From Candidatus Omnitrophota bacterium (GTDB taxonomy: Bacteria; Omnitrophota; Gorgyraeia; Zapsychrales; Zapsychraceae), in contig JAGQKV010000005.1 in NCBI GenBank assembly GCA_020429915.1, positions 136,279 to 200,278 on the forward strand: a stretch of DNA of 64,000 bases, written 5' to 3'. The notes below the pieces were generated by a model. That model made no database searches. It saw only the letters and a list, made by a program, of their open reading frames with translations, and had not been told where the DNA came from. The translations under genes and the position numbers were made by a program. How positions within the stretch are numbered: the first letter of the stretch is position 1; each line of letters opens with the position of its first letter. Below are positions 1 through 64,000 of the stretch, piece after piece.

Positions 1-16
1 ACGAGGACTGGTTCTT

Positions 17-895
17 TCATTTTTTAATCAGTTGAATCAAGCGCTCCAAATCATCGAGGGAATAGTATTCAATGACGATTTTCCCGCGTTTTTTGGAGGC
101 GTCCACCCGGACTTTGGTGCCGAGAGACTTTTGCAACTCTTCCTCTAAACGAATTATTTCGTGGTTCTTTTGTTTTTCCTTCTTTTCCCGGCGGGCGCCG
201 GCCGGTTGTTTGGGCGTCGCGACGGCCTTGACGATATTCTCCAGTTCCCTAACCGAGAGCGCATCGCGGACAATGGCCTCGAACAGCTTGTTCCTCTCGT
301 CGTCATCATCGACTCCCAACAAGGTCCTGGCATGCCCCATACTAATCTGGCCATCAAAAACCCCGCGTTGTATATTCTCCGGCAGATTGAGGACACGTAG
401 TAAATTGGTGATGGTCGACCGGTCCTTACCGACGGCCTGAGCGACTTCTTCCTGAGTATACTGGAATTCATCGATAAGTTTGCGAAAGGCCTTGGCTTCC
501 TCAATTGGATTCAGTTCTTCCCGTTGAATGTTTTCGACCAAAGCGATTTCGAGCGCTTCTTTGTCGGTAACTTCCTTGATAATAATCGGGATCTTTTCCA
601 ACTTCAGGGCGCGGGCCGCGCGTAACCGCCGCTCACCGGCAACCACTTCAAAGCCGGAGTCCTTAGACCTGACCAGAATCGGCTGGAGAATCCCTTGCTC
701 ACGGATGGAATTCTTGAGTTCGAGGAGCTTTTCCTCATTGTAATCTATCCGCGGTTGGAGCGAATTATCCGCAACCAGGTTGGTGTCCACATAAACGACG
801 TTGCGGTCATCTCCAGAGCGCGATTGATCTGAAGGGTTATTAGCCTTGTCCGGTATAAGGGCGGATAAACCCTTGCCAAGTGCCCGATTATCCAT
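17..895 (-). CDS. parB: Chromosome partitioning protein ParB/Spo0J
   Basis: 292-aa ORF with the ParB N-terminal motif (GERRLRAARALKL) and an HTH region. Lies immediately downstream of parA and next to a parS site. Confidence 0.9.
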   Translation of the reverse strand: MDNRALGKGLSALIPDKANNPSDQSRSGDDRNVVYVDTNLVADNSLQPRIDYNEEKLLELKNSIREQGILQPILVRSKDSGFEVVAGERRLRAARALKLEKIPIIIKEVTDKEALEIALVENIQREELNPIEEAKAFRKLIDEFQYTQEEVAQAVGKDRSTITNLLRVLNLPENIQRGVFDGQISMGHARTLLGVDDDDERNKLFEAIVRDALSVRELENIVKAVATPKQPAGARREKKEKQKNHEIIRLEEELQKSLGTKVRVDASKKRGKIVIEYYSLDDLERLIQLIKK

Positions 896-931
896 AGCAT
901 GCTCCTTTGTTCATAAATTGAACAATTTAAT

Positions 932-1786
932 CTACTCCGAAATGACCGAATTATTGGTCTCCGGCTCCGGAGAGGTCTCGGCTTCGCGCCTTAAGTCATT
1001 CTCTTCGAATGACTTGTGATCCAGATTCTCGACACCCAACACTTCCTGGGCAAGTTCCGAGTAACGGACTGCGCCAATAGAATTGTTGTCGTACAAGGTG
1101 ATGGGCTTACCGTGACTGGGGGCCTCACTCAATCGTATATTACGGGGAATAATCGTGTCGTAGACTTTTTCTTTAAAATAATTCCGGATCTCTGTAATCA
1201 CCTCATTTGTCAAGTTCGTCCGGTAATCCGCCATTGTCAGGAGGACACCCTCAATGGCCAACGTCGGATTCAAACCTTCCCGGATTAGATTGAGGGTATT
1301 CAAAAGCTGCGATACACCCTCCAGGGCGTAAAACTCACACTGGATAGGTATGATGACAGATTGGCAGGCAACCAATGCATTGAGCGTCAGCAGTCCGAGC
1401 GACGGAGGGGAGTCTGTAAAAATGTAATCGTAATGATGCTGGATATGCGCCAGGGCATTCTTGAGACGTGTCTCGCGGGCAATGGCACCCACCAACTCTA
1501 TTTCCGCGCCAGTTAAATTGATGTTGCAGGGTATGATATCCAAATTCGGATAGATATCCTTGATTACTATCTCCTGAGGATGGGCTCGGTTTAGCAGCAA
1601 TTCGTATATGGTGTGATGAAGCTCGCTCTTATTGACACCCACACCGCTGGTAGCATTTCCTTGCGGGTCGACGTCAATTATAAGGACTTTCTTTCCGAGC
1701 TGGGCGAGAGCGGCGGCGAGATTTACGACGGTGGTGGTCTTGCCTGTTCCACCTTTTTGATTGCAGACCGAAATGATCTTTGCCAT
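932..1786 (-). CDS. parA: Chromosome partitioning ATPase ParA/Soj
   Basis: 284 aa with the deviant Walker A KGGTGKTT. Typical ParA/MinD fold; in operon with parB. Confidence 0.9.
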   Translation of the reverse strand: MAKIISVCNQKGGTGKTTTVVNLAAALAQLGKKVLIIDVDPQGNATSGVGVNKSELHHTIYELLLNRAHPQEIVIKDIYPNLDIIPCNINLTGAEIELVGAIARETRLKNALAHIQHHYDYIFTDSPPSLGLLTLNALVACQSVIIPIQCEFYALEGVSQLLNTLNLIREGLNPTLAIEGVLLTMADYRTNLTNEVITEIRNYFKEKVYDTIIPRNIRLSEAPSHGKPITLYDNNSIGAVRYSELAQEVLGVENLDHKSFEENDLRREAETSPEPETNNSVISE

Positions 1787-1812
1787 GGCGAGAAGGCCGG
1801 GATACGATATCC

Positions 1813-1828
1813 CGTTTCACGTGAAACA
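1813..1828. promoter_or_regulatory. parS: parS centromere-like site (cGTTTCACGTGAAACa)
   Basis: 14/16 match, with a perfect core, to the universal parS palindrome TGTTTCACGTGAAACA. Sits in the parAB leader next to further palindromes at 1798-1865. Confidence 0.7.
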
Positions 1829-1894
1829 TTTGATATGAAATGTTTATATCAAATATTTTCCTACAAAAACTTAAAAAATCAAGAACTTTTACAA

Positions 1895-2098
1895 CTATTT
1901 CATTGTAACTTTTATTTTAGCCGGATTGGCACCCTCCATACCGAAAAGACCCTTTTTTTCTTCGGAAACAACCTTCACAATAATATCATCCCGCTTAACC
2001 TGGAGCTCTTCCAAGGCTTTTTTAATCGCTTCCTCAATTGTGCTCCCAACAAACTCGAAACTCTTCTTTTCCTTACTATCCTGCTCATTCGTGCTCAT
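1895..2098 (-). CDS. Jag_N (KhpB N-terminal) domain-only protein; the 79-aa track ORF probably starts at the internal Met
   Basis: FEFVGSTIEEAIKKALEELQVKRDDIIVKV matches the Jag/KhpB N-terminal domain. Its ATG (2098..2096) overlaps the yidC TGA (2097..2095) as an ATGA coupling. No KH or R3H domains follow. Confidence 0.6.
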   Translation of the reverse strand: MSTNEQDSKEKKSFEFVGSTIEEAIKKALEELQVKRDDIIVKVVSEEKKGLFGMEGANPAKIKVTMK

Positions 2099-3735
2099 GC
2101 GTTGGTCACCTTTGGCTCTTTTGAGATCTTCCACTGGGTTATCGTTGAAAATATATAGAACATAGTGAAATACAGTGTCAGCCCGCTGGCGAATTTGTAA
2201 AATATAAATCCGAGCAGCAACGGCATGACCGTCATCATCATCTTCTGTTGCTGTTGTTGTACCGGATCGGCTGCCGTCATATTCTTTGCCGAGAATCTCT
2301 GCTGAACCGCCATTATTATAATCATCAAAATCGGCAACAAATTGATGTCCGTACCGATAACCGGCAGGCTAAAATCAAGTGTAAACAATCTATCCGGCTG
2401 TGACAAGTCCTTAATCCATAAAAAATGTGCGCCTTTAAAATCGACATTTCGCCATAAAACCTGATACAATCCGATAAAAACCGGCATTTGAAACAGCATC
2501 GGCAGGCATCCGCCGAGCGGGTTTATCTTCTCTCGTCGGTAAAGCTCCAGCATTTCCTGATTGAGCTTTTGCGGATTGTCTTCATAACGCTCCTTGAGCT
2601 GCTGGATCTTCGGTTGCAAAGCCTGCATACGCTTCATGGACGCCATGCCCTTAGCCGTGAGCGGATACATAGAGTAGTAGATCACTATACTGATCAGGAT
2701 AATACAAACGCCCCAATTGGGAATAAAACCGTACAAAACCTTCATTAATCCACCGATTAATTTCGCAATCGCGTCAAAAAGGCCGAATTTGTAATACCGC
2801 TTAATTTTATCGAAGTCTCCGCCATACTCCTTCAGCAGCTCCGTGCGTTCCGGACCAATGAATACTGTGTAATTGTAGTCTCTGGATTCCACAGGTGATA
2901 ATTTGTAAGGGGTAGAGTTCAAATGTAGCTGGAGGACCTGTTCCTCTATTACCCGCTGTGAATATCCCGTAGTCTCAAATTCGGGCTTGACGATCGTGGC
3001 ATAGTATCGATTTCGGAAGGCCAGCCAAGTGACGGATCCCTCTTCAGTTTTCTCGTCCTTTGGGCCAAACTTATAGGCGTTATTTTTTCGTTTGATACCC
3101 TTGGCGGAGTTAACCGCATACTCGTTTAGGCCACGATCGCGACTTGCCGCCGGCCCACTCACCTTAGGTTTGTTCGGATGATGCCCCTTTGGACCGTCAC
3201 GCATGTTTAACGTGAAACCTATAATGTCCAGTCTAACATCTTTGGACATTTCCCCATGATTTGTGACTTTATCCGTTACGTGGAGCGTATAGCCTTCTTC
3301 GTCCAGCGAATAAATGCGACTAACACTGAAGTCTTCATCCGTAAGGCGAAACTCCAGCAAACGGGGCTCCTGACGCGCCACCTGGAATACTCGTTGGGAA
3401 TATTCCTGAAATCCTCCAATGTGGTCGACCGGAAGAGGCTCATCGTATTCCTTCAGCTGAATGTGAACCAATCCTCCGCCGACATTGGCAAAGGTAATTT
3501 CCAATTGATCATTTTCGATGTGGAAATATTCGGTGGGAGTAACTTCTGCGGGTTCAATTGCTGACGTGGCCGCCGCACTGATATCTTCGATTTCAGCCGG
3601 TTGGTCGGTTGTCGTTTCGGTAGCGTTCAGGGATGCAGCGGTCTCGGGAGATTCCGGGGTTTTGGGCGCCATCATGGCCCAAAGATAGAGCACCAAAAAC
3701 GACAAGACGAATGATAGTACTAGCCTCTTTTCCAT
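2095..3735 (-). CDS. yidC: Membrane protein insertase YidC (long, diderm type with periplasmic P1 domain)
   Basis: 546 aa with an N-terminal TM, a large periplasmic domain, and the conserved C-terminal 5-TM core (IAKLIGGLMK..., GCLPMLFQMPVFIGLY). Confidence 0.9.
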   Translation of the reverse strand: MEKRLVLSFVLSFLVLYLWAMMAPKTPESPETAASLNATETTTDQPAEIEDISAAATSAIEPAEVTPTEYFHIENDQLEITFANVGGGLVHIQLKEYDEPLPVDHIGGFQEYSQRVFQVARQEPRLLEFRLTDEDFSVSRIYSLDEEGYTLHVTDKVTNHGEMSKDVRLDIIGFTLNMRDGPKGHHPNKPKVSGPAASRDRGLNEYAVNSAKGIKRKNNAYKFGPKDEKTEEGSVTWLAFRNRYYATIVKPEFETTGYSQRVIEEQVLQLHLNSTPYKLSPVESRDYNYTVFIGPERTELLKEYGGDFDKIKRYYKFGLFDAIAKLIGGLMKVLYGFIPNWGVCIILISIVIYYSMYPLTAKGMASMKRMQALQPKIQQLKERYEDNPQKLNQEMLELYRREKINPLGGCLPMLFQMPVFIGLYQVLWRNVDFKGAHFLWIKDLSQPDRLFTLDFSLPVIGTDINLLPILMIIIMAVQQRFSAKNMTAADPVQQQQQKMMMTVMPLLLGFIFYKFASGLTLYFTMFYIFSTITQWKISKEPKVTNA

Positions 3736-3810
3736 AATACAAGGCTTCTATCCACACACAAAAGTGCGGATATTAGAGGATTAGCGACGCGTTTTGACGC
3801 TGGATCAAGA

Positions 3811-3948
3811 TTACTTGGTAAGTCGCTTACGGCCTTTTCTGCGCCGACGGCTGAGAACATCGCGTCCGTCTTGCGTTTCCATGCGCTTGCGAAAACCGTG
3901 CTTACGTTTACCTTTTAAAATCGTGGGTGTCTTGAGGTTCTTTTTCAT
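3811..3948 (-). CDS. rpmH: 50S ribosomal protein L34
   Basis: Hand-translated 45-aa [48 protein letters not shown]. Too short for the ORF track. Divergent from dnaA. Confidence 0.85.
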
Positions 3949-4484
3949 GGCAGCTCTTAATAACAAAACAGGATGGTTGCTAAACCATCCTTTGGTTTTA
4001 CACTATAGGGGTAAATATGACTGTCAATTATAACACAGGCTTTATCATAGTCAAGGAATTTTGCCGGCCCAAAGACAAAAAATTATGGCTTGCATAAAGT
4101 TACAATTTTGATAAAATTCTAACTTCCTCGTCGGAGAGTTGACCGCAGCCTCCAGGACGCCTCATAGTCAAGAACGGGAAGGATTTGCACAGTTAGTCAT
4201 GTCGGTGGCCAAAATATGATTTGAATTAGAAATTTTCTTTGTTATAATAAAACACTTTTACCGGACAATCTCAATAATTATTCCATACATCACAGATCAA
4301 TTCCGTTCGAAATTCTTGCTGTTGATGGCCTGATTTTATGTGCAAGAATTTGTCCTGTCGCGTCATACTGCTTTTTCCAAGCCTGTGGAAAACTTGTGAA
4401 TACCTTCGTATCAGATTCTTAAGACATTAATATATAATAATTTGCGGAAAATAAGTTATTAACTTTTCCGGGAGCTTCCGCTCA
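3949..4484. promoter_or_regulatory. rpmH/dnaA divergent promoter region with DnaA-box-like 9-mers (candidate oriC part I)
   Basis: AT-rich 0.5 kb. TGTGGAAAA (4383-4391) and TTGTGAATA (4395-4403) are each one or two mismatches from TTATCCACA. A 9-bp hairpin at 3970-3991 lies in the rpmH leader. Confidence 0.4.
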
Positions 4485-5822
4485 ATGAGTCTCACAGAAA
4501 TCTGGGAAAAAGCCCAAACGGATATTCGCGCGAAGGTCGGCGATACCTCTTATGAAACATGGTTCTCAACGGTACAGGCAAAAGAAAAGGATCCCGGAAC
4601 CCTGGTCATCGAAACCCCCGATGACTTCTTCAAAAACTGGATAATCGAGCATTACCGCGACTTCATCCACGACACCCTCCACGCATTTTCTCCCCATAAC
4701 ATTAATATTGAATACTCGGTCAACAGCGGCATTCTCAAGAAGGATACCCAAACCCGACTTATGGAGTTTGAGAAGGGATTCCGCTCCGAGGAAGTCAAGT
4801 CACTCTCCAAACTGAATACTCGCTTCACCTTTGACAATTTTGTCGTTGGACCGTCCAACCGGTTTGCCGCCGCCGCCGGATTGGCTGTCGCCGAGTCGCC
4901 GGCCAAGGCATACAATCCGCTTTTCATTTACGGACAAGTCGGGCTGGGAAAAACTCATCTTATCCAGGCAATAACCCACAAGATATCGCAACTGCATCCT
5001 CAGCACAAGCATTTCTATATGTCTTCCGAACAATTCACGACCGAATTGATCGATTCTATCCGCACCCGATCCACTAACGAGTTCCGCAAAAAGTACCGTC
5101 AGATCGATGTTTTGCTAATTGATGATATCCAGTTTATTGCGGGTAAGGAATCGACACAGGAGGAATTTTTTCACACTTTTAACTTTTTGCATGACAATCG
5201 CAAGCAAATTATTATCACTTCGGACCGCCCGCCGAAGGAGATCTCGAATCTGGAAGAACGGCTGAGTTCCCGATTCTCCTGGGGCCTGATAACCGATATT
5301 CAACCGCCGGATTTCGAAACGCGCGTTGCTATTCTGCGCAAAAAAATGGAAACGGAAACGGTCAAAGTTCCTGATGACGTCATCTTCTTTATTGCTGAAC
5401 AAATCCAGACGAATATCCGTGAACTTGAAGGGGCCCTGATCAGGGTGGCAGCCTATGCTTTATTGGAAGAGAAGCCTATCTCTTTGGACATGGCAAAGCT
5501 TATCCTGAAAGACATGGTCCGGGAGAGTACTAAGATCATCAGTGTTGAAATGATTCAAAAGACAGTAGCCCAATTTTTTGCCGTGACAACGGCCGACTTG
5601 CAAGCTAAAAGGAGAAATAAGAATATCGTTTTGGCCCGTCAGGTCGCTATGTACTTAAGCCGGAACCTTGCGCAAATGTCTTATCCCGAAATCGGCAACG
5701 CCTTCGGAGGAAAGGACCACACCACGGTACTGCACTCCTGCAACAAAATCAAAACCGTCATTGAGACTGATGAAGACTTAAAGACATCCATCAGGAAGTT
5801 AACAACACAATTAAAAGGTTAA
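4485..5822 (+). CDS. dnaA: Chromosomal replication initiator DnaA
   Basis: 445 aa. AAA+ Walker A GQVGLGKTHL, and C-terminal DnaA-box binding domain (VAMYLSRNL...GGKDHTTVLH). Confidence 0.95.
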   Translation: MSLTEIWEKAQTDIRAKVGDTSYETWFSTVQAKEKDPGTLVIETPDDFFKNWIIEHYRDFIHDTLHAFSPHNINIEYSVNSGILKKDTQTRLMEFEKGFRSEEVKSLSKLNTRFTFDNFVVGPSNRFAAAAGLAVAESPAKAYNPLFIYGQVGLGKTHLIQAITHKISQLHPQHKHFYMSSEQFTTELIDSIRTRSTNEFRKKYRQIDVLLIDDIQFIAGKESTQEEFFHTFNFLHDNRKQIIITSDRPPKEISNLEERLSSRFSWGLITDIQPPDFETRVAILRKKMETETVKVPDDVIFFIAEQIQTNIRELEGALIRVAAYALLEEKPISLDMAKLILKDMVRESTKIISVEMIQKTVAQFFAVTTADLQAKRRNKNIVLARQVAMYLSRNLAQMSYPEIGNAFGGKDHTTVLHSCNKIKTVIETDEDLKTSIRKLTTQLKG

Positions 5823-5970
5823 TCACCGGGTTGTCCATAAGTTATTCACACAATTTTTGTTCATAAATCTTTTATTTTCAATGTTTTATTTTTTTATCCC
5901 TTTTTCCACAGGAACTACTGTTACAATTACTAGATGTAAATACAATATAGATTAAGCGAGGTGTTGATAA
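5823..5970. promoter_or_regulatory. dnaA-dnaN intergenic region: DnaA boxes plus AT-rich DUE (candidate oriC part II)
   Basis: TTATTCACA (about 5842) and TTTTCCACA (about 5900) are each one mismatch from consensus. They flank a 60-nt run of more than 80% AT. Confidence 0.5.
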
Positions 5971-7059
5971 ATGAAATTCAAAGCATCTAAGGAGCATTTA
6001 TTAGAAGGGATACATAAGGTACAGAACGTTGTATCTACAAAAGTGACTCTACCTATCCTTTCTAACATTCTTATTGAAACCAAGGGCAATATCCTCAAGC
6101 TCAATGCGACCGATTTGGATATCGGCATTTCCTGTGAAATACCTGTGGAAACAGTTGAAGAAGGGGCTATAACCGTTCCGGCCAAGCGATTTAGCGATAT
6201 AGTCAAAGAATTGCCATATGGGGATATCTCGGTAACGGCCAAAAAGAATAATCAAATCGACATTGAGGGGACCAATGTCCGGTTTAAGTTGATCGGACTG
6301 CCCAAAGAAGAATTTCCAAAATTTCCGGAGTTCAACAGTAAGGAAAATGTCCAAATTGAGCAGGCAACATTAAGGGAAATGCTGCGCTTGACGTCATTTG
6401 CGGTTTCACATGAAGAATCGCGTTATGTCTTGAACGGAGTTTTGTTGGAAATTGAAGGCGACCGTATCCGCATTGTGGCTACAGACGGCCGCCGATTGGC
6501 CAAAATAGAAAAATCTATGGAATCCAGCCTGCCGCGGGACATCAGCGTTATTATTCCCAGCAAGGCAATTCAGGAAATCAATCGCAATCTGGTTGATGAG
6601 GGAACAGTGTCCTTTGTCATTGGACAAAACCAGGTTCTGTTCAATATCAACGGGACCCTCATTGCGACCCGGATTATCGAAGGTGAGTTTCCCAATTATA
6701 ATCAAGTTATCCCCAAACCCATTGAAAACCGGGTGATCATGAACCGACAGGAACTGCTCTCATCGATCCGGCGGGCCAACTTGCTGGCCACACCGGATTT
6801 TCAGGCTGTTAAGTTCGAGGTCTTTCCTGACAAAATGGTGGTATCCAAAAGTACCCCGGATGTCGGAGAGTCCCGGGAGGAAATTCCGGTAGAGTACAAG
6901 GGATCGGAAATGGTCGTCGGATTCAATCCACAATTCCTGATCGATTTTCTCAAGAATATATCGGAAGAGCAAATCGAAATGGAGCTTCTGGGAGTGGACA
7001 AGCCTGCCGTAATGCGCATGGAAGACTATCTGTACTTAGCCCTCCCCATGCGAATTTAG
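5971..7059 (+). CDS. dnaN: DNA polymerase III beta sliding clamp
   Basis: 362 aa with a three-domain beta-clamp signature. Canonical position after dnaA. Confidence 0.95.
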   Translation: MKFKASKEHLLEGIHKVQNVVSTKVTLPILSNILIETKGNILKLNATDLDIGISCEIPVETVEEGAITVPAKRFSDIVKELPYGDISVTAKKNNQIDIEGTNVRFKLIGLPKEEFPKFPEFNSKENVQIEQATLREMLRLTSFAVSHEESRYVLNGVLLEIEGDRIRIVATDGRRLAKIEKSMESSLPRDISVIIPSKAIQEINRNLVDEGTVSFVIGQNQVLFNINGTLIATRIIEGEFPNYNQVIPKPIENRVIMNRQELLSSIRRANLLATPDFQAVKFEVFPDKMVVSKSTPDVGESREEIPVEYKGSEMVVGFNPQFLIDFLKNISEEQIEMELLGVDKPAVMRMEDYLYLALPMRI

Positions 7060-7096
7060 ACAAAAATAAAAAAACGATGGCGATTGAAAATCACCT

Positions 7097-9828
<2,732 letters not shown>

Positions 9829-9858
9829 GACTAGCTTTACCAGAAAGGCCCCATAAAA

Positions 9859-12309
9859 ATGCAAGATCCTTCCATGCAAGAAAAAATTATTCCGGTCTAC
9901 ATTGAAGAGGAGATGAAAAAGTCGTATCTCTCCTATTCGATGAGTGTCATTGTCGGACGCGCCCTGCCGGATGTCCGCGACGGACTTAAGCCCGTACACC
10001 GCAGAATCTTATACGCCATGTATGACGAAGGGTTGCTACCCAACAAGCGTTTTTCGAAATGCGCCGGTGTGGTCGGAGAAGTGTTAAAGAAATATCACCC
10101 GCACGGCGACTCGGCCGTGTACGACACCCTGGTGCGTATGGTGCAGGACTTTTCCCTCCGTTATCCGCTGATTCAGGGGCAGGGGAATTTCGGATCGATC
10201 GATGGTGACAATGCCGCGGCGTATCGCTATACGGAGGCCCGGTTGGCTCCGATCGCGATGGCCATGTTAAATGATATCGACAAAAACACCGTCAATATGA
10301 TCCCGAATTTTGATGGGGAGAACCGGGAACCGGAAATCCTGCCGGCTACGGTCCCCAATCTGCTGGTGAACGGGTCCAGCGGGATTGCCGTCGGGATGGC
10401 TACTAATATGCCGCCGCATAATCTGGCTGAAATATCCGATGCCACCGTATATCTGATTGATAAGCCTGACGCGACCACCAAAGAGTTGATGAAGATTGTC
10501 AAAGGCCCGGATTTTCCTACCGGCGGCATCATTTGCGGCAAGGAGGGGATCAAAAGCGCCTACGAAACAGGACGCGGTAAACTGACCGTTCGGGCAAAAG
10601 CGAATATCGAGAAGCAGAAGAACAAAAAGGACGCGATCGTCGTTACCGAAATTCCTTATCAGGTTAACAAGAATAATCTGGTCAAGGCGATTGCCGATTT
10701 GGTCAATAATAAAAAGGTTGACGGCATTACCGATGTACGCGACGAGTCGGACAAGGAAGGCATCCGGATCGTTCTTGATATGCGCCGTGACGTGAATGCC
10801 CAAATTATCCTTAATCACCTCTACAAACACACCCAACTGGAAACAACATTCGGGATTATCAATCTGGCGCTGGTGAATAACACTCCTAAAGTGTTGAGTT
10901 TAAAGGAGATTATCAGCCAGTATATCGATCACCGCCGGGTGGTCGTGCGCCGCCGGACGCAGTTCGAATTGGACAAGGCCCTGCGCCGTGCGCATATTCT
11001 GGAAGGCTACCGGATCGCCATTGATCATATCAACGAGATAATCAAGACGATCCGCGAGTCCAAGAGCACGCAAACGGCCAAGGTGAACCTGATGAAGAAG
11101 TTCGGCTTCACTGAAATTCAGGCCCAGGCCATTCTTGAGATGCAATTGCAGAGGTTGACGGCCCTCGAACGCGACAAAATCGAACAGGAATACAAGTCGC
11201 TGCTGAAGGATATCGAGAATTACCGGGCTATTTTGGCCTCCGAGAAAAAGATCGACGGCATTATCAAGACGGAACTCCTGGAAGTCAGCAAGAAATACTC
11301 CAACGACCGGCGCACGGAGATTGCCGCCAAGGCCGAGGAAATCGAGCTGGAAGATCTTATCGCCGAGGAAGATATGGCCATTACGATCAGCAATTCCGGT
11401 TATATTAAGAGGCTGGCCGTATCCTCCTATCGTAAGCAGAAACGCGGCGGCAAAGGTGTTTCGGCGATGTCCACCCGTGAGGAGGATTTCGTCAAACAGC
11501 TCTTTATCGCGTCCTCAAAGGACTACCTGCTGATATTTTCCAACTTGGGGATCGTGCGCTGGTTGAAAGTTTATGAGATTCCGATCGCCGCCCGCACGGC
11601 CAAGGGCAAAAATATCGTCAATCTTCTTTCCATGAAGAATGATGAGCATATCAGCTCGATTGTCGCGGTAAAGGACTTTTCCGAAGATTTCTCGTTGGTG
11701 ATGGCCACGGCGATGGGGAACGTCAAAAAGACGAATCTCTCGCTGTTCAGCAATCCGCGCAAGGGCGGCATAGTCGGCATCAGCCTGGAAAAGGGCGACC
11801 GCCTCATCGGAACGGCCTTGAGCAGCGGAAAGAGCGAAGTGATTTTGGCGACGCGCGACGGGAAGGCGTTACGGTTTCCCGAGAAGAACATTCGCAGCAT
11901 GGGCCGTTCGGCCAAAGGTGTCCGCGGGATCAGCCTGGCCAAGAAGGACGAGGTGGTCAGCATGATCGTCTTTCCGCCGGAGATCAGCAACAGCGGCAGC
12001 ACCCTGTTGTCGGTCACGGAAAGCGGGTACGCCAAGCGGTCCGACTTCAACGATTACCGCGTCCAGTCCCGTGGCGGCAAAGGGATTATCAACGTCAAGG
12101 TCACTGACCGTAACGGCAAGGTAGTCGGGGTATTGGCGGTCATGCCAGGCGACGAGATCATGGCTGTGACCAAATCCGGCATGATGGTCCGCTGTTCGCC
12201 GGCCGAAATCCGGCAAACTGGCCGCAGCGCAGTGGGTGTTCGCTTGATTTCATTGAAAGAACGCGATTATGTAACGTCCGTCGCCAATATTGTTTCGAAA
12301 GACGAGTAG
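9859..12309 (+). CDS. gyrA: DNA gyrase subunit A
   Basis: 816 aa. The active-site region (AAMRYTE-like) reads [18 protein letters not shown], followed by C-terminal beta-pinwheel repeats. Confidence 0.95.
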
Positions 12310-12328
12310 CCCGACGGAAATTTTTTAC

Positions 12329-12356
12329 TTGACCGCAAATAAATAATTCATATAAT
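12329..12356 (+). promoter_or_regulatory. Sigma70-type promoter (TTGACC-16-TATAAT) for tRNA-Glu
   Basis: Near-consensus -35 and -10 hexamers with a 16-nt spacer, about 22 nt upstream of the tRNA 5' end. Confidence 0.5.
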
Positions 12357-12378
12357 AGGCTTTTATATTTCCGACTAC

Positions 12379-12452
12379 GACCCCATCGTCTAGTCAGGTT
12401 AGGACATCAGCTTTTCAAGCTGAGAGCCGGGGTTCAAATCCCCGTGGGGTCG
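12379..12452 (+). tRNA. tRNA-Glu (anticodon UUC)
   Basis: Cloverleaf folded by hand. The 7-bp acceptor stem GACCCCA pairs with TGGGGTC. The anticodon stem TCAGC/GCTGA carries loop TTTTCAA, giving anticodon TTC. The T-arm is CGGGG-TTCAAAT-CCCCG. CCA is not encoded. Confidence 0.85.
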
Positions 12453-12461
12453 CTTATCTTC

Positions 12462-12540
12462 ACACAACGGGAGTTTTTCCCGCCGCCTGTTCGGTTACAC
12501 GAACGGCTCCGGCCGGGGCAAAACTCCCGTTTTGTGTTTA
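12462..12540 (+). terminator. Long interrupted hairpin downstream of the tRNA (putative terminator or processing structure)
   Basis: ACACAACGGGAGTTTT (12462-12477) pairs with AAAACTCCCGTTTTGTGT (12520-12537). The roughly 40-nt loop contains an inner GTTCG/CGAAC hairpin, and T-rich sequence follows. Confidence 0.4.
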
Positions 12541-12949
12541 TGGCTATTTGGATTCCCGGCCGCTAATTTTCACTCAGGTGCCGCGGCAAGAGGATTCCCC
12601 CCGAATACACGGGCATTCATTCCAAAAGCGTAAACTAGCACAATATATGGACTTGAGTACAGAGGAGGCGGTATGTGAATGACTCTACCGGGTATGTGCG
12701 GCGGAGCACAGCCAATATGGGCCCTCCACGGCTTACCGGTAAGACATGGTGCCCCCAGAGTTCTTCATGAATATGTGAATCCGGCAGGCCGATAGGGCAT
12801 CTTTTTTATGGAAAGAGGATCGCCTCCTACGTATAATGGAAATCCCAGAAATAATCTACGTCCTTATCTGAACAGGAAAAGGAATCCGTGACAACAAACA
12901 CGTCGCCGAGGAAAGTCCGAAAAGGGACGTAAATACCAAATAATCCGAC

Positions 12950-13480
12950 ATGGACAAAGCCGATACAAAAACCAAACTGGTGCTGGGCAGCGCGGGTAAA
13001 AGCGAACCCGATGCCGTCACACTGGACATCGATCCGGAGCATCATCCCGACGTGATCCATGACCTCAATAAAATACCCTATCCTTTTGCCGATGACGCTT
13101 TTGAACAGATCAACTGTCACCATGTGCTCGAACATTTGGAAAATCTCCCGCCGGTGATGGCGGAATTACACCGGATCTGTAAAAAGGACGGCGAGATTTT
13201 CATTGAGGTGCCGCATCATTCGTCGTGGTGCGCCAATACGCCGCATCATAAACTCCGCTTCAACTGGTTTGGGTTCGACGACTATCTTCAGGACGAATAT
13301 ACGTGGTTGACGGGCAATAAGTTTCATCTCATTAAAAAAGAAATTACCTTTCACCGGGCACACCGACGGCTTTTTCTGCACAGATTGTTTAATGCGTGTC
13401 CGATGGTGTATGAACGGTTTTGGACATACATGTTTCCCGCCGAGCACTTCAAAATATGGTTACGCCCCATTAAAAAGTAG
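12950..13480 (+). CDS. Small class I SAM-dependent methyltransferase (Methyltransf_11-like)
   Basis: 176 aa. Motif I-like LVLGSAG, acidic post-I TLDIDP, and motif II PFADDAFEQINCHHVLEHL. Confidence 0.7.
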   Translation: MDKADTKTKLVLGSAGKSEPDAVTLDIDPEHHPDVIHDLNKIPYPFADDAFEQINCHHVLEHLENLPPVMAELHRICKKDGEIFIEVPHHSSWCANTPHHKLRFNWFGFDDYLQDEYTWLTGNKFHLIKKEITFHRAHRRLFLHRLFNACPMVYERFWTYMFPAEHFKIWLRPIKK

Positions 13481-13489
13481 GCGCCGCCG

Positions 13490-14467
13490 ATGACCGTCGA
13501 TATAGCTTTTTTCGAAGCCTTCACAGAAGAACGTCAGCAAATCACGGAGCAACTTCCCCCGACGATAAGTCCGGTATTTTACCAAGACACGATTCAGGAA
13601 GCGGGTGCTTCGGCGCTGCCGGCCAAATTTATTTCAGTGCGCACGCAGTCGGTCATTCCCGATGGATGGAAGCAGGAACTCGACGCTGTTTTGACCCGCA
13701 GCCAAGGTTTCGATCATATCCACAGAATGTTCACAGACTGTGTAAAACCCGTCGCTCTCGGATATCTCGGTCCGTATTGTTCCCGCGCCGTCGCCGAGCA
13801 CGCGTTGATGCTGTTGCTGATGCTCATCAAGAACGTCAAGGCTCAGCTGGACCAGTTTCCGCGCTTCTATCGGGAGGGCCTGACCGGTAGAGAAGTTTTC
13901 CGTCGGAAAGTACTCATATTCGGGGTCGGGCAGATCGGTTCGGAAACCGCGAAGTTATGCCGGGCCTGCGGTATGGATGTACGGGGCGTGGATATCGATC
14001 CGAAGTGGGACGGGATTGAATATGTCAGCCTCGACGAGGGATTGCCCTGGGCCGAGGTGGTTATTTGCGCGGCCGCGCTTACTGATATAACAGCGGGACT
14101 GCTGAACCGGAAGCGGTTAGCGGCGCTGCCCACGGGGGCATTGTTCATCAATATTTCCCGGGGAGAAATTTCCCCGGTGGAGGACTTGGTCAGTCTTATT
14201 GACGAGAATAGGCTGGGCGGTGTCGGACTGGACGTTTTTCCGGATGAAAAGGACTTGGGCGAGAAGATGCGCAGCGGAGATATCGACGACCCGCTGGTCC
14301 GGCAAGTAACCGCCTTCGCCGGACGCCCGAATGTGATTTGTACACCGCACAATGCTTTTAACAGCGCCGAGGCCTTGGCGCTTAAGACGAACCGTACCCT
14401 TGAGTCGGTAGCGGCATTTTATGAAAGCGGCCGCTTTCCCTATCCCGTTCCGGAAATCAAGGCGTGA
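13490..14467 (+). CDS. D-isomer-specific 2-hydroxyacid dehydrogenase family protein
   Basis: Rossmann fold GVGQIGSETAKL, and the catalytic His in ICTPHNAF. Confidence 0.8.
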   Translation: MTVDIAFFEAFTEERQQITEQLPPTISPVFYQDTIQEAGASALPAKFISVRTQSVIPDGWKQELDAVLTRSQGFDHIHRMFTDCVKPVALGYLGPYCSRAVAEHALMLLLMLIKNVKAQLDQFPRFYREGLTGREVFRRKVLIFGVGQIGSETAKLCRACGMDVRGVDIDPKWDGIEYVSLDEGLPWAEVVICAAALTDITAGLLNRKRLAALPTGALFINISRGEISPVEDLVSLIDENRLGGVGLDVFPDEKDLGEKMRSGDIDDPLVRQVTAFAGRPNVICTPHNAFNSAEALALKTNRTLESVAAFYESGRFPYPVPEIKA

Positions 14468-14485
14468 CAGCGACGGAAAAACTTT

Positions 14486-15286
14486 ATGCCCAAAGAGATA
14501 CTCAAAACCGCCGTAATTCAATTTAATGCCACGGACGACAAAGCGCGTAATCTTGCACGGGCGTGTCACTATGTAGAGAAGGCGGCCCGGCAGGGAGCGA
14601 AGTTTATCCTTCTGCCGGAGGTATTCGTTTATCGGGGACGCCTACTGCAGGAGCTAAGAGAAACGGTTGCGGAAAAGATTCCGGGTGAAACTACCGGTGC
14701 GTTCAGTGCGCTCGCTCGTACCCATAAGGTGCATATTTTGTTGGGTTCCTTGTACGAACGCAGCCCGGACAGGCGGCGGCCGTATAATACTTCGGTACTC
14801 GTCAGTCCGGACGGCACAATTGCCGCCAAGTACCGCAAGATAAATTTGTTCGCGGCCCGGGTCGGCGGCAAACGCGTACGGGAGGCGGATCAATTTTCTG
14901 CCGGCAGGAAGACGTCTCTTACGTCCGTCGGGTCATTCCGGGTGGGGATGTCAATATGTTTTGATTTACGCTTTGGATCGCTCTATAATAAGTACCGCTG
15001 CGCCGGCGCTCACATCCTGGTGGTCCCGTCGGCGTTTACCCACGAAACGGGTAAGGCCCATTGGCAGACGTTACTGCGGGCCCGCGCCATCGAAAACTTC
15101 TGTTATGTGCTGGCCCCGAACCAAATCGGCGAAGACCATCGGGGCATACGCTACTATGGTCACAGTCTGATTATCAGCCCCTGGGGGGAGGTGCTGCAGG
15201 AGGCTTCGGGTTATAAGGAAGAGATTATTTATGGTACACTTGAAATGGACCAACTTCAGCTAATACGCAGCCGGATTGCTATTTAA
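14486..15286 (+). CDS. Carbon-nitrogen hydrolase (nitrilase superfamily)
   Basis: Glu-Lys-Cys triad context: LLPEVF, KYRKINLF, MSICFDLRF, and the GHSLIISPWGEV tail. Confidence 0.8.
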   Translation: MPKEILKTAVIQFNATDDKARNLARACHYVEKAARQGAKFILLPEVFVYRGRLLQELRETVAEKIPGETTGAFSALARTHKVHILLGSLYERSPDRRRPYNTSVLVSPDGTIAAKYRKINLFAARVGGKRVREADQFSAGRKTSLTSVGSFRVGMSICFDLRFGSLYNKYRCAGAHILVVPSAFTHETGKAHWQTLLRARAIENFCYVLAPNQIGEDHRGIRYYGHSLIISPWGEVLQEASGYKEEIIYGTLEMDQLQLIRSRIAI

Positions 15287-15314
15287 GGGATAATCCGGCT
15301 CCCGGGAGGCAGCG

Positions 15315-15530
15315 ATGCTAAGGCGATCATTTTCAGGTACTAACAGAAAGTCCGCACAGTCATTGGCCGAATATCTGATGGTTATGGGCGGAATCATTGC
15401 TATTCTCTTTGTATTTACCCTGCCCGGAGGCACATTTATGACCTCCGTTAATCAAGCCTCGGAAATCACCATTTCCATGATGAACGTAACCGCCACGGAA
15501 ATTTTCGACGATTTGGGACTCGTCAATTAA
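15315..15530 (+). CDS. Orphan Flp/Epd-like pilin (class III signal, Ala at -1)
   Basis: 71 aa. N-terminus RKSAQSLAEY is followed by a 20-aa hydrophobic helix. Same N-terminal pattern as the pilins at 25-33 kb. Confidence 0.5.
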   Translation: MLRRSFSGTNRKSAQSLAEYLMVMGGIIAILFVFTLPGGTFMTSVNQASEITISMMNVTATEIFDDLGLVN

Positions 15531-15554
15531 TACCAAAAATAGTTTGGAGGAAGT

Positions 15555-16544
15555 ATGTCAGAAGCATCAGTACGGGTAGCCGTGACCGGCGCAGCCGGTC
15601 AAATCGGATACGCTCTTCTTTTTCGGATTGCATCCGGTCAAATGTTTGGTCCACACACGCGAGTGGATCTTAATCTCCTGGAATTGGAACCGGCCATCCC
15701 GGCCCTGGCGGGGGTCAGTATGGAGTTGGACGATTGTGCTTTTCCCCTGCTGAATTCCATAACACAGACAGCCGACGTCAATACCGCTTTCAAGGACGTG
15801 GACTGGGCTCTGTTGGTGGGAAGCGTCCCCCGCAAGGCGGGAATGGAACGCGGAGACCTTCTGAAGGTCAACGGCGAGATTTTTACCGTCCAGGGCAAGG
15901 CCCTGTCCGATAATGCCAAGCCGGACTGCCGGGTGCTGGTGGTGGGGAACCCCTGCAATACCAATGCCTACATCGCCAAGGCGAGCGCTCCCAATATCTC
16001 CCCCCGGAATTTCTTTGCGATGACTATGCTGGATCAAAATAGAGCATATGCTCAAATTTCTGCAAAGGCCGGCGTGCCGGTCTCGGCGGTGAACAATATC
16101 GCCATTTGGGGGAACCATTCGGCCACGCAGTTTCCCGATGTCTACCACGGCACCGTCAACGGGAAGCCGGTGATCGAAACGATTACCGATCAGGAATGGT
16201 TGCAGAGCACGTTTATCGAGACGGTCCAGAAGCGGGGGGCTGCTATCATTAAGGCCCGCGGATTGTCCTCCGCCGCGTCTGCCGCCAATGCTGTCGTGGA
16301 TACGGTTCGCAATTTGACCACGCCGACCCCCCAAGGGTCCTGTTTCTCCGTCGCTGTGTGTTCCGACGGGAGTTACGGTGTCGAAGAAGGCCTGATGTTC
16401 AGCTATCCGGTGACCTCCGATGGGACGGACTGGAAAATTGTGCAGGGACTTGATCATAGTGCCTTTGCGCAGGAAAAAATCGATGCGACGCATGAAGAAT
16501 TGAAGGCGGAAAAAGAAGCGGTCGCCGGAATGCTGGCCGCGTGA
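15555..16544 (+). CDS. mdh: Malate dehydrogenase (LDH-like MDH, Thermus/cytosolic type)
   Basis: [32 protein letters not shown] and WGNHS motifs, near-collinear with Thermus MDH. The 333-aa antisense ORF at 15567..16568 is a GC-skew artifact. Confidence 0.95.
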
Positions 16545-16710
16545 CTTAAGTTTATGCTTCAAAACCACTTAAAAATAATCTGAAATAAATTTGATCTCCC
16601 CTTTATATATGATATCATTGATGGTGTTGCACAAATATTAGGCAAAAAATCGAATAAATTGCCAAAAATCATAAGATTTTTGCTTTTTGTCCGATAGTTC
16701 GGTGCTAACC

Positions 16711-16739
16711 TTGTCAATGGCATCCTTAACGGATATACT
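16711..16739 (+). promoter_or_regulatory. Candidate sigma70 promoter TTGTCA-17-TATACT upstream of the pilus operon
   Basis: Hexamers with a 17-nt spacer, about 40 nt upstream of the first gene of the Tad-like cluster. Confidence 0.35.
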
Positions 16740-16778
16740 TACTAAATATAAAACGGTTTAGAAAGTCAGGAGCACCCC

Positions 16779-17747
16779 TTGAAAAGAAACATGAATGTTT
16801 TTGGTTTGATCATCGTTGGTCTAACCGTCACTAGTTTAGCCGGATGCGATCAATTCGCGTCCGGCACCGGAAAGATGCAAAAGCAGGACGCCGCAGCGGC
16901 ACCACAGCAACAACAGGCCGCACCTCCCCCGCCCCCCGCAGCAACCCCGAAATCAGCTCAGCAGGCAAAACCGCAAACACCCAAACCGTTATCCGGAAAT
17001 GAACTTGCCCGGGTCGGCGAGTGGCGTATGACGCTCGATGAATTCAATGAGCGGCTCAGTGCGGTCCAAGAAGTTATGCCGGGGTTTGATGCGACCGATC
17101 CGCAGGCCAAAAAATTGATTTTGGAGGAGTTGGTGCGGCAGCAATTATTGGTGGAGTATGCCGAAGAGGCCGGGATCGCAAAAGATCCGGACGTGGTGGC
17201 CGCCTTGGACGAATTTCGGCGGACCCTGTTGGTTAGAGAGGCCGCATTGAGGCTGACCGAAGACATTCAAGTCTCCGACGAAGAAGCGATGGCCTTCTAT
17301 GAAGCCCGCAAGGACCAAATTGTCCAGCCGACGGAATTCCGGGTCCGTGAGATTGTCGTAAAAGACAAGGTCAAGGCCAATGAGCTGTTGGTGGAGATAC
17401 TCAAGGGATCAGATTTCGTTGAGCTGGCCAAGGCCAACTCGATCGGTGACACCGCCGCCAAAGGCGGGGATTTGGGTTATATTACCGAAGAACCCTTCTT
17501 CGAAATGGCCGAGCAGATTCTTGCTTTGCAGCCGGGTGAGACCAGCAATGTTTTCCAAGGGCCTAAGGGCTTTTATATTATCAAACTGGAAGATGTTCGC
17601 GGCGGTGGCCCGATTCCATTCGAGGAAGTTAAAGAAGAAGTCGTCAGTTCCCAGCTGTTACTGAAACAACAAGAAGTCATTCTTGAACAGATAGAAAAAG
17701 TCAAACAGAAAACGCCGGTTGAGGTCAGGGAAGAGTTACTTAATTAA
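16779..17747 (+). CDS. Lipoprotein with Pro/Gln-rich linker and C-terminal parvulin (PpiC-type) PPIase domain
   Basis: Lipobox L-A-G-C, QQQQAAPPPPPAATP linker, and PpiC motifs (GGDLGYITEE...GFYIIKLEDVRGG). TTG start at 16779, or ATG at 16791. Confidence 0.7.
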   Translation: MKRNMNVFGLIIVGLTVTSLAGCDQFASGTGKMQKQDAAAAPQQQQAAPPPPPAATPKSAQQAKPQTPKPLSGNELARVGEWRMTLDEFNERLSAVQEVMPGFDATDPQAKKLILEELVRQQLLVEYAEEAGIAKDPDVVAALDEFRRTLLVREAALRLTEDIQVSDEEAMAFYEARKDQIVQPTEFRVREIVVKDKVKANELLVEILKGSDFVELAKANSIGDTAAKGGDLGYITEEPFFEMAEQILALQPGETSNVFQGPKGFYIIKLEDVRGGGPIPFEEVKEEVVSSQLLLKQQEVILEQIEKVKQKTPVEVREELLN

Positions 17748-17759
17748 CTGAGGTGAGAT

Positions 17760-18641
17760 ATGAATATCGAGAATAAAAAACAGTTCGCCACTATCGCGCT
17801 GGCGGTAGGCTTGGGTCTGACGGCCGCATTTTTAATGTCCCAATACGTCAAGAGCAGCATTGAGAACCAAACAAAGGCCTTGGCGAAGGATTATGAGAAG
17901 AAGGCGGCCGCACAAACCGCGGCATTGCGCAAGGAAATGGAAATCAAGAACCGGGAACTGCAGAAGCAAATGCAGGCTATGGCCAAGCAGCAACAGCAGG
18001 CCCTTGCTCAGCAGCTCGCCAACCTTCCCAAAGGCGGTGGAGTCAAGGCGACTACCGGGGTTCCCACGCAGATCGTCGATAGTACGGTCTTCGCGTCCAT
18101 TACTCCTCCGGGAAAGCGCGCCATCACATTGCTTATCGACTCGCTGTCCGCGGTCGGCGGTTTGGTCAATCCGGGCGACTATGTTGATATTTTGGGCGAA
18201 CTGGAGATTCCGCATCCCCAGGATCCTCAGGAAAAGCCGATTGAAATCACCTCTGTTCTGTTCCAGAACGTTCAGGTGCTGGCGGTCAATGCGAATTTTA
18301 AACCCGTGGGAAGCGCGCTGGTCTATCAGCAGCAGCAAAAGTCTCGGGCCCTTAACGTGACGCTGGCGGTCGATCCGGAAGAAGCCGGTTTGATCACATT
18401 TGCTCAAAAGTACGGAAAACTCAAGCTGGCGTTGCGCTCGCCAGCCGAGAAGGAGACCAAAGCCCTACAGGTGGCGGCCTGGGATTCCCTCGCCGACTAC
18501 GTTTTAGATAAACAAGGTACAGAACTTAATCTACCAAAAGCCAAAGCGCCGAGCAGGGTGGAAAACGACTACGTAGAAGAAGACTTGCAGGTCGATGATA
18601 CGCCCTTTGTGGAAATATTTCGGGGAGGCAGGGAGCTATAA
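17760..18641 (+). CDS. cpaB: Flp pilus assembly protein CpaB/RcpC-like
   Basis: N-terminal TM and coiled coil. The C-terminal RcpC-like block reads RAITLLIDSLSAVGGLVNPGDYVDILGEL...VQVLAVNA...LNVTLAVDPEEAGLITFAQKYGKLKLALRS. Confidence 0.7.
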   Translation: MNIENKKQFATIALAVGLGLTAAFLMSQYVKSSIENQTKALAKDYEKKAAAQTAALRKEMEIKNRELQKQMQAMAKQQQQALAQQLANLPKGGGVKATTGVPTQIVDSTVFASITPPGKRAITLLIDSLSAVGGLVNPGDYVDILGELEIPHPQDPQEKPIEITSVLFQNVQVLAVNANFKPVGSALVYQQQQKSRALNVTLAVDPEEAGLITFAQKYGKLKLALRSPAEKETKALQVAAWDSLADYVLDKQGTELNLPKAKAPSRVENDYVEEDLQVDDTPFVEIFRGGREL

Positions 18642-18644
18642 ATC

Positions 18645-20330
18645 ATGAAAACATCAACACACAGTAAATTTCTCACTTGGTTCATACTATCTTTGGTATT
18701 GCTGTTCGGAATGGGATTTCTGCCGGGTCAGGCCGCGCATGCGGAAGATATGGTGGATACCGTGTACGCCGATGAGGTCAACATGATTTTGGGTGAATTA
18801 ACCCAGCTAAAAGTCTACTCCTTAACCAGGCTTTCCATGACCGATCCGGAAATTGCTGATGTTGTTGATGCCGACGACTCACAAATCCTGCTGATTGCCA
18901 AGAATACGGGTCAAACTCCCTTGTTTATCTGGGACGAATACGGCAAGAGGGTCGTGATGATTAACGTGTCCGGGACCGAACTGACTTCGATTGCCGACCG
19001 CCTGCAAAAACTCTTCACCGATGCCGGCCTGAAGCACGTTTATCTGGACGTCAACGGACCTGAGGGCAAGGTCGTCATTACCGGTACTGTTCCCGAATAC
19101 AAGCAAATTCTTTTCGAGGATATTGTTTCCCCCTTTGATGAGCATATTATTAGCTTGGTAGAAGAGCAGGATATCGAAGACCTCGTCCAAATTGATGTTC
19201 AAATCACAGAGTTGAGTACCACGTTGACTAAGAGTCTCGGTATCGACTGGTTCTCGGCCGGAAGCGGCTCCGGAGATTCAGGATCCGGAGGAGGCCCTCT
19301 CAAGCTGAGTTACGGGGAAGATATTCCTACTTTTGACGGTTCGGTGGGCGATTTCTTCAAAATCGGTGATTTCCGCCGGGCAGACTCGCTGGTGGCCACG
19401 GTGAACGCCTTATTGGAAGAAGGGATGGGACGCATCCTCTCTCAACCGAAGTTGGTTGTCTTGAGCGGGGAAGAAGCGAGTTTTCTGATCGGGGGGGAAA
19501 TTCCGATCCGGACCACGACCTCCACCGGGGATTCCGTTCAAGAGAACGTGGAATTCAAAGAATACGGGGTGGGGATGACTGTAACCCCAACTATTCGCAA
19601 GGAAAAGATCGACGTCATCCTGAATATTGAAATTAGCGATATCGATGCCGCTAACGCCGTTGGCGAGGACGTCGCTTTCACTACGCGGAGCGCTAGTTCG
19701 CAGCTCTTTTTGGATGACGGGCAAACGATCGTCCTGGCTGGTTTGATTCAGCAGCGTACGGCGGAATCAATCAAGAAAGTTCCCTATTTGGGTGAAATCC
19801 CGATCCTGGGTCTGATGTTCCGGTCCAGATCCACTCCGACGCCGGATTTGGATACCGAGTTGGTAATCTCCCTGACGCCGTACCGCATTGATACGGGCTT
19901 GAATCCATTAACTACGGAAGAACACAAACGGATGAAGGATCAACCGAGATCCTCCGTTTCCCGCGCTGTGGTTGATGACATGGATATGAAGGAAGCGCCT
20001 AAACCCATGGCCACATCGGCTGTGCGCATTCCGGATGAAATGAAGGATTATGTGCGTGAAGTACAACGCAAGATATCTCAACAAATCGTTTATCCGCGGG
20101 AGGCCCGCGAATATGGTTGGGAAGGTACGGTTAAGCTCGGATTGCACATCCTGAACGACGGTACGCTGGCGTATGCCTTGGTCAAGGAATCTTCGGGCCA
20201 TGAAGTTTTTGATGATTACGCCCTAAATACGGCCAAAAACAGCGCTCCGTACAACAGTTTTCCTTCAGATTCCGACCTTCAGGAACTGAATATTACAATT
20301 CCCATCGTCTACAGTTTGCAAAGGAATTGA
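18645..20330 (+). CDS. cpaC: Pilus secretin (CpaC/RcpA family) with C-terminal TonB_C-like domain
   Basis: Signal peptide, then the secretin core (ILSQPKLVVLSGEEASFLIGGEIPIRTTT...EFKEYGVGMTVTPTI...TIVLAGLIQQ...VPYLGEIPILGLMFRS). The last 90 aa or so match the TonB C-terminal fold: YPREAREYGWEGTVKLGLHILNDGTLAYALVKESSGHEVFDDYALNTAKNSAPYNSFP. Confidence 0.85.
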   Translation: MKTSTHSKFLTWFILSLVLLFGMGFLPGQAAHAEDMVDTVYADEVNMILGELTQLKVYSLTRLSMTDPEIADVVDADDSQILLIAKNTGQTPLFIWDEYGKRVVMINVSGTELTSIADRLQKLFTDAGLKHVYLDVNGPEGKVVITGTVPEYKQILFEDIVSPFDEHIISLVEEQDIEDLVQIDVQITELSTTLTKSLGIDWFSAGSGSGDSGSGGGPLKLSYGEDIPTFDGSVGDFFKIGDFRRADSLVATVNALLEEGMGRILSQPKLVVLSGEEASFLIGGEIPIRTTTSTGDSVQENVEFKEYGVGMTVTPTIRKEKIDVILNIEISDIDAANAVGEDVAFTTRSASSQLFLDDGQTIVLAGLIQQRTAESIKKVPYLGEIPILGLMFRSRSTPTPDLDTELVISLTPYRIDTGLNPLTTEEHKRMKDQPRSSVSRAVVDDMDMKEAPKPMATSAVRIPDEMKDYVREVQRKISQQIVYPREAREYGWEGTVKLGLHILNDGTLAYALVKESSGHEVFDDYALNTAKNSAPYNSFPSDSDLQELNITIPIVYSLQRN

Positions 20331-20386
20331 CCTCGGTATATAATACTGTCTCTTATAAAAATACCGAGAGGTTTTAGAAGCAGGGC

Positions 20387-22552
20387 ATGAATTGTAGAGT
20401 CATTTCTATCTTCAGCAGCAAGGGAGGCGTCGGAAAAACCCTTGTGGCTGTTAATCTTGCGACCGCATTGAGCAAATCCGGCAAGCGTGTCCTGCTGGTT
20501 GATCTTGACTTTCAGGCAGGCCAGGATATGGCCCGCATGCTCAACCTCGCCATTCGCAATTCCATCGTCGATATCATTCCGTTGATGCAGCAAGGTGGTG
20601 AAGCGCTCGAAATCAACGAGCACGCCACGAAACATCAGAGCGGTCTACATTTTATTCCCGCCGTTAAGACCAGCAAGCAAATCGCGCACATCACCCCGGA
20701 TAATATCAAGCCTTTTTTCCGCGAGTCCAAAAAACGTTACGACTACATCATTATTGATGCCGGCCGATCGTTTAGCGATGTTCTCATTTCCGCGCTGGAC
20801 TTTACCAATTTGATATTGCTGGTAGCCACACCCGACGTATTGGCTGTTTACCAGACCAAATGGTGCCTGGAGATCCTTCAGAACCTGCACTATCCCACCA
20901 AGATGATCAAACTTATTCTGAACCGGTCGGAAAGCCGGGGGAGTGTTGCGTGGCAGGAAATCCGCCAGGTGTTACAGGTGGAAATTTTCGGGCACATACC
21001 GTCTGATGGGAAAACTGTGGGGATGGCTCTTAACCGGGGGGTCCCGTGCTACATGGACAGTCCGCGCAGCCCGGTGGCCGAGGCATTCGGCAAAATGGTC
21101 GGACTGCTGAAGAAAGACAATCTTTATATCGAGACACATGATGTGGAAAAGACTCGGACGGTAGACGGATTTATGGCGCCGGGGGCGTTTTGGAAGAAAT
21201 TCGGGATATCCCAGCAGTCCTTCGGCACATCGGTGACCGAATATGTATCCGAAGAGGACGATATTATCTCTCTCAAGAAGCGCATTCACGAAAAGCTGGT
21301 GGAACGGCTTAACTTAGACGGTATTTCTACAGACGCCTTGGCCGACCCGGACACGGCGCAGAAGATTAAGAAAAGCGCTGAACAGGTCGTGCTTACACTT
21401 TTACTGGATGAGGCCGGGGGCCGTATATCCAACCAAGAAGACCGCACGCGGATTGTCCGGGATATTGTCAACGAGGCTCTGGGGCTGGGGCCACTGGAAG
21501 ACTTTTTGGCGGACCCGGACGTTACGGATATCATGGCCAACAACAAGGACGAAATTTATATTGAGAAGAACGGTAAGTTGATATTTACCAATAAGAAGTT
21601 TGTCTCGAACGACAAAATGCGCTCGATCATCGACCGGATCATTGCCCCGTTGGGACGGCGTATTGATGAGTCGACGCCCATGGTTGATGCGCGACTGCAG
21701 GATGGATCACGGATCAACGCGATCATCCCCCCTCTTTCCCTGAATGGGCCGATGATTACGATCCGGAAGTTCGGTCAGGAGCGGTTGGAGGCTGAGGATT
21801 TGATCACCCGTTATCAAAGTATGTCCCGGCCCATGGCCGACTTCCTTAAGGCCTGCGTAAGCGCCCGTAAGAACTTAATTGTCTCGGGCGGGACCGGCGC
21901 AGGCAAGACAACACTCTTGAACGTGGTCTCCGAGTTTATTCCTGATGGGGAACGTATTATCACGATTGAGGATGCTGCCGAGTTGAAATTAAAGAAAAGC
22001 CATTGGGGACGGCTTGAATCCCGCCCTGCCAATGTGGAGGGGAAGGGGGCGGTTACCATCCGTGATCTGTTCATCAACTGTCTGCGGATGCGTCCGGACC
22101 GTATTGTGGTCGGCGAATGTCGGGGCCCGGAGGTTCTGGACATGCTTCAGGCCATGAATACCGGGCATGACGGTTCTATGACCACTCTGCACGCTAATTC
22201 CACCCGTGATGTCGTTACCCGTATGCACTCCATGATCCTTCTGAGCGGGATTGAGCTGCCGGTCCGCGCGATCAATGAGATGATTTCTTCGGCTGTCCAG
22301 GTAATTGTCCATATCAACCGTTATTCGGATGGGACCCGCAAGATTACGGGTATCAGCGAGACCGCCGGGCTCTCGGCAGATTTTCAGCTCATCCTAAAAG
22401 ACATTTTCATTTTTCGGCAGAAAGGTCTGGATTCGGACGGAAATGTCCAAGGATCCTTTGAGGCAACGGGATTCTTACCGCAGTGCTTTGATGACTTTAC
22501 CACCAAAGGCATCCTCTTTGAAAAGTCATTATTTGATAAACCAGCCGTGTAG
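20387..22552 (+). CDS. cpaF: Fused MinD/ParA-like (CpaE/TadZ ATPase domain) - CpaF/TadA secretion ATPase
   Basis: The N-terminal 260 aa have the deviant Walker A SSKGGVGKT (CpaE/MinD-like). The C-terminal 450 aa are CpaF-like (IRKF, GGTGAGKTTLLN, VGECRG, GHDGSMTTLHANS). Confidence 0.85.
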   Translation: MNCRVISIFSSKGGVGKTLVAVNLATALSKSGKRVLLVDLDFQAGQDMARMLNLAIRNSIVDIIPLMQQGGEALEINEHATKHQSGLHFIPAVKTSKQIAHITPDNIKPFFRESKKRYDYIIIDAGRSFSDVLISALDFTNLILLVATPDVLAVYQTKWCLEILQNLHYPTKMIKLILNRSESRGSVAWQEIRQVLQVEIFGHIPSDGKTVGMALNRGVPCYMDSPRSPVAEAFGKMVGLLKKDNLYIETHDVEKTRTVDGFMAPGAFWKKFGISQQSFGTSVTEYVSEEDDIISLKKRIHEKLVERLNLDGISTDALADPDTAQKIKKSAEQVVLTLLLDEAGGRISNQEDRTRIVRDIVNEALGLGPLEDFLADPDVTDIMANNKDEIYIEKNGKLIFTNKKFVSNDKMRSIIDRIIAPLGRRIDESTPMVDARLQDGSRINAIIPPLSLNGPMITIRKFGQERLEAEDLITRYQSMSRPMADFLKACVSARKNLIVSGGTGAGKTTLLNVVSEFIPDGERIITIEDAAELKLKKSHWGRLESRPANVEGKGAVTIRDLFINCLRMRPDRIVVGECRGPEVLDMLQAMNTGHDGSMTTLHANSTRDVVTRMHSMILLSGIELPVRAINEMISSAVQVIVHINRYSDGTRKITGISETAGLSADFQLILKDIFIFRQKGLDSDGNVQGSFEATGFLPQCFDDFTTKGILFEKSLFDKPAV

Positions 22553-22593
22553 ATGCCTTTCCGCAAACTAGGTCCGGGATCCAGACTTTACTC

Positions 22594-22935
22594 ATGAAAG
22601 TGCTCAATCAGTCCAAAAATTCGGTTATTGCCGAGGATGCCACCTTGGCCGACACGTTCCCTTCACGCATGATCGGCTTGCTTAAGCATGACTCCCTCCG
22701 GAAGGGAGAAGGTCTTATCATAACGCATTGCAACTCCATCCATATGTTTTTCATGCGGTTTGCCATTGATGTCATATTTATCGACAAGGCGGACAAGGTC
22801 GTCGGCCTTGTCCCGAATATCCCTCCCAACCGGCTCAGTAAAATATACTTTTCTGCCGTTAAGGCCATCGAAGTTCCCGTAGGCGTCATTGGCGACTCCC
22901 GGACCGGGCTAGGCGATCAGCTTGTAATTCAATAA
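22594..22935 (+). CDS. DUF192 (COG1430) family protein
   Basis: 113 aa. The RMIGLL... and MFFMRFAIDVIFIDKADKVVGLV blocks are typical of DUF192. Confidence 0.6.
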   Translation: MKVLNQSKNSVIAEDATLADTFPSRMIGLLKHDSLRKGEGLIITHCNSIHMFFMRFAIDVIFIDKADKVVGLVPNIPPNRLSKIYFSAVKAIEVPVGVIGDSRTGLGDQLVIQ

Positions 22936-23007
22936 TCACATTGACCATTGTGGCCGCACTTGCTATACTAAAAGGCTTTATGTCCAATCTGAGGCTTAAG
23001 TGAGGCT

Positions 23008-24666
23008 ATGGGGGTTACGCATAAACTCAGTCCGGAAGTCCTGAACTACATTCTTCAGCAGAAGCAGTCTAATCCTGCGCTTGGCTGCCGCAAATTGGCA
23101 GAACTCGTCTCCGCGCATTTTCAAATCAATGTTTCTAAATCTTCTGTTAACAACGTCTTAAAGGATGCCAATCTAAGTAATTCTGTCGGCCGTCCCAGTA
23201 AAAAGGCCAAAGAGAAAATGAAAAAATTTCAGATACCGTCAGATAAAAAGCAGCAGATATCACAGGCGCTGCAGCAAATTCCGATACCAGAAAATGTCCA
23301 AAAACAAGAGGCGACGGAAGAGAACCCTTCCGAAAAGCAAGTAGCTGTCGCCGAGTTACAGCATCCGGCCCGGGATGTAGAATGGAGGGAGGTCATCGCC
23401 ATGAATAATGCAGGCGGTATGCTTTTGTTAGCTGCCTTTTATGAAAACATGGACGAGGCGCTTATGGGAGGTCTGCTCAATGACTATAATAGTTCACCGG
23501 ACAGGCGCCTATTCGAGAAGAAATGCAACGCCGCACTATTAATGTCCAGTTTGGACATTATTGAGTCCAATGAACGCGATATCCTGCTCCGGGAGCAGGC
23601 AAGTTTCGAGTTCAAAGTTAATGAACTGCAAGATCTTATGAATATTGCGACTACGGATATCGACCGCATTCTTTTGCAAACCAAGGTTGATTTGGAGCTT
23701 TCTCAATTAGCAAACACTGCCAGCGGGTTTGCCGTTTCTCTGGAGTCAGGAAAGGTGATCACAATGGATCCCTTTTTATCCATTGGGGGCCCGGGATCTG
23801 ATGCTTCGAATCCGACCGTTCCGATGAAGTCTGCCATCGACAAACTTTCCGAGGAGTTGTTGGTAAACAACCAGCCGCTGCTGTTCACCCGGACTGAAGC
23901 TGCGGATCCAGCGGATGCCGTTGCGTTGATGGCGGCTTTTTTCGGAATTGATGGCTACAAGTTGAATAATATTAGCATATTAGGCGATAACGGATTGCCG
24001 CAGCTTGAATTTACTTACATCACGGAGAAACAGCGGCGTTTTGTGTACGGGATTTACCAAAAGGATGAAGATTTTTCCCATTATGTTAAGGCCTCCCAGT
24101 GGGCGGAGCGAAGTTCCTATGTGGATCGGCAGGGCAAGAATTGGGAGTACAGTGTTACCAGGACGGATTACATGGGTTCTCAGATTTCGGGATTCTCGGA
24201 TGATTTGTGCGTGGTCACAGTCTGGTCGGCCGGCGACACCAATCCGCTATTGGCCATGGTGACCAATTCGATGGATGATCATAAACTACTGTCAGACAGA
24301 TACTTATCGTATTTTGTTCAAGGCAGGTCACGGGTGTGGCATGATGTCGGCTCTCATATTGGTGCCGTGGAAGCTGTGGGGGAAGAATTTAACTGTCTGG
24401 GCGATGTATTCCGAAAATTCGCCCAATTTTTATCGTTGTTCGTGGCTCGCGAGTATTTGGGGGGGGGCGGCGATCCCGAAACGTGCAGCAAGGTATGTAC
24501 AACGCCGGGGTCATTACTACAGGGTAAGGCGATAGCCGAAGTCTGTTTGCGGACGGGAGGACTGGATGATGGGCTTGTCAAAATACTGAATAAATGTGTA
24601 GAAATTGTGAATATGCGAAAAATTTACGACCGTCAGCACCGATTATTAAGGTTTATTGCGATATAG
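23008..24666 (+). CDS. 552-aa protein with an N-terminal IS630/Tc1-like HTH (GRPSKK motif); remainder unknown
   Basis: N-terminus KLAELVSAHFQINVSKSSVNNVLKDANLSNSVGRPSKK resembles the transposase N-terminal HTH with its GRP(R/S)K motif. No DDE triad was recognised and no terminal inverted repeats were seen. Confidence 0.5.
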   Translation: MGVTHKLSPEVLNYILQQKQSNPALGCRKLAELVSAHFQINVSKSSVNNVLKDANLSNSVGRPSKKAKEKMKKFQIPSDKKQQISQALQQIPIPENVQKQEATEENPSEKQVAVAELQHPARDVEWREVIAMNNAGGMLLLAAFYENMDEALMGGLLNDYNSSPDRRLFEKKCNAALLMSSLDIIESNERDILLREQASFEFKVNELQDLMNIATTDIDRILLQTKVDLELSQLANTASGFAVSLESGKVITMDPFLSIGGPGSDASNPTVPMKSAIDKLSEELLVNNQPLLFTRTEAADPADAVALMAAFFGIDGYKLNNISILGDNGLPQLEFTYITEKQRRFVYGIYQKDEDFSHYVKASQWAERSSYVDRQGKNWEYSVTRTDYMGSQISGFSDDLCVVTVWSAGDTNPLLAMVTNSMDDHKLLSDRYLSYFVQGRSRVWHDVGSHIGAVEAVGEEFNCLGDVFRKFAQFLSLFVAREYLGGGGDPETCSKVCTTPGSLLQGKAIAEVCLRTGGLDDGLVKILNKCVEIVNMRKIYDRQHRLLRFIAI

Positions 24667-24699
24667 TTGTTAATTTTCCTTGAAACGGCGTATATTTCC

Positions 24700-24727
24700 T
24701 TGACAGCAGGCCGTCTCGTGTTATACT
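24700..24727 (+). promoter_or_regulatory. Near-consensus sigma70 promoter TTGACA-16-TATACT
   Basis: Perfect -35 hexamer, 5/6 -10 hexamer, 16-nt spacer. Lies 335 nt upstream of the first pilin gene. Confidence 0.45.
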
Positions 24728-24858
24728 TGTAAGGCTTTACGCATATATATATATTAAGGCCCGAATCGGGGGGCTTGATGCCTAGTATGATCCTAATTAA
24801 CAGTGTCGGTTATTTTCGCAACGATTGTTCATTGATACCGTTGTCATTACCATATACT

Positions 24859-24887
24859 GCCTCTATACTTAAATAGAGGCTTTTTTA
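24859..24887 (+). terminator. Intrinsic terminator-like hairpin in the pilin leader
   Basis: GCCTCTA-tacttaaa-TAGAGGC followed by TTTTTTATT. It sits between the promoter at 24700 and the pilin ATG at 25062. Confidence 0.5.
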
Positions 24888-25061
24888 TTGAGTTGTACAC
24901 ACCCTTGGGGTGTTTTATCCTTCGCAACCGGGCGATAACCGGTTGTGAAGTGTCGTTCCCGGAGCATTGGAGACGGGCACGACAATATAGCTCTCAGGAT
25001 TCTGTCGATCTGTATCAATGATGAGAGCGAGGTTATCTGTCCAGTACGTAAGGTGGTTACG

Positions 25062-25229
25062 ATGAGGCTAATGCAGAAAGTCGTTAGGAACAGAAAAGGT
25101 CAGAGCATACTAGAATATGCCATCATCGCAACTATTGTGGCGGCAGCAGCCATTGCCATGAGTACCTACGTATTTCGGTCGGTTCAAGCAACCCAACAGA
25201 TAATTCTTCAGGAATCCAGAAATCAGTAA
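25062..25229 (+). CDS. Flp/Epd-like pilin 1 (55 aa, likely major pilin)
   Basis: MRLMQKVVRNRKG|QSILEY plus a hydrophobic helix. SD AAGGTGG lies 7 nt upstream. The track ORF is 5'-extended beyond the real start. Confidence 0.75.
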   Translation: MRLMQKVVRNRKGQSILEYAIIATIVAAAAIAMSTYVFRSVQATQQIILQESRNQ

Positions 25230-25290
25230 CCTAGTGACGTATTTTTGCTAGGGCTTTATCCTAAGGTGAACTTTTTTAAGGAGGAAGACA

Positions 25291-25512
25291 ATGCTTAAAA
25301 GGAATATAGCAATTAATGCTAAAAAGAAAAAGAAAGGTCAGAGTACCATTGAGTATATCATCTTGGTCGCTGCCGTTTTGGCCGCTCTATTGGTCTTCTT
25401 GGGACCGGGTGGTATCTTCCGTACGGCTTTTAACAATACACTGTCTACAGGTACCAATGGTATGGAGGACATGGCCAACCGTCTGCAATCATCACGGCCG
25501 ACTAGCAATTAA
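25291..25512 (+). CDS. Flp/Epd-like pilin 2 (73 aa)
   Basis: KKKKKG|QSTIEYIILVAAVLAALLVF, with SD AAGGAGG. Confidence 0.75.
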   Translation: MLKRNIAINAKKKKKGQSTIEYIILVAAVLAALLVFLGPGGIFRTAFNNTLSTGTNGMEDMANRLQSSRPTSN

Positions 25513-25559
25513 TGTCCGATAACTCAATGTTTGGTATGAATCAATAGGAGGATAAATAA

Positions 25560-25919
25560 ATGTTTAGAAAGTTGCTGAAAAACAAGAAGGCGCAAAATAC
25601 CGCCGAGTATGCAATCCTTATTTCATTGGTTGTAGCCGGTATTATTGCGATGCAAACGTATGCACAGCGTGCTCTACAAGCACGTGTACGTGACGCTGGA
25701 CAGTACCTGGCATCACAATCAGCTGCCCTGGGTAACACGAACCAGTACGAACCGTACTATCTGACAACTAACTACCTCGTGAGTTCTAACTCCGCGCAGA
25801 CACAGTTGTTGGATAACCAGACCATCCGTACTGAGTTGGATAACAACAGAACTCGTGCTTCTGGTGGTTTCCAGACATCAGCGTATGACACTTCATTGGG
25901 TCTAATTCAGGGGCTGTAA
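25560..25919 (+). CDS. Pilin-like protein 3 (119 aa, Ala at -1, QYEPYY motif)
   Basis: KNKKA|QNTAEYAILISLVVAGIIAM, with SD AGGAGG. Confidence 0.7.
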   Translation: MFRKLLKNKKAQNTAEYAILISLVVAGIIAMQTYAQRALQARVRDAGQYLASQSAALGNTNQYEPYYLTTNYLVSSNSAQTQLLDNQTIRTELDNNRTRASGGFQTSAYDTSLGLIQGL

Positions 25920-25983
25920 TCAGAAGATAGAGGTTTAATCCCTCTGAGATATCCTCAGAGGATTAAGTTAGGAGGATATATCA

Positions 25984-26310
25984 ATGCTTAAGTACTTCAA
26001 CAAAAGAAAGAAAAAAGGTCAGAGTACGTTGGAATACGCTATTCTGATTATCATTATTATCGGTGCGCTGTTGTCAATCCAGGTCTACATCAAGCGTGGT
26101 GTTCAAGGCCGTTTGAAGGGCGCTGCTGATGACATCGGTGATCAGTTCTCTAACGGAAACACGAATGTCGTCAAGAAAATGATCACTTCTTCTCAAACAC
26201 GTGACACATTCGCATCAGGTGTGACTGCATCCACTTTGACTCAGGATGAAGTCACGCTGGAAATCATGAACTCTGACGTTATGAATCTTAACCAAGAGTT
26301 CTGGGGATAA
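25984..26310 (+). CDS. Pilin-like protein 4 (108 aa, RGVQGRLKG motif)
   Basis: KRKKKG|QSTLEYAILIIIIIGALLSI, with SD AGGAGG. Confidence 0.7.
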   Translation: MLKYFNKRKKKGQSTLEYAILIIIIIGALLSIQVYIKRGVQGRLKGAADDIGDQFSNGNTNVVKKMITSSQTRDTFASGVTASTLTQDEVTLEIMNSDVMNLNQEFWG

Positions 26311-26349
26311 TAAGTATTGTGTAATATAATCACAATATGAAAATTCCTT

Positions 26350-26405
26350 AAACAAAACATGGCTTATTCGGGGGGATTTCTTCTCGGGTAAGCCATGTTT
26401 TGTTT
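26350..26405 (+). terminator. 17-bp stem hairpin after pilin gene 4 (terminator or mRNA stabiliser)
   Basis: AAACAAAACATGGCTTA pairs with TAAGCCATGTTTTGTTT across a 22-nt loop, followed by T-rich sequence. A TATAAT box at about 26459 lies downstream. Confidence 0.5.
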
Positions 26406-26497
26406 ATGTTTGTTAATATCTGCTGGCGACTGACCTTGGTGATTTGGCACCAATTGCGCTATAATATAGTAAGAACGCAATGCCCATAAGGATTCGC

Positions 26498-26893
26498 ATG
26501 CTACGAAAAATACCAAAAATCAGGATCACCGGTCAAAGGGGGCAGATGATTGCCAGCGAGTACGTTATTACGTTATTTATAGTTGTGGCTGTTATCTCAG
26601 GTCTTTCCGTTTTTTTCCGGCGGGCCGTACAGGGGCGTATCCGGGACGCCCATAACAGCATGCTCAATATAGTTCGGGATCGTATTGGGTCTCAATATGC
26701 GGGCAATAGCGTCTACATTCAGTATGAACCGTACTACCGCATTACCGATTCTGAATCGACTGTGGCCAACAACAATCAGAAGCAGGTACTTCCTTCATAC
26801 CCCTTATCTTCGGGGCTTTACCGGTCGAACCCGAATGAACAGTCACTGAGAATATCGAATACGACGACACTACCACCTGTAAATGCGGATTAA
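26498..26893 (+). CDS. Pilin-like protein 5 (about 131 aa, QYEPYY motif)
   Basis: Start chosen at the ATG with SD AAGGA (MLRKIPKIRITGQRGQMIASEYVITLFIVVAV). The track ORF begins at 26480 without an SD. Confidence 0.6.
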   Translation: MLRKIPKIRITGQRGQMIASEYVITLFIVVAVISGLSVFFRRAVQGRIRDAHNSMLNIVRDRIGSQYAGNSVYIQYEPYYRITDSESTVANNNQKQVLPSYPLSSGLYRSNPNEQSLRISNTTTLPPVNAD

Positions 26894-26895
26894 CT

Positions 26896-27240
26896 ATGCT
26901 TAAGAGTCTCGCCAAAAACAAAGAAGCACAGTCCATGATTGAGTATACTACTATACTTATCACTGTTATGGCGGTAATCGCGGCTATGAGTACCCTTGTT
27001 CGCCGTTCGTCGCAAGGTTGGATTAAGTTGGTGGCTGACCAGATCGGCGTGCAAAATCTTGCAGACCAAAGCTTTAACGACCTGAGGCAGGCGCAACTGG
27101 ATTCCAGCTACTCGCTTGTTCGATCTGATACCTCGAAAAGTACCTTAGAAACGGCCGGGATTATCAACTATATTTTTGATGACGCCGTTCGTACCGACGG
27201 AAATCAGTCCATTAATCTGGGGATCGTGCCGGAGCCCTAA
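26896..27240 (+). CDS. Pilin-like protein 6 (114 aa, Ala at -1)
   Basis: KNKEA|QSMIEYTTILITVMAVIAAM. Confidence 0.7.
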   Translation: MLKSLAKNKEAQSMIEYTTILITVMAVIAAMSTLVRRSSQGWIKLVADQIGVQNLADQSFNDLRQAQLDSSYSLVRSDTSKSTLETAGIINYIFDDAVRTDGNQSINLGIVPEP

Positions 27241-27258
27241 TACCTGCGAGGATAGATT

Positions 27259-27582
27259 ATGCTTAAGGTGTTGAAAATAAAAAACAAAGGACAATCAGCG
27301 ATAGAGTATTCGGTAATCCTGATTGTCCTTATGGGGGCCTTTTTGGCTTCGGCGAATTACTTTAAGCGGGGCGTTCAGGGCCGATGGAAGGAGTCCACAG
27401 ACTCATTGGGAGATCAGTATGATCCGCGGACATCAAATGGGCTGATCATCCATCGTTTGATCTCTAACCAAGCCACAGCCCTTACCGCTATTAGTACGCC
27501 TCAAGGATTGCAAACCACCAGACAGGATCAAACCAACTCATTGGAGCTAAAAAGCGGTTCTATCAACGTGGGAGCCTATTAA
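27259..27582 (+). CDS. Pilin-like protein 7 (107 aa, RGVQGRWK motif)
   Basis: KNKG|QSAIEYSVILIVLMGAFLA. Confidence 0.7.
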   Translation: MLKVLKIKNKGQSAIEYSVILIVLMGAFLASANYFKRGVQGRWKESTDSLGDQYDPRTSNGLIIHRLISNQATALTAISTPQGLQTTRQDQTNSLELKSGSINVGAY

Positions 27583-27603
27583 CTTGCCAAAGGGGCAACG
27601 GAC

Positions 27604-28896
27604 ATGAATCCGACGGTCGGATCAAAAAAGCATAGCAAGGCTCAAACCGCAATAGAGTTGGCGGTTTTCGGTTCTGTTATTATTTTTCTGATGGGGTTGA
27701 TTGTCCGAGCGGTGCTTGGGACGTCTTATCAACAAGGCAGCCAATTAAAGGCGCTCCGTCTGGCCATGTTGACCTCCTTTGAGTATAGCGAAGGGATCAA
27801 GGCGCCGCCGGGAGATTGGCGGGATGGAACGACCTCCCGTAACGCCGCATCTGTTTTAATCATCGAAGACCGGCTTTCAGCATCTTCCGCAAAATTCGCC
27901 ACGGTGGACCGGACGCCGATTTTATCTCAAGGAACCGCTACGCATTCGCGGAACTTATTCATGCCGGTGGAAATAGGTGAGTACGCCAATATTCCCATCG
28001 CAGATTTCTTCGTCAATGGTGTACATATTCCATTAACCTTAGGAGGGTTTGTGACCCACCCGTTGGATGACGTTGTTTTCCGGCAACGATTTAACCATGA
28101 GGCCACCGATTTTCGGCAATGCAGCGGGAACGTAAATTCGGTGTTCGAAGTCGTGAACGGAACGACTTGGTATCGCTTCGATCTGGATCACAGCGGCGGC
28201 GTGCCCAATGACGGGGTGGATGACACCAACTGTGACGATTTTTTCTGGCAGTGGCATGCCGGAGATCCCAGCCGGATTGATCCCGAGACCGGCGAGTGGA
28301 CAAACGTCGATGTGGATGCTGATGGTTACCCCGAACAGGTCTTGAGGGTAAACGGGGCTGCCAGCGTTACCACGTTGGATTATCAGGAAGGCGATATATA
28401 TTTCTCCAATGATCCGTCTGTCCCGGCGCCGGGATTCGGAAATCAGGAGGTCCAGATGTTTACGTTCTCCGACAATCCCCTGGGCACGGGCGACGGCGTA
28501 GGCACCTATTTGCGGGTAGATGAGGGGCGGTTATTTTCCCCGCTGACGGGACGGTACGCTCGGGATGCCCAGCGCAAGGACTCCGTAGACATCATCCAGC
28601 GAACGTTGCAATTGACCAAAAACACGGAAAGATTCTGTACTAATGCCGGAGTGTTAGTCACGGCCGGAACACCGGAGGGGAATCGGGCCGGATGGACGGC
28701 AGCGACCCCTAATCCTGTGGAAGTATGTTGTAGTGGCAGCGGATGTTGTTTTGGTCCGGTTACCATAACCCAGACTTGTATGGTGTATGATCAGCCGTAT
28801 CCGCTCATTTATGTGCGGAGTAGAATCGTGGATAAGCACGGCCGGAAGTATATTACACCGACCGACTCCGATCCGGTTGTAAACTTCACACGATAA
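27604..28896 (+). CDS. TadE-like pseudopilin with large C-terminal domain (430 aa)
   Basis: SKA|QTAIELAVFGSVIIFLMGLIVRAVLG matches the TadE-type N-terminus. The C-terminal region contains CCSGSGCC. Confidence 0.65.
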   Translation: MNPTVGSKKHSKAQTAIELAVFGSVIIFLMGLIVRAVLGTSYQQGSQLKALRLAMLTSFEYSEGIKAPPGDWRDGTTSRNAASVLIIEDRLSASSAKFATVDRTPILSQGTATHSRNLFMPVEIGEYANIPIADFFVNGVHIPLTLGGFVTHPLDDVVFRQRFNHEATDFRQCSGNVNSVFEVVNGTTWYRFDLDHSGGVPNDGVDDTNCDDFFWQWHAGDPSRIDPETGEWTNVDVDADGYPEQVLRVNGAASVTTLDYQEGDIYFSNDPSVPAPGFGNQEVQMFTFSDNPLGTGDGVGTYLRVDEGRLFSPLTGRYARDAQRKDSVDIIQRTLQLTKNTERFCTNAGVLVTAGTPEGNRAGWTAATPNPVEVCCSGSGCCFGPVTITQTCMVYDQPYPLIYVRSRIVDKHGRKYITPTDSDPVVNFTR

Positions 28897-28950
28897 GAAG
28901 TATTGTCGAAAAGAGTTTGTATGTATAATGGTAAAGGCAGGTGATGCAAG

Positions 28951-29247
28951 ATGTTGAAAACTCAGTGCAGAAAGGCCGCCAAATCACGTGGACAGACCAT
29001 GATCGAATTCACGTTTTGTATGATTATCGTATTTTTGATGATTTACTCTATCACCAAGGTTTTTGAATGGTCTGGTCGGGAACTGGTGTCGCGGAGAGTG
29101 GGACATACGTCCCGGTTAACGACTTCAGGCGGGGGCCTTACCCGAAGTTATACCTCCGCCGCCGATAGTGAGCAAATAGCCCAAATATCCCCGTTTTATT
29201 CTTCCGGGGTCGACATGAATGCCGTTTGGCGAGGCGGGGTTAACTAG
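28951..29247 (+). CDS. TadE-like minor pilin (98 aa)
   Basis: KSRG|QTMIEFTFCMIIVFLMIYSI. Confidence 0.6.
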   Translation: MLKTQCRKAAKSRGQTMIEFTFCMIIVFLMIYSITKVFEWSGRELVSRRVGHTSRLTTSGGGLTRSYTSAADSEQIAQISPFYSSGVDMNAVWRGGVN

Positions 29248-29251
29248 AATA

Positions 29252-32200
29252 ATGACCAAATTTCTTCACAATCTCCAGCGTTCGAAAAAAGGTCAGGTGG
29301 CCGTCGTAATACTGTTGATTGTGGCCTTTGCCCTCATTTTTTATGCCGCTACGTTGAATCTGGGTCGCATCGGGCAAAACAAAGTGGTTACGCAGATCGG
29401 CGCCGCGCAAGGGGCATCCGCATTGGCCTCGGCCATGGCCAGTTACGGGCAATCCCTGTTTATGCAACAATTGGGCGGCCGCCAGAAGAAATGCCAGTCT
29501 TCCGGGCTGTTGGGGGCCATTTTGGGATTTGTTTTGGCCGTCGTTCTTACCATATTTCTCTGGGAAGCGGCACCCGCCACCATGCAGCTCGCCGCCCAGG
29601 CCCTTTTGGTCATCGGGACGGTCCTGGCGGCCACAAGTCTAGTCCTACAAATTACCGTCATACAACCGGGTATTACCAGTGCGTGGAACAGCCTAGCAGC
29701 GGATCTCTTGCCGCTTGTGGACCAGTTTATGGAAAATGCGCTACGGGGTGCGCTGCAAAGTGCGACCTCAGACCCGGTTCAGGTTCCTGACCTGAACGAT
29801 ATGGATCTGGACGGGTCGTTCGGTTTGGATGCGGTGACCAGTGAGGCGATCGACAACATATCCCGGTTCAGTCTGTACTATGCCCAGATATTTGACGGTA
29901 TTACGGTCAACTTTATCCCCGAAGCAGAGAATTTTCAGGTGGCCCTTCAGGATTTTGTCTACCAGTTGCCTCCCGTAGGTCCGAACACCACGGCCGGGGG
30001 ACTTCCCGCCACCTGTGGTGCTGCTCCGGCCTGCGGACCCGATCAGGAATGTGTCGATGTGGAAACCGCCCCCGTTTGTGTCCCGGCATGGGGGCTTTGG
30101 GATCCTCTCCCCGAGTATTTTGTCCCCGGGCCCATTCGGCCGCCACCAATTGATGTTATCTATCCATTTACGATACCACAAGATTTGACGCACCCGTGCT
30201 TTAGTGATCCTGCGAACGTACCATCGGTGTGTAATCCGTGTTGTCTTCCGTTAACGACACCTGACCCCAGGGGACCTTCCTTCGGTCAGCTGAGGGCTAG
30301 GCCCGGTTGTTGCGAGTGTTCTACCCTGCCCTCCGTCATCACCATTCCGGACCCCACCGACCCGACCGGTGTAGCGACGATAGATGTGTTTAATCCGGAT
30401 TTCTGTACCGTGGACGGATGTATTGATGCGTGTGGCGGCCCGTTGCAATGCCCTGTAAACGCGGCATCGCGGGCCTGTTGTGATGCTTGCGGGGATATTA
30501 CCCAGGAATGTGGAACGTCAGCCACCTGTCAGGCCCTCAGCCCCTACGGATTCACCGAGCCCACACTGGGAACCTTTTACGCGTGGGTCTATAACGCCTA
30601 TGAAGAAAATTGGGAAAACTCGTTCCGGTCCTTCCGTGAGCAACTCGGCCGGGATGATGAGCACCGTCTGTATTTCAAGGATTCCAGCAACCCCAATTGG
30701 GCGCCACAATTTGCCCCGCCTTGGCTGGGAAGTCGGTTTTATGCGGACGACTCGACTGGTTTTTATATCGGTCTTCCGGTCGTTCCTCCGGCTGTCGGGG
30801 AAAACCGGCGTGGCGTCTTTCCATTTTTATGGAAGATTACAACGTGGGGGTATGATCTGGATGATTTAACCACGCCCGATCCTACGGATGTGGATCCCAT
30901 TGATGATCCGTTTGACCAACGCTGTAAGTGGTGCGATGAAAATCGCGGGGTGGTTTGTGATCCGCGTCTGCCGTATCAGATGGTACAGTTAAATTTACCC
31001 TTTGATCCCACAACTCTAACTATTTACCCAACATACTGCGTCGACACCTATATTGATAACGTCAGTCTGATCCCATCAGGGGGATCGCTTGAATATCCTG
31101 CCGCGACGTGTGTCGATCCGGATACGTATGCAGGAAACGCATTTTGGAAGCGGGGCGCCGACCGGTTCTGTTCGGAAGGCGACATTGGCGGGGATTCTGC
31201 CTGGCCATATGAAAGCCAGTGTCCGAAATATACGGATGGTGGCTGTTTCCTGGATCCAAACGGCAACGGGGTGGCTGACTGTCCGGCAGAGTGCGACACG
31301 AACGGCAACGCGATTCCGGCCCTCTGCCAGTGTGGCGATCCCTCGGCGACGGATCCTTTGCTCGTACGCGGGGATCTCTTCCCGGAAGATGTATTGGATG
31401 AGCTCATATATGGTTTGACCGCGTTTTTTGACGATGCCAACGCATTTCTTGCCAGGGGACGGGCGAACATCGCTATTGATTTTGAGAATTGGTTTAACGA
31501 CTGGCAGGCCTGGATTGACCCCGGTCCATGGGCCAATCAAGCCGATGTGCTCGGCGATCCGGCTTATCCCAATCCTTATCCGGACTGCTACCCTTGGGAT
31601 ACCGACTATGACCCATCAACGCCCGACGTCTGCCAATCGGAGCCCGGGCAACTGTATTATTGGCTGCGTAACATCAATTTGATTCATGATGAACTTATTG
31701 AGATCAAGGAGACAAGCCATGCCGGCGTCAACTGTAACCGGGACCCGTGGTGCGTTCCCATTGCCGGTTGTGCAGATGTATCCGCATTTGAAGAGGTTAC
31801 ATTCGATTATAATGCCAATGGCATCAACGGCGATGTCGAAGACATCATCGCATGTCTGACATTCAATGTGGATGGCTACGACTACGCTTGTAACGGCGGC
31901 GTTCCAGACGCTACGTGTCTGAGGGCTACGGGAGACCGACAGGGGAACGATTTCCGTTATGCCAATTGTATGTTGTCCTGTTCAGCCGCGGCATGTACCA
32001 ATTTGCCGCGGTCTGTGTTGGCGCCCGCAACTTACGATCCGAACGCATATGTAGCGGCAAACGTCCTGGACGAACCGGATATGTCGGCCATGCTCTTGTG
32101 TGTCCACAGCTGTGGTAATCCCACTTGCACCGCCTTGCCCGCAAACCGGAGTTCAGACGGGACGCCGTACGTTTATACGGCTACGCCGCCGCCGGCCTTT

Positions 32201-33172
32201 GATCCGGCCTTGGATTGTACCGGATTACAGCTGAATGATGCCAACGGCTGGCGGACAGCTGTCCGGGATTCTCTGTTGATGGCTAACCCTACATGTGACA
32301 TCGCACCCGGAGGCTGGCTGGATCTGACCGGGACTTCGGCTATTGAGGCTGCAAATCAAGTTATAAAGATGCAATTGCGCCGCGACTTTCTCGAGGATCT
32401 CGTCAACGATATGAATCAGTTTATCGTCACCATGAATACGGCCCGGATCAAGTTTTATGAGTTTCTGACGGCCCCCGGCCCAGTGGCCGACCTGATTCAG
32501 GCTCGATTTGACTATGATGCGAATCCACCGGATCATTTCCCGTTCCAGGCCATTTATGGCTGGCAGGATCCGATCCCGCCTGAAATTCGTCTGGGAGCCC
32601 CGGGAGGCGAATCCTATTGGCATATCGTCAAAGTTGAGGGACGAATGCCCAAGAGGTGTGACAATGCCTGCGGTGTAGGCGGAAATCCGGATCCCGAGTG
32701 GCCCAAAGTCCGCACATATACCAAGAAGATGGGATTGAAGCGATGTTATGAACTGGTTAACACAGATGGTATCGTCAAATTCCGTGTGTTACGTTTTGAC
32801 GAGGCGCCTAATTCGACGGGAAGTGGTCTCACATTCCCGAACGGACAGCCGCTGTGGAAATTCCGTTTCTTCCACCCCAGCCCTAATCGAGGGGATGTTG
32901 ATGCCGCTACACTGGGGACCACATGTGACTCGATTATGATCACAGATCCCAGAGTGCCGGTAGATACGTTCAAAGGGGCGTTTTTCATGAACCAGCGGGT
33001 CGGAACTGGAGATACAGACCCTGTTTTGGGGAATAATTGGAACTGTTGGAACAGAACCCACTTCATTCTTGCCAATGGCGGGATTGGAACAGAAGTGTGC
33101 GCACAATATTACCTTAAACAGGGTGTTCGCCCCGGTATGACATTTTCATTTATCCCTTGCGAAGCGTTCTAA
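29252..33172 (+). CDS. Giant TadG-like pilin-domain protein (1306 aa) with two extra TM helices and an extremely Cys-rich extracellular region
   Basis: Start at the ATG 29252, just after the upstream gene's stop at 29247. N-terminus SKKG|QVAVVILLIVAFALIFYAATLNLGRIG is TadE/G-like (PF13400 type). More than 70 Cys, in CxxC, CC and CxC clusters. Confidence 0.7.
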   Translation: MTKFLHNLQRSKKGQVAVVILLIVAFALIFYAATLNLGRIGQNKVVTQIGAAQGASALASAMASYGQSLFMQQLGGRQKKCQSSGLLGAILGFVLAVVLTIFLWEAAPATMQLAAQALLVIGTVLAATSLVLQITVIQPGITSAWNSLAADLLPLVDQFMENALRGALQSATSDPVQVPDLNDMDLDGSFGLDAVTSEAIDNISRFSLYYAQIFDGITVNFIPEAENFQVALQDFVYQLPPVGPNTTAGGLPATCGAAPACGPDQECVDVETAPVCVPAWGLWDPLPEYFVPGPIRPPPIDVIYPFTIPQDLTHPCFSDPANVPSVCNPCCLPLTTPDPRGPSFGQLRARPGCCECSTLPSVITIPDPTDPTGVATIDVFNPDFCTVDGCIDACGGPLQCPVNAASRACCDACGDITQECGTSATCQALSPYGFTEPTLGTFYAWVYNAYEENWENSFRSFREQLGRDDEHRLYFKDSSNPNWAPQFAPPWLGSRFYADDSTGFYIGLPVVPPAVGENRRGVFPFLWKITTWGYDLDDLTTPDPTDVDPIDDPFDQRCKWCDENRGVVCDPRLPYQMVQLNLPFDPTTLTIYPTYCVDTYIDNVSLIPSGGSLEYPAATCVDPDTYAGNAFWKRGADRFCSEGDIGGDSAWPYESQCPKYTDGGCFLDPNGNGVADCPAECDTNGNAIPALCQCGDPSATDPLLVRGDLFPEDVLDELIYGLTAFFDDANAFLARGRANIAIDFENWFNDWQAWIDPGPWANQADVLGDPAYPNPYPDCYPWDTDYDPSTPDVCQSEPGQLYYWLRNINLIHDELIEIKETSHAGVNCNRDPWCVPIAGCADVSAFEEVTFDYNANGINGDVEDIIACLTFNVDGYDYACNGGVPDATCLRATGDRQGNDFRYANCMLSCSAAACTNLPRSVLAPATYDPNAYVAANVLDEPDMSAMLLCVHSCGNPTCTALPANRSSDGTPYVYTATPPPAFDPALDCTGLQLNDANGWRTAVRDSLLMANPTCDIAPGGWLDLTGTSAIEAANQVIKMQLRRDFLEDLVNDMNQFIVTMNTARIKFYEFLTAPGPVADLIQARFDYDANPPDHFPFQAIYGWQDPIPPEIRLGAPGGESYWHIVKVEGRMPKRCDNACGVGGNPDPEWPKVRTYTKKMGLKRCYELVNTDGIVKFRVLRFDEAPNSTGSGLTFPNGQPLWKFRFFHPSPNRGDVDAATLGTTCDSIMITDPRVPVDTFKGAFFMNQRVGTGDTDPVLGNNWNCWNRTHFILANGGIGTEVCAQYYLKQGVRPGMTFSFIPCEAF

Positions 33173-33195
33173 GCTTATGTCTTGGAGGCATTTGT

Positions 33196-33558
33196 ATGCT
33201 TGTGCAAATTCATAGCCGTAAGGCTCAGTCCACAATTGAGATAGCCAGCTTGGTGGTCTTTGTGCTCACGGCAATGTTAATCTTTCAGAAATACATCGCG
33301 CGCGGTATGTATGGCCGCTGGAAACAGGTCGGTGAATCCTTCGGACAAGGTCGTCTTTACGATCCAATTACTTCAGTTGCCTGCGGCTACGATCAGTGGC
33401 AGGATACCGGTCTTTGGTTCAATCAAACCTGTTTTGACGAGGATTGCGGCGAACGGGATTGCGTCGCCGAGACCAAAGATGATGCTAACTGCGTAACATG
33501 TATTAGCACAACTTGTCGATCCAGTTATGGTGGTCGCGACGTATGTAACGATCCGTAA
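33196..33558 (+). CDS. Pilin-like protein 11 (120 aa, Ala at -1, Cys-rich C-terminus)
   Basis: Start at the ATG with a GGAGG SD. SRKA|QSTIEIASLVVFVLTAMLIF, plus the ARGMYGRWK motif. Confidence 0.65.
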   Translation: MLVQIHSRKAQSTIEIASLVVFVLTAMLIFQKYIARGMYGRWKQVGESFGQGRLYDPITSVACGYDQWQDTGLWFNQTCFDEDCGERDCVAETKDDANCVTCISTTCRSSYGGRDVCNDP

Positions 33559-33735
33559 TTTAAGATTGTAACGTCTTCTCTCCCTGCAATTTTTTTGTCA
33601 AAAACAATTTGACATGCCTTCATCGAAACGCCCCAAATTTTTGTGAAATAAGTTTTTGTCAGGGCTGGCATTTTTGTCGCGATATTGTATAATTATATGT
33701 ACGCTTGATAATCGAATAAGCGAAAGCGCGGAACT

Positions 33736-34593
33736 ATGCTGATCCTAATCCTACTTTTGGTCGCGGCCTCGGTAACATTAATCGGCTGGCAACTTATTCC
33801 GAGTGTCTACAGCCGCACGGCCGTTATCAGCGAGCGACGTCAACAAAAGCTCTCCAATACCATGGAGAAGGTGATGTCGCGGACGGATGCCCGCAAGCTC
33901 AGCCGGGTGTTCATTATGGCCCCGCTCATCCTTTCCGCGGGTTTCTATTTCATTTTCCCAGCAGAAATGCGGTTTTTTGGTATCGTCTTCGGTCTTATTC
34001 TGGGCCTCCTGTTTCCGGGTATTTATATCCAGATGTTGACCGGTAAGAACCGGGAAAAATTCGACGCGCAACTCATTGATGCCCTTATGATTATGTCCAG
34101 CTCCTTCCGCGGGGGGTTGAGTTTGGTCCAGGCCATGGAGGCCGTGGAGCAGGAAATGCCGGATCCGATCCGCAAGGAGTTCGGTATTGTCCTCGGGGAA
34201 AACAAGATGGGGGTTTCGCTGGAAGAGGCCCTCAACCACCTGTACAATCGTATGTCATCCATATCTTTGCAGCAAATGATCACGGCCATCTTGCTGGCCC
34301 GGGAAACCGGTGGTAACCTGCCGGTTATTTTTAATCGGATTGTAACCAATATTCGTGAAAGCCGAAAGATACAACAGAATTTGGATACACTTACGATCCA
34401 GGGGAAAATTCAGGGGGCGGTTATGACCCTGCTTCCCATCGGGTTCGGTTTTATTGTTTACTCCACGAACCCACAGATGATGGAAAATATGTTCACATCG
34501 CAACTCGGCCGCAGTTTGTTGATCTACGCGGCCTTTTCGTGGTGTATCGGGGCCTACATGGTGTGGAAAATTAGTACTTTTAAGGATTTCTAG
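33736..34593 (+). CDS. tadB: Flp pilus assembly inner-membrane protein TadB (T2SS-F fold)
   Basis: 285 aa, with TM helices and a cytoplasmic GspF-like domain. Confidence 0.8.
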   Translation: MLILILLLVAASVTLIGWQLIPSVYSRTAVISERRQQKLSNTMEKVMSRTDARKLSRVFIMAPLILSAGFYFIFPAEMRFFGIVFGLILGLLFPGIYIQMLTGKNREKFDAQLIDALMIMSSSFRGGLSLVQAMEAVEQEMPDPIRKEFGIVLGENKMGVSLEEALNHLYNRMSSISLQQMITAILLARETGGNLPVIFNRIVTNIRESRKIQQNLDTLTIQGKIQGAVMTLLPIGFGFIVYSTNPQMMENMFTSQLGRSLLIYAAFSWCIGAYMVWKISTFKDF

Positions 34594-34594
34594 T

Positions 34595-35467
34595 ATGTTT
34601 GCTATCTTATTGATTAACACATACTTATGTATATTTTTTATGATAATGGGACTAATCCCGGTGCAATGGGAACACCGTCCGACATTGAGCGCCTTGGGGA
34701 TTCAGCCCACGGCTCCGAAAAAGAAAAAAAGCCTGACTTCAATCATCCGGATTATTGCCAAGCTCAACAAGCCGGTCTGCCAAGGGGGGTTGCGGCAGCG
34801 CATCGAGAAGGAGCTGTCCATAGCGCATATCAATATCACGCCTGAGGAATTTGTATTGGCAAAAGAGTTATGTATTATACTCGTATTGTTTGTTACGTAT
34901 CCGGCGATTAGCCCGGATATGATGATGTTTTGGCTGTTCATGAGCATGGGGGTCGGGTATGTATTGCCGGAACTCCTTGTGCGCAATAAGATTAAGAAGG
35001 TGAAGGCGACAATTGTCAAAGAGTTGCCGGATGCGATCGACTTATTGGGGTTGTGTGTAAATGCGGGGCTTGACTTCATGCTGTCTCTCAAATGGGTGGT
35101 GGAAAAGTCACCACCCTCCGTAATGATCGACGAGCTCAACGTAGTATTGCAGGAAATTAATGTCGGGAAAACCCGCCGGGATGCTATCAAGGACTTAGCG
35201 GCACGTTATGAACTCCCGGATCTGTCCACTTTTTCCCGAACGCTTATCCAAGCCGACAAAATGGGGACTTCGGTTACCGAGGCCCTGAATATTCTCTCCG
35301 AAGACATGCGCCAGGCCCGTTATCGCCGCGGTGAACAGTTGGCCCTTAAGGCACCAATGAAGATGCTTGTGCCGCTGCTGATGTTCATTTTTCCGGTTGT
35401 AGGTATCCTGGTGGCCGGTCCGATTCTCCTCGACTTTATCGAAAACAATCCGTTCGAAAAGATGTAA
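34595..35467 (+). CDS. tadC: Flp pilus assembly inner-membrane protein TadC (T2SS-F fold)
   Basis: 290 aa, GspF-like (LPDAIDLLGLCVNAGLDF...). Its ATG is adjacent to the tadB stop. Confidence 0.8.
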   Translation: MFAILLINTYLCIFFMIMGLIPVQWEHRPTLSALGIQPTAPKKKKSLTSIIRIIAKLNKPVCQGGLRQRIEKELSIAHINITPEEFVLAKELCIILVLFVTYPAISPDMMMFWLFMSMGVGYVLPELLVRNKIKKVKATIVKELPDAIDLLGLCVNAGLDFMLSLKWVVEKSPPSVMIDELNVVLQEINVGKTRRDAIKDLAARYELPDLSTFSRTLIQADKMGTSVTEALNILSEDMRQARYRRGEQLALKAPMKMLVPLLMFIFPVVGILVAGPILLDFIENNPFEKM

Positions 35468-36136
35468 CGCGGGACTGCTTGCGAGATGGATGCTTAGTAG
35501 CAGCTTTTCTCCAAAGGGCTTTTTTGCGGTTCCGTGCCATTCCTCATGCACTTCCAATAGTTGACAAATAGCCACATCATTTTGCATACAAGTCCGTCCT
35601 TTGGCGGAATTCGCTGTTTCAAAATACCAGATGGGATTCGTGAAGTATTCGAATTTTTTGAACACTACATGCACGCTTTTTTTCTGTGGAAAGCACAACA
35701 TATGGGGGCCGCGGCCAAGGATATGACGAAAAATCTTCAGCGACACAAATTCAAAGGGCTCATATTTTCGTTCTAAGGCCCTTTTTTTGCGAGAAAGCGC
35801 TAAACGTAGGGGAATGTATTGTCCAAAAAGAAAACGTCCAAAATAGGGCTGTTTTTAGCCAGATTGGACATTTGCGGTTGGTGTGGAGCCTCAATCTGCT
35901 ACCACCACCAGTTGTCGTGACGTTCGGTCTGCATAATCACAAAGGAGCCATTGCGCTTTAGATTGCAAGTATCAGGTTCGTTCATCGGTCAGTATTTTCT
36001 GAAGGCGCCCGGTTCAGTGGGCTCTCATCACCGCGGATGCGGATGTATGTAAGCCTATTTAATAATATTTGTAATTTTTTAGCCGGATCAAAACACCTCC
36101 CGGCCGACGACGGTGTTTATACATGCGGAGACAACT

Positions 36137-36152
36137 TTTTCTCGACGAGAAT
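36137..36152. repeat. Copy 1 of 16-nt element TTTTCTCGACGAGAAT (13-bp palindrome TTCTCG-A-CGAGAA)
   Basis: Exact duplicate of the copy at 36332-36347. Lies inside the AT-rich spacer upstream of the giant ORF. Confidence 0.6.
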
Positions 36153-36331
36153 TACTACAATTTCTACATACAAGATAGGTATCTAGTTATTTTTTATGCT
36201 AGTAAAAATGCTAGATAATATTTGAAATCTTCCTATAAATATATTATAAATGTATATACGAATCATGATCTGACAGGCTGTGTCCGGGTATATCTGCGAA
36301 AACGTTTTCTTTTAGGTATTTTTACAGAACA

Positions 36332-36347
36332 TTTTCTCGACGAGAAT
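36332..36347. repeat. Copy 2 of 16-nt palindromic element
   Basis: Identical 16-mer 195 bp downstream of copy 1. Operator-like. Confidence 0.6.
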
Positions 36348-36448
36348 ATGGGCTAATTTAGCGAAATTTTATTGAAAATAAAACGTCTAATTTGTTGTAA
36401 GCCGTTTATTTGCAATAACATTTATTTGTAAAAATACTTGCTAAGTCG

Positions 36449-36476
36449 TTGATCTATATATATAATATGATATACT
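36449..36476 (+). promoter_or_regulatory. Candidate promoter TTGATC-16-TATACT
   Basis: AT-rich context. Lies 470 nt upstream of the giant ORF. Confidence 0.35.
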
Positions 36477-36646
36477 CTTACCATACGGGAACATGTGTGG
36501 TCGTTGTTTGAGTCGTAGGATTAATAAGTCAGGCGCCAGCACTTACTAATCAACGATTTATCAATGAATTCAACGGGGATAGCATGGTAACAGCTCCAAC
36601 CAAAAGACAAGATCTGTCCAAGCAAGTCGTCCATTCATTCAGCGCA

Positions 36647-36675
36647 GGCTGCCATTCACAGGCAGTCTTTTTTTT
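36647..36675 (+). terminator. Intrinsic terminator-like hairpin plus T8
   Basis: GGCTGCC-attcaca-GGCAGTC followed by eight T residues. Confidence 0.45.
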
Positions 36676-36945
36676 GTCCACCGAAACGAGTAATAAGAGA
36701 CCTTAATCATGATGGCTAGTACATTAATTCAGCTAATATATATTACTTTGACAATACATATAGTATTACACTTAATGGGAGAAAAAGGAAAATTCGGTAA
36801 ATTTAGTTGCCGATTAGTCAAATCATCACAAAGTGATGGCATATCGGCAAAGCGGTTGTATCAGGTTGCTCAGGCGCAAGCTGACGGCCGCAGGCAAATG
36901 TCCAATCAAAACTGGCGCTTTTTGGACATTTAATTATTCAGATTT

Positions 36946-39900
36946 ATGGACGAGAAGCCGGACAACTTGGAACCGGAAGAATCAGGAAATCCTAGCCCTC
37001 AGGGTGAGGATTTTCGTCTGTCTCCGGACTTGGTTAATCCCGATTCTCAGGCCGATACAGTTCCTGGCAAGACGCTGGAGTTGAATTTTGCCGAAGATGA
37101 CGACGTGGGAGTGCATCCCGGGCAAATTGACTTGGGCCCATACGTCGAGTCCGACCGCAAAATGCCGACCTTCCACAGCCGCTTCCATTCCTGGATGAAA
37201 GCCGTATCTCTTGCAATCATATTGGTTTTTGTTCCGGAGCAGGCCAGCTGGGCATTTAATTACAATCCGTTGGTTCTGTGGGGTGACAAATCTGCGTACC
37301 CGTCTCAATCGGCCGCTCAGCCGCATGGCGCGGAATTCAACGAGCTTGTTTCCGAACACATTGCCGGTAGTGTTTACAAATTGCTCGGAGACGTCGCCTA
37401 CAAGGACAATGCCCGAGTCAAATTGCAGCTTCCGGCTGGCGGGGCAAACTCAGACCAAGATGTTTCGTTGAACGTAAACATCAAGGGCGAGAATCCCTTT
37501 AATCTTGAATACATAAATCAGGTAGTATCTTGGTTGCGCCAGCCGGAAATCCATCCGCTTAACTGCGGGGTTTATGCGTTGCGGGATATCCTGACTGCGT
37601 ATGAAATTGATGTTGAGCTGGAGGAGTTGTCCGTTTCCTCGCTTGCTGTCGACTTGATGAGTCATATTGTCAAGCCGGGCGAGCCGAAGCTCAAGACCTC
37701 GTTGTATTCCATCAGCAAAATCGTCGACGCCTACGGCCTCGGATTTCGCAATGCCCGTCTGCCGCCGCAGGATGTTGCCAAAATCGACCCGCCATTCATC
37801 GCCAGTTTCAACAATGAACACTTCGTCACTGTCACCGCCATCCAGGACGGCATTGTATACTACAACGACATCGGCCGGCCTTCGCAACTGAGTGAAGCTT
37901 CTTTCGTTTCACAGTTGAGTGGTTTTGTCCTCGCCCGAAATCTCAACCAGCATCAAAACTTAGAAGTCGAATATATTCCGGATTCTATGGCCGCCTTTGT
38001 TTGGGGAGATAAGTGGCGCGACCAGTCTGACGACTTGCCGGGGATGTATGGTTTCTGGGATGAGTTCGGCGGCATCATCATCGGCTTGGCGCTGGCAGGG
38101 ATCGGATACGGTTTGGGGCAGCTGGCCGAAATGTACAAAACGGTCGATATGTTGGCCAAGCTGGCGCAACTTTTTGGTTCACTCGGTCAAATGCTGGGCG
38201 GGGGGATGGCCGCATTTGCGGTTAGCTTCGTGTTCTCTTATGGTCTTTCCCAGTTTGCTTCCTCGGTAGCGACAGTCTGTTACATGAAGGGCGCCTGTAG
38301 CGAAGAAGGGGCCATGTTGTTAAACATAGGTATCTCCGTCGGGGGGAATCTGTGGGCCGGAGGTGTAATTGAGGCCGCGAATGCCGGAGTAACGTCTGCG
38401 TCCGGAGCTACATTGGGAACCATGATGATGGCGGGACTCAAACAGGCCATGGTCAATTTGCCGTCGGCTCTCGCGTATTCTCTTGTTAAACGTTTTGTCA
38501 TGGTCAAGGTCGCCGAGTTTCTTATCAAGGAGTTGGATCTTGCGGACGAGGACGGCGAAGTAGATATCCTGACGCAAACCTTGGTTAATATTGTTGGGGG
38601 GGCTGTCGGTGGGATTATTGGATCGGCAGCCAGTGCTGGGGTGCAGTGGGTTGGTGGAAAGATTGTCGGAGACTCAGGCAATCAAGGCGGTTCCGTCACG
38701 CATGATTCCGAAGGCAAAGTCAACGGATACACGCCGAACTACTCTATATATACCAACGCCCAGGCGAGTGGTTTCTTTATGGATTTCATGAGCCAGGCGC
38801 TTACCAACGAGTTGACCGGGGCCTTTAACCAGCTCGTTGGTCTCGCTGGCCGATACCTTCTTGATGCTGTGGGGGTGGATGCGGATTCCGTGTTGTCTCA
38901 GGTGTTTGGGCAAATGATGTCTTCGCTGATGGCTGTCAGCATGGAGGCCTCGGCCGCCGCAGATTTGGACGAACATCGGGACGAGATTGAGGAAGAGCTC
39001 ACGAACATATTGGTGGAAGAAGGACACCTAAGAAGATCCGGCGATACATTGGAGGTGGTTGCAGACAAGAAACCTACGCAGGCGCAGATGGACGAGTACA
39101 CCCAGCGGGCCATGAACAAGGTCCGGGGAGGGATCGGTTTCCTGTCTCGCCTGAGCGGTGCTTTTTCGCAAATGGGCGGTGGCTTCATGAACCTTTTCAA
39201 CAGCGGGCGTACCAACAATAGCGGGACGCCGGGGGCGCCGCCTGTTGATCCGACAAATTTGGTCGGCACCGCACCTGGTTCCGAGGCGGGGGAAGGCAAG
39301 GGAGAAGGTAAGCTTGATTTAACGGCTGCTGTCGATTTGGCGCTGAACCAACAAGGAGCCGCAGTAAGCCTGTCGAATTTTCAGTTCAACCGGACCTTCA
39401 ATCTTATGACCCAAACCATGATGACCGAGGTGACCGGTATGATCCTGCGCGGTTTGATCAGTCTTGTGGCTGCCGCCGTCATGGACGTGATTGAAAATGA
39501 GTTTGTGGAAGGCGAACGCGAGGGGGTCAATCAAACGGACCGGTTCACGTTATTTATTACCCGGCTCATCACCTTCGGGGTGATGACAGGTGTTACGGCC
39601 GCCGTAGCCATTGCCACTTCCGAGGATGTGGTGACGCCCGACGGAAAAGCGGCTACGGCTGCAGCCGGGGAAAGTGGCGGCGCCACTGGCAGTTTCCTCA
39701 ACGCGGACCCGGATAACGCGACGACAAGGAACGGCATGTCCAAGAGCGAGCAGATGTGGTTTTTTGCGCTGGAGCCGTTTGCCAATCTGTTCATGGGTAT
39801 GGTGCGTAGTATGGCGACGGCCAACGGGACATCTCCGCTCTTCTTCTCATTCGAAGAAATCGGCAACGGCGGCCAGGCGTTAACCGATGAGCAGAAGAAT

Positions 39901-42900
39901 GACCCGGCCTTGGTGAACTATCTGTGGGCGAAAGGTGCGGATGCCTCAGGGGCCGAAGTTGCCAACATGGCCGGCCCGTGGGGAGACATCAATCGGGTTC
40001 TGGCCATTAAACGTTCACGGGAAGGTTCCGAACAGGCGATGGCCGAAGAGCGGGCCCGGGCGAAAGCGGAGCATCCCTCTCGGTCTGATGAGGAGCTGGA
40101 TTTGTATTACGGCGGCGAACAAGCCTGGAATCGGACTCTTACCGGGTTGTGGAACTTGATCGACCAAAACAGATATTCCGGCACTTACGTGTTGGATATG
40201 ATGAACAATCATCTGCTCGGCGCCATGACAAATTTGACGGCGAATCCCTTTATCAATATGGTTGAGTTCTTGGCACCTGCCTTGGGAGAAGGTGCGACTG
40301 CGTGGATGGCAGGCCACGGGCTCCAACCGAAACAGCTGATTTACCAGCAAGGTATGAGTGGACAATTTGAGCTGGGCGTACGCGGTATGAGCAGCCGTCT
40401 GGTGTTGGGCGACGGGGAGGCCCCTGTCCGGATATTCAGCGAGTTTTATGTGCAAACGGGTATGGCGGACTTTTTCTACGATCTTGATGATCTCACGGAT
40501 GCTGAGATTAACTTGCTTATTAAGAAGACGTTTGGCGAGGATTCGCAATTAACCAGGGCAGACCTTGAAAAAGATAAAAATCTGGAGTGGGAAGTACAAC
40601 AAACGTATATCGGGCTGGTTATGCTGGCCAACGGGGCGGACCCCGAAGATCAGGGCGCGATTTTGCGCATGGCTAGCCGCTCATGGGTCCTGGGGACCGC
40701 GGTTGAGCCGGAAGATATCATGATTTCACAGGTCCTTACCGATGCTGGCGTGAATAATTACTACTCCAAGGACGAGGCCACGGGCGCGCTCAATTTCTTC
40801 AGACTTCCTGGAGGGGCGGACGGCGGCAATTTAGAGGTGTATGATCAGAATTACCCCACCTATATCAACTCTAATTATTGGAAACAGTCTGAGTTGGTTG
40901 CTTATAACATGAACAATCCTGGTGGCGAAGTGCAAACTGAGGGCGGATGGCAAAAAATTGCGGACTCCGAAGATCATAATGCGCGAAACATTCCGGGCAA
41001 CGAAAATGTACGCGCCAACGGCATGGCGGCGGCTCTGAATGCGATCGCGGCATTAATCGCCGAAGGGCAAATAACCATGACCCAGGGCGAAGCTCTTATG
41101 GCGGCCTTACGTAGCGGTGACGAGACGGCCTGGAATAATAATGAAGGCGGCAAGGTCATGGCCCGTCTGAACGGTGTCACCACGCCCACCAGGGATCGTG
41201 TTGTCCAAGTTGAGCGACCCAACGGAAACGGCACTGTGCCGGAGGGCGCCCAAGTTATTCAGGGGCCTAACGGTATTAATTTCTATATGGACGATGCCGG
41301 AAATATTATTTTTGCAGGTGCAACCGGCGACGGAGCCGAGGTCATCAGTGAGGGGTCGGTTACCCTTCCGCTTCCTGCAGGTGCTCCGGAGGGCGTCGCT
41401 ACCCTTACTAAGGACGGGAATGTCGTTATTAAAGATGAAACCACTGGTGAGGTGCTCGGAACTTATACCTTGGCCCAACTGTTTCCGGGGATGTCCACAG
41501 ACGGAGGCGCGTCTCCGACAGCAACATCCTCCGGGGGCGGAGAGGCCCTCAGTTTTGCCGCTGTCTTCAAGAACATCGAGAATGCCCGGCTGACGGGATT
41601 TTTTACCGATACAACTCCGTTGGCCGAAGGTGAAACTGCTGAGGGGCGGGATCGGGCTTTTGCCAGCTACTGGATCAATGAGCGTTTCGGCGGGAACCTC
41701 CAACTGCGCATGCGTTATGGATCAATTGTGGAGGCGGGCCTCAACGACGGATATTTTGACCGGGTGGTCGAATTTAGCGTGCGCGAAGGACAACTGGTCG
41801 CCTTCCAGAGCCGGAATTTGATGGCGCTGACACCGTTCGCCGTACACTACTCCGGTTTCCGTTTCGGAGCTGCGCAGAACAGAGACTCGGACGGCAACCC
41901 AACCGACGGCTTTGCTAGATACTTCTTTGTTTTTGAACAGGCAATCGGCAATGACGGGCAAGGCGGACTGGACAAGGGCGACACGGTAGAGATTTTCCGT
42001 CTGGGATTAACCGCCGGAGTTGAGGGAGATTTCGAAGCGGCGCTGAAAGACGTTCCGGAAGAAAATAATGCAGCTACCGGCAGAGGAAAGGGAACAATAC
42101 CTACCAGAACGATTTCACAGGTTGCCTACAGCGAAGTGGGGAACCCGTTGTTCTTCAGTGAGGCCGATCGCAGCAATGCCGCCGCCGGACTGCGCGGGCG
42201 CATGCTGGGGCTCGCCAATGCTATGACCACTCGTCAAGGGGTCGCTAATGCGCCCGGGCTTATTCAACAGTTGTTCGCCGCCATCGACAGTCACCGCGAG
42301 GCTACGACAGGGTACCGGAGCATTTCGCGCACGGCGCGTAACGAGGCGCTGGCCGCCGCGCTCAGCTACGACGGCACCGTCGGTTTCCGGTTTGAGCACC
42401 GCACCGGGAGCGTCATCAATCCGATAACATTCAAAACTATTGACGATGAAGGCTCGCTGACCATGGCCATGATCGGTTCCAAATCGAACGGGACATCTCA
42501 ATTCCAGTTGGCCTTCGGCGGCACGAACATGACGTTGGACAATAACGGATTGCGGGCTGGAAACGGCGCCCTGGTCTTAATCAATACCGTGGGAGCTTAT
42601 AACATCCTCAATATCGTCAATGGAGGATGGCTGAGCGGCAATCTGAACGACGGTCTGCAGTATGCCAGCTTCCTGGCGTTTTATAACGGCCGGGTGGCCA
42701 CGCTTACCGGCTTTAATCCCGGATCGAATTTCAACAACGGTACCGAAGGATGGTCAGAAGGCGCCTTGCTTCAGGAGTTGCATAACTTATACGGCCGCGA
42801 TATGTCGGGCGCGCTTACCGGTGCATCGCTGTCAGTGAACAGCCGTCAGCTCTTCCGCTGGATTGATGCCGGCGACGATGATCGTATCAACGGTATATTG

Positions 42901-45900
42901 AGCTTACAACACATGGCCCGCATTCTGTTCTTGACCATGTCCGAACGGCCGGAAGGGCTGAATCTTTCCGGGATCACCGCTGATATGTTGGCCGAGTTGT
43001 TTATCGCCAGCAGCCAGGAGGGATTTGATCTGGCCACATATATTAACCGGCCGGATACCCTGAATTTACCCAAGGATGCCAACACGTTGGCCAAAGTGCA
43101 AGCGGCTATCGATTTTATCAGTTCCGGTGATTATCAGGTCAACGGTGCCGGCTCCTTATTCCAGGTGGCGGTCCCCGAAGGGGAAGAAGAAAGAGACGTC
43201 AAGACGGCCACCGAAGAGACTCTGAATAACCTGATGGCCCGCGTCATGGCCGGTGTGGTGGAGGCGGTCCGATCCGACGATAACTTGGCCCATCATCCGA
43301 ATCTGTCTAACGCGTTGTCCGGCCCCGATCCGTATCTGGCGCTCTTGGCTTCGGGCGGCGCTGCTCCGGCGACCGAGGGCGAAACCGAAGATGCGCGGCT
43401 CCTGCGGGAAAATGTTCAGGGGAGAGCCGGCGCAGGCTACGTGGGTGCCGCTCCGGTCAACATCACGGCGGCCGAAGGTGACAGCGCCATGTGGGGGCAA
43501 AGATATACCGCCGCCGGAACGGGAACTTACCACTATGATTCGGAAGGGCGCCTTCAGTTTTTGGCCAACCTGGTCGGGAAATACGTGCAGTGGGATCCGG
43601 CTTCACAGACGGCAACGCTCTTCAATTCCGACGGACCTGCCGTCAATCTCATTGTTGATCCGGAAATGCGGAAATATGTTTATGAGACCGGGATTAGGGC
43701 CGGAATTAATAGGTTGCGCGCCCGCGACCAGAACGCGGCGGCCGATGCCTTGGAAGCGGTCCTACAACAGACGCTTGCTGCAACCAATGGGATTGTGAGT
43801 GCCAATGCCATGGAGGCCTTTCTCACAGGTACCGGCAACGGTACGATGGCGCAGTTTTTGTCAGGGAGTGACGCGGCAAAACTTTTGGAGAAGGATGCGC
43901 TTCTGACAACTATCGGTCAGGCTATGGTTGTCGCCGCGGACAGGGTTAACTCCGGCGTGGGGATACCTGAAGGCGCTGTGCAGACCTTTAACCGTCAAAT
44001 CGTCTTGACCGAGCGAGGTGTGTATACGGCGGACAGCATCCTCGTGTTCGATTCGATGCAGGCGGTTCCGAACATTGCGGGCCTGCGTGTACAGAACCTG
44101 ATCATCCGTTATCAGCGCGGACAGGCTCCGGAGTTTTTCGCCTTTGGTTTGACTCCTCGATTCGAATACAAGGGGCCTGCCTCGGCCTTGGCTCAGGCCT
44201 TGTTGGCGGCCTCCGGTCAACTCCAGATGGTTCGTTTCGATGGCGAAGTCACGATCACGGGGATGATTCGCAACTCATTGCTCGGATCGTCGGCAGGCGC
44301 TATGCCGCTGATTTCCGTTCTCACCGGGGACATCAACGCGACCATCAAGGACGGGGCGACCGGGTCTTTGGCCAGGTTCGACGGCACAACGCTGACCGGT
44401 GACCTGTCCATGCGTGACAAATTCACTTTCCGAAATGTCGAGTTCAGCACCGATCGGGACGACGGAACATTCCGAATCCGGTTGTCAGGGCCCGAAGGAT
44501 ATGAGGATGTGCGAGGCGAAGGCGATGTTGAGGGCAATGGACCGGACATGGGGCTGGGCCGGGCATTAAATCCCAATTACACGGCAGTCAATCCGACACC
44601 ATTGGGATCCGGTGTCGACAAGAATCAACAGCCGGACACGACCGGAAACTTGGCCGGACTTATCGATAATGCCGTGTTTGTCGATCGCGGTGCGTTGTCA
44701 AATTTGTATGGTTTCTTTGACGGTGGCGGTGCCGTAGCTACTGCCGGATTAACGGAAGAAACCAGAAATGCTACTCTATATTATGTGCGTGAAGGCGGGG
44801 GCTATCAGGCTATCGTCCCCGCACCGGTCACGGAAGCCACTCCGGACGGGTACGTCGCCGTCGGAAGCCCGATGCGGGGTATGGTCACCGATCTTACGGC
44901 ACCCGGCAGCAGCATCGCCTTGGTTGGAGGGGTGTGGGAGTTGATTACCCAGGGCCGAGCCTCGCTCGCTTCGGATAATCTTCGCGTTATTGTCAGAAAT
45001 GGGGTTATCGCAGACGAACACGCCGGACGCGGATACGACTCGGGGTGGCTCTATCTCGATGGAGTTCGGGGAAGTATCGCGCGCTTTATGCAGTTCGGCG
45101 AGTTTGATATCGTCGGCGGCCGTGTTGTTGTGCGTACGGGGCAGACAAATGTGGATGACCCGATAACGTTGAATAATCGCGGTAAGGTAATCATTCCGAC
45201 TCAGGGCCTGGCTGAGGGTACCGACGTCAGCAGTTTGGTCGCCGGTGGCAGGGCGGTCCAATTGCCGGAGGACATGATTGAATTAACGGGTGAGTACGGG
45301 CTGGTCGATCCGGCTTTGGGATTGGGTCAGGCGCTGATAACGTATGCGGATGCGATCGCCGTCACCTACAATCAAACACGCGAAGACAGATTCGGTTCGA
45401 GGATTTTAATGCGTCGTCAGACGGGAGTTGATGAGCAATCCGGGGAGCCGGTATTTGAGTACAAAATGGTGGATGGTGATGAGGCTCGGCAGTTACGCAA
45501 CGCTGAGGGGGCTCGTGTCTGGAGGGAGTACTCGCCGCGGAGTAATGAGTCCGTCATTTTGCAGGGGAACACCTATTCCCTGGTATCATCCACCGAAGCC
45601 ACCCAGCTGGTTAACGCTCAGCAAGCCCAGCTGGTGGGGGTTGCTGATCTGCGCCGGGAATTTTTATTGCGGAACAAGGACGGGGAGGTCCGCACCATCA
45701 CCCTGCGTGATCTGATTTTTGGCGAATGGCGCGAAGACGCCGAGACCGGTGAAATTTCTTTGGTCGAAGGCCGCGGCGCAGTTAAGGCCGGTTTGGAAAC
45801 CGTGCGTTATGGTTTAGAGGGCCTTTCCCGCGATAACCGGTTGCAGATCACTTACGGTCAAAACGGGATATCCCGGATCTATATGCCGGAAGGCGCGGAA

Positions 45901-48900
45901 CAACAAATTATGTCCCGTCCGGAAGGGCAGCGCATGTTGAATTGGTCCGGCTTCCGGTCCGGTATCACCAACTATTCGTTTGGCCAGCGCGACGGTAACA
46001 ATATGACGTTTTTATTTGCCCCGTTTGTCGGTTTCGCGCGCGAGCCGAATAATATCCAGCCTGTTATGGTCGCGGCCGGACCGCCTACGCCACAGGGCGC
46101 CATGGCGCGGGATGATCTTGCCGAGGCGATCGGGGTAGTAGAAAACTTTATAGCGCAACAGGGGGGGGAGCCTGCCTCCGAGCAATTTGTCAGAGAATAT
46201 GCCGCGGCGCTTGTTGATCTCAACAACGGTCCGAATGCCGAGGATGCCGATCTGAGAGCGGCAATGTTGTTGGGAATGGTGATGGACGGATCTTACGCTG
46301 ATCCGGAGGCCGTGATGGCGCAATTTGGTCCGGCCTATATCGGGCCTGCGGAAGGGACGATGATTCCCTTGACAAGGGATGGAGTTGCCGTTACGGAAGA
46401 CAGGGGCGGAAGCTTGGCCCGTAGCGTCCTTTATTTGGCAGGCGGCGACGGCATCATTGATGTGGCCAATGGGGTTTCGATAAATAATGATCCCTCTCCG
46501 TCAGGACCTGCGCCAGAACTTACCGATCGTGAACGCGAAATTCGTTCGGACACCCGTTCCAGCTTCATGGTGCGCGGTGTAGGGCCGCTTGACGAAAACG
46601 GTGTCACTGATGACGGTTGGGTGGTTGCCGAAGGCTTGCGGGGAGATGTGCCATTTCTGAACCGATTGCGCACGGAAGATTTCAGCAATGGGTCAATTAC
46701 GCCCTTCGGTCCGGCGGCACTCAACCAAACGATAACGGAAGAGGCGCGTGCCGGATTACAAGGGGACAGTCGTATTGTGTTTAGCATGGGGTCTGGTGGC
46801 CCCGGACCGGACGGGGATATTTTCACCGGTAACCTCACGCTTAATTACACCAATGCCAACATTGTTGCGGATCCGACTACAGAATTGAACGCATTACGTG
46901 CGCCCTTTATTTTTGTTATGGAATCCGATCCGGACGCCCCACGGCTCGCCGACCCCTTTTATGAAGGCCAAGGGGCCACTCCGCAGTTGCTTGTTCTGAC
47001 TGAAAACGAAGGCGGTTTGGCCAGTTTGGTTCCAAATGACGACTCAACGGCACAAATTGTCAATTGGCAGGGGGCAAGGCTTATGCGCGGGCGCATTTTC
47101 AAGGCCACCGGTGCCGACGACCTGGCCGGTTATATTGTGCGCGACGGTACGGTGCGCTTCTTCGGTGCCAACGCGCTGTTTTTTGCCGGATATGGTTTCG
47201 AGCGAGGTGTCTATGAGGGGCTCGACAGTAATGCCGCCGGGGACGGTACCGGAGAGAGGGCCAGCCAGCGGGTATATCACGAGTTATTCGAAAAAACAGC
47301 CGGTCTTTATCGTCTGGGAGCCAGCGGTGATTGGGAATTCACGAACTATACTGATCCGGACTGGTTGCGTTCCCAAGGTTTGTCAGAGCCGATACAAATA
47401 GTAGGGCTTCGGGAAGTGTCAGGCGTGTCTGCGCCGCGTACGGAAGGGCGCTGGATAGCTACTAATCTGCAACCGAGTCCGCAGCTCGGATTTGATGTCG
47501 ATGGTGATGGGAAGATCAGTATTCGCGAAGGGCAGGCCCCGAAATTCTTTTTCCGGGAACGGGCGGATGGATTCATTGCGTTCGACGGTGACGAACCTGC
47601 TCAGCAGTTCGGCAGCCGGTGGAGATTTTTATCGGACGGAAGCGTCGATGTTGTGTTAACCGACGGAGCTCCGTACCCCTTGCAGATGACGTCGACTACT
47701 TACAATAATATGTCCGACGCGCAGCGCAATCCGGACATGGTTTTGCGAGTGATTTTAGACCAGGGATTCAACAGAGGGGGGCTAAAGGACGAGCAGCTGA
47801 GGGCCGACATCGAGCATCGGTTTAATCTCCTGGTGGCAGGGACGTGGACGAGCAGGCGTGCCCGGCGTGACGATGACTGGAAATCCCCGTTGAGACGTCA
47901 GGCCATCGAGGAAACTATTATGAGTGATGATACGCCGCTCTCGGCGCTTGGAATTGATCGGGAGGCGCTCGAACAGGAGCGGGGGCGTCCATTGACCGCC
48001 GGAGAAGTAACCGCGCTTCGTCGGGAAAAAGTAGCAGCCTTCTTTAACCAGGTTCAACCCGGTGCCGGGGATGCCCTCGCCGCGGGTGAAGGTGCGCCTG
48101 GGGAAGGGGAAACTCCACAGGGCGGTCCGCTGGAATTCCTCGGTCGCCGAGATGCTAGCGGGCGGATTCGCGTTGAGGGGCAGTATGCCGATCGTGAACT
48201 CCACGGACCCGAAACTCTCGTTATTGCGGGTAAATACGACCCCGAAACCAATACGGGCGATAATCGACTTTATGCGTTGCTGGACGATGATATTGTCGGC
48301 AGAGAGTCTTCACTTCATTTGCGCCGCGGGACCTTCAACCGGTCCCGGGGACGTGCGTTCTTCGAGTTGGTGGATAATCCTGCCATTACCGATATTCGGT
48401 TCGCCAATCAAGGCGTTTATGACCGTCGGGCAACGGTTCCGCAAGTCGTGGTGGCGGCTGACGGCAGCGTGTCCTATCGCTTTCCTATGGTTCGGCGGGG
48501 CATGGACTTGCCTCCGGACTTTGATTACGCTTCCAGGCTGGCTGAGTTCGAGGCCGAAGTGGATAGGTACGCCGGGCGTTACAGCAACAGGCCCAATGCT
48601 GACGCAATAGAAGCCCGGTTCGCCCGCATGATCAGCAATCGATGGCTGCGTGAGATTAACAATAACGAAAATTTCACGTATGGAATCGAATACGACGACA
48701 TAATGGGCATGGCCGGTGAATTCGGCGTCGGACAAGGCGGTATGACCGGCCGGCAATTGAGCGCTTGGATCACGCAAATTCTAATTCACCGCCAGGACCC
48801 CACCGAAGGAGGAATGGAAGGTTTGGGCGGTCAGTTGCTGAGTAACGGGTTTGTTTACCTTCCCGCCGACGGTTTTGCGGCCGGTAGCCGCTTGGAAAAA

Positions 48901-51900
48901 CAATCCTTCGTTAACACATTGGAGGATCTGCGCAATTGGGGATTAATTTCTATCAGCGATCGCGATATGCGGGCAATCCGGAATGGTGATGCCCTTTCCC
49001 GTCGGGAGACCGACTTTGACTTTAATGTCAATTCGCCATTTGCTGAACACAGAGAGTCTTTGCCGGAGGGCCGGGCCGGGACCAATTTTGCCGCGGAACA
49101 GCAGGCCCGTCTGGACGCCGGCGGGGCGACCGTGGCTGAGATGGGTATGGCCCGTATGGGCTTGTTGGAGGCTATGCAGTTTGCGATCGCCAGCGGCCTG
49201 ACGACGCGGGAGGAGCTGAGCGCAGGGCTGCTCGAGCGCGCCAATCGCGGTGACCAAGCCGCAGCTGATCTATTGGCTCTATTCAACAACGGCCTTCAAG
49301 GGGAAGAGTTCCGTGGGGCCATGGAAGGGGCGCGCAGCGCTGAAGTTATCCGTGTCTACACGGAGCGTTTTCAGCATGACGACTTTAAGGCTGTGTGGGG
49401 CTTCAATGAGGAAGGTCAATTCGGAGCATTGCAGGTGCGGGACTTTAACCGTTCGGAAGGATGGTTCGACTGGATCGGCAACGAGAACTTTACGGCATCC
49501 GGCCTTACCGGGCAAGAATCCGGCACAACCGGGGAAATCGATGATGACGAAGCGGTGTATGTTTCGCGCAATGAGTGGCAGGATTTGACCACCTTGGGTG
49601 ATGCGGGGGGTAGGGAACCGTCGGAGAAAACCTTCGAAGAGGCATACCAGGAAAACAAAGGGGGCACGTTGGCCCAGTTGCGCGCCATTGAAAGCTTCGG
49701 GCCGTTGCGTTATGCCGGTCAAGGTTGGGGTATGGCTGATGACGATACCGGGACGATTTTCTACGGTGAAGATGGCAAGCTGCGAACGGGCTGGATTAAC
49801 CGATCCAACGATCAGGAAGCCATTATGCGAAACATCGGCGGTGAAAATGCCCTCCGCTTCGCCGGTCAATTGGATTCCATGGGGACGGTAGCTACAATCA
49901 TGGGGGCGCTGGTTATTCTGGACGTCGTGATCACTGTGGTTGAAGTGGTCGCTATTATAGCCACGGGAGGTCTGGGTACGCCGGTTGCTGCCGGAGCTGG
50001 GGAAGGGGCTAAGCAAGGGATCAAGGCTGGCGTCCGGTTTGGGGTTCGCTACGGTGCCAGACGGGCTGTGATGGGCACGATGCGCAAGTATGGGGTGCAC
50101 GCAGCCTTGGAGGTGGCTACGCGATTGGCGGCGCATACGGCAGCTACCAGGGGCACCCGACTTTTAGCCGGTATCGCGGTGCGTGGGCTTGCGCCTATTT
50201 CCCGAAGACTGATGGCTCCCGGAGTTGTAGGGGCGTTCATGCGGGGGGCGAGTGTAAGCTATACCAAACGGCGCCTGATAGCATACGGTTTGATCGGCGG
50301 ATCCATCAATGCAGCGTTAGGTTCCTATGCCCGCGGCGAAGTGTCAATGGAAACCTTTACGGATTTTGCCCACGGCGCATTCCTCTTTGGTCTCTTGTCC
50401 CGCCGGGCGCCGGCCAAGGCGGCCGGTTCGGCGCTTCAGCGTGGCCTTACCGGAAGCTTGATGGCTGGGGCGCAACGGGCTTCCGAGGCGGTCAGATCAA
50501 CTAATTTAGGTGGTCGGGTGGCGAGTACTATGCTTGGCAGGGGGGTAACGAGCGCCGGATTTATCCTTGGCGCCGGAGTCTTTGGCGGTTCGGTTGCGGC
50601 GTTGCAACTCGGTTCGAGAATGCGCGGCAACGAGGCCCCGGGACTTTACGAGTCGCTCGCCATTGGAGGTTTGGCGACCGCGGCGATATTAGGCGGCGGC
50701 CGTTTGGCGGCGGCCCAATTCGGCGGCGCCTATGCCGGGGCCAAACAGTTCGGACAGACAATTGCCTCTATTGGGCTGCTCGGTTTGGGGGTGGGTACGT
50801 TGGTCCACGGGACAGATATGAGCCTGGAGGAACGGACCGCAAAATTGACCGGGGACGATCTCGGATTTATGTATCGCACGCGCAAGGCGTTGACAGGCGG
50901 GTTACAAACAGCGTCGTACATGACGATAGTTGCCGGCGGTATGCGCGGACTGGGTTATGCCGCCACGGCCGAGCTGAAGACCGGGAGCAGAGTGGGCGTA
51001 TCCATGTTAACCGGTGCCGGATTCGGCGGTGCGATGCGCGCGAATTATCTCGCGTGGAATAGCGATACTGCTGATGTAATGTGGGATAATGCCTTGTTGG
51101 ATATCGGAACCTATGCGGCGGGCGGTGGTTTTCTCTTGGGGCCGACCGCCTTGCTCGCGATGCGAGCCGGAGCCAGTTCTCCGCATGCAATTCGGGAGCA
51201 GATGGCGCGGACCGCATTAAGGCAGGCGGGAAGAGAGCTGGCGCAAACTGCCAAGCTCGATTCACGTGCCATCGAGATGGCCCTCAGAAGCAAAACTCCG
51301 CAGCAGCTGGCCCGGTTGGAACGGGCCGTTCGCTGGGAATTGGCGGCGCCGCGTACGTTCGGCGAACTGTCCATGCGCGGCAAGGTGCTCAATGCCGTCG
51401 GGTTTGCCGGAGTCGGCGGGGCTGGAAAGGTCGGTTACGAATACTTCTTTAATTCGTCCGCTGAAAACCCATACTCCGTGGGGCAGGGCGTGGCCGATTT
51501 CATCGGCGGCGCCGGTCTGGCCATGTTGGCGCTCTTTGCCATACGCGGGGCCAAGAATCTGAGTTTGTTGCGTAATTTCTCCGATGATGCGGCCTTCCAA
51601 TCCGCCCGTTTGGGCGCAGCTGCCAAGGGTGTTGAGGCCGCCGGTCCACGGTCTGCTGCCCAGGCCTTGTTTGATCAGTCCGCTGCAGGTGCCGCGAAGT
51701 GGACGCTTGTTTCTCCGGCTTTTACGATCGGTGGCGCGCTGTGGACAGGGCTTGCGGCCCGTGTCGAAACAATGATCGACGGCGACGAATCGCGTTACCG
51801 GAAATTCTTCGGTCCGGGGCGTTTACCGGCGTTTATCCTCCAAACGGAAGGCGGATACATTAATCTGATATCCGGACAAGGGCTTCAAGCCGTCTATGAC

Positions 51901-54900
51901 AGTGCGGTGACCGGTCCGCTTCACGGTCTGTGGATGGCTCCGGCGTTCGGAACATTCCAGGTCCTCGGCGGCAATGTCCGTCCGGGAGGCGGCATTCGTA
52001 CTGCAGCCGGCCGTTTCCTGCAAGCCGTTCAACGGGGGCCGGGAGAGTCGGCCGGCAAGATAGTCTCGACCTTGTATCGTGATGTCGGGTACATGCCGGG
52101 GTTGGTTACCCTGACCTCAACGGCGGTCGATTTCTTCAGTAACGGCAGCAACACAGTATCATTGTCAGCTTTAGCCCGGTTTATCGACAACTCCGGACTC
52201 GGCCAGGAATTGAATGCCAAATTTGCGGGTCAGGAGGTCGGTGCGGTTCGTGAAAGCCGTTACACGGAAGTTGAAGTTAACGGCGAAACAAAATATCAGT
52301 TTAAGTACGGTAACGCTGTCGAGGGAACGAACCGTCCGGTTGTTTTTAGCCACTATGAGCTTGAGGCGGCCGGGTATGCGGCCTTCCTGGGCTTGCCGCA
52401 AGTCGGTGAGCGGACGAAGCAATTGCGGACGCAGGCGCGTGATGCCGAAGCTGAAGGTAACTATGCGACAGCTCGACAGCTGGCGACCGAGGCTACGCGT
52501 ATCGACCGTTACGATACAGAGGCCTGGGGCATCAGACTGCGATCAGAACGGGGACTGGCCCTCAGCAGGGGAATTCCATTAAGAGAGGTCTCGGATTCGC
52601 ATAATGAACTTCTCGAAGTTGCCCTTTCCACGGGAGATGAAGCCTTCATCAATGACGCGAAACTGCAGCAGGGTATATACAAGTCCGATGTCAACAAGAT
52701 GGCCGCTGACAAGTACATTTATTACGGTCTGCGAGAAGTCGAAAATGCATACAATGCTACCTCAGCTGCGGAGCGGGGGCAATTCGAGGCCGCGGCTCTG
52801 CAGTTCTTCGCACGGGCTGAAGGGGCGGTCGATCGTGCGATGAGCCACAATCCGAGCAATGTGGATGCATTGGCTGCCAGGGCGAACATCGCCAAAGGGC
52901 AGGCCCTTCTGCGCGGGGATTACGCCCAGCCGGAAGTTCAGGCATCCATAATCGAAGGGTTCCGACAGGCGCAGCAACTTGCCGTACGGGAATTTGGTGC
53001 GAAATCAGATGTTGTCAACCACTTCGATATGGCAATTAAGGCGGAGGAAGGCCGGATGGCCGAGGCTCGTATGAAGGAATCCTGGCGTCAACTTGGCCGT
53101 ACGGAAGCGGGGGCGGAACTTGATTCGACGTTGGTTGCAAAGGGGGTCGCCGATGCCGCGGAAATGCGGGCCAAAATGGTGGACGGGGATTACACCGCTT
53201 CCACGCTGTTCGTCGCCGCCGAATTTGACAGAATGTCGCACGGAGATAGAGGTTTTCTGGAGCGGGACGCGACTACGGGCAATGATATCGGAGCCAAACG
53301 TTTTCACGCTTACGAAGGTGAGATGAGCCGGGCGCTTGAGTTGGCCCGGAGCGCGAACGATGCAAAGCTCGCGGATGTGATTTCCGCGAATTTGAACGCC
53401 GTTCGCTTCCAGCGCTATACCCATGAGGGATATCAAGCGGCCACCGAGCCGGGACGCGACTTGCAACTCGCTTACAGCAAGTTCGGTCAGGCACGCAAGT
53501 ATGCTGACGCTGTTTCAGCGGAAGCAGCGGAAAAGGCGGAAAGCAACTTCCAGATTATAGCCGATTTACTGCCTTCCGAAATGCTGGCCAAAGCGCGGCT
53601 GAGTACATCCGAGTGGGGGACGATCCACCAGTTTGAAGCCACACGTGTAGAGGCGAACGCCCCCAAGCAAGCGCAGGATGCGGCCGATGCTGCCCAATCA
53701 AGTTACGAGGCTATGCTGCGTACCATGAGCCCGGAAAAGGCCAGCGTTCTGCCGGAGGTCAATTTCAGGGCATGGGCTCAAATTCAAGGTAAGGCCGGCT
53801 CACCTAGTGCGCGTGTGCAAGGGCTGGCTCGGATCGCTAAGGCCCAGCACCTCCGGGGAGAATCCACGCAGGTGATTGACCGGTTGATTACACGGATGGA
53901 ATCGCAGAAAGGCAAGTCCCCTGAAGGGACGGCCCAAGTGATCGCACGTCAAATCGATCGCGAGATCGACCAGGAAATCCGTGACGTCAGGGATTTTAAG
54001 GATAATGTTAAGCCCTACGGCAAGCCTACTGAGACCTTTACGGACCGCAATGGCTTCACTGAAGCTCAACTGCGGATCATGGGGCGGTACAACAATGCGG
54101 CTAACGCGTTTTTTGAGACGGGAGGTAAAGTGCCGGTCGGTGCGGAAGTCCCGGTGGCCCGCGAGTTCCGTCTTGCCGGTGATGAATATCGCCCAATGCT
54201 TCAGGAAATGACTCCTGATCTGGCATCCCGGTTGTCTACTGATAACTATCGGCGTTGGTTGGGTATCGCCAGCGACGGGAAGATCACTACAGGTGACCGT
54301 AGTGTCGGCGCCGATAAGGGGGGTGATCAAACAGGTCTTCAGGCTACTGTTTCGGGTGACCTTTCGGTGGATGCCGCAGTGACTATTGCCAAGGCAGCCT
54401 TCCTGAGAGGTGACACGACCACACTGGAATTGATGCGCGGACGGATAGAGACGTCCAAAACCGATGACGCCGTATCCCAACGGGTGGCTCTGGAAAGCTG
54501 GATGAAGAGCACCAAACCCAATCAGCAGGCAGATTTGACCGAGGCCGGATTTGAAGTGATAGATCTCGCCTCAGCTGTGAAAACGGCCCCCGAAAGCAGC
54601 GACTTAGGGCCCGTAACCATCCGCCATACTCCCATGCCGTCCTCCGGCCATAGTAGCACAAGAAGATCTTCCGGATCAGATTTCAGTGTCATCAGTCAGT
54701 CCGGCGATGCCAAAGACGTAGAATTTGCCCGCGAAGGACTAGCCGGTGAAATGAATATCGGCCGGTCCGGTATGGATCGAAAGGCTATGCAGGGCGTGGC
54801 TGTGCGTGAAGCCGGAGACGTTTCAGGGGAAGGCAGACGTCAGGAAGATTTGAGCGCGATACTCACGGGTGTCGATTTGCGTTGGCAGTCCACTACTGAT

Positions 54901-57900
54901 GGCAAGCAGTTCAAAGAAATGTATAAGGGAATAGATTTCGAACCGATCGTCTGGGGATCCCGGCCCTATGAAGCCGGTGCGGACGCCAAAGATTTTGCGC
55001 TGCTGGTCGATAACGTTACTGGTCTTAGGAATGAACTGCGGATCGCCCAAGGCAACGCCGAAAACAGCGGAGGATATAAAGCCAGAATTGAAAAAGACGT
55101 GAATCAACGCATCGATGCCGCGCTGGACAAATTCCTTCAAGACCGGTCGCCGAACACGTCAAGAGACGCCATCAAGGAGTTTGTTGTCGAACAGGCCGAT
55201 CAGATCCTTCAACAGTACGACCGGGCGGGAGCTGCATACAGGCATGCCAAAAAAGATTTCGATGCGCATGGAACGCCGGGTCGTGAGGCGCAATCCGAAA
55301 TCCTCAGTCTCTTCTTTACGACAATCAATGAAATGGCCATGATTGAACGAAATCCTTCGCTGGCCGGAAACAACAGAATCGGCCGTGTCATGTCCGCCCC
55401 GACCGGTGCCGGTAAGTCCGTTGCCCTGGCCCTGGCCCTTGATTATTTGACCCGGATAAAGACAGCGGGCGATAAGACGACCATCGTGGCCGTGCCGAAC
55501 TTGAGCGTTAAGAAGGAAGTTATGGATATCGCCCGGATCATGGGGACCCGAATTAATGATGTGAGTGTCGGAAGCGGCGGTGAGACCGGCAAAAGCCTTA
55601 GCTTGGCCAAAGAGTCGATAAATATCGCCTTGCATTCCGAGGCGCAGCAACTTCTATTGAGTGGCCGATTGGGTAAGGACGGAACCGTCAAGAATTACCG
55701 GCTTTTCGTTGACGAAATTGACGAATTCATCCGTATGAACGATATGCGCGAGGGTGATTCCAGTGCGAAGGACGTTGAGCAATTGCGAAATTCTACTTTG
55801 CCCGCAGATAGGCGTCTGCTCCGGCGGGAACAGTCTTTACGGGAAGACATCGAAATTTTTGCCCAGATCGTCGAATCCAGGATCAGGGGGTTTGAAAATC
55901 AGGGAGACATCGCTAATCCGGCAGGTCGGGTGGTCGAACTTCTGGACAATGGAAAAACCCGTTTTATCGACCATGATGGAATCATGGCCGAATTCAAAGC
56001 CGCCTTGGCAGAACGAAAGGGTATGAGCAACCCGGAAGCCGCCTTCCGTGCATTTGAGAGGGAATTGCGTGAGGTCAGTACCGAAACCAACCATAAACGT
56101 GATGATGCTGGGAATATTATTCAGGAGGGGACGCCGGTTAATTTCAACACGTTAATCAACGAAATCGGGGCGAGTATCCGTAGGGGCGAAGGTAGTGGTG
56201 GGGCGTCCTATGACAAAGGGTCCATCACCAAGGTTGCCACCGTTGACCGGGGCGGCAGACAGTCCGATACCACTCCGGAAGTTCGCGAGCAGGCCATGGC
56301 CAATGCGGTTACCGCGCTTATGCGAGCGGCCAGAGACGGACGATTGGAACAAAATTCTCCGGATGCCGAGATTGCCTTCCAGTTGGCCTTGCGGCAAAAG
56401 CCGGCCAGCCGTGTTGCCCGCGCTTCGGATGTTATCGGTCAGGCAGACATGTTTATCGGTTTTTCAGCGACTGCCCAGTCGGTCAAATTCTATTTAGAGA
56501 ATATTGAAGGCGCCGAGATTCGTGTGGTGCGTAGCGAAAGCAACAAAGAAATCGATTCTACCGAAAGATCCGAATTGATGTTGCTTAATGACGACAGTGT
56601 CCGCGATATTGTCGGTCCGGACAGATCCGTGCGCCGCCAAATCGCTTTGATTGAACGCCGCATTTTGGGAACATCCCGGGAAGATACCAAAAGCACCGAC
56701 CTGAACCGTGACCGGATTTGGGTCAAGCTGGATAGCAATAATCAGGTCGTCAGGGCGGAGAAAGGTCAGGAAGGCGCCATAGAAATCAACCGTTCGCCCG
56801 TCACCGGTCTGCTTATCCAGAATCTTGCCTTGTTTGAGGCCTTGAGTAAGCCCGGTACACGGTTGCGTGAGGGTACCGGCGCTGAAAAATACGATGTCGT
56901 GTCAGCGGCAAGCGGCAGTGAAAAAGCGGAAACGGCTGCCAAAGCCAAGATTCAGCGGGCATTGAGTACGGATCTTGTCGTGGAAATACTGCAAACTCAT
57001 AGGGAAATAGCGGCGGCCCGTGAATCAGGTGACAGCGCCAAAGTCAGTGAACTTGATGCCAAGTTGCAAAGACTGGAATCCGAACGCAACGTTGTCGTCG
57101 TCTATAACGGTTTGGTTACAGGTTCAAACATCCTGGGCGCGAACGCGGGTGTCCGATCTCTGCGTGCGCAAGTGGAAGCCGGGGAATTCGCCGTCAAGGA
57201 ACTTACGGAAATGGCGAAGGCCGTGAGCGGGGAAACCACCCGTTCCGGTCTGGACAGCCGCCTTAACACATTGCTTAATTATGTTTCCGACGCCGATAAG
57301 TTCGGTTTGACCAAATCCGCTTCCAGCGTTCAGGGCGCGCTCAAGGAAGCGATGGACCTCAGCCGTCAGCTCGGGGAAACCACGGATGCTGGCAAAGCCA
57401 GTGCTTTGAGTTCACGAATCGCCACCCGGTTGCAGGAGGCCAGCAACGAAGTGTCCCGAGAGTTGCGGCCGATGCAGGAAAGCTACGACTTAACCTCCAA
57501 AATCAATGTCGTCTCGTGGGGAGCCAAGCCGACCGCTGAAACGAGCCAGGCCTTGGGTCGCGGGGATATTAATGAAGATGTCGGTTCCAAGCGTGCGCGC
57601 GTTAACAAGGCCTTGTCTGTTATCGCCATTCATCACGAAGGTGACATCATGAGTGACTCGTTGATCCGGGCCGCAGAGGGTATTTTGGCCAAGGGCGGCG
57701 GAGAACAGCGGGATGCGGACGTCATGGAAATGTTCCGCAAGATCATGGATGAAGCCGGGTTCCGCGGAGAGATGAATCAGGTTGTTCAGGTGGTGCGTCA
57801 GGGAACGCGGACCAATGTCGTTGAGTCGAAGGTCATGGAGTTGGCCGGTAAACGGGCGGAGCAGATAAAGATGGACCGTTTGTTGAATGTTCTTAATACG

Positions 57901-60900
57901 GTCAACGCACGAAATACAGGTAACAGGCTGACCACGATTTCGACCCTGTCAGGATCGGCCTATGAAGGCTTTGCAGCGGCCGTGGATTCCGGATATGCGC
58001 AGACGGGTAAGTTTTCGGACTTGAAACGCACAACAATTACGGCCGTCCAGGATCTGCCGACGTTAGGTCTTTTCGCCAATGAAACACTTGATATCGAATC
58101 AGGTATCATCCAAGGCCGGGCCGCAGCGCCGCAGGTCAAAATCCACTTCGAGGCCACTATGGCTGATGTTGAGAACAAGGCGGGGGCCGTTCTGGATGCC
58201 ATTGAATTTAACAAGCGCGGATTTGCGCAGCGTCTTGCAAATGCGGCTGTTACTGAGTCCAAGACCGACGCTATGCCTATGGCCGTTGCGAATTTTGGCG
58301 ACAGCACTCTCGATGCGACGCAACAAATGGCTGTCGGCAGACTTACGCAGTTACTGCCCTCCCAGGTTGAGGCGTTGGCGAAAGAAAGCGGACTGAGTAC
58401 TGAGTTGGCCCGTGAATTAGGTGAGCAGGTCGAGGCCTTGCAGGAATTCGCCAATACGAACTTGGGGACACAAAGAGTTTCCGTATATTCGTCCGCCGAC
58501 CGACCCTTAAGTGAAATTCAGCTCAATCAAATTCAGAAAAACCTGCAAGCCAATGCCGCCCAGTTTAAGGGCGTAAAGCAGGTGATTCTGCAAAATCGCG
58601 ATGTGGATCAAGCGGATTCCATGGAGGCGATCAAACTGGGAACGGAAAATCAAACCGCGCCGGTTATCTTGCCTGCTAACATAGTCACCCAAACCATATC
58701 TACGCCGATCACGATTACACCGATGACCCTGCCGACGATGACCATGCCGATGTCTCGCGGGGCTACAACGGGGGCGGATCAATCGATTGCCTTCTCCTCA
58801 GATCGGCGCATTCCGGTTGTTTCCACCGCGGGAGATCTGTCGGATGTTGAAAGCGGAACGTTGAAACAAAATTTAGGTTCGGATGATGCGTTTAAGGACG
58901 TCAGCGAGATTGTCCTGTTCGACTCGACCACCGGGCAAACGGACAACACCTTTATAGTGGAAGAGTACGGGCAAAAGACCCTTTTTGTTAATCGTCAATT
59001 AACACAAAAGTTGGCTTCCCGGCCGGTGACCCTCGGAACGGCACGGGACGAAGTCGGTATCATCGAAAGCACCCGGACCGGCGCGCCTGCCCGCGTGCTG
59101 ATGGCCGAAACCAGTGGACAAACTCGATCACAAGTCAAAGTCAATGTCTTCAACATGCCGGAGGCTACGACAGCCAGAACGCGCCCGGTGGCCGTACTGG
59201 CGTACCGTATGCCGGATGCCGCCGACAAGGGCAAGCCGATTACCTATGAACGTATGGAAATTGACGGAGGCACGGTTCGAATTGATACGGCTCAGAGACG
59301 CCGGTCCCAAATCGCCAATCTGACACGAGACTTACAAAAAGCGGAAGCTTCCGGTGATTTGAAAGCCGTGGATCAATTACGCGTAAGGATCGAAAAGCTC
59401 GAAATCGATAATGCGGGATCTCCGGAAACATCCGTCGTGCTTGTTCCGAAGCTCGATGAATTCGGTAATCCGCAGTTGGCCGGTATTATGGTCGACAATC
59501 TGTTTGTTCCGAATTTCGACACAGCGAAAGAACGGCAGTCTGAAATCGCACTTCTGACGCAGAGCCTGAAGCAAGCGGAAGATAACGGCGACACGGCGCG
59601 AGTACAGAACATCACTCAGCAAATTCAGGATCTGAAGATCAACGCCCCTGCGGTTCATGAGGCGGGTGTAACAATCACGCGCTCCATTCCCGTGAGCCGG
59701 GAAATCGCCGGCAATGAGGGCGGCGTCGTCACCAAGCCGGTTCAGGTTTCCCAGCATATTCGGTTCGACGGATTTATGGCCGATTCCGTTGCGGTCGTGC
59801 TTGAAGATACGGATGTTGGAATGGATGCAGGGGACATTATATTTATGTCACCGGCGAGCAGCAATGACAATGTGTTGCTTGTACAGTCGGGAGACAAGGC
59901 TCGCCGAGATGCCGGTCTACCTTTGGTTCGTAGGGACAGCAGAGGGTCCAAAGATCTCAAGGGAGCCATCGTTTTCGGTCAATATATCGATCTGGATCAG
60001 CCGCTTACTAGTGTCAAAATTACGAATTTTGGCCGTGGGTCTGACCAAGGCGCAGACATCGAACGCGTAGCCAATGACGTCGCCCAAATATCTCCGGATA
60101 TGATGCTGGCCTTGGCCAAGGCAAGCAACTTGGATGCGGCAACAGGAAAGCAAATGGTGGCCGAAGTGCGTGCCTTCCAGGACAGACTGACAAATAATCC
60201 GGCCGGCGAATTTACCCGTGAGGAAGTGCAGTCCAGCCTAGGAACAGTCTTCTCTGCGATAGACAGGGCTCCGGATATGGGGGCCAATTTGAAGATTGCC
60301 GCGTTACCGGTATCCGAAAGCAAGGGGCTGCCCTCGCTGCAGCCGATTGTTATCAGAGAAGCTGTGCTTTCCGACCAAAGTTTCACGCGTGGTATCAATT
60401 TATTGTCACAGATCAAACCCGAAATTATACCGGTTCTGGCGAAAGCTGCGCGAATCTCGTCAACCGATGCCAAATTAATGGCGGGTGAAGTCCGTTCGCT
60501 GCAGCGCAGTTTTTCAAGCTCGGTGAGCGGAGTTATGTCCATAAATCAGATCAAAGGTCTTGCCCGGAGAACTGTTGCGGCGATGGAACAGAATTCGGAC
60601 TTTGCCGACGCGGTCCGTTCGGCGGCAAAGGCAACTGAGACGGGAAGTTATGAGTTTGTGTTGGACGACAACGGGAGACAGGCGCTGGAATCCCTTGATT
60701 TGGGTCAGTATGTGGAGACCGGTAAGGATCAGGGATCTGGCTATATTAAGACCCAGATTCCGAAGGCGGTTATCGGGAATGTCATCGTGAACCAGATTCG
60801 GACACAGCGGTTGGCCCGGTTGGCCGATGTAATCGAGAACGACTCTCGATACATCCAGGATGCGACATCGTTGGGCACCGAGTATATCGTTGATGCAGGA

Positions 60901-63900
60901 GATGATGTGGCGACAGAATTGGTCCGGCAGAATAGCCGCTTGGCCAATCAGTTAATCAAGTCTGGCGAAGGTGCCCGGATAGATGCATTATTGACCGAAA
61001 TGGAATTGGCAATTCAAACCAGACAACCCATCAGCCGCAACCAAATTGCCGCCTTATCGGATGCCATTCGGCCTCTGGTGGTAGCCTCGACTGATAATCC
61101 CGAATTGAATATTAAGTCTGGCAGTACATCGATACAATTTGGCCAAAAACGTCTGACCATCGAGGCCCAGGCCGGAAGCCCGGATGCCAGAGACTTGGAA
61201 TTGGCCATGAGTAATCTGCAAAATGTCGATCGGATAGCCCAAGCCTTACCGGCTGTTCAGCGCGTCGCGTTCAGCACCCGCGATGATGCGGATACACCCG
61301 ATATCGGGTTTAGTGACGACGGACAGACCTTGGTAATCAAGAAGTCGCGTGTTAAAGCCCTGGCCCAGGCGGGGGCTGATTCTGCAGCGGTTGTTGGCGG
61401 CATGCAAGTTAATTCTCAAAGTGTTCCGCGTGAACAATTGGGTGTATCCGGCCGGCCGATGGAATTTGATAATCTCAGCATCACCCAAAAGGCGGCCCTC
61501 AGATTTTTACCGCGATTGAACCCCGCGAGTATCCAATCTATTGCAAAATCTGCCGCAGATGCCCAGATTATCGCTTCCGAAGTTCAGGCGATCAAGAAGG
61601 AAATCGGTGCTGAGGGGGCAGTGACCTTGGACAAACTTGCCAAGGTCGCGCCTCGATTGGTTGAGGCCGTTGTTACTGATGGTGGTCTGGGTGTCGATCA
61701 GCGCGGGCTTTCACTGAATCTGACCAATGCAGCCGGTGAGAAAAGCGGGCGGCGAACAGCCTTTAAATGGATGCCGCGTATCGAAAGCAGTGATTTGCCG
61801 ACGCTTGTCAAATCTATGACTCCCTCAGAAATCGGCGAAATGGCCAGGAAGTTTGACATTCCAGTTCTTGAAATCACAAACCCTATGGAAGCGATCAGAT
61901 TTACGGAGCATATGACGCCAAGCGACATAAAGCGGATGGTCGAGTCGGCCGAGGCGCCCGAGATCCTGGAGGCGGTGGTAAGCTTGGGAATCGATTTTGA
62001 GGACAGATCGGGTAAGGAAAAAGGCATTGAAAAACTGACCAGTGAAGTAGCCACTCGATTGTCCAATCAACTCGCCCGGGCGCAGCAGAATGCCGGCGGA
62101 AGCGCAGGCAGTTTGGCGACAACGCTATCCACCGAGGCCCCTGATTTGATCAAGTTCCTCAGTTCCAATAAGGATATGGCCCAGCAGGCTCAATCCCTGG
62201 CCTTGGCCAACCGGATATCCCGGAAATTGACGCCGCAGCTAATTGAGATCAAGAATAAAGCGATGTCCGGTGAGGCCGTATCCGTGGATACTTTGGCCGA
62301 AGAAATTGCGCCGGACCTCACGCGTGCCATCCGCAACAATTCGGACTTTGCCGCACAAACAAGGGTTTTGGCAGCCGTCCGGACATTGACAAAAATGAAC
62401 GGAATTCAATTCGGCAATGCACTCCGTTCTGATGCCGGCTCAAAACTTACGGACAAGGAAATGATGGAAGTGCAAACGCAGTTCCGTGATTTAAAAACGC
62501 AGGTTCCGGAAGGTGTCAATATCTCGATGGAAGAATTGAAAGCCATTGCTCCCAAAATCGTCGAAGTCGTTGCCAGTAACGGTGAATTCCGCCGGGCGTT
62601 GAACGATGCCGCATCCGGACCGAGTCTTGCAACAAAAATCGTCGCGAACGTCGCCAGCGATGTGGATCAGCTCAACTTGGATATAGCCCGGCTGGAGGCG
62701 ACCATTGCATCGTCGTCCCAAGGTTCGGGCGCGAATGCCCCGAGCGTGGTGGGGATCGGACAGGTAGATTCTGTCGTGACGGCAGCCGCTCTGCGTGTGA
62801 TGTTGGGTGCGGATACAAGCGATATGCAAGCCAAACTGGCCGGAGTTGGAGTAACTGTGGACGAGTTTGATGTGGCCGGTCGGCTGAAGGCTGTCCAGGA
62901 AATGAATTTCGACAAACCGGTCGTGGAGTTGAGTGACATAGAGAAAGCCGATCCGGAATTGGTCCAAAAGGTCAGAAAGAACAAGGATATTGCCAGAGTC
63001 ATTGTTGAAAATGCAGCTGTGGCAGTTATTCGATCCATGACGCCTAAACAGTTCGAGCAAATATCGCGGCAATATCGCCCGACATTGGGATCCGATAATG
63101 TGAGTAAGATGGAAGCGGAAATCGCTGATATCGAAATGAACCGTGCTCCGGGAGCGAGCGTACAGGAGGTGGATGTCGCGCAACAGGCGCCCGCTCTCAT
63201 GACGGCCGTGAAACTGAACCCGCAGTTCGCCGCTTCGATAGCTTCCCTGGGAACCGATTCCGTAGATTCCGTCGCCGTTACCCGTCAGGCTCCGATCTTA
63301 GACAATCTTTTGCGTCGTAAGAAAACAAAGATTTTCTCCACACTGGAAGCAAAGACAGCCATCAAGACTTTGGATATCAAGGTTCTTGGCAATGTTGTCA
63401 CGGAACTGCAAATGGCAGGCGAGCTTTCGGAATCAGAGGCGGATGCTGTAATGACAGGTATCAATATTGCCAGAAGTGATCCGAGCATGCTTTCAGATAA
63501 CCACCGGATGCAGAACGAGGCCCCGGCATTATTCGGTGCGCTCAACCGTTCACAAATAGTAAGTCGGCTGAAACAGGAGGTTAGCCGGCCGCGGGAGGCA
63601 GACAAGTTTGTCGCTTTAAGTCAGATGGCGAATATCTCCCGGGATGATCTCGGTGCGGCGCTCAAGGAGTCAGGTTACTTGGCCGGCCGGGACAATATAC
63701 TTAAACAATTTGACAAAATTCAGTCCAATCCCGATCCGGACGTACGGGTAGACCTCGAACTGATGGCCAAAGCCGGAGCTCCTGATTTGGCGAAGGCCTT
63801 CGATAATGCGCGCTTTACGCACACGATGGCCTCACGGGTGGACTCCTCCGTTGCCAAGACACAAGTTTTGGCGGCGCGGGCAGTGGAAGTGGTGGATTCT

Positions 63901-64000
63901 GACGAGGTCAAAACCGTATTGACAGCCGGGCGCCAAAATGACGACGAGCAGGTGAAAATTATTGCCGGTGAAGTCGATACGTTACGTCAAATCAGCGACT
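36946..64000 (+). CDS. Giant multi-domain protein, 5' part (at least 9018 codons; ORF continues past the window end)
   Basis: Frame 1 (coordinate mod 3 = 1) is open from the ATG at 36946 to base 64000. I checked codon by codon at about 15 sampled sites. Every + ORF of 60 aa or more in the track between 36.9 and 64 kb lies in frame 2, and none lies in frame 1. The translation is protein-like throughout. The ORF is absent from the track because it has no stop in the window. Confidence 0.8.
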   Translation, partial: MDEKPDNLEPEESGNPSPQGEDFRLSPDLVNPDSQADTVPGKTLELNFAEDDDVGVHPGQIDLGPYVESDRKMPTFHSRFHSWMKAVSLAIILVFVPEQASWAFNYNPLVLWGDKSAYPSQSAAQPHGAEFNELVSEHIAGSVYKLLGDVAYKDNARVKLQLPAGGANSDQDVSLNVNIKGENPFNLEYINQVVSWLRQPEIHPLNCGVYALRDILTAYEIDVELEELSVSSLAVDLMSHIVKPGEPKLKTSLYSISKIVDAYGLGFRNARLPPQDVAKIDPPFIASFNNEHFVTVTAIQDGIVYYNDIGRPSQLSEASFVSQLSGFVLARNLNQHQNLEVEYIPDSMAAFVWGDKWRDQSDDLPGMYGFWDEFGGIIIGLALAGIGYGLGQLAEMYKTVDMLAKLAQLFGSLGQMLGGGMAAFAVSFVFSYGLSQFASSVATVCYMKGACSEEGAMLLNIGISVGGNLWAGGVIEAANAGVTSASGATLGTMMMAGLKQAMVNLPSALAYSLVKRFVMVKVAEFLIKELDLADEDGEVDILTQTLVNIVGGAVGGIIGSAASAGVQWVGGKIVGDSGNQGGSVTHDSEGKVNGYTPNYSIYTNAQASGFFMDFMSQALTNELTGAFNQLVGLAGRYLLDAVGVDADSVLSQVFGQMMSSLMAVSMEASAAADLDEHRDEIEEELTNILVEEGHLRRSGDTLEVVADKKPTQAQMDEYTQRAMNKVRGGIGFLSRLSGAFSQMGGGFMNLFNSGRTNNSGTPGAPPVDPTNLVGTAPGSEAGEGKGEGKLDLTAAVDLALNQQGAAVSLSNFQFNRTFNLMTQTMMTEVTGMILRGLISLVAAAVMDVIENEFVEGEREGVNQTDRFTLFITRLITFGVMTGVTAAVAIATSEDVVTPDGKAATAAAGESGGATGSFLNADPDNATTRNGMSKSEQMWFFALEPFANLFMGMVRSMATANGTSPLFFSFEEIGNGGQALTDEQKNDPALVNYLWAKGADASGAEVANMAGPWGDINRVLAIKRSREGSEQAMAEERARAKAEHPSRSDEELDLYYGGEQAWNRTLTGLWNLIDQNRYSGTYVLDMMNNHLLGAMTNLTANPFINMVEFLAPALGEGATAWMAGHGLQPKQLIYQQGMSGQFELGVRGMSSRLVLGDGEAPVRIFSEFYVQTGMADFFYDLDDLTDAEINLLIKKTFGEDSQLTRADLEKDKNLEWEVQQTYIGLVMLANGADPEDQGAILRMASRSWVLGTAVEPEDIMISQVLTDAGVNNYYSKDEATGALNFFRLPGGADGGNLEVYDQNYPTYINSNYWKQSELVAYNMNNPGGEVQTEGGWQKIADSEDHNARNIPGNENVRANGMAAALNAIAALIAEGQITMTQGEALMAALRSGDETAWNNNEGGKVMARLNGVTTPTRDRVVQVERPNGNGTVPEGAQVIQGPNGINFYMDDAGNIIFAGATGDGAEVISEGSVTLPLPAGAPEGVATLTKDGNVVIKDETTGEVLGTYTLAQLFPGMSTDGGASPTATSSGGGEALSFAAVFKNIENARLTGFFTDTTPLAEGETAEGRDRAFASYWINERFGGNLQLRMRYGSIVEAGLNDGYFDRVVEFSVREGQLVAFQSRNLMALTPFAVHYSGFRFGAAQNRDSDGNPTDGFARYFFVFEQAIGNDGQGGLDKGDTVEIFRLGLTAGVEGDFEAALKDVPEENNAATGRGKGTIPTRTISQVAYSEVGNPLFFSEADRSNAAAGLRGRMLGLANAMTTRQGVANAPGLIQQLFAAIDSHREATTGYRSISRTARNEALAAALSYDGTVGFRFEHRTGSVINPITFKTIDDEGSLTMAMIGSKSNGTSQFQLAFGGTNMTLDNNGLRAGNGALVLINTVGAYNILNIVNGGWLSGNLNDGLQYASFLAFYNGRVATLTGFNPGSNFNNGTEGWSEGALLQELHNLYGRDMSGALTGASLSVNSRQLFRWIDAGDDDRINGILSLQHMARILFLTMSERPEGLNLSGITADMLAELFIASSQEGFDLATYINRPDTLNLPKDANTLAKVQAAIDFISSGDYQVNGAGSLFQVAVPEGEEERDVKTATEETLNNLMARVMAGVVEAVRSDDNLAHHPNLSNALSGPDPYLALLASGGAAPATEGETEDARLLRENVQGRAGAGYVGAAPVNITAAEGDSAMWGQRYTAAGTGTYHYDSEGRLQFLANLVGKYVQWDPASQTATLFNSDGPAVNLIVDPEMRKYVYETGIRAGINRLRARDQNAAADALEAVLQQTLAATNGIVSANAMEAFLTGTGNGTMAQFLSGSDAAKLLEKDALLTTIGQAMVVAADRVNSGVGIPEGAVQTFNRQIVLTERGVYTADSILVFDSMQAVPNIAGLRVQNLIIRYQRGQAPEFFAFGLTPRFEYKGPASALAQALLAASGQLQMVRFDGEVTITGMIRNSLLGSSAGAMPLISVLTGDINATIKDGATGSLARFDGTTLTGDLSMRDKFTFRNVEFSTDRDDGTFRIRLSGPEGYEDVRGEGDVEGNGPDMGLGRALNPNYTAVNPTPLGSGVDKNQQPDTTGNLAGLIDNAVFVDRGALSNLYGFFDGGGAVATAGLTEETRNATLYYVREGGGYQAIVPAPVTEATPDGYVAVGSPMRGMVTDLTAPGSSIALVGGVWELITQGRASLASDNLRVIVRNGVIADEHAGRGYDSGWLYLDGVRGSIARFMQFGEFDIVGGRVVVRTGQTNVDDPITLNNRGKVIIPTQGLAEGTDVSSLVAGGRAVQLPEDMIELTGEYGLVDPALGLGQALITYADAIAVTYNQTREDRFGSRILMRRQTGVDEQSGEPVFEYKMVDGDEARQLRNAEGARVWREYSPRSNESVILQGNTYSLVSSTEATQLVNAQQAQLVGVADLRREFLLRNKDGEVRTITLRDLIFGEWREDAETGEISLVEGRGAVKAGLETVRYGLEGLSRDNRLQITYGQNGISRIYMPEGAEQQIMSRPEGQRMLNWSGFRSGITNYSFGQRDGNNMTFLFAPFVGFAREPNNIQPVMVAAGPPTPQGAMARDDLAEAIGVVENFIAQQGGEPASEQFVREYAAALVDLNNGPNAEDADLRAAMLLGMVMDGSYADPEAVMAQFGPAYIGPAEGTMIPLTRDGVAVTEDRGGSLARSVLYLAGGDGIIDVANGVSINNDPSPSGPAPELTDREREIRSDTRSSFMVRGVGPLDENGVTDDGWVVAEGLRGDVPFLNRLRTEDFSNGSITPFGPAALNQTITEEARAGLQGDSRIVFSMGSGGPGPDGDIFTGNLTLNYTNANIVADPTTELNALRAPFIFVMESDPDAPRLADPFYEGQGATPQLLVLTENEGGLASLVPNDDSTAQIVNWQGARLMRGRIFKATGADDLAGYIVRDGTVRFFGANALFFAGYGFERGVYEGLDSNAAGDGTGERASQRVYHELFEKTAGLYRLGASGDWEFTNYTDPDWLRSQGLSEPIQIVGLREVSGVSAPRTEGRWIATNLQPSPQLGFDVDGDGKISIREGQAPKFFFRERADGFIAFDGDEPAQQFGSRWRFLSDGSVDVVLTDGAPYPLQMTSTTYNNMSDAQRNPDMVLRVILDQGFNRGGLKDEQLRADIEHRFNLLVAGTWTSRRARRDDDWKSPLRRQAIEETIMSDDTPLSALGIDREALEQERGRPLTAGEVTALRREKVAAFFNQVQPGAGDALAAGEGAPGEGETPQGGPLEFLGRRDASGRIRVEGQYADRELHGPETLVIAGKYDPETNTGDNRLYALLDDDIVGRESSLHLRRGTFNRSRGRAFFELVDNPAITDIRFANQGVYDRRATVPQVVVAADGSVSYRFPMVRRGMDLPPDFDYASRLAEFEAEVDRYAGRYSNRPNADAIEARFARMISNRWLREINNNENFTYGIEYDDIMGMAGEFGVGQGGMTGRQLSAWITQILIHRQDPTEGGMEGLGGQLLSNGFVYLPADGFAAGSRLEKQSFVNTLEDLRNWGLISISDRDMRAIRNGDALSRRETDFDFNVNSPFAEHRESLPEGRAGTNFAAEQQARLDAGGATVAEMGMARMGLLEAMQFAIASGLTTREELSAGLLERANRGDQAAADLLALFNNGLQGEEFRGAMEGARSAEVIRVYTERFQHDDFKAVWGFNEEGQFGALQVRDFNRSEGWFDWIGNENFTASGLTGQESGTTGEIDDDEAVYVSRNEWQDLTTLGDAGGREPSEKTFEEAYQENKGGTLAQLRAIESFGPLRYAGQGWGMADDDTGTIFYGEDGKLRTGWINRSNDQEAIMRNIGGENALRFAGQLDSMGTVATIMGALVILDVVITVVEVVAIIATGGLGTPVAAGAGEGAKQGIKAGVRFGVRYGARRAVMGTMRKYGVHAALEVATRLAAHTAATRGTRLLAGIAVRGLAPISRRLMAPGVVGAFMRGASVSYTKRRLIAYGLIGGSINAALGSYARGEVSMETFTDFAHGAFLFGLLSRRAPAKAAGSALQRGLTGSLMAGAQRASEAVRSTNLGGRVASTMLGRGVTSAGFILGAGVFGGSVAALQLGSRMRGNEAPGLYESLAIGGLATAAILGGGRLAAAQFGGAYAGAKQFGQTIASIGLLGLGVGTLVHGTDMSLEERTAKLTGDDLGFMYRTRKALTGGLQTASYMTIVAGGMRGLGYAATAELKTGSRVGVSMLTGAGFGGAMRANYLAWNSDTADVMWDNALLDIGTYAAGGGFLLGPTALLAMRAGASSPHAIREQMARTALRQAGRELAQTAKLDSRAIEMALRSKTPQQLARLERAVRWELAAPRTFGELSMRGKVLNAVGFAGVGGAGKVGYEYFFNSSAENPYSVGQGVADFIGGAGLAMLALFAIRGAKNLSLLRNFSDDAAFQSARLGAAAKGVEAAGPRSAAQALFDQSAAGAAKWTLVSPAFTIGGALWTGLAARVETMIDGDESRYRKFFGPGRLPAFILQTEGGYINLISGQGLQAVYDSAVTGPLHGLWMAPAFGTFQVLGGNVRPGGGIRTAAGRFLQAVQRGPGESAGKIVSTLYRDVGYMPGLVTLTSTAVDFFSNGSNTVSLSALARFIDNSGLGQELNAKFAGQEVGAVRESRYTEVEVNGETKYQFKYGNAVEGTNRPVVFSHYELEAAGYAAFLGLPQVGERTKQLRTQARDAEAEGNYATARQLATEATRIDRYDTEAWGIRLRSERGLALSRGIPLREVSDSHNELLEVALSTGDEAFINDAKLQQGIYKSDVNKMAADKYIYYGLREVENAYNATSAAERGQFEAAALQFFARAEGAVDRAMSHNPSNVDALAARANIAKGQALLRGDYAQPEVQASIIEGFRQAQQLAVREFGAKSDVVNHFDMAIKAEEGRMAEARMKESWRQLGRTEAGAELDSTLVAKGVADAAEMRAKMVDGDYTASTLFVAAEFDRMSHGDRGFLERDATTGNDIGAKRFHAYEGEMSRALELARSANDAKLADVISANLNAVRFQRYTHEGYQAATEPGRDLQLAYSKFGQARKYADAVSAEAAEKAESNFQIIADLLPSEMLAKARLSTSEWGTIHQFEATRVEANAPKQAQDAADAAQSSYEAMLRTMSPEKASVLPEVNFRAWAQIQGKAGSPSARVQGLARIAKAQHLRGESTQVIDRLITRMESQKGKSPEGTAQVIARQIDREIDQEIRDVRDFKDNVKPYGKPTETFTDRNGFTEAQLRIMGRYNNAANAFFETGGKVPVGAEVPVAREFRLAGDEYRPMLQEMTPDLASRLSTDNYRRWLGIASDGKITTGDRSVGADKGGDQTGLQATVSGDLSVDAAVTIAKAAFLRGDTTTLELMRGRIETSKTDDAVSQRVALESWMKSTKPNQQADLTEAGFEVIDLASAVKTAPESSDLGPVTIRHTPMPSSGHSSTRRSSGSDFSVISQSGDAKDVEFAREGLAGEMNIGRSGMDRKAMQGVAVREAGDVSGEGRRQEDLSAILTGVDLRWQSTTDGKQFKEMYKGIDFEPIVWGSRPYEAGADAKDFALLVDNVTGLRNELRIAQGNAENSGGYKARIEKDVNQRIDAALDKFLQDRSPNTSRDAIKEFVVEQADQILQQYDRAGAAYRHAKKDFDAHGTPGREAQSEILSLFFTTINEMAMIERNPSLAGNNRIGRVMSAPTGAGKSVALALALDYLTRIKTAGDKTTIVAVPNLSVKKEVMDIARIMGTRINDVSVGSGGETGKSLSLAKESINIALHSEAQQLLLSGRLGKDGTVKNYRLFVDEIDEFIRMNDMREGDSSAKDVEQLRNSTLPADRRLLRREQSLREDIEIFAQIVESRIRGFENQGDIANPAGRVVELLDNGKTRFIDHDGIMAEFKAALAERKGMSNPEAAFRAFERELREVSTETNHKRDDAGNIIQEGTPVNFNTLINEIGASIRRGEGSGGASYDKGSITKVATVDRGGRQSDTTPEVREQAMANAVTALMRAARDGRLEQNSPDAEIAFQLALRQKPASRVARASDVIGQADMFIGFSATAQSVKFYLENIEGAEIRVVRSESNKEIDSTERSELMLLNDDSVRDIVGPDRSVRRQIALIERRILGTSREDTKSTDLNRDRIWVKLDSNNQVVRAEKGQEGAIEINRSPVTGLLIQNLALFEALSKPGTRLREGTGAEKYDVVSAASGSEKAETAAKAKIQRALSTDLVVEILQTHREIAAARESGDSAKVSELDAKLQRLESERNVVVVYNGLVTGSNILGANAGVRSLRAQVEAGEFAVKELTEMAKAVSGETTRSGLDSRLNTLLNYVSDADKFGLTKSASSVQGALKEAMDLSRQLGETTDAGKASALSSRIATRLQEASNEVSRELRPMQESYDLTSKINVVSWGAKPTAETSQALGRGDINEDVGSKRARVNKALSVIAIHHEGDIMSDSLIRAAEGILAKGGGEQRDADVMEMFRKIMDEAGFRGEMNQVVQVVRQGTRTNVVESKVMELAGKRAEQIKMDRLLNVLNTVNARNTGNRLTTISTLSGSAYEGFAAAVDSGYAQTGKFSDLKRTTITAVQDLPTLGLFANETLDIESGIIQGRAAAPQVKIHFEATMADVENKAGAVLDAIEFNKRGFAQRLANAAVTESKTDAMPMAVANFGDSTLDATQQMAVGRLTQLLPSQVEALAKESGLSTELARELGEQVEALQEFANTNLGTQRVSVYSSADRPLSEIQLNQIQKNLQANAAQFKGVKQVILQNRDVDQADSMEAIKLGTENQTAPVILPANIVTQTISTPITITPMTLPTMTMPMSRGATTGADQSIAFSSDRRIPVVSTAGDLSDVESGTLKQNLGSDDAFKDVSEIVLFDSTTGQTDNTFIVEEYGQKTLFVNRQLTQKLASRPVTLGTARDEVGIIESTRTGAPARVLMAETSGQTRSQVKVNVFNMPEATTARTRPVAVLAYRMPDAADKGKPITYERMEIDGGTVRIDTAQRRRSQIANLTRDLQKAEASGDLKAVDQLRVRIEKLEIDNAGSPETSVVLVPKLDEFGNPQLAGIMVDNLFVPNFDTAKERQSEIALLTQSLKQAEDNGDTARVQNITQQIQDLKINAPAVHEAGVTITRSIPVSREIAGNEGGVVTKPVQVSQHIRFDGFMADSVAVVLEDTDVGMDAGDIIFMSPASSNDNVLLVQSGDKARRDAGLPLVRRDSRGSKDLKGAIVFGQYIDLDQPLTSVKITNFGRGSDQGADIERVANDVAQISPDMMLALAKASNLDAATGKQMVAEVRAFQDRLTNNPAGEFTREEVQSSLGTVFSAIDRAPDMGANLKIAALPVSESKGLPSLQPIVIREAVLSDQSFTRGINLLSQIKPEIIPVLAKAARISSTDAKLMAGEVRSLQRSFSSSVSGVMSINQIKGLARRTVAAMEQNSDFADAVRSAAKATETGSYEFVLDDNGRQALESLDLGQYVETGKDQGSGYIKTQIPKAVIGNVIVNQIRTQRLARLADVIENDSRYIQDATSLGTEYIVDAGDDVATELVRQNSRLANQLIKSGEGARIDALLTEMELAIQTRQPISRNQIAALSDAIRPLVVASTDNPELNIKSGSTSIQFGQKRLTIEAQAGSPDARDLELAMSNLQNVDRIAQALPAVQRVAFSTRDDADTPDIGFSDDGQTLVIKKSRVKALAQAGADSAAVVGGMQVNSQSVPREQLGVSGRPMEFDNLSITQKAALRFLPRLNPASIQSIAKSAADAQIIASEVQAIKKEIGAEGAVTLDKLAKVAPRLVEAVVTDGGLGVDQRGLSLNLTNAAGEKSGRRTAFKWMPRIESSDLPTLVKSMTPSEIGEMARKFDIPVLEITNPMEAIRFTEHMTPSDIKRMVESAEAPEILEAVVSLGIDFEDRSGKEKGIEKLTSEVATRLSNQLARAQQNAGGSAGSLATTLSTEAPDLIKFLSSNKDMAQQAQSLALANRISRKLTPQLIEIKNKAMSGEAVSVDTLAEEIAPDLTRAIRNNSDFAAQTRVLAAVRTLTKMNGIQFGNALRSDAGSKLTDKEMMEVQTQFRDLKTQVPEGVNISMEELKAIAPKIVEVVASNGEFRRALNDAASGPSLATKIVANVASDVDQLNLDIARLEATIASSSQGSGANAPSVVGIGQVDSVVTAAALRVMLGADTSDMQAKLAGVGVTVDEFDVAGRLKAVQEMNFDKPVVELSDIEKADPELVQKVRKNKDIARVIVENAAVAVIRSMTPKQFEQISRQYRPTLGSDNVSKMEAEIADIEMNRAPGASVQEVDVAQQAPALMTAVKLNPQFAASIASLGTDSVDSVAVTRQAPILDNLLRRKKTKIFSTLEAKTAIKTLDIKVLGNVVTELQMAGELSESEADAVMTGINIARSDPSMLSDNHRMQNEAPALFGALNRSQIVSRLKQEVSRPREADKFVALSQMANISRDDLGAALKESGYLAGRDNILKQFDKIQSNPDPDVRVDLELMAKAGAPDLAKAFDNARFTHTMASRVDSSVAKTQVLAARAVEVVDSDEVKTVLTAGRQNDDEQVKIIAGEVDTLRQISD
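37520..37880 (+). other. Peptidase C39-like (papain-fold cysteine peptidase) domain within the giant ORF
   Basis: WLRQPEIHPLNCGVYALRDIL gives the Gln and Cys (Cys codon at 37564-37566). NNEHFVTVTAIQDGIVYYND gives the His (codon at 37819-37821) and an Asp/Asn. Order and spacing match the C39 catalytic arrangement. Confidence 0.55.

Follow-up and report, generated by a model that had tools for sequence, protein, structure and literature searches.

The Tad secretin of the Omnitrophota carries at its C-terminus a domain of predicted TonB/TolA fold, and this fusion is real, selected and conserved across the phylum. In the window analysed here (the whole stretch of 64,000 nucleotides taken from a contig of Candidatus Omnitrophota bacterium), a single open reading frame encodes one polypeptide that begins with a signal peptide and continues through an N-domain of RcpA/CpaC type, the secretin barrel and a disordered linker to a complete TonB_C domain (Table 1), and on sequence grounds we identify its product as the outer-membrane secretin of the Tad/Flp (type IVc) pilus machine of this bacterium. 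Secretins form the gates in the outer membrane through which type II and type III secretion, type IV pili and filamentous phage export operate, and the means by which these gates are positioned and stabilised in the envelope, be it pilotins, S-domains or wall-binding modules, are a central theme of the field. No description of a secretin-TonB_C fusion was found in the literature searched, and the fusion is absent from the text of two studies on Omnitrophota (Seymour 2023, West-Roberts 2023) and of a 2025 survey of TonB/TolA proteins. In the searched papers dealing with the Omnitrophota Tad locus, TonB goes unmentioned.

Table 1. Features of the secretin gene and of the surrounding Tad locus, in window coordinates.
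Feature	Position	Strand	Basis
SurA/PrsA-like PPIase lipoprotein, lipobox LAG↓C, low-complexity tether	16779..17747	+	Pfam Rotamase_2 E 1.4e-19, SurA_N
rcpC/cpaB, 293 aa, inner-membrane alignment-ring protein	17760..18641	+	Pfam RcpC E 1.8e-24
Tad secretin with C-terminal TonB_C, whole gene	18645..20330	+	ORF, 561 aa plus stop codon, ATG start
Sec-type signal peptide, residues 1-33 (...GQAAHA↓ED)	18645..18743	+	Read from sequence; cleavage site inferred
RcpA/CpaC-type N-domain, residues 43-108	18771..18968	+	Pfam T2SS-T3SS_pil_N PF13629 E 2.8e-9
Alpha/beta periplasmic ring-type domain, residues 113-174	18981..19166	+	AF2 secondary structure
Secretin barrel region, residues 180-415	19182..19889	+	Pfam Secretin PF00263 at 256-413, E 2.7e-40
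Flexible linker, residues 416-462 (about 50 aa)	19890..20030	+	AF2 pLDDT, low conservation
TonB/TolA-type module: conserved helix 463-480 and TonB_C 480-558, then 3-residue tail	20031..20318	+	
TadZ/CpaE-like ParA domain fused to CpaF/TadA ATPase, 721 aa	20387..22552	+	Pfam AAA_31 4-164, T2SSE 365-643
About ten Flp-type pilin and minor-pilin genes, KGQS-x-IEY motif	24945..33558	+	Read from translations
tadB and tadC platform genes	33736..35467	+	Pfam T2SSF E 4.6e-17, 7.3e-14

The reading frame delimited in the initial annotation, which had called its product a Tad secretin, stands unchanged (+ strand, 561 aa, ATG start), and a protein from a public assembly (P0001) is 100% identical to it. The Pfam matches of the N-domain (37 bits, cut-off 23) and of the barrel (138 bits, cut-off 27.5) are accompanied by confident AF2 predictions for the periplasmic part of the molecule: the N-domain is modelled as all-beta with a pLDDT of about 90, and the ring-type domain as a succession of helices and strands (H113-127, E132-137, E142-149, H151-164, E168-174; pLDDT about 88-90). 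Foldseek searches with the secretin core rank 40 secretin chains first, and 6ve2, the structure of PilQ bound by TsaP, is among its structural neighbours. By sequence, the closest PDB entries to the core are 8jvb (1.2e-34), deposited as 'Type II and III secretion system protein' and presumably of the Tad class, and RcpA 8odn (3.2e-32), both of which rank above GspD (at best 1.5e-26) and PilQ (at best 8e-21); the core is nearer in sequence to solved Tad secretins than to GspD, PilQ or InvG. The gene is part of the known Tad locus of the Omnitrophota that precedes a giant gene, and lies between rcpC and the tadZ-cpaF gene, with Flp pilins and tadB/tadC in the same locus, and the proposed Tad identity is thus borne out by the CpaC-type N-domain, by the core and by the gene context. 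Among the Flp-type pilin genes are two for proteins of 430 and 1317 aa whose N-termini are pilin-like; six of the pilin ORFs were scanned and gave no Pfam match at E 0.01, and another annotated locus of the family, L062, encodes a Tad-domain protein at the equivalent position.

A TonB/TolA C-terminal fold had been suggested for about the last 90 residues. The location was right, and the peptide quoted in its support, YPREAREYGWEGTV...APYNSFP, corresponds to residues 483-540 of the ORF, but the extent was slightly too short, the conserved helix starting at about residue 463. Pfam TonB_C (PF03544) matches residues 480-558 (nt 20082-20318) at E 1.5e-15, with 57.8 bits against a cut-off of 24.6 and profile positions 2-79 of 79 covered; the NCBIfam profile tonB_Cterm (TIGR01352) matches at 5.6e-12 (45.8 bits, cut-off 27.1), and the TonB_2 profile also matches, at 1.5e-4. 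The AF2 model of the C-terminal fragment (pLDDT 83, about 90 in the core) shows strands 48-57, 62-71 and 101-110 and a helix at 74-87 (fragment numbering), predicted to form a three-stranded sheet against helices, and the last residues of the secretin are the final beta-strand of TonB_C followed by three amino acids. When this region is compared with the PDB by Foldseek, the top 26 matches are all TonB/TolA/HasB/FusB C-terminal domains, the best being 5lw8 (TM 0.81, rmsd 2.2 A), and a profile search against the same database returns 6sly at 1.8e-12. The likeness to this group extends to the motifs YP-x-EA, G-x-EG-x-V, DG and SSG, and the extra N-terminal helix of the longer H. pylori TonB-CTD construct (5lw8/6sly) is present here as well. 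Profile scans, structure prediction and both PDB searches agree, with profile values far beyond chance. Neither of the two outcomes that the initial annotation named as refuting its suggestion, a missing TonB_C profile match or a different predicted fold, is observed, and we conclude that the secretin ends in a genuine domain of the TonB/TolA fold, as predicted.

The extension is conserved throughout the family. All three domains (N-domain, secretin and TonB_C) are present in all of the at least 120 homologues listed, and in 61 GTDB species loci the query is covered to residues 556-561. A family search returned 616 representatives at E <= 1e-30, the best 150 of which (cluster representatives at 50% identity) were analysed: the three domains co-occur in 128 of the 150, eight others that lack TonB_C are short C-truncated fragments, and TonB_C is found in every apparently complete member among these best 150 of 616. 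All of the 150 fall inside the secretin-TonB_C family, the edge of which lies beyond them, and its named members belong to the Omnitrophota without exception. The joining of a secretin gene to a small periplasmic TonB_C gene by a sequencing or assembly frameshift is a general possibility in metagenome assemblies, and the ORF is indeed broken in one of 62 loci (L061). Nonetheless, the ORF is continuous in independent ENA, NCBI, JGI and Logan assemblies, at identities from 100% down to 30%, as well as in 61 species loci and 128 cluster representatives; the conservation data refute an artefactual origin, to which we accord a practically negligible probability.

Conservation is also unevenly distributed along the protein. 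It peaks in TonB_C (0.70; barrel 0.65) and is lowest in the signal peptide and in the linker, where the mean pairwise identity is 0.15; TonB_C ends 0-7 residues from the C-terminus in all homologues. The linker, enriched in Pro (1.9x), Ala (1.7x) and Glu (1.4x), has pLDDT values below 50 at residues 420-424 and 431-459 of the AF2 model, and its length varies widely: the gap between the secretin and TonB_C matches spans 53-165 aa in single-copy homologues, and the tether has a median of about 49 residues and a maximum of 158, being longer between the domains of two-copy members. It starts from the barrel in the outer membrane rather than from the inner membrane, and contains no Pro-Glu/Pro-Lys repeat. 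Because the linker is disordered, variable and unconserved, and the TonB_C domain is both the most conserved part of the protein and invariably C-terminal, we read this anatomy as that of a tether plus a binder. Two TonB_C copies occur in 32 of 265 members (about 12%), with within-protein identities ranging from 0.34 to 1.00. A division into two ancient paralogue groups was considered and rejected, since the copies do not separate cleanly (0.52 for T1-T1, 0.48 for T2-T2 and 0.45 for T1-T2); this and the range of within-protein identities point to several duplication events, and from such repeated duplication the number of copies seems to be useful.

Canonical RcpA/CpaC (8odn) has the signal peptide, the T2SS-T3SS_pil_N-type N-domain and the secretin barrel in common with the Omnitrophota protein, as well as the adjoining rcpC/cpaB and CpaF ATPase genes and the Flp pilins and tadB/tadC of the locus. 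The two differ in what follows the barrel. In P. aeruginosa, some 17 residues at the end of RcpA form an unstructured tail, and the final four of them bind the TPR lipoprotein pilotin TadD (PMC10499894), whereas here the place of this tail is taken by the linker and a folded TonB_C, and neither a TPR nor a TadD-like lipoprotein pilotin is found among the cassette genes scanned (window and L062). Since the canonical protein ends in a short, unstructured, pilotin-binding tail, this is not the usual RcpA/CpaC architecture, as the initial annotation had recognised. The gene-context search covered loci of about 20 kb, and genes for TadD, ExbBD, TolQR or TonB-dependent transporters may lie elsewhere in the genome.

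The reading that we favour, with a probability of about 0.5, is that the TonB_C modules form a passive, multivalent crown by which the secretin is docked to a conserved protein of the envelope, in place of the S-domain-TadD link. TonB and TolA C-terminal domains are established to bind proteins by beta-strand addition (PMC12204202), in which the partner's strand is added to the domain's own sheet, and the crown is therefore proposed as a strand-capturing adaptor. The Pro/Ala/Glu-rich tether and TonB_C stand where canonical RcpA has its pilotin-binding tail; on oligomerisation of the secretin, with 13-14 subunits if P. aeruginosa RcpA may be extrapolated from, an equal number of TonB_C modules would hang below the outer membrane on flexible tethers. 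By analogy with TonB and TolA, the crown would capture a short beta-strand of its partner, adding it to the TonB_C sheet, and, by holding the secretin to this envelope component, would take over the positioning and stabilising job of the canonical link. Two candidate partners may be put forward from the invariant cassette: RcpC, through its tethered C-terminal strand, and the PPIase lipoprotein.

The genes for both candidates accompany the secretin with high regularity. The rcpC gene lies upstream of it in 61 of 61 loci, the PPIase lipoprotein is encoded in 57 of the 61 and in the locus of a member with 30% identity, and the tadZ-cpaF fusion gene is present in 59; the cassette is kept at 30% identity in a different chromosomal neighbourhood. 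The extreme C-terminus of RcpC carries a tethered motif, P-[FY]-I-Q-I-F-R-G-G-[RK]-E-L, that is conserved phylum-wide, and of the solved RcpC structure 9gzr the D2 domain alone aligns with the protein by sequence. The motif is strikingly conserved for a potential TonB_C ligand, but the beta-hairpin of canonical RcpC, in P. aeruginosa, is bound by the T2SS-T3SS_pil_N-type N-domain of the secretin (PMC12307814). Linker length in the secretin and tail length in RcpC show no convincing co-variation (Spearman rho -0.30, p 0.04, a statistic that ignores phylogeny). For the PPIase, no universal strand motif is found in the tether among the family loci; a motif C-D-x-I-x-x-I-K-E-Y-F after the lipid anchor is confined to one subclade and does not occur in the protein encoded in the window. 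As an obligate self-ligand we considered the [IVL]-D-[TS] motif at the secretin's mature N-terminus, which resembles the DT-x-x-V TonB boxes, and rejected it: of 62 orthologues, only the closer half keeps the motif, and the divergent ones have TonB_C without it.

The same cassette bears on a reading in which TonB_C serves biogenesis only, as a built-in substitute for the pilotin that would transiently deliver or insert the secretin, for instance through a Bam or Lol component or the PPIase, and would have no role in the mature machine. TonB_C stands at the exact site of secretin S-domains, whose purpose is pilotin binding (PMC10499894), the cassette scanned yields no TadD, and a dedicated SurA-like PPIase lipoprotein is regularly encoded two genes upstream, as West-Roberts 2023 had noted. 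A transient signal, however, need not obviously be the most conserved region of its protein, nor be repeatedly duplicated, and nothing ties TonB_C domains to Bam or Lol, so that we consider a role restricted to biogenesis doubtful.

The possibility that the crown binds the cell wall has to be weighed as well. Peptidoglycan would then fix the secretin against the pull of the retractile Tad pilus, in analogy to the AMIN domains of PilQ, the LysM protein TsaP and ExeA-ExeB. In the type IVa pilus (PilQ-AMIN and the TsaP LysM ring) and in type II secretion (ExeAB-ExeD), the secretin has a peripheral ring of small binding domains, either in its own chain or on separate proteins, by which the channel is secured in the envelope (6ve2; PMC4098917); those modules bind peptidoglycan, are N-terminal or separate proteins and have other folds, whereas the module described here is C-terminal and TonB-like. 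A domain that is multivalent, tethered flexibly and conserved to this degree is what an invariant ligand would call for, the TsaP-bound PilQ is a structural neighbour of the core, and no wall-binding module is known from Tad secretins themselves. Older literature, moreover, proposed peptidoglycan binding by the C-terminus of TonB itself. On the other hand, the mode established for TonB/TolA C-terminal domains is the addition of protein strands, and no LysM, AMIN, OmpA_C or SPOR signature is found in the secretin by Pfam and NCBIfam scans; we hold wall anchoring to be unlikely, if worth keeping in view. Conservation as high as that of TonB_C would also be compatible with the binding of peptidoglycan.

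In TonB and TolA, the N-terminal membrane helix (SHLS motif) binds the ExbB/TolQ motor (PMC12204202), and these inner-membrane-anchored proteins engage ExbBD/TolQR motors and reach outer-membrane targets. In the Omnitrophota protein, by contrast, the domain is covalently attached to an outer-membrane protein. The only N-terminal hydrophobic segment is the cleavable-looking signal peptide (modelled as a helix at residues 3-24, with low confidence at 27-33), followed by secretin domains without a TonB-type SHLS helix, and no match to the ExbB/ExbD/MotA families is found in the cassette or its flanks in the window and in L062. Because it has neither a membrane anchor nor ExbB/ExbD neighbours in these loci, the TonB_C module would not itself act as an energy transducer of the TonB kind. 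An outer-membrane beta-barrel protein with TonB_C is already known and likewise carries the domain away from an inner-membrane anchor, but it belongs to another barrel family, system and phylum, and no link to a pilus or secretin has been described for it.

The module might still engage a PMF-driven stator of the ExbBD/TolQR type, directly or through a TonB-box-like strand at the inner membrane, so that the proton-motive force would gate the secretin or aid the export of pilus or cargo. An energiser at the inner membrane, like peptidoglycan, had been raised in the initial annotation as something to which the module could couple the channel. A tether of up to 158 residues could bridge much of a periplasm, and the inner-membrane RcpC bears a conserved, tethered C-terminal strand. 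Pseudomonas TonB paralogues have been genetically linked to type IV pilus function, and TonB2 and TsaP figure in a paper on Acinetobacter transformation. Against this, the helix by which TonB and TolA bind their motors is missing from the secretin, the gene context of the cassette in the window and in L062 gives no support, and the polarity would be the reverse of every known Ton/Tol system, which makes energised coupling improbable. We are just as sceptical of a Ton-like link of reversed polarity, in which the secretin's TonB_C would take hold of a TonB-box-like strand on a component of the inner membrane; the RcpC tail (P-[FY]-I-Q-I-F-R-G-G) is the best candidate for this component and a PMF-driven stator the alternative. 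If true, it would make the secretin a mechanically or energetically coupled pilus gate, through which the neighbouring giant protein might be exported as well, in nanobacteria that live as predators or parasites.

The replacement itself points to a so far uncharacterised envelope interaction. A whole phylum has apparently swapped the pilotin-binding tail of its Tad secretin for a TonB-type domain that is more conserved than the pore, and the known uses of the TonB/TolA C-terminal domain are thereby extended to covalent attachment to an outer-membrane protein. The family is annotated automatically as 'TonB family protein', a name that is misleading because the domain is borne by an outer-membrane protein with neither a membrane helix nor motor genes nearby, and a genome survey has already counted such genes as 'TonB-domain content'; recognising them as secretins corrects inferences on TonB-dependent import in the Omnitrophota. 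More generally, a role in attaching to other microbes, or in preying on them, has been proposed for the conserved Tad system that this phylum encodes beside giant genes, and the anatomy of its TonB_C-bearing secretin therefore bears on the interaction of these uncultivated nanobacteria with their hosts.

The secretin gene lies where the initial annotation had placed it (18645..20330, plus strand) and encodes a protein of 561 aa that begins with an apparent Sec signal peptide (...GQAAHA/ED, read from the sequence). Pfam profiles assign to this protein a T2SS-T3SS_pil_N domain (PF13629; residues 43-108, E 2.8e-9), a Secretin domain (PF00263; residues 256-413, E 2.7e-40) and a TonB_C domain (PF03544; residues 480-558, E 1.5e-15, 57.8 bits against a curated threshold of 24.6) whose match spans positions 2-79 of the 79 in the profile. 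TonB_2 is also matched, more weakly, and the NCBIfam model tonB_Cterm agrees with Pfam (5.6e-12). From a peptide that corresponds to residues 483-540, the initial annotation had predicted a TonB/TolA-type fold for the C-terminus, and both this profile match and structure prediction bear it out. The AlphaFold2 model of the last 115 residues, built on their alignment with 31 diverse homologous C-termini, has a mean pLDDT of 83 (about 90 in the core) and a pTM of 0.72, and its first 26 Foldseek places in the PDB are taken only by the C-terminal domains (CTDs) of TonB, HasB and FusB and by TolA domain III. The top match, the H. pylori TonB-CTD (5lw8; target-normalised TM 0.81, rmsd 2.2 A, 28% identity), is again retrieved when the profile of the same alignment is searched against PDB sequences (1.8e-12).

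A full-length AlphaFold2 model, based on an alignment of 70 sequences, resolves the protein into separate modules: an N-domain (44-109), an alpha/beta domain (113-174), barrel strands (180-415) and, at the C-terminus, a helix (464-480) followed by TonB_C up to residue 556. The segment between the last modules is disordered, with pLDDT below 50 at 420-424 and 431-459, and the low overall pTM of 0.42 is what modules without a fixed mutual position would give. Foldseek ranks 40 secretin chains first for this model and TonB C-terminal domains next, and finds no solved chain that spans both parts together. The C-terminal module is a true TonB_C domain, but the whole protein is neither a TonB nor a TolA protein; hence, its database name of 'TonB family protein' is a misnomer.

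The fusion of secretin and TonB_C is real and selected, and an assembly artefact joining two genes is excluded. The three Pfam domains are found together in all 120 listed homologues (identities from 100% down to 44%), which come from ENA, NCBI, JGI and Logan assemblies, and in 61 loci among GTDB species representatives the matches extend to query residues 556-561, at identities down to 37%; the C-terminal extension that the initial annotation proposed to seek in orthologues is thus shared by them. An exhaustive HMMER search covering 1.84 billion cluster representatives yielded 616 at E <= 1e-30, the best 150 of which all belong to the secretin::TonB_C family. Scored with HMMs from our own alignments, 128 of these 150 carry N-domain, secretin and TonB_C, and 14 are N-terminally truncated fragments that retain TonB_C; the remaining eight (256-418 aa) lack TonB_C and end at or inside the secretin domain, as fragments cut off by the end of a contig would. 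The secretin ORF is broken in one of 62 orthologues (L061, 7325-9458), where the 317-aa ORF call lacks TonB_C; tblastn matches nonetheless reach query residue 561, and a frameshift or assembly gap is the likely cause. All members with an organism name in their source, among them the 30%-identity member (locus L062), are Candidatus Omnitrophica/Omnitrophota. The same cassette also appears under 'uncultured Planctomycetales' (L011-L013, L018, L022, L025 and others), 'Elusimicrobia' (L045), 'Ca. Elulimicrobium' (L037) and 'Hydrothermarchaeota archaeon' (P0269) titles, which probably reflect labelling or binning differences and not true occurrence outside the phylum.

Mean pairwise identity is highest in TonB_C (0.70), followed by the secretin domain (0.65), the N-domain (0.55), the helix preceding TonB_C (0.52) and the linker (0.15), making the appended domain the most constrained portion of the protein. 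Its invariant or near-invariant positions are the classical signatures Y-P-x-E-A, G-W-E-G-T-V, D-G-T-L, E-S-S-G and F-D, and the final strand, P-I-V-Y-S-L, is also very conserved. TonB_C ends 0-7 residues from the C-terminus in every member, and the gap between secretin and TonB_C matches ranges from 53 to 165 residues among single-copy members; Pro (1.9x), Ala (1.7x) and Glu (1.4x) are over-represented in the linker. In 32 of 265 family members (~12%; e.g. P0011, P0015, P0084 and loci L022, L029, L058), TonB_C occurs twice in tandem, the copies being set apart by another short linker; two representatives (1045-1091 aa) carry extra sequence without domain assignment. Core motifs are kept in both copies, whose identity within a protein spans 0.34 to 1.00, indicating that TonB_C was duplicated more than once.

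Positions 1-12309 of the window are the chromosomal origin region, in which cumulative GC skew is lowest at 4-6 kb. About 4.5 kb past gyrA and ~12 kb from the origin the Tad cassette begins, which agrees with the published location in V. archaeovorus LiM (CP019384.1, 12382-29832).

Features of the window around the secretin::TonB_C gene
Feature	Position	Strand	Remarks
parB	17-895	-	
parA	932-1786	-	
yidC	2095-3735	-	
dnaA	4485-5822	+	
dnaN	5971-7059	+	
gyrB, gyrA	after dnaN, within 1-12309	+	
SurA/PrsA-like PPIase lipoprotein	16779-17747	+	first cassette gene
rcpC	17760-18641		directly before secretin
secretin::TonB_C	18645-20330	+	
tadZ::cpaF fusion	20387-22552	+	721 aa
DUF192 gene	between tadZ::cpaF and HTH protein		
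HTH protein	23008-24666	+	552 aa; weak HTH_32/transposase-type HTH matches only
Flp-type pilin and minor-pilin genes	24945-33558	+	~10 consecutive ORFs; prepilin motif K-G-Q-S-x-I-E-Y at start
tadB, tadC	downstream of pilin genes		cassette genes
giant ORF	from ~36946, past 64000	+	>9,000 codons; directly after the Tad locus

The gene order Mdh, PPIase, RcpC, secretin, TadZ-CpaF, DUF192 and beyond is conserved in almost all of the 61 loci, and the core cassette persists in L062 despite a different outer neighbourhood. A TadZ/CpaE-like ParA ATPase domain (4-164) and a CpaF/TadA secretion ATPase (365-643), which canonical Tad systems encode separately, share a single ORF here, in 59 of the 61 loci and in L062 (717 aa). 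The HTH protein gave the first impression of an insertion; its conservation at the same place in 47 of 61 loci marks it as a standing part of the locus, probably with a regulatory function. Within the pilin run, pilin-like N-termini are also found on a 430-aa and a 1317-aa protein; the six pilin ORFs scanned had no Pfam match at E 0.01, and no prepilin peptidase gene was recognised within the cassette. Peptidase_C39 (residues 206-330) is the sole Pfam match in the first 4,500 residues of the giant ORF. From ~38 kb onwards, GC skew is strongly positive and G+C is higher, at 0.54-0.61 against ~0.45-0.48 before.

In canonical RcpA, the secretin of the Tad pilus, the S-domain at the C-terminus is a short, unstructured tail; its final four residues bind TadD, a lipoprotein pilotin, in an interaction essential to secretin assembly (PMC10499894). 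Secretin::TonB_C lacks this defining feature: the TonB_C module takes the place of the pilotin-binding tail, a departure from the usual RcpA/CpaC architecture that the initial annotation had recognised. No TadD-like lipoprotein is found among the cassette genes of the window or L062, and on this ground the PPIase may be a dedicated secretin chaperone. The PPIase gene occurs in L062 as well as in 57 of the 61 loci, and its product has a lipobox (LAG/C) with Asp or Glu at +2 and a Pro/Gln/Ala-rich tether. Neither cassette includes ExbB/ExbD genes, and the secretin protein carries no membrane helix that could engage a motor; on both counts it differs from TonB as an energy transducer. Energised coupling of TonB_C to an ExbBD/TolQR-type motor gains nothing from gene context and would need a polarity opposite to that of known Ton/Tol systems; we regard it as improbable. 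About equally improbable is a Ton-like link of reversed polarity that joins the secretin to RcpC or a motor.

The C-terminal domains of TonB and TolA add a partner's short strand to their own sheet (PMC12204202). Together with the S-domain position without TadD and the lack of a membrane helix and of ExbB/ExbD genes in the cassette, this suggests by analogy that the module is most likely a passive, multivalent and flexibly tethered adaptor that captures strands. A secretin oligomer, by analogy a 13-14-mer, would place a crown of TonB_C domains beneath the outer membrane and dock the secretin to a putative conserved envelope partner, substituting for the link between S-domain and pilotin. Direct peptidoglycan binding by the TonB_C modules would match their anatomy equally well, and we consider this putative activity unlikely, if the least so among the alternatives. 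Somewhat more doubtful is a role restricted to biogenesis, with TonB_C as a built-in pilotin, which is less compatible with a domain that is the most conserved part of the protein and has been repeatedly duplicated. The nearest functional analogies are secretins with peripheral anchoring modules, such as the PilQ AMIN domains with the TsaP ring, and ExeAB-ExeD.

Four leads to the partner were examined, and none of them singled one out. In the window and L001-L061, the inner-membrane protein RcpC ends, after a variable acidic linker, in 12 near-invariant residues (P-[FY]-I-Q-I-F-R-G-G-[RK]-E-L), replaced in one subclade by ...K-[SAG]-G-[RK]-G-[AST]-N. The canonical partner of the RcpC tail is the secretin N-domain (PMC12307814); the motif probably forms strand two of the hairpin that binds RcpA, although its variable loop is unusually long. 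Only half of the family conserves the motif at the mature N-terminus of the secretin itself, and no universal motif was found in the PPIase tether. Co-variation of linker lengths, computed ignoring phylogeny, yielded a weak correlation.

The sequences are public and automatically annotated, and the locus itself has been published. It was named the Omnitrophota Tad complex by Seymour et al. 2023 (PMC10066038), and West-Roberts et al. 2023 presented it as the conserved secretion system, with gspD, gspE, gspF, rcpC and a Rotamase_2 PPIase, found ahead of the giant genes; the word TonB is absent from both. In a 2026 preprint, genes beside giant genes are listed under 'TonB C-terminal domain' and the secretin goes unrecognised, and a 2025 survey of TonB/TolA homologues (PMC12204202) mentions neither secretins nor Omnitrophota. 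The literature searched, which leaves out most subscription journals, holds no description of the fusion, its phylum-wide conservation or its implications. To a specialist in secretins or Ton/Tol systems, the fusion would be notable and directly testable.

Follow-up and report, generated by a model that had tools for sequence, protein, structure and literature searches.

A consecutive array of ten prepilin-type ORFs and one 1306-aa TadG-like member, at 25062-33558 on the plus strand of a 64,000-nucleotide stretch from Candidatus Omnitrophota bacterium (the window), probably encodes the pilins of a bacterial Tad (type IVc) pilus, with each of its genes retained throughout the phylum. Genes p1-p4 likely provide filament and adapter subunits, and p5-p11 minor and tip subunits. 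The array lies within a bacterial Tad locus, between tadZ-tadA and tadB-tadC, with RcpC and a secretin in the same locus. The locus has already been reported in outline by West-Roberts 2023 (10.1101/2023.11.21.568195) and Seymour 2023 (PMC10066038). However, the accessible parts of these papers neither separate out the eleven orthologous pilin genes nor describe their invariant motif, the alternation of Gly and Ala, the TadG-like member or the hairpin after p4.

The locus and its genes

The following features were identified (the arrow marks the predicted cleavage site):

15315-15530, plus strand: p0, orphan p2-like small prepilin, 71 aa, KSA↓QSLAEY; called as a gene; 37.5% identity to p2, E 7e-9
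17760-18641, plus strand: RcpC/CpaB; PF16976, TIGR03177 equivalog (104.5 bits, cut-off 71)
18645-20330, plus strand: secretin (RcpA/CpaC-like) with a TonB_C domain at the C-terminus; domain match
20387-22552, plus strand: fusion of TadZ (ParA-like) and the TadA/CpaF ATPase; domain matches
22594-22935, plus strand: DUF192 protein, kept in the locus; gene calls, synteny, family match
23008-24666, plus strand: 552-aa soluble protein with an N-terminal, transposase-like HTH, kept in the locus; domain match, synteny
25062-25229, plus strand: p1, Flp-like prepilin, 55 aa (42 aa mature), RKG↓QSILEY; SD-like AAGGTGG upstream; orthologues match Flp_Fap
25291-25512, plus strand: p2, small prepilin, 73 aa (57 aa mature), KKG↓QSTIEY; PF04021 above the gathering score (GA)
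25560-25919, plus strand: p3, mid-sized pilin, 119 aa, KKA↓QNTAEY, QYEPYY motif; full-length paralog of p5 and p6
25984-26310, plus strand: p4, mid-sized pilin, 108 aa, KKG↓QSTLEY, RGVQGRLK; most conserved member
26354-26401, plus strand: terminator-like hairpin, 20-bp stem and T-run, between p1-p4 and p5-p11; conservation, covariation
26498-26893, plus strand: p5, mid-sized pilin, 131 aa, RG↓QMIASEY, RRAVQGRIR, QYEPYY; ORF listing, gene calls
26896-27240, plus strand: p6, mid-sized pilin, 114 aa, KEA↓QSMIEY; ORF listing, motif
27259-27582, plus strand: p7, mid-sized pilin, 107 aa, NKG↓QSAIEY, RGVQGRWK; nearest paralog of p4 (36% identity across 103 aa, E 2e-18)
27604-28896, plus strand: p8, large pilin, 430 aa, SKA↓QTAIEL; AF2 model
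28951-29247, plus strand: p9, small TadE-like pilin, 98 aa, SRG↓QTMIEF; TadE 15.4 bits, under GA 22.9
29252-33172, plus strand: p10, TadG-like giant member, 1306 aa, KKG↓QVAVVILL; PF13400 in orthologue N-termini, hydropathy
33196-33558, plus strand: p11, Cys-rich mid-sized pilin, 120 aa, RKA↓QSTIEI, ARGMYGRWK; ORF listing, gene calls
33736-34593, plus strand: TadB-like platform protein; one T2SSF (PF00482) domain
34595-35467, plus strand: TadC-like platform protein; one T2SSF (PF00482) domain
36934-64000, plus strand: giant ORF, >9022 aa, running past the window end; Peptidase_C39 near the N-terminus, Tad locus upstream

The N-terminal half of the 721-aa TadZ-TadA ORF is of the AAA_31/ParA type. 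Residues 345-702 match CpaF (2.9e-111) far better than FlaI (2.4e-35); the values for the TadA family, T2SSE and GspE are 8.6e-97, 3.9e-58 and 8.8e-11, and GspE/PilB models score 1e-10 or weaker. An Rfam scan of 22000-37500 produced no match above gathering score, and a literature search found nothing relevant on a connection between DUF192 and pili.

The earlier note placed the first gene at 24945 (GTG), but the alignment of orthologues backs the ATG at 25062 as the start. The starts of p5 (26498), p10 (29252) and p11 (33196) are probably those of the gene calls. All eleven genes are real, each having same-order orthologues in about 40 other genomes. Just two or three of the eleven are Flp-sized. 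AGGAGG Shine-Dalgarno sites precede p2, p3 and p4.

Hydropathy profiles indicate one N-terminal hydrophobic segment in all members but p10. In the latter G↓Q is present and Glu5 is missing, and there are three predicted hydrophobic segments, two of them beyond the N-terminal one. Thus p10 may remain in the membrane instead of entering the filament. It contains 56 cysteines and 119 prolines (counted on the longer ORF 29219-33172), and domain and PDB sequence searches found no further domain and no PDB relative for it. The series of eleven pilin-like genes noted earlier is confirmed, with ten prepilin-type members and the TadG-like p10, which lacks the glutamate. Another deviation is seen in p5, where one additional residue puts Glu at +6 (GQMIASEY).

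Signal motif, family matches and conservation

In all array proteins but p10, the N-terminus opens with a short leader, rich in Lys and Arg, that ends in Gly or Ala at -1; Gln follows at +1 and Glu at +5 (at +6 in p5), and there is a single hydrophobic helix. The six-frame scan asked for [G/A/S]xxxxE with two or more K/R ahead of it and 14 or more uncharged residues after it. It produced ten plus-strand matches between 25098 and 33223, each at an ORF N-terminus, and a further match in the orphan p0 at 15354. Only two stray matches occur in the rest of the 64 kb (8564, minus strand; 50635, plus strand). Block shuffles of the window yielded 0.2 matches on average and one at most, the observed number being 12. 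The sequences KKKKKG↓QSTIEY, NKKA↓QNTAEY and KNKEA↓QSMIEY, quoted in the earlier note, were all found in the ORF translations, array paralogs carry the shared motifs R[GA]VQGR[LW]K and QYEPYY, and the orphan gene at 15315 was borne out by the motif, the gene call and its similarity to p2.

Residue frequencies were computed for the 37-124 orthologues per paralog that could be placed by the motif scan. Gln at +1 occurs in at least 96% of the orthologues of p1-p10 and in 54% of those of the more variable p11. Glu at +5 occurs in 100% of the motif-placed orthologues. Tyr at +6 is invariant or nearly so in p1-p6 (in p1, Glu5 and Tyr6 are found in 56 of 56 orthologues) and is also seen in 64/79 orthologues of p7 and 28/37 of p11; in p9 this position is Phe in 44/51. 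Ala replaces Gly at -1 in up to 59% of the orthologues of some paralogs. The median leader length is 9-16 residues in p1-p4, p6-p9 and p11, about 20 in p5, and 25 in p10.

Most array paralogs score under the Pfam gathering scores, p2 alone reaching GA for PF04021 Class_IIIsignal, the former DUF361 (28.5 bits, GA 23.7). The same model is the commonest match among p2 orthologues (39/40, E<=0.1) and gives 15.8 bits with p4. The window copy of p1 scores 19.8 bits with Flp_Fap (PF04964, GA 32.2), and its orthologues match Flp_Fap in 44 of 46 cases (E<=0.1, best 1.2e-6), Class_IIIsignal in three and N_methyl in two. In the pooled orthologues of mid-sized paralogs (n=134, E<=0.1) there are 39 matches to Class_IIIsignal, 13 to TadE and 13 to Flp_Fap. 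PF13400 Tad (TadE/G-like) was found in 8 of 21 orthologue N-termini of p10 (best 3.9e-6), the window copy having no match. Of the Pfam families that the earlier note proposed to search, DUF361 was recovered above its gathering score for p2, whereas Flp_Fap for p1 and TadE for p9 stayed below theirs. Sequence searches against the PDB with p1, p2, pooled profiles and p10 returned nothing, or N-terminal helix matches without significance (to Geopilin, Flp and archaellin).

The AF2 model of p8 has a pilin-like architecture, with an N-terminal helix and a predicted beta-rich head whose fold is of no known kind. In the model of p4, made with 21 homologues (pLDDT 58.5), the helix at 15-54 is confident and the rest is of low confidence.

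The eleven genes recur in identical order in about 40 genomes of Omnitrophota, among them that of V. archaeovorus LiM, whose Tad locus (CP019384.1:12382-29832) is the orthologue of the locus in the window. The syntenic order is PpiC-RcpC-secretin-TadZA-DUF192-U552-p1..p11-TadB-TadC, where U552 is the 552-aa protein. The best conserved array genes are p1-p4, with orthologue identity of 47-89%, compared to 23-69% for p5-p11 (in loci with a recognised orthologue). There are 1279 homologues of p4, with identity of 71-94% among the 120 matches listed, an invariant N-terminal half and the JGI label 'UPF0333 family'. In a representative library p2 hits 394 clusters at E<=0.001, and the matches listed are all p2-like small metagenome proteins.

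The hairpin 3' of p4 was found in 76 of 79 loci. Its stem carries compensatory changes at 10 of 19 pairs, and the core GGCTTA..TAAGCC is invariant. It is terminator-like and is predicted to close off p1-p4.

No GxGDxK motif, and no relaxed G[DA]xK motif, was found in hydrophobic ORFs of the window or of 80-82 related loci (10 kb each side of p4), and the gene tables that cover the locus and 10 kb left of the window list no Peptidase_A24. Cleavage of the array prepilins is thus a prediction. The 552-aa protein (weak HTH/transposase matches only) and the DUF192 protein (DUF192 only) were ruled out as the missing peptidase, as neither has a membrane-protein or peptidase domain match. In the supplement of Seymour 2023 (PMC10066038), PilD (K02654) appears in some other Omnitrophota genomes only. 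A prepilin peptidase can be encoded apart from its Tad locus (PMC6668835).

Relation to known pili and alternative explanations

The classical layouts of Tad loci are flp-tadV-rcpCAB-tadZABCDEFG in Aggregatibacter and cpa/pilA in Caulobacter. The Omnitrophota locus resembles them in the CpaF-type ATPase, TadZ, split TadB/TadC, RcpC/CpaB and secretin, as well as in the Flp-sized pilin with Glu5-Tyr6 and the putative TadE-like and TadG-like accessory pilins. It differs in several respects. The pilin genes form a single block between tadA and tadB, whereas in canonical loci they lie at the edges, and the class III pilins number ten rather than about 3-5. Position +1 is always Gln (p11 orthologues apart), either Gly or Ala stands at -1, and p1-p4 have Ala at position 7, compared to Gly in the flp motif. 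Here tadZ is fused to tadA, the secretin carries TonB_C, and no tadV is present in or near the locus. Finally, the DUF192 and 552-aa HTH proteins are fixed members, and a giant gene always follows the locus.

The number of pilin genes had been contrasted with the one to three flp genes of typical loci. This baseline is wrong, since tadE, tadF and tadG are likewise part of Tad loci, and the Tad-like Kil system of Myxococcus has one major and 14 minor pilins (PMC12075869). The TadE/F/G homologues form tips, and small Flp-like adapters occur in Kil (PMC12075869). The Omnitrophota locus shares with M. xanthus Kil (PMC12075869) the predatory or epibiotic context, one small Flp major pilin accompanied by many minor and small Flp-like 'adapter' pilins (roles that would be analogous here), a large member of the TadG/KilN type whose head has an unknown fold, and a peptidase not necessarily encoded alongside its substrates. 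On the other hand, Kil pilins form paralogous triplets over four clusters, whereas here there is one phylum-fixed array of distinct orthologous genes, and no T3SS* partner was seen.

One alternative is that these N-termini belong to unrelated small proteins, as ordinary Sec signals or membrane anchors that resemble prepilins by coincidence. Indeed, most paralogs have no Pfam match above gathering score, and the head domains match no known fold. However, across 37-124 orthologues of each paralog the G/A-Q-x-x-x-E pattern never varies and keeps a constant spacing to the helix; it places a charged Glu within a hydrophobic segment; 0.2 matches are expected in the window by chance; the genes lie within a Tad operon; and the Class_IIIsignal and Flp_Fap matches are significant. 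Motif conservation effectively refutes coincidence, leaving it almost no probability, and the assignment of class III (prepilin-type) signals made in the earlier note is upheld by the Pfam matches, the motif and the Tad setting. The mid-sized pilins could also form a short periplasmic pseudopilus, as in T2SS, pushing parts of the giant protein or accompanying enzymes through the secretin. West-Roberts et al. (10.1101/2023.11.21.568195) call the locus T2SS-like and report its conserved position directly upstream of giant genes, and the layout here is the same; a secretin is present, and five or six small-headed mid-sized pilins recall GspG-K. Such an endopilus seems unlikely nevertheless, as the ATPase is CpaF-type rather than GspE-type, the platform consists of separate TadB and TadC proteins, and the locus has TadZ and RcpC/CpaB. 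Moreover, no pilin has the N_methyl (PF07963) pattern G↓F/M-T-L-x-E, +1 being Gln and N_methyl matching two of 46 p1 orthologues; p1 and p2 are Flp-sized; and a protein of >9000 aa is implausible as secretin cargo.

The signals had been described as archaeal Epd-type, and a set of DUF361-type substrates of an EppA-like peptidase, archaeal in type or recently derived from archaea, may be imagined in a bacterial Tad frame. The description is partly justified. PF04021 is the best Pfam model for p2 and most mid-sized paralogs, the homologues carry the 'UPF0333 family' name, and, as in the DUF361 pilins of Methanococcus maripaludis (PMC3875500), the leaders are short (5-13 aa there), with Gln at +1 and Glu at +5; Ala is allowed at -1. 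The pilins of both systems are a mixture of sizes (about 55-75 aa, about 130-150 aa and larger), and both have two single-domain platform genes. The descent of Tad from an Epd-like archaeal pilus, suggested in the earlier note, agrees with the literature (PMC6668835). However, E-[FY] is not an Epd-type feature: Tyr6 is conserved in all Tad pilins (PMC10710030), whereas M. maripaludis pilins have neither the +6 Tyr nor the Flp motif (PMC3875500) and their leaders end in Gly. In the array Tyr6 is nearly invariant in p1-p6 and predominant in p7 and p11, and p1 matches Flp_Fap. The machinery is of the bacterial Tad type throughout, with secretin, RcpC, TadZ and the CpaF-type ATPase, whereas the Epd system lacks secretin and RcpC and has a FlaH-like partner; EppA is encoded with epdA-C there, and no EppA-like gene occurs near the Omnitrophota locus. 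Besides, Seymour et al. (PMC10066038) group Omnitrophota TadB/C with Bdellovibrionales, not with archaea. Hence an archaeal-type pilin set is very improbable. It is quite unlikely, if conceivable, that the system is a living Epd-Tad intermediate that keeps the ancestral Epd-like signal grammar (obligatory +1 Gln, Gly/Ala at -1, short leader) and a dedicated EppA-like peptidase elsewhere, p1-p4 forming a heteropolymeric filament and p5-p11 a tip that docks or deploys the giant protein during predation.

Proposed function and implications

As a bacterial Tad system, the locus may function as follows. A prepilin peptidase encoded elsewhere would cut after Gly or Ala at -1, making Gln the new N-terminus. 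Homology suggests that a surface filament would next be built from these subunits by the CpaF-type ATPase, together with the TadB/C platform, RcpC and the secretin. We propose p1-p4 as the abundant filament and adapter subunits on the grounds of their high conservation, their strong Shine-Dalgarno sites and the conserved terminator hairpin that follows them. The best candidate for the major pilin is p1, which fits the traits of Flp major pilins (40-60 aa mature, all-helical, G↓xxxxEY) with its 42 mature residues and G↓QSILEY. However, p4, not p1, is the most conserved. The more divergent p5-p9 and p11, 3' of the hairpin, together with the TadG-like p10, would be low-abundance minor pilins priming assembly and forming the tip complex. 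This complex may present the heads of p8 and p10, with their orphan folds, to host or prey cells, as in the Myxococcus Kil/Tad 'Tip' model. This split into filament and tip genes is proposed from conservation and the predicted terminator. According to Seymour 2023 (PMC10066038), V. archaeovorus expresses its Tad complex when co-cultured with its prey.

Nothing is overturned by these observations: the system is a bacterial Tad variant. Its mixed grammar, with the Epd-like +1 Gln and short leader and the Tad-like Glu5-Tyr6, is a small but useful data point for the proposed archaeal origin of Tad. Omnitrophota are uncultivated ultra-small bacteria, thought to be predators or parasites. In their genomes, the chief hints at the means of attachment to other cells and of attack on them come from the Tad locus and the adjoining giant gene. 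The fixed set of eleven genes, the near-invariant cleavage motif and the internal terminator point to testable candidates for the filament subunit and the tip adhesins, and for the rules by which the peptidase recognises its substrates.

Layout of the locus and the pilin array

At its left end the window carries a bacterial replication origin region (parB, parA, yidC, dnaA, dnaN, gyrB, gyrA; 1-12309), and a few metabolic genes separate this from the pilus locus. The distance from dnaA to the Tad locus is within about 15 kb, and the same holds for V. archaeovorus LiM, whose locus occupies 12-30 kb of CP019384.1.

Genes of the pilus locus and its right flank (window coordinates; p1-p11 are the array genes in order)
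16779-17747, PpiC-type rotamase, first gene of the locus
17760-18641, + strand, RcpC/CpaB, passing the CpaB equivalog model
18645-20330, + strand, secretin with a C-terminal TonB_C domain (residues 480-558), by domain matches
20387-22552, + strand, TadZA, a single 721-aa ORF fusing ParA/MinD-like TadZ to a T2SSE ATPase (TadA/CpaF)
22594-22935, + strand, DUF192 protein, between TadZA and the array
23008-24666, + strand, U552, a 552-aa soluble protein with a transposase-like N-terminal HTH, between TadZA and the array
25062-25229, + strand, p1, Flp-like, mature length 42 aa
25291-25512, + strand, p2
25560-25919, + strand, p3
25984-26310, + strand, p4
26498-26893, + strand, p5, one extra residue
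26896-27240, + strand, p6
27259-27582, + strand, p7
27604-28896, + strand, p8, 430 aa
28951-29247, + strand, p9
29252-33172, + strand, p10, G|QVAVV without Glu
33196-33558, + strand, p11
33736-35467, two platform genes (TadB, TadC) with a single T2SSF domain each, directly after the array
36934-64000, + strand, giant ORF of >9022 codons, still open at the window end, of the Omnitrophota 'giant gene' type

The array was delineated by a six-frame scan for [G/A/S]xxxxE with an uncharged stretch behind it and two or more Lys or Arg in front. Ten matches fall on the + strand at 25098-33223, every one at an ORF start; the only others in the window are an orphan at 15354 and two stray ones. Shuffled window sequence gives 0.2 matches on average. 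This bears out the run of pilin-like genes with a common N-terminal motif described in an earlier note, together with its orphan at 15315, here identified as a paralog of p2. Start positions had to be corrected for p1, p5, p10 and p11. The motif had been ascribed to all eleven genes and is present in most, but p10 lacks the Glu, and in the p5 family, both in the window copy and in its orthologues, an extra residue between the Gln at +1 (counted from the predicted cleavage site G|Q) and Glu-Tyr moves Glu to +6 and Tyr to +7, a shift not normally tolerated in a filament subunit.

Hydropathy profiles contain a single, N-terminal hydrophobic segment in every member but p10, which has three, along with 56 Cys and 119 Pro. 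Genes p3-p7 and p11 are full-length paralogs (p4/p7, 36% identity over 103 aa; p3/p5, 33% over 88 aa) with a common R-x-x-Q-G-R motif just past the helix; QYEPYY occurs in both p3 and p5. The earlier note measured the array against one to three flp genes, which is the wrong comparison, as Tad loci also carry tadE, tadF and tadG. In Myxococcus, the Kil Tad system comprises a single major pilin and fourteen minor ones (PMC12075869).

The fusion of a Tad secretin with TonB_C is unusual; this domain could couple the channel in the outer membrane to peptidoglycan or an energised partner. The 1.4 kb between tadC and the giant ORF (35468-36933) contain no ORF longer than about 90 codons and no Rfam match; promoter-like and terminator-like sites lie at 36438-36476 and 36646-36668. 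About 210-334 residues into the giant ORF lies a Peptidase_C39 match. This succession of Tad-like locus and giant gene has been described for Omnitrophota (PMC10066038; 10.1101/2023.11.21.568195).

Machinery type and predicted cleavage sites

The pilus machine is a bacterial Tad system: the ATPase half of TadZA matches Caulobacter CpaF at 2.9e-111, versus 2.4e-35 for archaeal FlaI. Pfam models, proposed earlier as a check of the pilin assignment, are matched in part. When single sequences were scanned, p2 passed Class_IIIsignal PF04021 (28.5 bits, gathering score 23.7), but p1 remained below the gathering score of Flp_Fap (19.8 against 32.2) and p9 below that of TadE (15.4 against 22.9); p4 scored 15.8 bits with Class_IIIsignal, and the other paralogs had no match. 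Orthologue sets give more matches. Flp_Fap was found in 44 of the 46 scanned p1 orthologues (Class_IIIsignal in 3), and Class_IIIsignal in 39 of 40 for p2 (Flp_Fap in 16, Flp1_like in 13). The 134 pooled orthologues of p3-p7, p9 and p11 yielded Class_IIIsignal in 39, TadE in 13 and Flp_Fap in 13, and 8 of the 21 p10 orthologue N-termini matched PF13400 'Tad' (TadE/G-like). The pilin set is one Flp-like (p1), one TadE-like (p9) and one TadG-like protein (p10) plus eight further class III pilins. PF04021, formerly called DUF361, was defined on archaeal pilins that have Q at +1.

The motif scan placed 37-124 orthologues per paralog, with the exception of p5 (7 of 61). Gln at +1 is absolutely conserved in p1 (56/56), p2 (72/72), p4 (83/83), p6 (59/59), p8 (61/61) and p9 (51/51), nearly so in p3 (122/124), p7 (76/79) and p10 (48/50), and more variable in p11 (20/37). 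Glu at +5 occurs in 100% of placed orthologues. Tyr occupies position +6 in p1-p7 and p11; p8 has Leu there and p9 has Phe. Position -1 is Gly or Ala, with an Ala share of 14% in p1, 59% in p3, 47% in p6, 57% in p8, 45% in p9 and 59% in p11; positions -2 and -3 are Lys or Arg. Median leader lengths are 9-16 residues (p1-p4, p6-p9, p11).

The earlier note read these signals as archaeal Epd-type. The PF04021 match, the short leader, Gln at +1 and the alternation of Gly and Ala at -1 are indeed Epd-like, but Glu5-Tyr6 is a Tad hallmark and the machinery is CpaF-type. The DUF361 pilins of M. maripaludis described by Nair et al. have leaders of 5-13 residues, Gln at +1 and Glu at +5 (PMC3875500); their leaders end in Gly, whereas those of Omnitrophota end in Gly or Ala. 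By this comparison, an Epd-like front end is combined with the Tad Glu5-Tyr6. Tad and Epd-like pili share ancestry (PMC6668835), and such a mixture is what one might expect from it; it is not evidence for an archaeal type of locus. Seymour et al. group Omnitrophota TadB/C with Bdellovibrionales; for RcpA the grouping is with predatory Myxococcota and Lysobacter (PMC10066038).

No prepilin peptidase gene was found in the window, in the 10 kb to its left, or within 10 kb of p4 in 80 related loci. This does not refute the prepilin model, since Tad peptidases can be encoded apart from the locus (PMC6668835) and one set of Kil pilins is processed by an enzyme not yet identified (PMC12075869).

Conservation of the array and the hairpin after p4

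There are 1279 homologues of p4; the best 120 of them are 71-94% identical, and those named by organism are Candidatus Omnitrophica/Omnitrophota MAGs. The 430-aa p8 has a 100% match tagged KC900_05095 at NCBI, from an Omnitrophota MAG. These matches assign the source of the window to Omnitrophota. The 80 loci, obtained when the p4 alignment was run against a single genome for each species, include that of V. archaeovorus LiM (CP019384.1:12169-32465). All appear to be from Omnitrophota MAGs, despite some Planctomycetales labels. Many of the records are titled 'uncultured Planctomycetales/Planctomycetia' or 'Saccharibacteria' (L006, L007, L013, L022, L023, L025 and others), probably by taxonomic mislabelling at the source.

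The order PpiC-RcpC-secretin-TadZA-DUF192-U552-p1-...-p11-TadB-TadC is retained in the about 40 loci whose length allows a judgement, where every window gene has an orthologue at the same position. TadZA has a single-ORF counterpart in most related loci. The DUF192 protein and U552 are fixed yet unexplained operon members in about 40 loci. Where a given orthologue is recognised, identity to the window copy is 47-89% for p1-p4 and 23-69% for p5-p11; the most distant loci (L070, L075, L078-L082) fall below these ranges, and individual genes are not resolved in them. In two genomes a p2-p3-p4 module without p1 is tandemly duplicated (L020, 8100-10400; L028, 9260-11450), which suggests that these three genes act as one unit.

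Between p4 and p5 (26354-26401, + strand) is a terminator-like hairpin with a 20-bp stem and a T-run behind it, and a strong hairpin is found at most 240 nt past p4 in 76 of 79 related loci. Most of these have energies of -27 to -37 kcal/mol; among random 240-nt segments, 56% reach -20 and 19% reach -26 kcal/mol. The alignment of 30 such hairpins has a 19-pair consensus stem with compensatory changes in ten pairs and an invariant core GGCTTA...TAAGCC. The stem sequence CATGGCTTAC..GTAAGCCATG is itself kept across species (post-p4 position in L003-L072), with covarying outer and inner pairs. As this conservation exceeds the needs of a plain terminator, the hairpin may also be a protein- or RNase-binding site. 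AGGAGG Shine-Dalgarno sites precede p2, p3 and p4 and are absent for p5 and p6.

Proposed roles of the pilins

Taken together, the hairpin, the Shine-Dalgarno sites and the conservation gradient suggest two tiers of pilin genes, p1-p4 and p5-p11. From here on, we infer cleavage, assembly, relative abundance and function of the array pilins. The products of p1-p4 would be abundant structural subunits, with the short Flp-like p1 as the leading candidate for major pilin and p2 as a possible adapter like KilK/KilO, and p5-p11 would be minor pilins of low abundance. In its AF2 model (pTM 0.71), p8 takes the classic shape of a pilin, with a helix (residues 8-62) and a beta-rich head; a fold search with this model found no structural relative of the head among PDB structures. 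By analogy with Kil 'Tips' and with the complexes of TadE/F/G that have been predicted for other bacteria (PMC12075869), p5-p9 and p11 may form a priming or tip bundle displaying p8. The TadG-like p10 possibly stays membrane-anchored and takes part in host- or prey-cell contact. The orthologous V. archaeovorus locus is reported as expressed in co-culture with prey (PMC10066038).

The array is a further example of an already reported Omnitrophota system: West-Roberts et al. describe the locus as type II secretion system-like and find it kept directly upstream of giant genes (10.1101/2023.11.21.568195), Seymour et al. (2023) name it a Tad complex (PMC10066038), and a 2026 preprint repeats the observation (10.64898/2026.06.07.730766). 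Added here are the lack of a peptidase gene in the regions searched, the covarying conserved terminator-like hairpin after p4, the assignment of p1, p9 and p10 as Flp-, TadE- and TadG-like, the near-invariant G/A|Q-x-x-x-E-Y grammar, and the resolution of the array into eleven genes whose orthologues are fixed throughout the phylum.

Follow-up and report, generated by a model that had tools for sequence, protein, structure and literature searches.

A cysteine-rich protein family in the TadG slot of Omnitrophota Tad/Flp pilus loci, with a candidate role at the pilus

An Omnitrophota genome carries, adjoining its replication origin, a complete Tad/Flp locus in which one gene occupies the slot of tadG and encodes a 1306-residue member of an unannotated family; the locus was analysed within a 64,000-nucleotide stretch of DNA, here called the window. 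This TadG-slot protein most likely has a large disulfide-bonded outer domain, probably forming a host-binding head or the base of the pilus. We tentatively read it as a divergent TadG/CpaL/KilN-type tip protein for host attachment, which we regard as quite possible, and the function of "tip adhesin or anchor" put forward by the first-pass annotation is one that we infer.

The reading frame is single and intact at the length first given for it. An in-frame ATG at 29219, upstream of the start at 29252, would extend the protein to 1317 residues, and an identical 1317-residue protein (P0001) comes from an independent assembly. A profile search returned 857 cluster representatives at E<=1e-3, many covering the whole family profile, and collinear full-length matches are found in more than 100 cluster representatives and in 35 genomes; the members span about 720-1900 aa and are, within the searches run, which included 35 Omnitrophota genomes, confined to Omnitrophota. 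Searches of Pfam, NCBIfam, PDB sequences and PDB folds with the TadG-slot protein gave no match, and Pfam domains were likewise not found in 24 of its homologues. A frameshifted fusion of smaller genes, that is, an annotation or assembly artefact, was a concern raised in the first-pass annotation itself; its probability is vanishingly small, nothing was seen that speaks for it, and it is ruled out by the collinear full-length relatives and the stop-free frame, next to which stands the identical protein from the independent assembly.

Features of the locus and of the TadG-slot protein (residue numbers refer to the 1306-aa form)
Feature	Position in window	Strand	Basis or remark
rcpC/cpaB, secretin fused to TonB_C domain, TadZ-TadA fusion ATPase	17760..22552	+	Domain matches
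Six tandem Flp-like pilin genes, 94-137 aa	24945..27582	+	G/A-X4-EY motifs in sequences
430-aa pseudopilin-like protein	27604..28896	+	AQTAIEL motif, Glu at +5; Cys-rich C-terminus
98-aa TadE-like pseudopilin	28951..29247	+	GQTMIEF motif; PF07811 TadE E=0.021, below cut-off
TadG-slot giant protein gene, 1306 aa	29252..33172	+	ATG 29252, TAA 33170-33172, one stop-free frame
Basic leader (RSKKG), hydrophobic helix 1 (aa ~15-38), amphipathic continuation; aa 1-75	29252..29476	+	Hydropathy
Cys81 codon TGC	29492..29494	+	4 residues ahead of helix 2; predicted partner Cys1165
Helix 2, short loop, helix 3: hydrophobic helical hairpin, aa 85-135	29504..29656	+	Hydropathy
Conserved acidic region, VIQPGIT.AWN ... 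VPDL.D.D.DG ... SRF..YY, aa 136-240	29657..29971	+	Occupancy 0.9-1.0
Variable insert 1, aa 241-320, contains CGAAPACGPDQECVDVETAPVCVP	29972..30211	+	Occupancy 0.20-0.47
Variable insert 2, aa 361-420, contains CTVDGCIDACGGPLQCPVNAASRACCDACGD	30332..30511	+	Occupancy 0.07-0.28
Strongly conserved block, SFREQLGRDDEH and GVFPF.YK..DWG, aa 441-540	30572..30871	+	Occupancy 0.72-0.97
Most conserved domain, aa 1021-1306, contains Cys1165	32312..33169	+	Conservation and AF2
Cys1165 codon TGT	32744..32746	+	Predicted beta-strand KRCYELV; predicted partner Cys81
120-aa pseudopilin-like protein	33196..33558	+	AQSTIEI motif; 8 conserved C-terminal Cys
tadB, platform gene	33736..34593	+	T2SSF (tadB/tadC E 5e-17 and 7e-14)
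tadC, platform gene	34595..35467	+	T2SSF (tadB/tadC E 5e-17 and 7e-14)

Judging by RcpC, the secretin, the TadZ-TadA fusion, two T2SSF matches and a weak TadE match, the locus is a genuine Tad locus. In homologous loci, the Flp-like pilins give weak Class_IIIsignal or Flp_Fap matches. The three pseudopilin neighbours of the TadG-slot gene all have Glu at +5 and recur at nearly every one of 35 loci, the 430-aa protein, for which Pfam and NCBIfam searches gave no match, being syntenic in 33, the 98-aa protein present at 31 and the 120-aa protein at 34. The Cys-rich C-termini that had been noticed in two of them are indeed there: the 430-aa protein has 8 Cys, 6 of them within its last 90 residues, and in the 120-aa protein all 8 lie in the C-terminal half. 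At loci L001 and L003-L005 the 430-aa gene is followed by the 98-aa gene, the TadG-slot gene, the 120-aa gene, tadB and tadC, in this order; as far as contigs extend, the arrangement recurs in each of the 35 Omnitrophota species genomes compared. Directly 3' of tadC in the window there follows a giant open reading frame of at least 9000 codons. The Omnitrophota Tad locus has been associated with a predatory or parasitic lifestyle (PMC10066038).

Synteny, the identity of the locus and an N-terminal likeness to TadG together place the protein in the TadG slot. In particular, the TadE/G-type N-terminus first noticed in the sequence, with KKGQVAVVILLIVAFALIFYAATLNLGRIG, is present, and residues 1-75 resemble the TadG / PF13400 N-terminus. 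Against a profile of genuine TadG proteins, hhalign aligned 64-67 columns in register at E=8.5e-4, with a probability of only 24%, the match ending at column 71 and covering only the first ~67 residues; control comparisons were weaker (E=0.033 and 0.35). PF13400 itself was matched in only 2 of 62 member scans, below cut-off at E 0.002-0.007 (1 of 24 relatives at E 0.007, 1 of 39 at E 0.002), and did not match the protein in the window. PF09977 (Tad_C) and PF26942, which genuine TadG controls do carry, were found in none of the 62 scans; NCBIfam TadG and TadG-related models did not match any of 24 members at E<=1, and a VWA domain with MIDAS motif was not found with Pfam or NCBIfam. Instead of the single N-terminal membrane helix of TadG, the family has three hydrophobic helices. 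The position in a tad locus beside TadE/TadF-type pseudopilins is that of a TadG. In other words, the first description of the protein as TadG-like holds for its slot and, weakly, for its first ~67 residues, and does not extend to any curated TadG model.

The residue at +5 after the Gly is Val or Ile, not Glu (GQVAVV here; family consensus GQVAVI), so that of the G/A-X4-E/F prepilin-peptidase motif the Gly is there and the motif as a whole is not, and a conserved cleavage motif after helix 3 was not found in the family either. In the AF2 model of the relative P0012, residues 5-65 form one long helix. The two further hydrophobic helices, already claimed from the first reading, lie at about aa 85-105 and 113-135 and are family-wide: a hydrophobic block at about aa 70-140 occurs in 82 of 82 full-length members, whereas 21 genuine TadG proteins have the N-terminal helix alone in the corresponding region, with no hairpin. 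Ahead of helix 2 stand the basic residues RQKK, which is at odds with the positive-inside rule if this loop is periplasmic.

Cysteine makes up 4.3% of the protein (56 in 1306 aa, fewer than the more than 70 initially counted), an excess over the 0.74% of 17 other window proteins with a binomial P of about 8e-25. Some 28-30 Cys columns are conserved family-wide, the counts are even in 21/24 members and in 67/82 full-length members, and columns are gained or lost as pairs (561/596, 779/794, 828/840, 880/889, 677/681). Cys81 and Cys1165 are both present in 141 and both absent in 18 of 159 relatives, a single one never occurring. In P0012, Cys73 (the equivalent of Cys81) lies within a short predicted beta-strand, 71-75, and the strand of Cys1165 falls at 1023-1029 in the model of the window protein and at 940-946 in that of P0012. 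The even counts, the paired gain and loss and the co-occurrence of Cys81 with Cys1165 point to cysteines that behave like extracytoplasmic disulfides rather than metal sites. The cysteines, whose periodicity of spacing had been proposed for counting, are irregularly spaced, and self-BLAST revealed no internal repeat. What had been likened to disulfide-knotted eukaryote-like modules showed no family match, repeat or PDB fold; VWA, EGF-like, TNFR-like and other known Cys-rich modules or Cys-repeats gave no match in Pfam or NCBIfam. The Cys-rich peptides singled out at that stage do exist, at aa 255-278 and 352-415, and belong to lineage-specific stretches (occupancy 0.07-0.28 in 82 relatives), not to the conserved core.

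Beyond the helices, column occupancy shows variable, lineage-specific inserts on a conserved scaffold. The acidic region is predicted to be mostly helical, with D174, D180, D183, G191, R205 and Y209 invariant. Insert 1 is the region of lowest identity to close relatives, and Cys255, 261, 267 and 276 of its CGAAPACGPDQECVDVETAPVCVP are shared by only 7-8 of 24 relatives, the closest ones; most Cys of insert 2 are restricted to the 3 closest relatives. In the block that follows, S460, G466 and D468 are invariant and D469, E470 and H471 nearly so, and aa 469-518 have an AF2 pLDDT below 50 (model residues 329-378) despite their conservation. The C-terminal domain is modelled with two helices, one of them ~50 residues long, and a sheet of about 8 beta-strands (in model numbering, to which 140 is to be added, helix H882-932 and strands 959-1161), and an invariant F.F.PC closes the protein. 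The models are of moderate confidence overall (pLDDT 70-71, pTM 0.60-0.65); pLDDT reaches about 90 or more between ~aa 800 and ~1090 and drops to mixed values of about 50-87 in the sheet. Compared with PDB folds, the models match nothing. The composition (D 8.5%, P 9%, K 1.8%, H 0.8%), acidic, Lys-poor and rich in Pro, Asn and Trp, is typical of an extracellular protein.

The TadG-slot protein would, on the reading that we tentatively prefer, be the TadG-slot component of an Omnitrophota Tad/Flp pilus, a divergent relative or analogue of TadG/CpaL/KilN. Helix 1 would anchor it N-in, the segment bearing Cys81 would be periplasmic, and helices 2 and 3 would form a hairpin that re-enters the membrane or else packs into a hydrophobic core. 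The remaining ~1170 residues would be extracytoplasmic, with about 28 disulfides stabilising them. The domain of helices and sheet at the C-terminus would return to the base, where a Cys81-Cys1165 disulfide would staple it to the N-terminal segment; in CpaL, similarly, the C-terminus comes back to the pilin module at the N-terminus. The invariant extreme C-terminus and the joint occurrence of Cys81 and Cys1165 speak indirectly for a C-terminal strand that would complete an N-terminal pilin module or a tip complex. The protein may form a priming or tip complex of the Flp filament together with the 430-, 98- and 120-aa pseudopilins, and its conserved scaffold would present variable, Cys-stabilised inserts for binding to the host or prey cell surface. 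An unlikely extension of this would be a novel class of Tad tip, in which alpha1 plus the hairpin mimics the helical core of the small Flp subunits and nucleates the filament alone, a conserved disulfide that joins the juxtamembrane strand near the N-terminus to the C-terminal sheet closes the polypeptide into a ring, and swappable, disulfide-stabilised inserts determine which hosts or prey the ultra-small predatory Omnitrophota can use. Such a tip might work with the adjacent giant surface protein.

The tip reading is weakened by the curated TadG models that fail to recognise the protein, by the hhalign probability of 24%, by the moderate confidence of the AF2 models, by the three helices and by RQKK ahead of helix 2. 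The main rival, which we consider doubtful, is that the protein is an inner-membrane-resident anchor or alignment subunit of the Tad system, never exported on the pilus: the hairpin would lock it in the membrane, and the disulfide-bonded domain, remaining in the periplasm, would serve as a docking partner for the base of the filament, for the secretin-TonB_C protein or for the giant protein encoded nearby. The two extra family-wide helices that genuine TadG lacks favour this, as do the missing Glu at +5, the missing cleavage motif after helix 3 and the predicted Cys81-Cys1165 staple, which would tie the C-terminal domain to a membrane-proximal segment. To our knowledge, three hydrophobic helices have no precedent among proteins that have to leave the membrane and be carried at a pilus tip. 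Tad systems are also not known to have PilMNOP-type alignment proteins, and TadG of A. actinomycetemcomitans was reportedly assigned to the inner membrane in older work; both would suit an anchor. However, the low-occupancy Cys-rich inserts and the roughly two-fold length variation are more easily reconciled with exposure at the surface, facing the host, than with a structural role in the periplasm; the gene lies in a group with three pseudopilin genes; and TadG/CpaL/KilN have recently been assigned to the tips of pili (PMC12075869, PMC13533445).

It is improbable that the locus is instead a type II secretion-like piston, with the TadG-slot protein capping a short pseudopilus in the manner of GspK, engaging the giant protein next to it, or other cargo, and helping to export or deploy it. 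A "T2SS-like locus upstream of giant genes" has indeed been described (10.1101/2023.11.21.568195; 10.64898/2026.06.07.730766), the giant frame directly follows tadC here, with counterparts of 7820 and 30865 aa in homologous loci, and TadG/CpaL is considered a GspK analogue (PMC13533445). Yet the ATPase, platform, RcpC and pilins are of Tad or Flp type, and the presence of six Flp-like genes speaks for a real filament; in L005, what follows tadC is two unannotated frames and sugar-modification genes, the nearest large frame lying ~5.6 kb downstream. What is more, the giant protein, which shares no sequence similarity with the TadG-slot protein, is nearly Cys-free (3 in 9018 aa) and begins with a C39-peptidase-like domain, features that may hint at a different export route. 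Highly improbable, finally, is a membrane-tethered cytoplasmic domain whose Cys pairs are Zn or Fe-S sites. Metal sites could equally yield even-numbered, co-varying cysteines, some spacings are CxxC-like (CKWC at 558-561, CNPCC at 327-331), and basic residues flank loop 1. But a known metal-binding domain, the refutation foreseen from the start, was not found in Pfam, NCBIfam or PDB sequences and so explains none of the Cys content; the scarcity of His, the irregular spacing, gain and loss mostly in twos rather than fours, and the extracellular-type composition argue against it, as do the N-terminus, which resembles a TadG signal-anchor, and the Cys-rich C-termini shared with neighbouring pseudopilins that bear class III signal motifs.

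Among known systems, TadG/CpaL likewise has its gene in a tad locus, with TadE/F-like pseudopilins as neighbours, and the basic leader, the G-x-V-A-V helix and its Ala-rich continuation align in register, Glu at +5 being absent from both; both have a large domain between the N-terminal helix and a conserved C-terminal beta element that appears to return to the base (PMC13533445). Unlike TadG/CpaL, the TadG-slot protein lacks PF09977, PF26942 and VWA/MIDAS, has two extra hydrophobic helices and a fold with no PDB match, and belongs to a family about twice as long, with 30-83 Cys per protein against 2-9 in genuine TadG. In Bdellovibrio, where the TadZ-TadA fusion is also present, TadG depletion impairs prey invasion (10.64898/2026.07.08.737194). 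CpaL/TadG has been described as analogous to GspK/PilK, the pilin module being completed by its C-terminal strand (PMC13533445, PMC12607857). GspK and PilK-PilX with the PilY1/PilC tip adhesins, from T2SS and type IVa pili, offer an apical subunit, a big insertion or attached ~1000-aa adhesin and display through a secretin, and completion of the minor-pilin sheet by a C-terminal strand has been proposed (PMC13533445); they match the TadG-slot protein in neither sequence nor fold. In predatory Myxococcus, TadE/F/G homologues build disulfide-rich Tip complexes on a large modular TadG/KilN backbone (PMC12075869). KilN of the KilL/M/N Tip of the Tad-like Myxococcus xanthus Kil predation pilus, compared here by its description, is a pilin that has one alpha1 helix and a site for the prepilin peptidase, whereas the TadG-slot protein lacks Glu at +5 and adds a hairpin. 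One module per locus is seen for the TadG-slot protein. KilN and the TadG-slot protein both come from predatory or parasitic organisms, and in both a large backbone of TadG type is combined with a domain of unknown fold, many predicted intramolecular disulfides, two or more accompanying smaller minor pilins and structurally variable, "adaptable" heads (PMC12075869).

The stop-free frame of the large gene, whose product occupies the TadG slot of the locus, runs from an ATG at 29252 to a TAA at 33170-33172 and encodes 1306 residues. Translation from an alternative in-frame ATG, at 29219, would lengthen the protein by 11 residues; the start at 29252 is favoured because most homologues have approximately 13 residues ahead of the GQ motif. 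The N-terminus, MTKFLHNLQRSKKGQVAVVILLIVAFALIFYAATLNLGRIG, reads GQVAVV, the Glu at +5 of the class III signal motif being missing, and three hydrophobic segments are seen in the Kyte-Doolittle profile (aa ~15-38, ~85-105 and ~113-135). A signal-peptidase site after the third helix, plausible in the window protein between ITSA and W, was rejected, as the -1 residue is unconserved across the family. The protein contains 56 cysteines and not the more than 70 claimed in the first-pass annotation, which still amounts to 4.3%, as compared to 0.74% for 17 further proteins encoded in the window (binomial P ~8e-25). Both Cys-rich peptides quoted in that annotation are present, and the Cys-rich C-termini it ascribed to the 430-aa and 120-aa neighbours are real (8 cysteines each, concentrated in the C-terminal parts). 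What is more, the large protein is acidic, low in Lys (1.8%) and His (0.8%) and rich in Pro, Asn, Trp and Tyr, a composition that looks extracellular-like.

A word-indexed search returned 24 homologues of 1039-1381 aa, none with a Pfam domain, the sole named one, which stems from a Candidatus Omnitrophota MAG, being a "hypothetical protein". In an exhaustive profile search, 857 cluster representatives scored E<=1e-3, of which 382 reached E<=1e-30; lengths range from ~720 to 1900 aa among the matches listed, many of which span the whole profile, and those that bear a name are, once more, hypothetical proteins of Omnitrophica/Omnitrophota. Finally, a scan of GTDB species genomes, with the motif SFREQLGRDDEH of the large protein as the search pattern, gave 35 loci, most of them labelled Omnitrophota or Omnitrophica; about 10 carry the labels "uncultured Planctomycetales/Planctomycetia" or plain "bacterium", which we read as putative placeholder names. 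Scans of the large protein, its neighbours and 62 family members against Pfam, NCBIfam and PHROGs gave nothing significant, and EGF, TNFR and VWA modules were consequently rejected. The family profile found no match among PDB sequences, and self-BLAST found no internal repeats. A profile of aa 1-245 likewise had no match in a set of 5.8 billion proteins, where the candidate list was probably swamped by hydrophobic words.

The window opens with a replication-origin region, and, given the position of these genes, the Tad locus and the giant gene that follows it lie within ~17-37 kb of dnaA; the Tad locus of V. archaeovorus LiM is similarly placed, at 12382-29832 (Seymour et al.). Downstream of the origin genes lies a complete Tad/Flp locus, encoding, in order, a Rotamase_2 PPIase, RcpC, a secretin-TonB_C fusion, a TadZ-TadA fusion, a DUF192 protein, a 552-aa protein (N-terminal HTH), six Flp-like proteins, the 430-aa protein (AQTAIEL), a 98-aa protein (GQTMIEF, with a weak TadE match), the 1306-aa protein, a 120-aa protein (AQSTIEI), TadB and TadC. 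The class III signal motif, complete with its Glu at +5, is present in all three small neighbours of the large gene. No gene for a TadV prepilin peptidase was found anywhere in the 64-kb window.

Features of the window, with coordinates and strand
Feature	Position	Strand	Remarks
ParB, ParA, YidC	within 17-12309	-	
DnaA, DnaN, GyrB, GyrA	within 17-12309	+	
tRNA-Glu	12379-12453		sole tRNA detected in the window
Secretin (T2SS-T3SS_pil_N + Secretin) fused to C-terminal TonB_C	18645-20330	+	
TadZ (ParA/MinD-like) + TadA (T2SSE ATPase) fusion	20387-22552	+	721 aa
552-aa protein	23008-24666	+	between DUF192 and Flp genes; weak N-terminal HTH matches only (HTH_32, Tc3-type)
Six tandem Flp-like genes	24945-27582	+	94-137 aa; G/A-X4-EY motifs
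430-aa pseudopilin-like gene	27604-28896	+	
98-aa pseudopilin-like gene	28951-29247	+	
Large gene	29252-33172	+	1306 aa
Motif SFREQLGRDDEH	30629-30673		aa 460-474 of the large protein; conservation among the highest in the family
120-aa pseudopilin-like gene	33196-33558	+	
Gap between tadC and giant ORF	35468-36933		~1.4 kb, short ORFs only
Giant ORF	36934-63999	+	open to window end, at least 9022 codons; likely start ATG 36946

Several of these genes deserve comment. The secretin-TonB_C fusion also occurs in three homologous loci (L001-L003), and a TadZ-TadA fusion (TadZA) has recently been reported in Bdellovibrio bacteriovorus (10.64898/2026.07.08.737194). The 552-aa protein may regulate the locus or be a machine component that has so far gone unrecognised; at its position, by which alone they were matched, L001 and L003-L005 have unannotated genes of 366-629 aa. 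The six Flp-like proteins are unusually long for Flp pilins and vary in their cleavage motifs (G or A before QxxxEY), and in the homologous loci about 6-7 small pilin-like genes form a similar run. As for the large gene itself, the order 430-aa gene, 98-aa gene, large gene, 120-aa gene, tadB, tadC is kept, as far as contigs reach, in all 35 loci, and likewise in four loci fetched by exact protein look-up. This makes the large gene a constant component of the Tad module in Omnitrophota and no fusion artefact.

An alignment of 82 full-length members separates conserved regions (aa 1-240, 441-540, 701-760, 801-920 and 1021-1306) from regions of low occupancy (aa 241-320, 361-420 (0.07-0.28), 661-680, 761-800 and 961-1000), which we take as insertion sites. 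The Cys-rich stretches that had first drawn attention lie within the first two inserts, where identity to close relatives dips, and most of their cysteines are confined to the 3-8 closest relatives. An AlphaFold2 model of aa 141-1306 of the window protein, built from a 24-sequence alignment (pLDDT 70.3, pTM 0.65), is mainly helical between aa ~800 and ~1090, with pLDDT of about 90 or more, and ends in a helix of ~50 residues, a second helix and a sheet of approximately eight strands, the confidence of the sheet being lower and mixed. In the model of a full-length homologue of 1103 aa (P0012; pLDDT 71.2, pTM 0.60), a 60-residue N-terminal helix is followed by a 5-residue strand with the equivalent of Cys81 and then by two hydrophobic helices; in this homologue, Cys73 and Cys942 correspond to Cys81 and Cys1165. 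The motif at aa 460-474 falls, despite its conservation, largely inside a segment of the window model where pLDDT is below 50, and may serve to bind a partner or metal/Ca.

How are the cysteines likely to be used? Even numbers are found in 21 of 24 members and, in the full-length set, in 67 of 82 (naive binomial P = 1.4e-4 and 2.6e-9, respectively, both inflated by relatedness), and several alignment columns gain or lose them in pairs (561/596, 779/794, 828/840, 880/889 and 677/681). Most telling are Cys81, four residues ahead of hydrophobic helix 2, and Cys1165, in a predicted strand of the C-terminal sheet. Namely, of the 159 relatives that have a residue at each of the two columns, both cysteines occur in 141 and neither in 18, with not one relative showing a single cysteine, and the pair is lost in several separate parts of the homologue ranking (P0011, P0024, P0106, P0118 and the P0137-P0162 group). 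This co-occurrence is strong evidence for a predicted Cys81-Cys1165 disulfide. Such a bond would place the C-terminal domain and the stretch ahead of helix 2 in one oxidising compartment, and helices 2 and 3 would therefore form a hairpin with both ends on the periplasmic side, with the caveat that the basic residues ahead of helix 2 (RQKK) are unusual for a translocated loop. It would also mean that the C-terminal domain is folded back onto the N-terminal base.

The giant ORF has a Peptidase_C39-like domain near its N-terminus (residues ~210-334, E=2.4e-6) and is very poor in cysteine (3 in 9018 aa, or 0.03%, versus 4.3% in the TadG-slot protein). A very large gene (7820, 30865 and >2198 aa) follows tadC by 0.7-2.5 kb in three of four fetched loci; in the remaining one, L005, the nearest large ORF lies ~5.6 kb downstream. 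The gap ahead of the giant ORF contains no Rfam family and no tRNA and could be a promoter or regulatory region of the giant gene. Gaps of 0.7-1.6 kb are found at the corresponding place in L001 and L003.

By analogy with known Tad tips, the reading that we tentatively place ahead of the others is that the large protein may serve in host attachment. Together with the three pseudopilins, it would prime the Flp filament and end at the filament tip, its conserved base closed by the Cys81-Cys1165 staple and its variable, disulfide-stabilised inserts turned toward the host, all of which we infer from gene context, covariation and the pattern of conservation. The chief rival starts from the same predicted hairpin, which would hold the protein back in the inner membrane, there to act as an anchor or as an alignment subunit; set beside the variable inserts and the fixed company of three pseudopilin genes, we consider it rather unlikely. 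A T2SS-like role tied to the giant protein would fit the proximity of the two genes; BLAST detected no module shared by the large protein with the giant ORF or the neighbours, nor did a family HMM search of the neighbours, and we regard this role as improbable.

Two further explanations concern the cysteines and the gene itself. A cytoplasmic metal-binding domain might account for a high Cys content, but is very unlikely: known domains of this kind were rejected, with no match in Pfam, NCBIfam, PHROGs or PDB sequences, and the paired cysteines point to disulfides. That the ORF is an artefact is more unlikely still, and a frameshift fusion was rejected on the strength of the homologues and the conserved loci.

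That Omnitrophota have a Tad locus, and that it is linked to giant genes, has already been published (PMC10066038; 10.1101/2023.11.21.568195; 10.64898/2026.06.07.730766). As far as these accounts were searched, we found no mention of TadG or of the large gene, nor, in PMC10066038 and 10.1101/2023.11.21.568195, a description of this ~1300-aa gene, which every source names "hypothetical protein". What we rate as new is a TadG-slot protein with a predicted hydrophobic hairpin, a predicted covalent N-to-C staple and a fold unmatched among solved structures. The locus and the general idea of a Tad tip complex are known, and the function of the large protein is inferred. That said, Omnitrophota are uncultivated, ultra-small bacteria, thought to be predators or parasites, and what their genomes reveal about host attachment comes mainly from the conserved Tad locus and the giant genes beside it (PMC10066038; 10.1101/2023.11.21.568195). 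No other conserved component of the pilus module is as large or as variable, which makes the large gene the obvious candidate for host recognition. It yields concrete, testable predictions on attachment, namely a Cys81-Cys1165 disulfide, a periplasmic topology and complex formation with the three named pseudopilins.

How close is this protein to TadG? PF13400 (Pfam Tad) was matched in 2 of 62 member scans, both below threshold, and the NCBIfam TadG models matched none of the 24 members scanned, at E<=1. Genuine TadG proteins from plasmid-borne tad loci carry PF13400 and PF09977. Against a 21-sequence TadG profile, hhalign placed the first 67 family columns in register with the TadG N-terminus (E=8.5e-4, probability 24%) and aligned nothing beyond them; as controls, the 430-aa pseudopilin family scored worse, both against the large family (E=0.033 over 11 columns) and against TadG (E=0.35). 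In view of these results, the large protein has the position of a TadG and a TadG-like N-terminal helix, yet fails most criteria of the curated family. Moreover, genuine TadG has a single helix in its N-terminal region and 2-9 cysteines, whereas the large protein has three hydrophobic segments and 56. In Myxococcus, the TadE/F/G homologues KilL/M/N form interchangeable disulfide-rich tip complexes, required for pilus formation and prey killing, with the large KilN/TadG as backbone (PMC12075869), and TadG depletion in Bdellovibrio impairs prey invasion (10.64898/2026.07.08.737194). In Caulobacter, CpaL/TadG is analogous to GspK/PilK; it carries the adhesin domain as an insertion and completes the pilin module with a returning C-terminal strand (PMC13533445, PMC12607857). 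The TadG/CpaL/KilN concept would be broadened by the protein described here, so as to cover a form in which a hydrophobic hairpin is combined with a covalent N-to-C staple.

Follow-up and report, generated by a model that had tools for sequence, protein, structure and literature searches.

In Velamenicoccus archaeovorus LiM a giant ORF encodes 39,678 aa (Seymour 2023, PMC10066038; West-Roberts 2023, bioRxiv 10.1101/2023.11.21.568195), and the Tad locus lies at 12,382-29,832 of the chromosome (Seymour 2023). Giant genes of Omnitrophota follow upstream genes in the order Rotamase_2, RcpC, secretin, T2SSE, pilins, T2SSF (West-Roberts 2023). The published loci also have PilZ genes directly behind the giant gene, whose product carries a divergent SecA_DEAD domain (PF07517) past a membrane anchor (Seymour 2023; West-Roberts 2023). 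The leading hypothesis in the literature is that these proteins act as an "Archaeovorin" that digests the cell wall of prey. Among Omnitrophota proteins that reach 10 kAA or more, a 24-protein "PF03412-only" architecture cluster has been described (Nielsen and Lui 2026, bioRxiv 10.64898/2026.06.07.730766).

Here we analyse a giant gene that starts, but does not end, in a 64-kb stretch of DNA (the window). The gene lies next to Tad genes and belongs to the published class of Omnitrophota "giant genes", with the proviso that the set of West-Roberts (2023) is defined by more than 30,000 aa or 90 kb and the present gene is known only as at least 12,471 aa. It is not a new category. With 27,054 nt in the window and at least 37,413 nt on the longer public contig SRR6747735_2951, it is longer than the 20 kb by which Seymour (2023) defines a giant ORF.

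The present gene shares much with V. archaeovorus and the other Omnitrophota giants: the phylum, a Tad locus just past the origin, the same upstream gene set, an N-terminal C39 domain with a signal-like segment beside it, numerous membrane helices and, past the anchor, a P-loop ATPase. Sequence conservation is poor, and the V. archaeovorus protein was compared by description. There are also differences. Some Omnitrophota giants carry Archaeovorin enzymes or dockerin/TSP3 domains, whereas none occur in the first 9,018 aa of the present protein. Their ATPase is classed as PF07517, whereas ours matches PF00270. The cluster of Nielsen and Lui (2026), also compared by description, likewise has Peptidase_C39 as its sole or main Pfam domain, but the present gene has a DEAD-like domain in addition.

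Giant surface adhesins, both the type I secreted RTX/Ig-repeat adhesins of other bacteria and those of episymbionts (Patescibacteria, Nanohaloarchaeota), are a further comparison. They are likewise very large, acidic and poor in cysteine, and are presumed to act in cell-cell contact. However, the present protein has neither Ig-like nor RTX repeats, its gene has no type I secretion genes close by, and the protein is predicted to be polytopic in the inner membrane and would have a large cytoplasmic part with an ATPase. We reject a type I secreted RTX/Ig-repeat adhesin, because Pfam gives no such matches in the 9,018 residues and the window holds no ABC, MFP or TolC gene. A dockerin-type giant is rejected as well, since Pfam finds no PF00404 or PF18884 match in the 9,018 residues.

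The giant gene and its Tad locus

What the window shows of the giant ORF is the 5' portion of a real protein-coding gene, native to its Candidatus Omnitrophota genome. The initial annotation had proposed a single plus-strand frame that stays open for 27 kb and runs off the window. Full translation from the ATG at 36946 bears this out: 9,018 codons (27,054 nt, up to 63999) contain no stop. This ATG is the first one beyond the nearest upstream in-frame stop, a TAA that ends at 36933. The remaining two plus frames of the same stretch contain 332 and 468 stops. At 3.7% stops per codon, a frame of this length stays open by chance with a probability of about 1e-147. GC1>GC2<GC3 holds in all 3-kb blocks of the ORF, and its relative codon usage correlates with that of 16 other window genes at r=0.92 (0.32 for a shifted-frame control). 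The window itself contains no N and has a GC content of 51.6%.

A protein of more than 9,000 aa had been claimed, and the look-up of downstream sequence extends it further. The gene call on the Logan contig SRR6747735_2951 has 12,471 residues, spans at least 37,413 nt and is still open at the contig end, so this number is a lower bound, with at least 3,453 residues, and possibly many more, beyond the window. The gene is indeed missing from the ORF track, because ORFs that leave the source are not listed there.

Could the open frame nevertheless be an assembly artefact, a chimera or a decaying pseudogene, with no single translated gene behind it? Assemblies do break near the giant gene: ENA contig k141_246358 stops 834 nt past TadC. 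A homologous frame has a stop inside the fetched DNA in 7 of 80 relatives (the loci with the N-terminal module described below). On one long contig (L003) the giant gene is called as at least four pieces, and one fragment (L087) has an in-frame TAA within clearly homologous sequence. However, a pseudogene would gain stops quickly, and the frame analysed here has none, with uniform, native codon usage and GC1/2/3 composition. In the other 73 of the 80 relatives the ORF leaves the locus or the contig, open to the end of the available DNA, with lengths up to 3,780 codons or beyond. Two public assemblies match the window at every base: a Logan contig from SRR6747735 is identical over 20,873 nt, which includes the first 8.5 kb of the giant gene, and an ENA contig is identical over 11,707 nt. 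The collapsed repeat raised as an alternative finds nothing to collapse, since Tandem Repeats Finder reports a single 30-nt array and no direct repeat is longer than 30 nt. Hence an artefact, chimera or pseudogene is exceedingly improbable and close to refuted.

The genome position resembles that of the published loci. ParB, ParA and YidC lie on the minus strand, DnaA, DnaN, GyrB and GyrA lie on the plus strand, and the GC skew changes sign at about 4 kb. This layout therefore places the origin at the window start. The giant gene is encoded on the leading strand, some 31 kb away from dnaA, and follows immediately after the Tad/Flp operon. The order of the locus is Rotamase_2, RcpC, secretin, T2SSE, Class_IIIsignal pilins, two T2SSF genes and then the giant gene. 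Its products comprise a Rotamase_2 PPIase, RcpC, a secretin fused to TonB_C, a ParA-like domain fused to TadA, DUF192, a 552-aa helix-turn-helix protein, the Flp pilin, at least five small pilin-like genes, Cys-rich pilin-like proteins of 430, 1,317 and 133 aa, TadB and TadC. TadC lies upstream on the same strand in 58 of the 63 N-module loci with at least 3 kb of upstream DNA. The present example recurs in numerous public samples: in a public collection, TadC occurs in 64 blocks, on contigs of up to 462 kb.

Four proteins encoded in the window have identical counterparts at NCBI in a Candidatus Omnitrophica MAG (MCA9393545.1, MCA9393548.1 and MCA9393549.1 among them). Together with the synteny to the published Tad locus of Omnitrophota giant genes, this turns a link to Omnitrophota that was offered as speculation into a firm one.

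Table 1. Features of the giant gene and its surroundings (positions in the window; residues of the giant protein).
Feature	Residues	Position	Strand	Basis or remark
Tad/Flp pilus locus upstream of giant gene		16779..35467	+	Pfam; synteny in relatives
AT-rich non-coding spacer before giant gene		35468..36945	+	GC 39.8%; not conserved in relatives
Sigma-70-like site in spacer		36438-36466	+	10 of 12 matches
Terminator-like hairpin in spacer		36646-36668	+	
Giant ORF		36946..63999	+	9,018 codons in window, unterminated; at least 12,471 codons on longer public contig
Acidic N-terminal tail	1-85	36946..37200	+	Predicted cytoplasmic; juxtamembrane motif PFxSRFxxWxK conserved
Hydrophobic signal-anchor or signal peptide	86-104	37201..37269	+	Hydropathy; then near-invariant SWAFNYNP (101-108)
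Peptidase C39 domain	196-330	37531..37935	+	Pfam PF03412, AlphaFold2, Foldseek
C39 triad	Cys207, His292, Asp308	37564-37566, 37819-37821, 37867-37869	+	
Membrane block 1	376-892	38071..39621	+	Hydropathy heuristic; six hydrophobic glycine-rich segments (376-394, 416-438, 457-475, 546-564, 831-849, 874-892)
Conserved CX5C pair	C445/C451	38278-38298	+	Block 1 loop predicted to face periplasm
Domain-less acidic region	893-4320	39622..49905	+	Predicted extracytoplasmic; hypervariable between relatives
Membrane block 2	4321-4938	49906..51759	+	Hydropathy; well conserved in fragment P0038
Region without family assignment	4939-6094	51760..55227	+	Predicted cytoplasmic; colinear with P0038
DEAD/DEAH-like P-loop ATPase region	6095-6960	55228..57825	+	Pfam PF00270
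Walker A SAPTGAGKS	6150-6158	55393-55419	+	
Walker B VDEIDE	6255	55708-55725	+	
Insert between motifs II and III	6276-6480	55771-56385	+	Piece cut in splice test
Motif III FSATA	6506	56461-56475	+	
Candidate motifs V and VI		57106-57132, 57547-57567	+	By eye only
Degenerate repeats of about 95 aa, at least 10	7120-8782	58303..63291	+	Shared AP(D/A)L..A...N..F motif

A conserved N-terminal module with a C39 domain

The N-terminus is acidic, as had been described (19 D/E vs 7 K/R in the first 85 aa), and the first 100 aa are 46-52% identical to the two closest relatives. Across 16 homologues F76, S78 and F80 are invariant and W83 is nearly so. All of these residues lie upstream of M84. This conservation places the translation start at or near 36946, and the ATG at 37195, which the initial annotation had considered as a start that would make the segment a signal peptide, is rejected because the residues before M84 are conserved. 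Hence the hydrophobic segment is internal, and would be a signal-anchor or an unusually long-necked signal peptide. Four K/R are found in the 15 residues that precede the segment and none or one follow it, so the N-terminus is predicted to be inside.

Judged by sequence comparison, the N-terminal 370 residues (hydrophobic anchor, SWAFNYNP and C39 domain) are a phylum-wide conserved module. This N-module occurs at 80 loci in GTDB species representatives, nearly all of them labelled Omnitrophota. The view that no homologous family is recognisable thus holds beyond the module, but not for the module itself, which is conserved in at least 80 GTDB species representatives.

Profile and structure searches show a real C39 domain with a papain-like fold and an intact Cys-His-Asp triad. 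The giant protein scores 25.8 bits against PF03412 (Pfam cut-off 22). Three homologues that were scanned score 29.7-37.0 bits, and PF03412 is annotated in all of a set of 15 homologues. The profile match to the double-glycine protease 6mpz has an E-value of 6.5e-4. In the AlphaFold2 model the core of the domain reaches a pLDDT of 83-93, and Foldseek matches this model to 6mpz with E 1.2e-5 and a target-normalised TM-score of 0.63. The top 20 Foldseek matches contain LahT150, PCAT1, ComA, the HlyB C39-like domain and one papain-like protease toxin (9l5u), and the best are the double-glycine proteases 6mpz, PCAT1 and ComA. In the alignment C207, H292 and D308 fall on the catalytic residues of 6mpz. 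Among family members the triad is retained in 81 of 81 (Cys), 79 of 79 (His) and 77 of 79 (Asp) sequences, where the Cys count is partly fixed by the search pattern and the His and Asp counts are independent of it. In the family sequences compared, no oxyanion Gln is conserved at the usual position.

The closest solved relatives are the C39 domains of the PCAT/ComA type (LahT150, 6mpz; PCAT1, 4ry2 and 6v9z; ComA, 5xe8). The predicted fold is the same (Foldseek E 1e-5 to 1e-3, target-normalised TM-score 0.62-0.65), with catalytic Cys, His and Asp aligned. In peptidase-containing ABC exporters, however, the C39 domain is fused to an ABC transporter, and the solved relatives are on the cytoplasmic side. 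The giant gene has no ABC_membrane or ABC_tran match, and its C39 domain is predicted to be periplasmic, which is unusual. We reject a PCAT identity: NCBIfam TIGR03796 matches the C39 part only, with 18 bits vs a cut-off of 853, and the ABC domains are missing. We identified no double-glycine leader or substrate for this C39 domain.

Predicted topology, ATPase region and repeats

The remaining parts of the layout in the initial annotation, namely glycine-zipper helices, thousands of residues without recognisable domains, a second membrane block, a P-loop and C-terminal repeats, are all recovered (Table 1). Pfam, NCBIfam and phmmer against PDB find no recognisable domain in aa 560-4320. A Kyte-Doolittle scan, which is a heuristic, yields at least 13 hydrophobic segments across the two membrane blocks, six strong ones of which lie between the C39 domain and the acidic region. 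The positive-inside rule, used below to orient the helices, is well established. The topology that follows comes from a hydropathy window together with counts of charged residues, and not from a trained predictor.

The N-terminus would lie inside, followed by the C39 domain in the periplasm and then the six helices. We favour this orientation because K/R are in excess before the first helix, a stretch with +20 net charge (aa 4345-4530) follows the helix 4321-4343, and the CX5C loop is predicted to be periplasmic. The roughly 3,400 residues of aa 893-4320 have a net charge of -170, no Cys and no hydrophobic segment. This acidic, hypervariable region is probably outside the cell. The very hydrophobic helix 4321-4343 (mean hydropathy 2.77) would return the chain inward. 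Beyond the positive stretch, about seven weaker glycine-rich segments complete block 2. The membrane-proximal conserved region, the ATPase and the repeats of about 95 aa would then be cytoplasmic.

The outer region appears to evolve fast, judged by its extreme divergence beside pilus genes that are 90% identical. In one relative (L006) TadB and TadC are 90-91% identical to those of the window, and the giant protein can be aligned only to aa 1090, at 37% identity. Another relative (L007) gives weak colinear matches of 26-29%. Fragment P0038, the sole other sequence found for the ATPase part, aligns colinearly over 2,648 aa at 43% identity.

The P-loop belongs to what sequence motifs and profile matches identify as a DEAD/DEAH-like ATPase that carries a large insertion, of roughly 205-246 residues, in the gap from motif II to motif III. 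The PF00270 score is 28.6 bits for the intact region. It rises to 35.6 bits with the insert removed, and the match then extends through motif III (model positions 18-161 of 167). Past its first half the ATPase is poorly supported, and for the region as a whole AlphaFold2 reaches a mean pLDDT of only 40.5.

The SecA preprotein cross-linking domain sits between motifs II and III. SecA thus resembles the present ATPase in its RecA-like P-loop domain, large motif II-III insertion and membrane association, but the likeness is one of arrangement only. Pfam gives no match to SecA_DEAD (PF07517), preprotein-binding or wing/scaffold domains even at E up to 10, phmmer against PDB returns no SecA, hhalign against E. 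coli SecA gives a probability of 0.6%, and the Smith-Waterman z is 0.3. Similarity specific to SecA is thus not detectable by these comparisons, and a P-loop ATPase does lie where the published giants have their divergent SecA_DEAD domain.

Towards the end of the window, two further candidate repeat units (aa about 8793-8991, aligned by eye) follow those in Table 1, and the array probably continues past the window. That the repeats are helical, as had been claimed, is plausible.

Cysteine scarcity and the proposed role

The giant protein contains 3 Cys in 9,018 residues, whereas neighbouring genes have 0.7-1.3%. In relatives, the few cysteines of the giant proteins come as close CX3-7C pairs. 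The giant-gene literature that we examined makes no mention of such scarcity. Autotransporter passengers and substrates of type I secretion, which must pass through a narrow channel, typically show such few and closely paired cysteines.

We consider it reasonably probable that the joint explanation is the best one: a native Omnitrophota giant gene whose product has the topology described above and acts as a Tad-linked envelope scaffold for host or prey contact. A role in contact or degradation is suggested by gene context only. The giant protein would be anchored in the inner membrane, span the envelope and act with the Tad pilus, and its fast-evolving outer region would make the contact. The C39 peptidase may process the giant polypeptide itself or a neighbouring exported protein, and the cytoplasmic ATPase may power the insertion or remodelling of later exported segments.

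Other roles have to be weighed against the scaffold. The locus context and the N-terminal architecture match those of proteins for which the Archaeovorin has been proposed, a multi-enzyme protein on the cell surface with glycosyl hydrolases, transferases and other enzymes that digest the prey cell wall, and the remaining C-terminal residues (at least 3,453) could hold such domains. We nonetheless judge this role unlikely and do not assign the subtype, because none of its enzyme domains is found in the visible 9,018 residues. There, Pfam and NCBIfam detect no glycosyl hydrolase, glycosyltransferase, methyltransferase, NUDIX, HEAT or TPR domain, nor any adhesin, lectin or glycoside hydrolase domain; phmmer of regions of the protein against PDB gives no match, and no glycoside hydrolase gene is seen among the 28 upstream ORFs. 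The ATPase could also be a nucleic-acid helicase instead of a motor for protein translocation or remodelling, in which case the cytoplasmic half would have RNA or DNA as its target and might, for instance, tether the very long mRNA that encodes it. The sole significant family match is indeed the DEAD/DEAH box helicase family PF00270, and pairwise alignment scores marginally higher with eIF4A (z 1.85) than with SecA (z 0.26). Yet Pfam finds no Helicase_C (PF00271), the second RecA-like domain, even with the presumed insert removed; motif VI has a single arginine (by eye), and a motif II-III gap of 246 residues, with an inserted stretch in it, is atypical for DEAD-box helicases. Moreover, the domain lies 1,200 residues downstream of membrane block 2, and West-Roberts (2023) classes the equivalent domains of related giants as SecA_DEAD. 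A helicase is thus highly improbable.

The cysteine pattern, together with a secretin gene and a protease domain in the same locus, would fit a secreted substrate, of which either the outer region or, once C39 has cleaved, the entire chain is threaded unfolded through the Tad secretin or another narrow channel to the host surface. However, Cys is equally absent from the ATPase region, which is necessarily cytoplasmic, so that the bias could stem from something else, for example the need to prevent mis-oxidation in so large a protein. The two membrane blocks suggest that the protein stays in the membrane, what Tad secretins are known to transport is pilus fibres and not 3,000-residue chains, and we identified no cleavage site. 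Secretion is therefore quite improbable. Bolder still, and very doubtful, is a new contact-dependent export machine made of the Tad locus and the giant gene. Here Cys would be excluded because the 3,400-residue hypervariable region threads unfolded, perhaps via the TonB_C-fused secretin, while C39 releases or trims it and the DEAD-like motor drives the process. The product would be a fast-evolving host-cell harpoon or tether beside a pilus tipped with the Cys-rich 1,317-aa pilin. Such a machine would tolerate no cysteines other than the catalytic one and those in close pairs.

Few known genes are as long as the giant genes of Omnitrophota, and the bacteria that host them are tiny and probably host-dependent; the one studied here is uncultured. 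The present gene is a comparatively simple case: only two catalytic domains can be recognised, the membrane helices form a clean layout of two blocks, and the Tad partner locus is conserved. Its N-module with an intact triad, its divergent outer region beside pilus genes that are 90% identical and its near-absence of cysteine may serve as handles on the processing, topology and host contact of these proteins.

An exceptionally long open frame

The initial annotation had reported a plus-strand frame that stays open for 27 kb and leaves the window. Translation bears this out: from the ATG at 36946 to the window end there are 9,018 codons and no stop, and an in-frame TAA upstream of the ORF ends at 36933. 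Over the same 27 kb the other two plus-strand frames contain 332 and 468 stops. If 3.7% of codons are taken to be stops, such a frame stays open by chance with a probability of about 1e-147. Every 3-kb block of the ORF follows the pattern GC1>GC2<GC3. Relative synonymous codon usage agrees with that of 16 other window genes (r=0.92), also within each third of the ORF (0.93, 0.89 and 0.85), compared to 0.32 when the frame is shifted as a control. Pfam matches none of the ORFs (up to 285 aa) that lie within the gene in other frames or on the opposite strand, and Rfam and tRNA scans found nothing in or near the gene.

Tandem Repeats Finder detects one 30-nt array in the gene, and direct repeats reach 30 nt at most. 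Hence, there are no nucleotide repeats for an assembler to collapse. The window is base-identical to two public assemblies from other samples wherever they overlap, and one of them spans the gene's first 8.5 kb. On the Logan contig SRR6747735_2951 (99,388 bp) the gene is called at 12,471 residues and runs off the end; thus the protein is longer than the window shows. The ORF list lacks the gene because the listing omits ORFs that run off the source. We consider it almost certain that the gene is real and belongs to the Omnitrophota giant-gene class. The earlier observation stands and its interpretation is supported, with two corrections: the start codon and the nature of the P-loop.

Features of the giant protein (aa, numbered from the ATG at 36946) and of its neighbourhood (window coordinates)
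Feature	Position	Details
ParB, ParA, YidC	1-12453 region	minus strand
DnaA, DnaN, GyrB, GyrA, tRNA-Glu	1-12453 region	plus strand
Tad/Flp pilus operon	16.8-35.5 kb	upstream of the giant gene
RcpA/CpaC secretin	18645-20330	C-terminal TonB_C domain (unusual fusion)
ParA/MinD-like (TadZ/CpaE-like) domain fused to TadA/CpaF T2SSE ATPase	20387-22552	721 aa (unusual fusion)
DUF192 gene and 552-aa protein	22594-24666	between tadA and the pilin genes
Six consecutive small genes	25291-27582	73-137 aa; Flp-type class III signals KGQS(T/A)(I/L)EY
430-aa pilin-like protein	27604-28896	N-terminus KAQTAIELAV; 8 Cys
1,317-aa pilin-like protein	29219-33172	N-terminus KKGQVAVV only; 56 Cys
133-aa pilin-like protein	33157-33558	N-terminus KAQSTIEIAS; 10 Cys
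AT-rich non-coding spacer	35468-36945	1.48 kb, 39.8% GC; between TadC and the giant gene
Acidic tail	aa 1-85	19 D/E, 7 K/R
Hydrophobic segment	aa 86-104	4 K/R in the 15 residues before, 0-1 after
C39 peptidase domain	aa 196-330	Pfam 25.8 bits (cut-off 22)
Membrane block 1	aa 376-892	six hydrophobic, glycine-rich segments
Acidic middle region	aa 893-4320	3,428 residues, net charge -170
Most hydrophobic helix of the protein	aa 4321-4343	
Stretch without family assignment	aa 4939-6094	
DEAD/DEAH-like ATPase region	aa 6095-6960	
Walker A	aa 6150	SAPTGAGKS
Walker B	aa 6255	VDEIDE
Motif III	aa 6506	FSATA
Degenerate repeats	aa 7120-8782	at least 10, about 95 residues each, probably continuing

Domains of the giant protein

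The ATG at 37195 (M84) had been considered as a possible start, which would make the hydrophobic segment a candidate signal peptide. Conservation contradicts this start. In 16 homologues F76, S78 and F80 are invariant and W83 nearly so, and identity over residues 1-100 is 46-52% for the two closest relatives. Because residues before M84 are conserved, translation has to start upstream of 37195. The hydrophobic segment is followed by a near-invariant SWAFNYNP motif.

For the C39-like peptidase domain, which had been recognized by eye, Pfam, profile, AlphaFold2 and Foldseek all agree. The profile match is the double-glycine protease LahT150 (6mpz). The AlphaFold2 model, built from a 14-sequence alignment, has a core pLDDT of 83-93, and its best Foldseek matches are 6mpz, PCAT1, ComA and the C39-like domain of HlyB (E 1e-5 to 5e-3; target-normalised TM-score about 0.63). 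Cys207, His292 and Asp308 align with the catalytic residues. His292 and Asp308 are retained in 79/79 and 77/79 family sequences independently of the search pattern, which partly fixes the retention of Cys207 (81/81). A conserved oxyanion Gln was not found in the family alignment. Judged from sequence and predicted fold, the C39 domain is catalytically intact.

A hydropathy scan recovers the two expected membrane blocks. Block 1 carries nine GxxxG motifs within aa 376-565 and a conserved CX5C pair at 445/451. Block 2 (aa 4321-4938) opens with the most hydrophobic helix, followed by a stretch of net charge +20 and about seven weaker glycine-rich segments. The acidic region between the blocks contains neither cysteines nor hydrophobic segments. 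It matches nothing in Pfam, NCBIfam or the PDB sequences, in line with the several thousand domain-free residues described initially. Searches of the two protein halves against the PDB with phmmer returned nothing meaningful.

The P-loop of the initial annotation is present; its nature needs correcting, as it is part of a DEAD/DEAH-like ATPase (PF00270). When aa 6276-6480 are removed in silico, the PF00270 score rises from 28.6 to 35.6 bits and the match reaches through motif III. Hence, the 246 residues between motifs II and III contain an insertion. Pfam detects no Helicase_C domain in the region.

The ATPase of related giants has been termed a divergent SecA DEAD domain (West-Roberts 2023, bioRxiv 10.1101/2023.11.21.568195). 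In our ATPase region Pfam matches DEAD only and not the SecA DEAD family PF07517, at E up to 10. A phmmer search against the PDB returns no SecA. With hhalign, a two-sequence ATPase profile reaches a probability of 0.6% against an E. coli SecA sequence, which itself scores 1,842 bits against 6s0k. In shuffled Smith-Waterman alignments SecA stays at background (z 0.26-0.5), and eIF4A does slightly better (z 1.85). A by-eye alignment of SecA-like motifs was without statistical support, and we dropped it as evidence. The only trait the giant's ATPase has in common with SecA is the place of the insertion. In SecA, the preprotein cross-linking domain sits at the corresponding place. The AlphaFold2 model of the region (two-sequence alignment) has a mean pLDDT of 40.5 and is unusable for a fold search.

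The C-terminal repeats of the initial annotation are also found, with the motif AP(D/A)L..A...N..F recurring in units of about 95 residues. In the PDB their profile reaches no significant match; the hits are designed helical proteins and a retron AAA ATPase.

An exhaustive HMMER search finds a single match to the ATPase region among 1.84 billion representatives: P0038, a 2,480-aa fragment on a 7.6-kb NCBI MAG contig. It is colinear with the part comprising membrane block 2 and the ATPase (43% identity) and is the sole relative found for aa 4125 to about 6750. This single match reflects a library lacking giant or truncated proteins more than it reflects rarity. For aa 8019-9018 there is no match among GTDB representatives, and a word-index protein search finds no homologue of aa 7819-9018 or aa 6000-7000. 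A JGI metagenome scan for the 3' part yields one weak 1.6-kb relative only, and the 99-kb Logan contig is the only one returned as encoding the giant gene. The organism occurs in dozens of samples, yet searches of large protein libraries with two internal regions returned neither the giant protein nor near-identical fragments. Products of giant or contig-truncated genes seem to be largely missing from protein libraries, hence a result of 'no homologue' needs care for such genes.

The protein is almost free of cysteine. Its 9,018 residues include three, C207 of the catalytic triad and the conserved C445/C451 pair, where the rate in the window's non-pilin genes (0.72%) predicts about 65 and that in all 28 other genes (135 in 10,366 aa) predicts 117. 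The giant frame contains 3 TGY codons, the other frames 284 and 451. For 21 relatives the count over the first 3,600 residues is 3-9, and most of these cysteines form close CX3-7C pairs. The pilin-like proteins next to the giant gene are cysteine-rich (56 in 1,317 aa, 10 in 133 aa). The scarcity could stem from export of the unfolded protein, or just from selection that keeps so large a chain from being mis-oxidized; it extends to the presumed cytoplasmic half of the protein. The word 'cysteine' does not appear in the preprints of West-Roberts 2023 and of Nielsen and Lui 2026 (bioRxiv 10.64898/2026.06.07.730766).

Chromosomal setting and relatives

The link to Omnitrophota had been offered as speculation and is now supported. 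A Candidatus Omnitrophica MAG (NCBI) encodes identical copies of four window proteins, namely TadA, malate dehydrogenase, the secretin and the large pilin-like protein in its 1,306-aa form, and the neighbourhood matches the published giant-gene locus. Public contigs with these four identical proteins reach 462,557 bp; a 2.0-Mb contig carries a relative with more than 90% identity. The chromosomal replication origin is at the window start, with a sign change of GC skew near 4 kb. From the end of dnaA it is about 31 kb to the start of the giant gene, which is co-oriented with replication, as are all genes past dnaA.

The Tad operon consists, in order, of a Rotamase_2 PPIase, RcpC/CpaB, the secretin-TonB_C and ParA-like-TadA fusions, DUF192, the 552-aa helix-turn-helix protein (a weak N-terminal HTH_32 match below threshold), a Flp pilin with a class III signal, five small pilin-like genes, three cysteine-rich proteins, TadB and TadC. 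Only the first of the six small genes reaches the Pfam Class_IIIsignal threshold. A prepilin peptidase (TadV/CpaA) was not recognized in the window. The three cysteine-rich proteins have no Pfam match and carry an N-terminus of the Flp/pseudopilin type (G/A)Q(S/T)xxE(Y/L/I), from which the 1,317-aa protein deviates. They are syntenic in most relatives. In the closest relative (locus L006) they are 60-69% identical, compared to 90% for TadB/TadC. Their sequences suggest giant minor pilins or an adhesin at the pilus tip.

The spacer before the giant gene contains no convincing ORF. It has a sigma-70-like site (36438-36466, 10/12 matches) and a terminator-like hairpin with a T-run (36646-36668), and no obvious Shine-Dalgarno sequence precedes the giant ATG. 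Neither the spacer nor a 74-aa ORF in it (36709-36933) is conserved in relatives. One ENA assembly breaks within the spacer.

A degenerate-pattern scan of GTDB species representatives finds the N-module (the conserved N-terminal ~370 residues with anchor, SWAFNYNP motif and C39 peptidase) in at least 80 loci. Among the matches listed, most are labelled Omnitrophota, about 30 binned MAGs bear the label 'uncultured Planctomycetales', and a few have other labels (Elusimicrobia, Caldithrix sp., unclassified 'bacterium'). Zapsychrus, Aceula and Omnitrophus are among the genera named. In 73 of the 80 listed loci no stop interrupts the frame before the fetched DNA or the contig ends (longest at least 3,780 codons). 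At least 3 kb of upstream DNA is available for 63 of the listed loci, and 58 of these carry TadC there in the same orientation, a median of 1,024 nt away. Two loci examined closely have the large pilin-like protein, a 120-aa protein, TadB, TadC and the giant gene in the same order.

Some relatives have interrupted frames. Seven of the 80 listed loci contain a stop within the fetched DNA (L023, L028, L043, L049, L056, L062 and L082). Locus L087 has a TAA at positions 107-109 inside clearly homologous sequence (about aa 4,088 of the window protein), and in L003 the giant gene is called as at least four pieces. These interruptions may stem from errors in sequencing, from a genuine division into several genes, or from decay.

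By sequence comparison, the middle region (39622-49905) diverges far faster than the neighbouring genes. In L006, TadB and TadC are 90-91% and the C39 block 79% identical to those of the window, and the giant chain is alignable only to aa 1090 (37% overall). BLASTP finds nothing significant between L006 and the window protein beyond that residue. In locus L007 the middle region gives weak colinear matches only (26-29%).

Published giants and a possible function

Giant ORFs beside Omnitrophota Tad loci have been described since the work on Velamenicoccus archaeovorus, whose Tad locus lies at 12-30 kb of the chromosome (Seymour 2023, PMC10066038), and again by Seymour 2023, West-Roberts 2023, and Nielsen and Lui 2026. 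ORFs above 20 kb occur in 77/116 Velamenicoccia genomes (Seymour 2023). The Omnitrophota giant-gene neighbourhood comprises gspD, gspE, gspF, rcpC, a Rotamase_2 isomerase and small class-III-signal genes, and the giants combine a C39 domain near the N-terminus with many membrane helices and SecA-like domains (West-Roberts 2023). The Tad/Flp operon in our window corresponds to this neighbourhood. Nielsen and Lui (2026) describe a 24-protein PF03412 architecture cluster, membrane targeting of 94% of long proteins, and secretion or pilus genes flanking 13/14 giants.

Pfam and NCBIfam find none of the enzyme/HEAT domains that define Archaeovorin, the published multi-enzyme subtype, and no dockerin domains in the visible 9,018 residues. 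Hence, the hypothesis of cell-wall degradation is without support in the visible part of the protein. On domain content we rejected membership in the PCAT, RTX-adhesin, Archaeovorin and dockerin types.

We tentatively propose a joint model of topology and function, to which we give somewhat less than an even chance. The topology is based on the positive-inside rule and a heuristic hydropathy scan, and four hints, independent of one another, are compatible with it. Going by the charge bias at the first helix, the N-terminus would lie inside and the C39 domain would lie outside. Six strong helices would bring the chain back outside. The +20 stretch past helix 4321-4343 would put the following part inside, as the ATPase requires. 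The conserved CX5C pair would lie in a loop predicted by this model to be periplasmic.

With this topology, the giant protein could span the envelope as a scaffold and, together with the Tad pilus, serve in contact with a host or prey; the hypervariable acidic region would be its exposed part. The C39 domain might be a processing protease, either for the giant chain itself, as suggested by West-Roberts (2023), or for a neighbouring exported protein. The cytoplasmic ATPase might supply energy for inserting or remodelling segments translated after it.

What the analysis establishes is an Omnitrophota-class giant gene with a catalytically intact C39 domain, two membrane blocks, a DEAD-like ATPase that contains an insertion, a middle region of very fast divergence, and a conserved Tad partner locus. 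We regard the giant gene as real and biologically intriguing, and as one of a class that has already been described.
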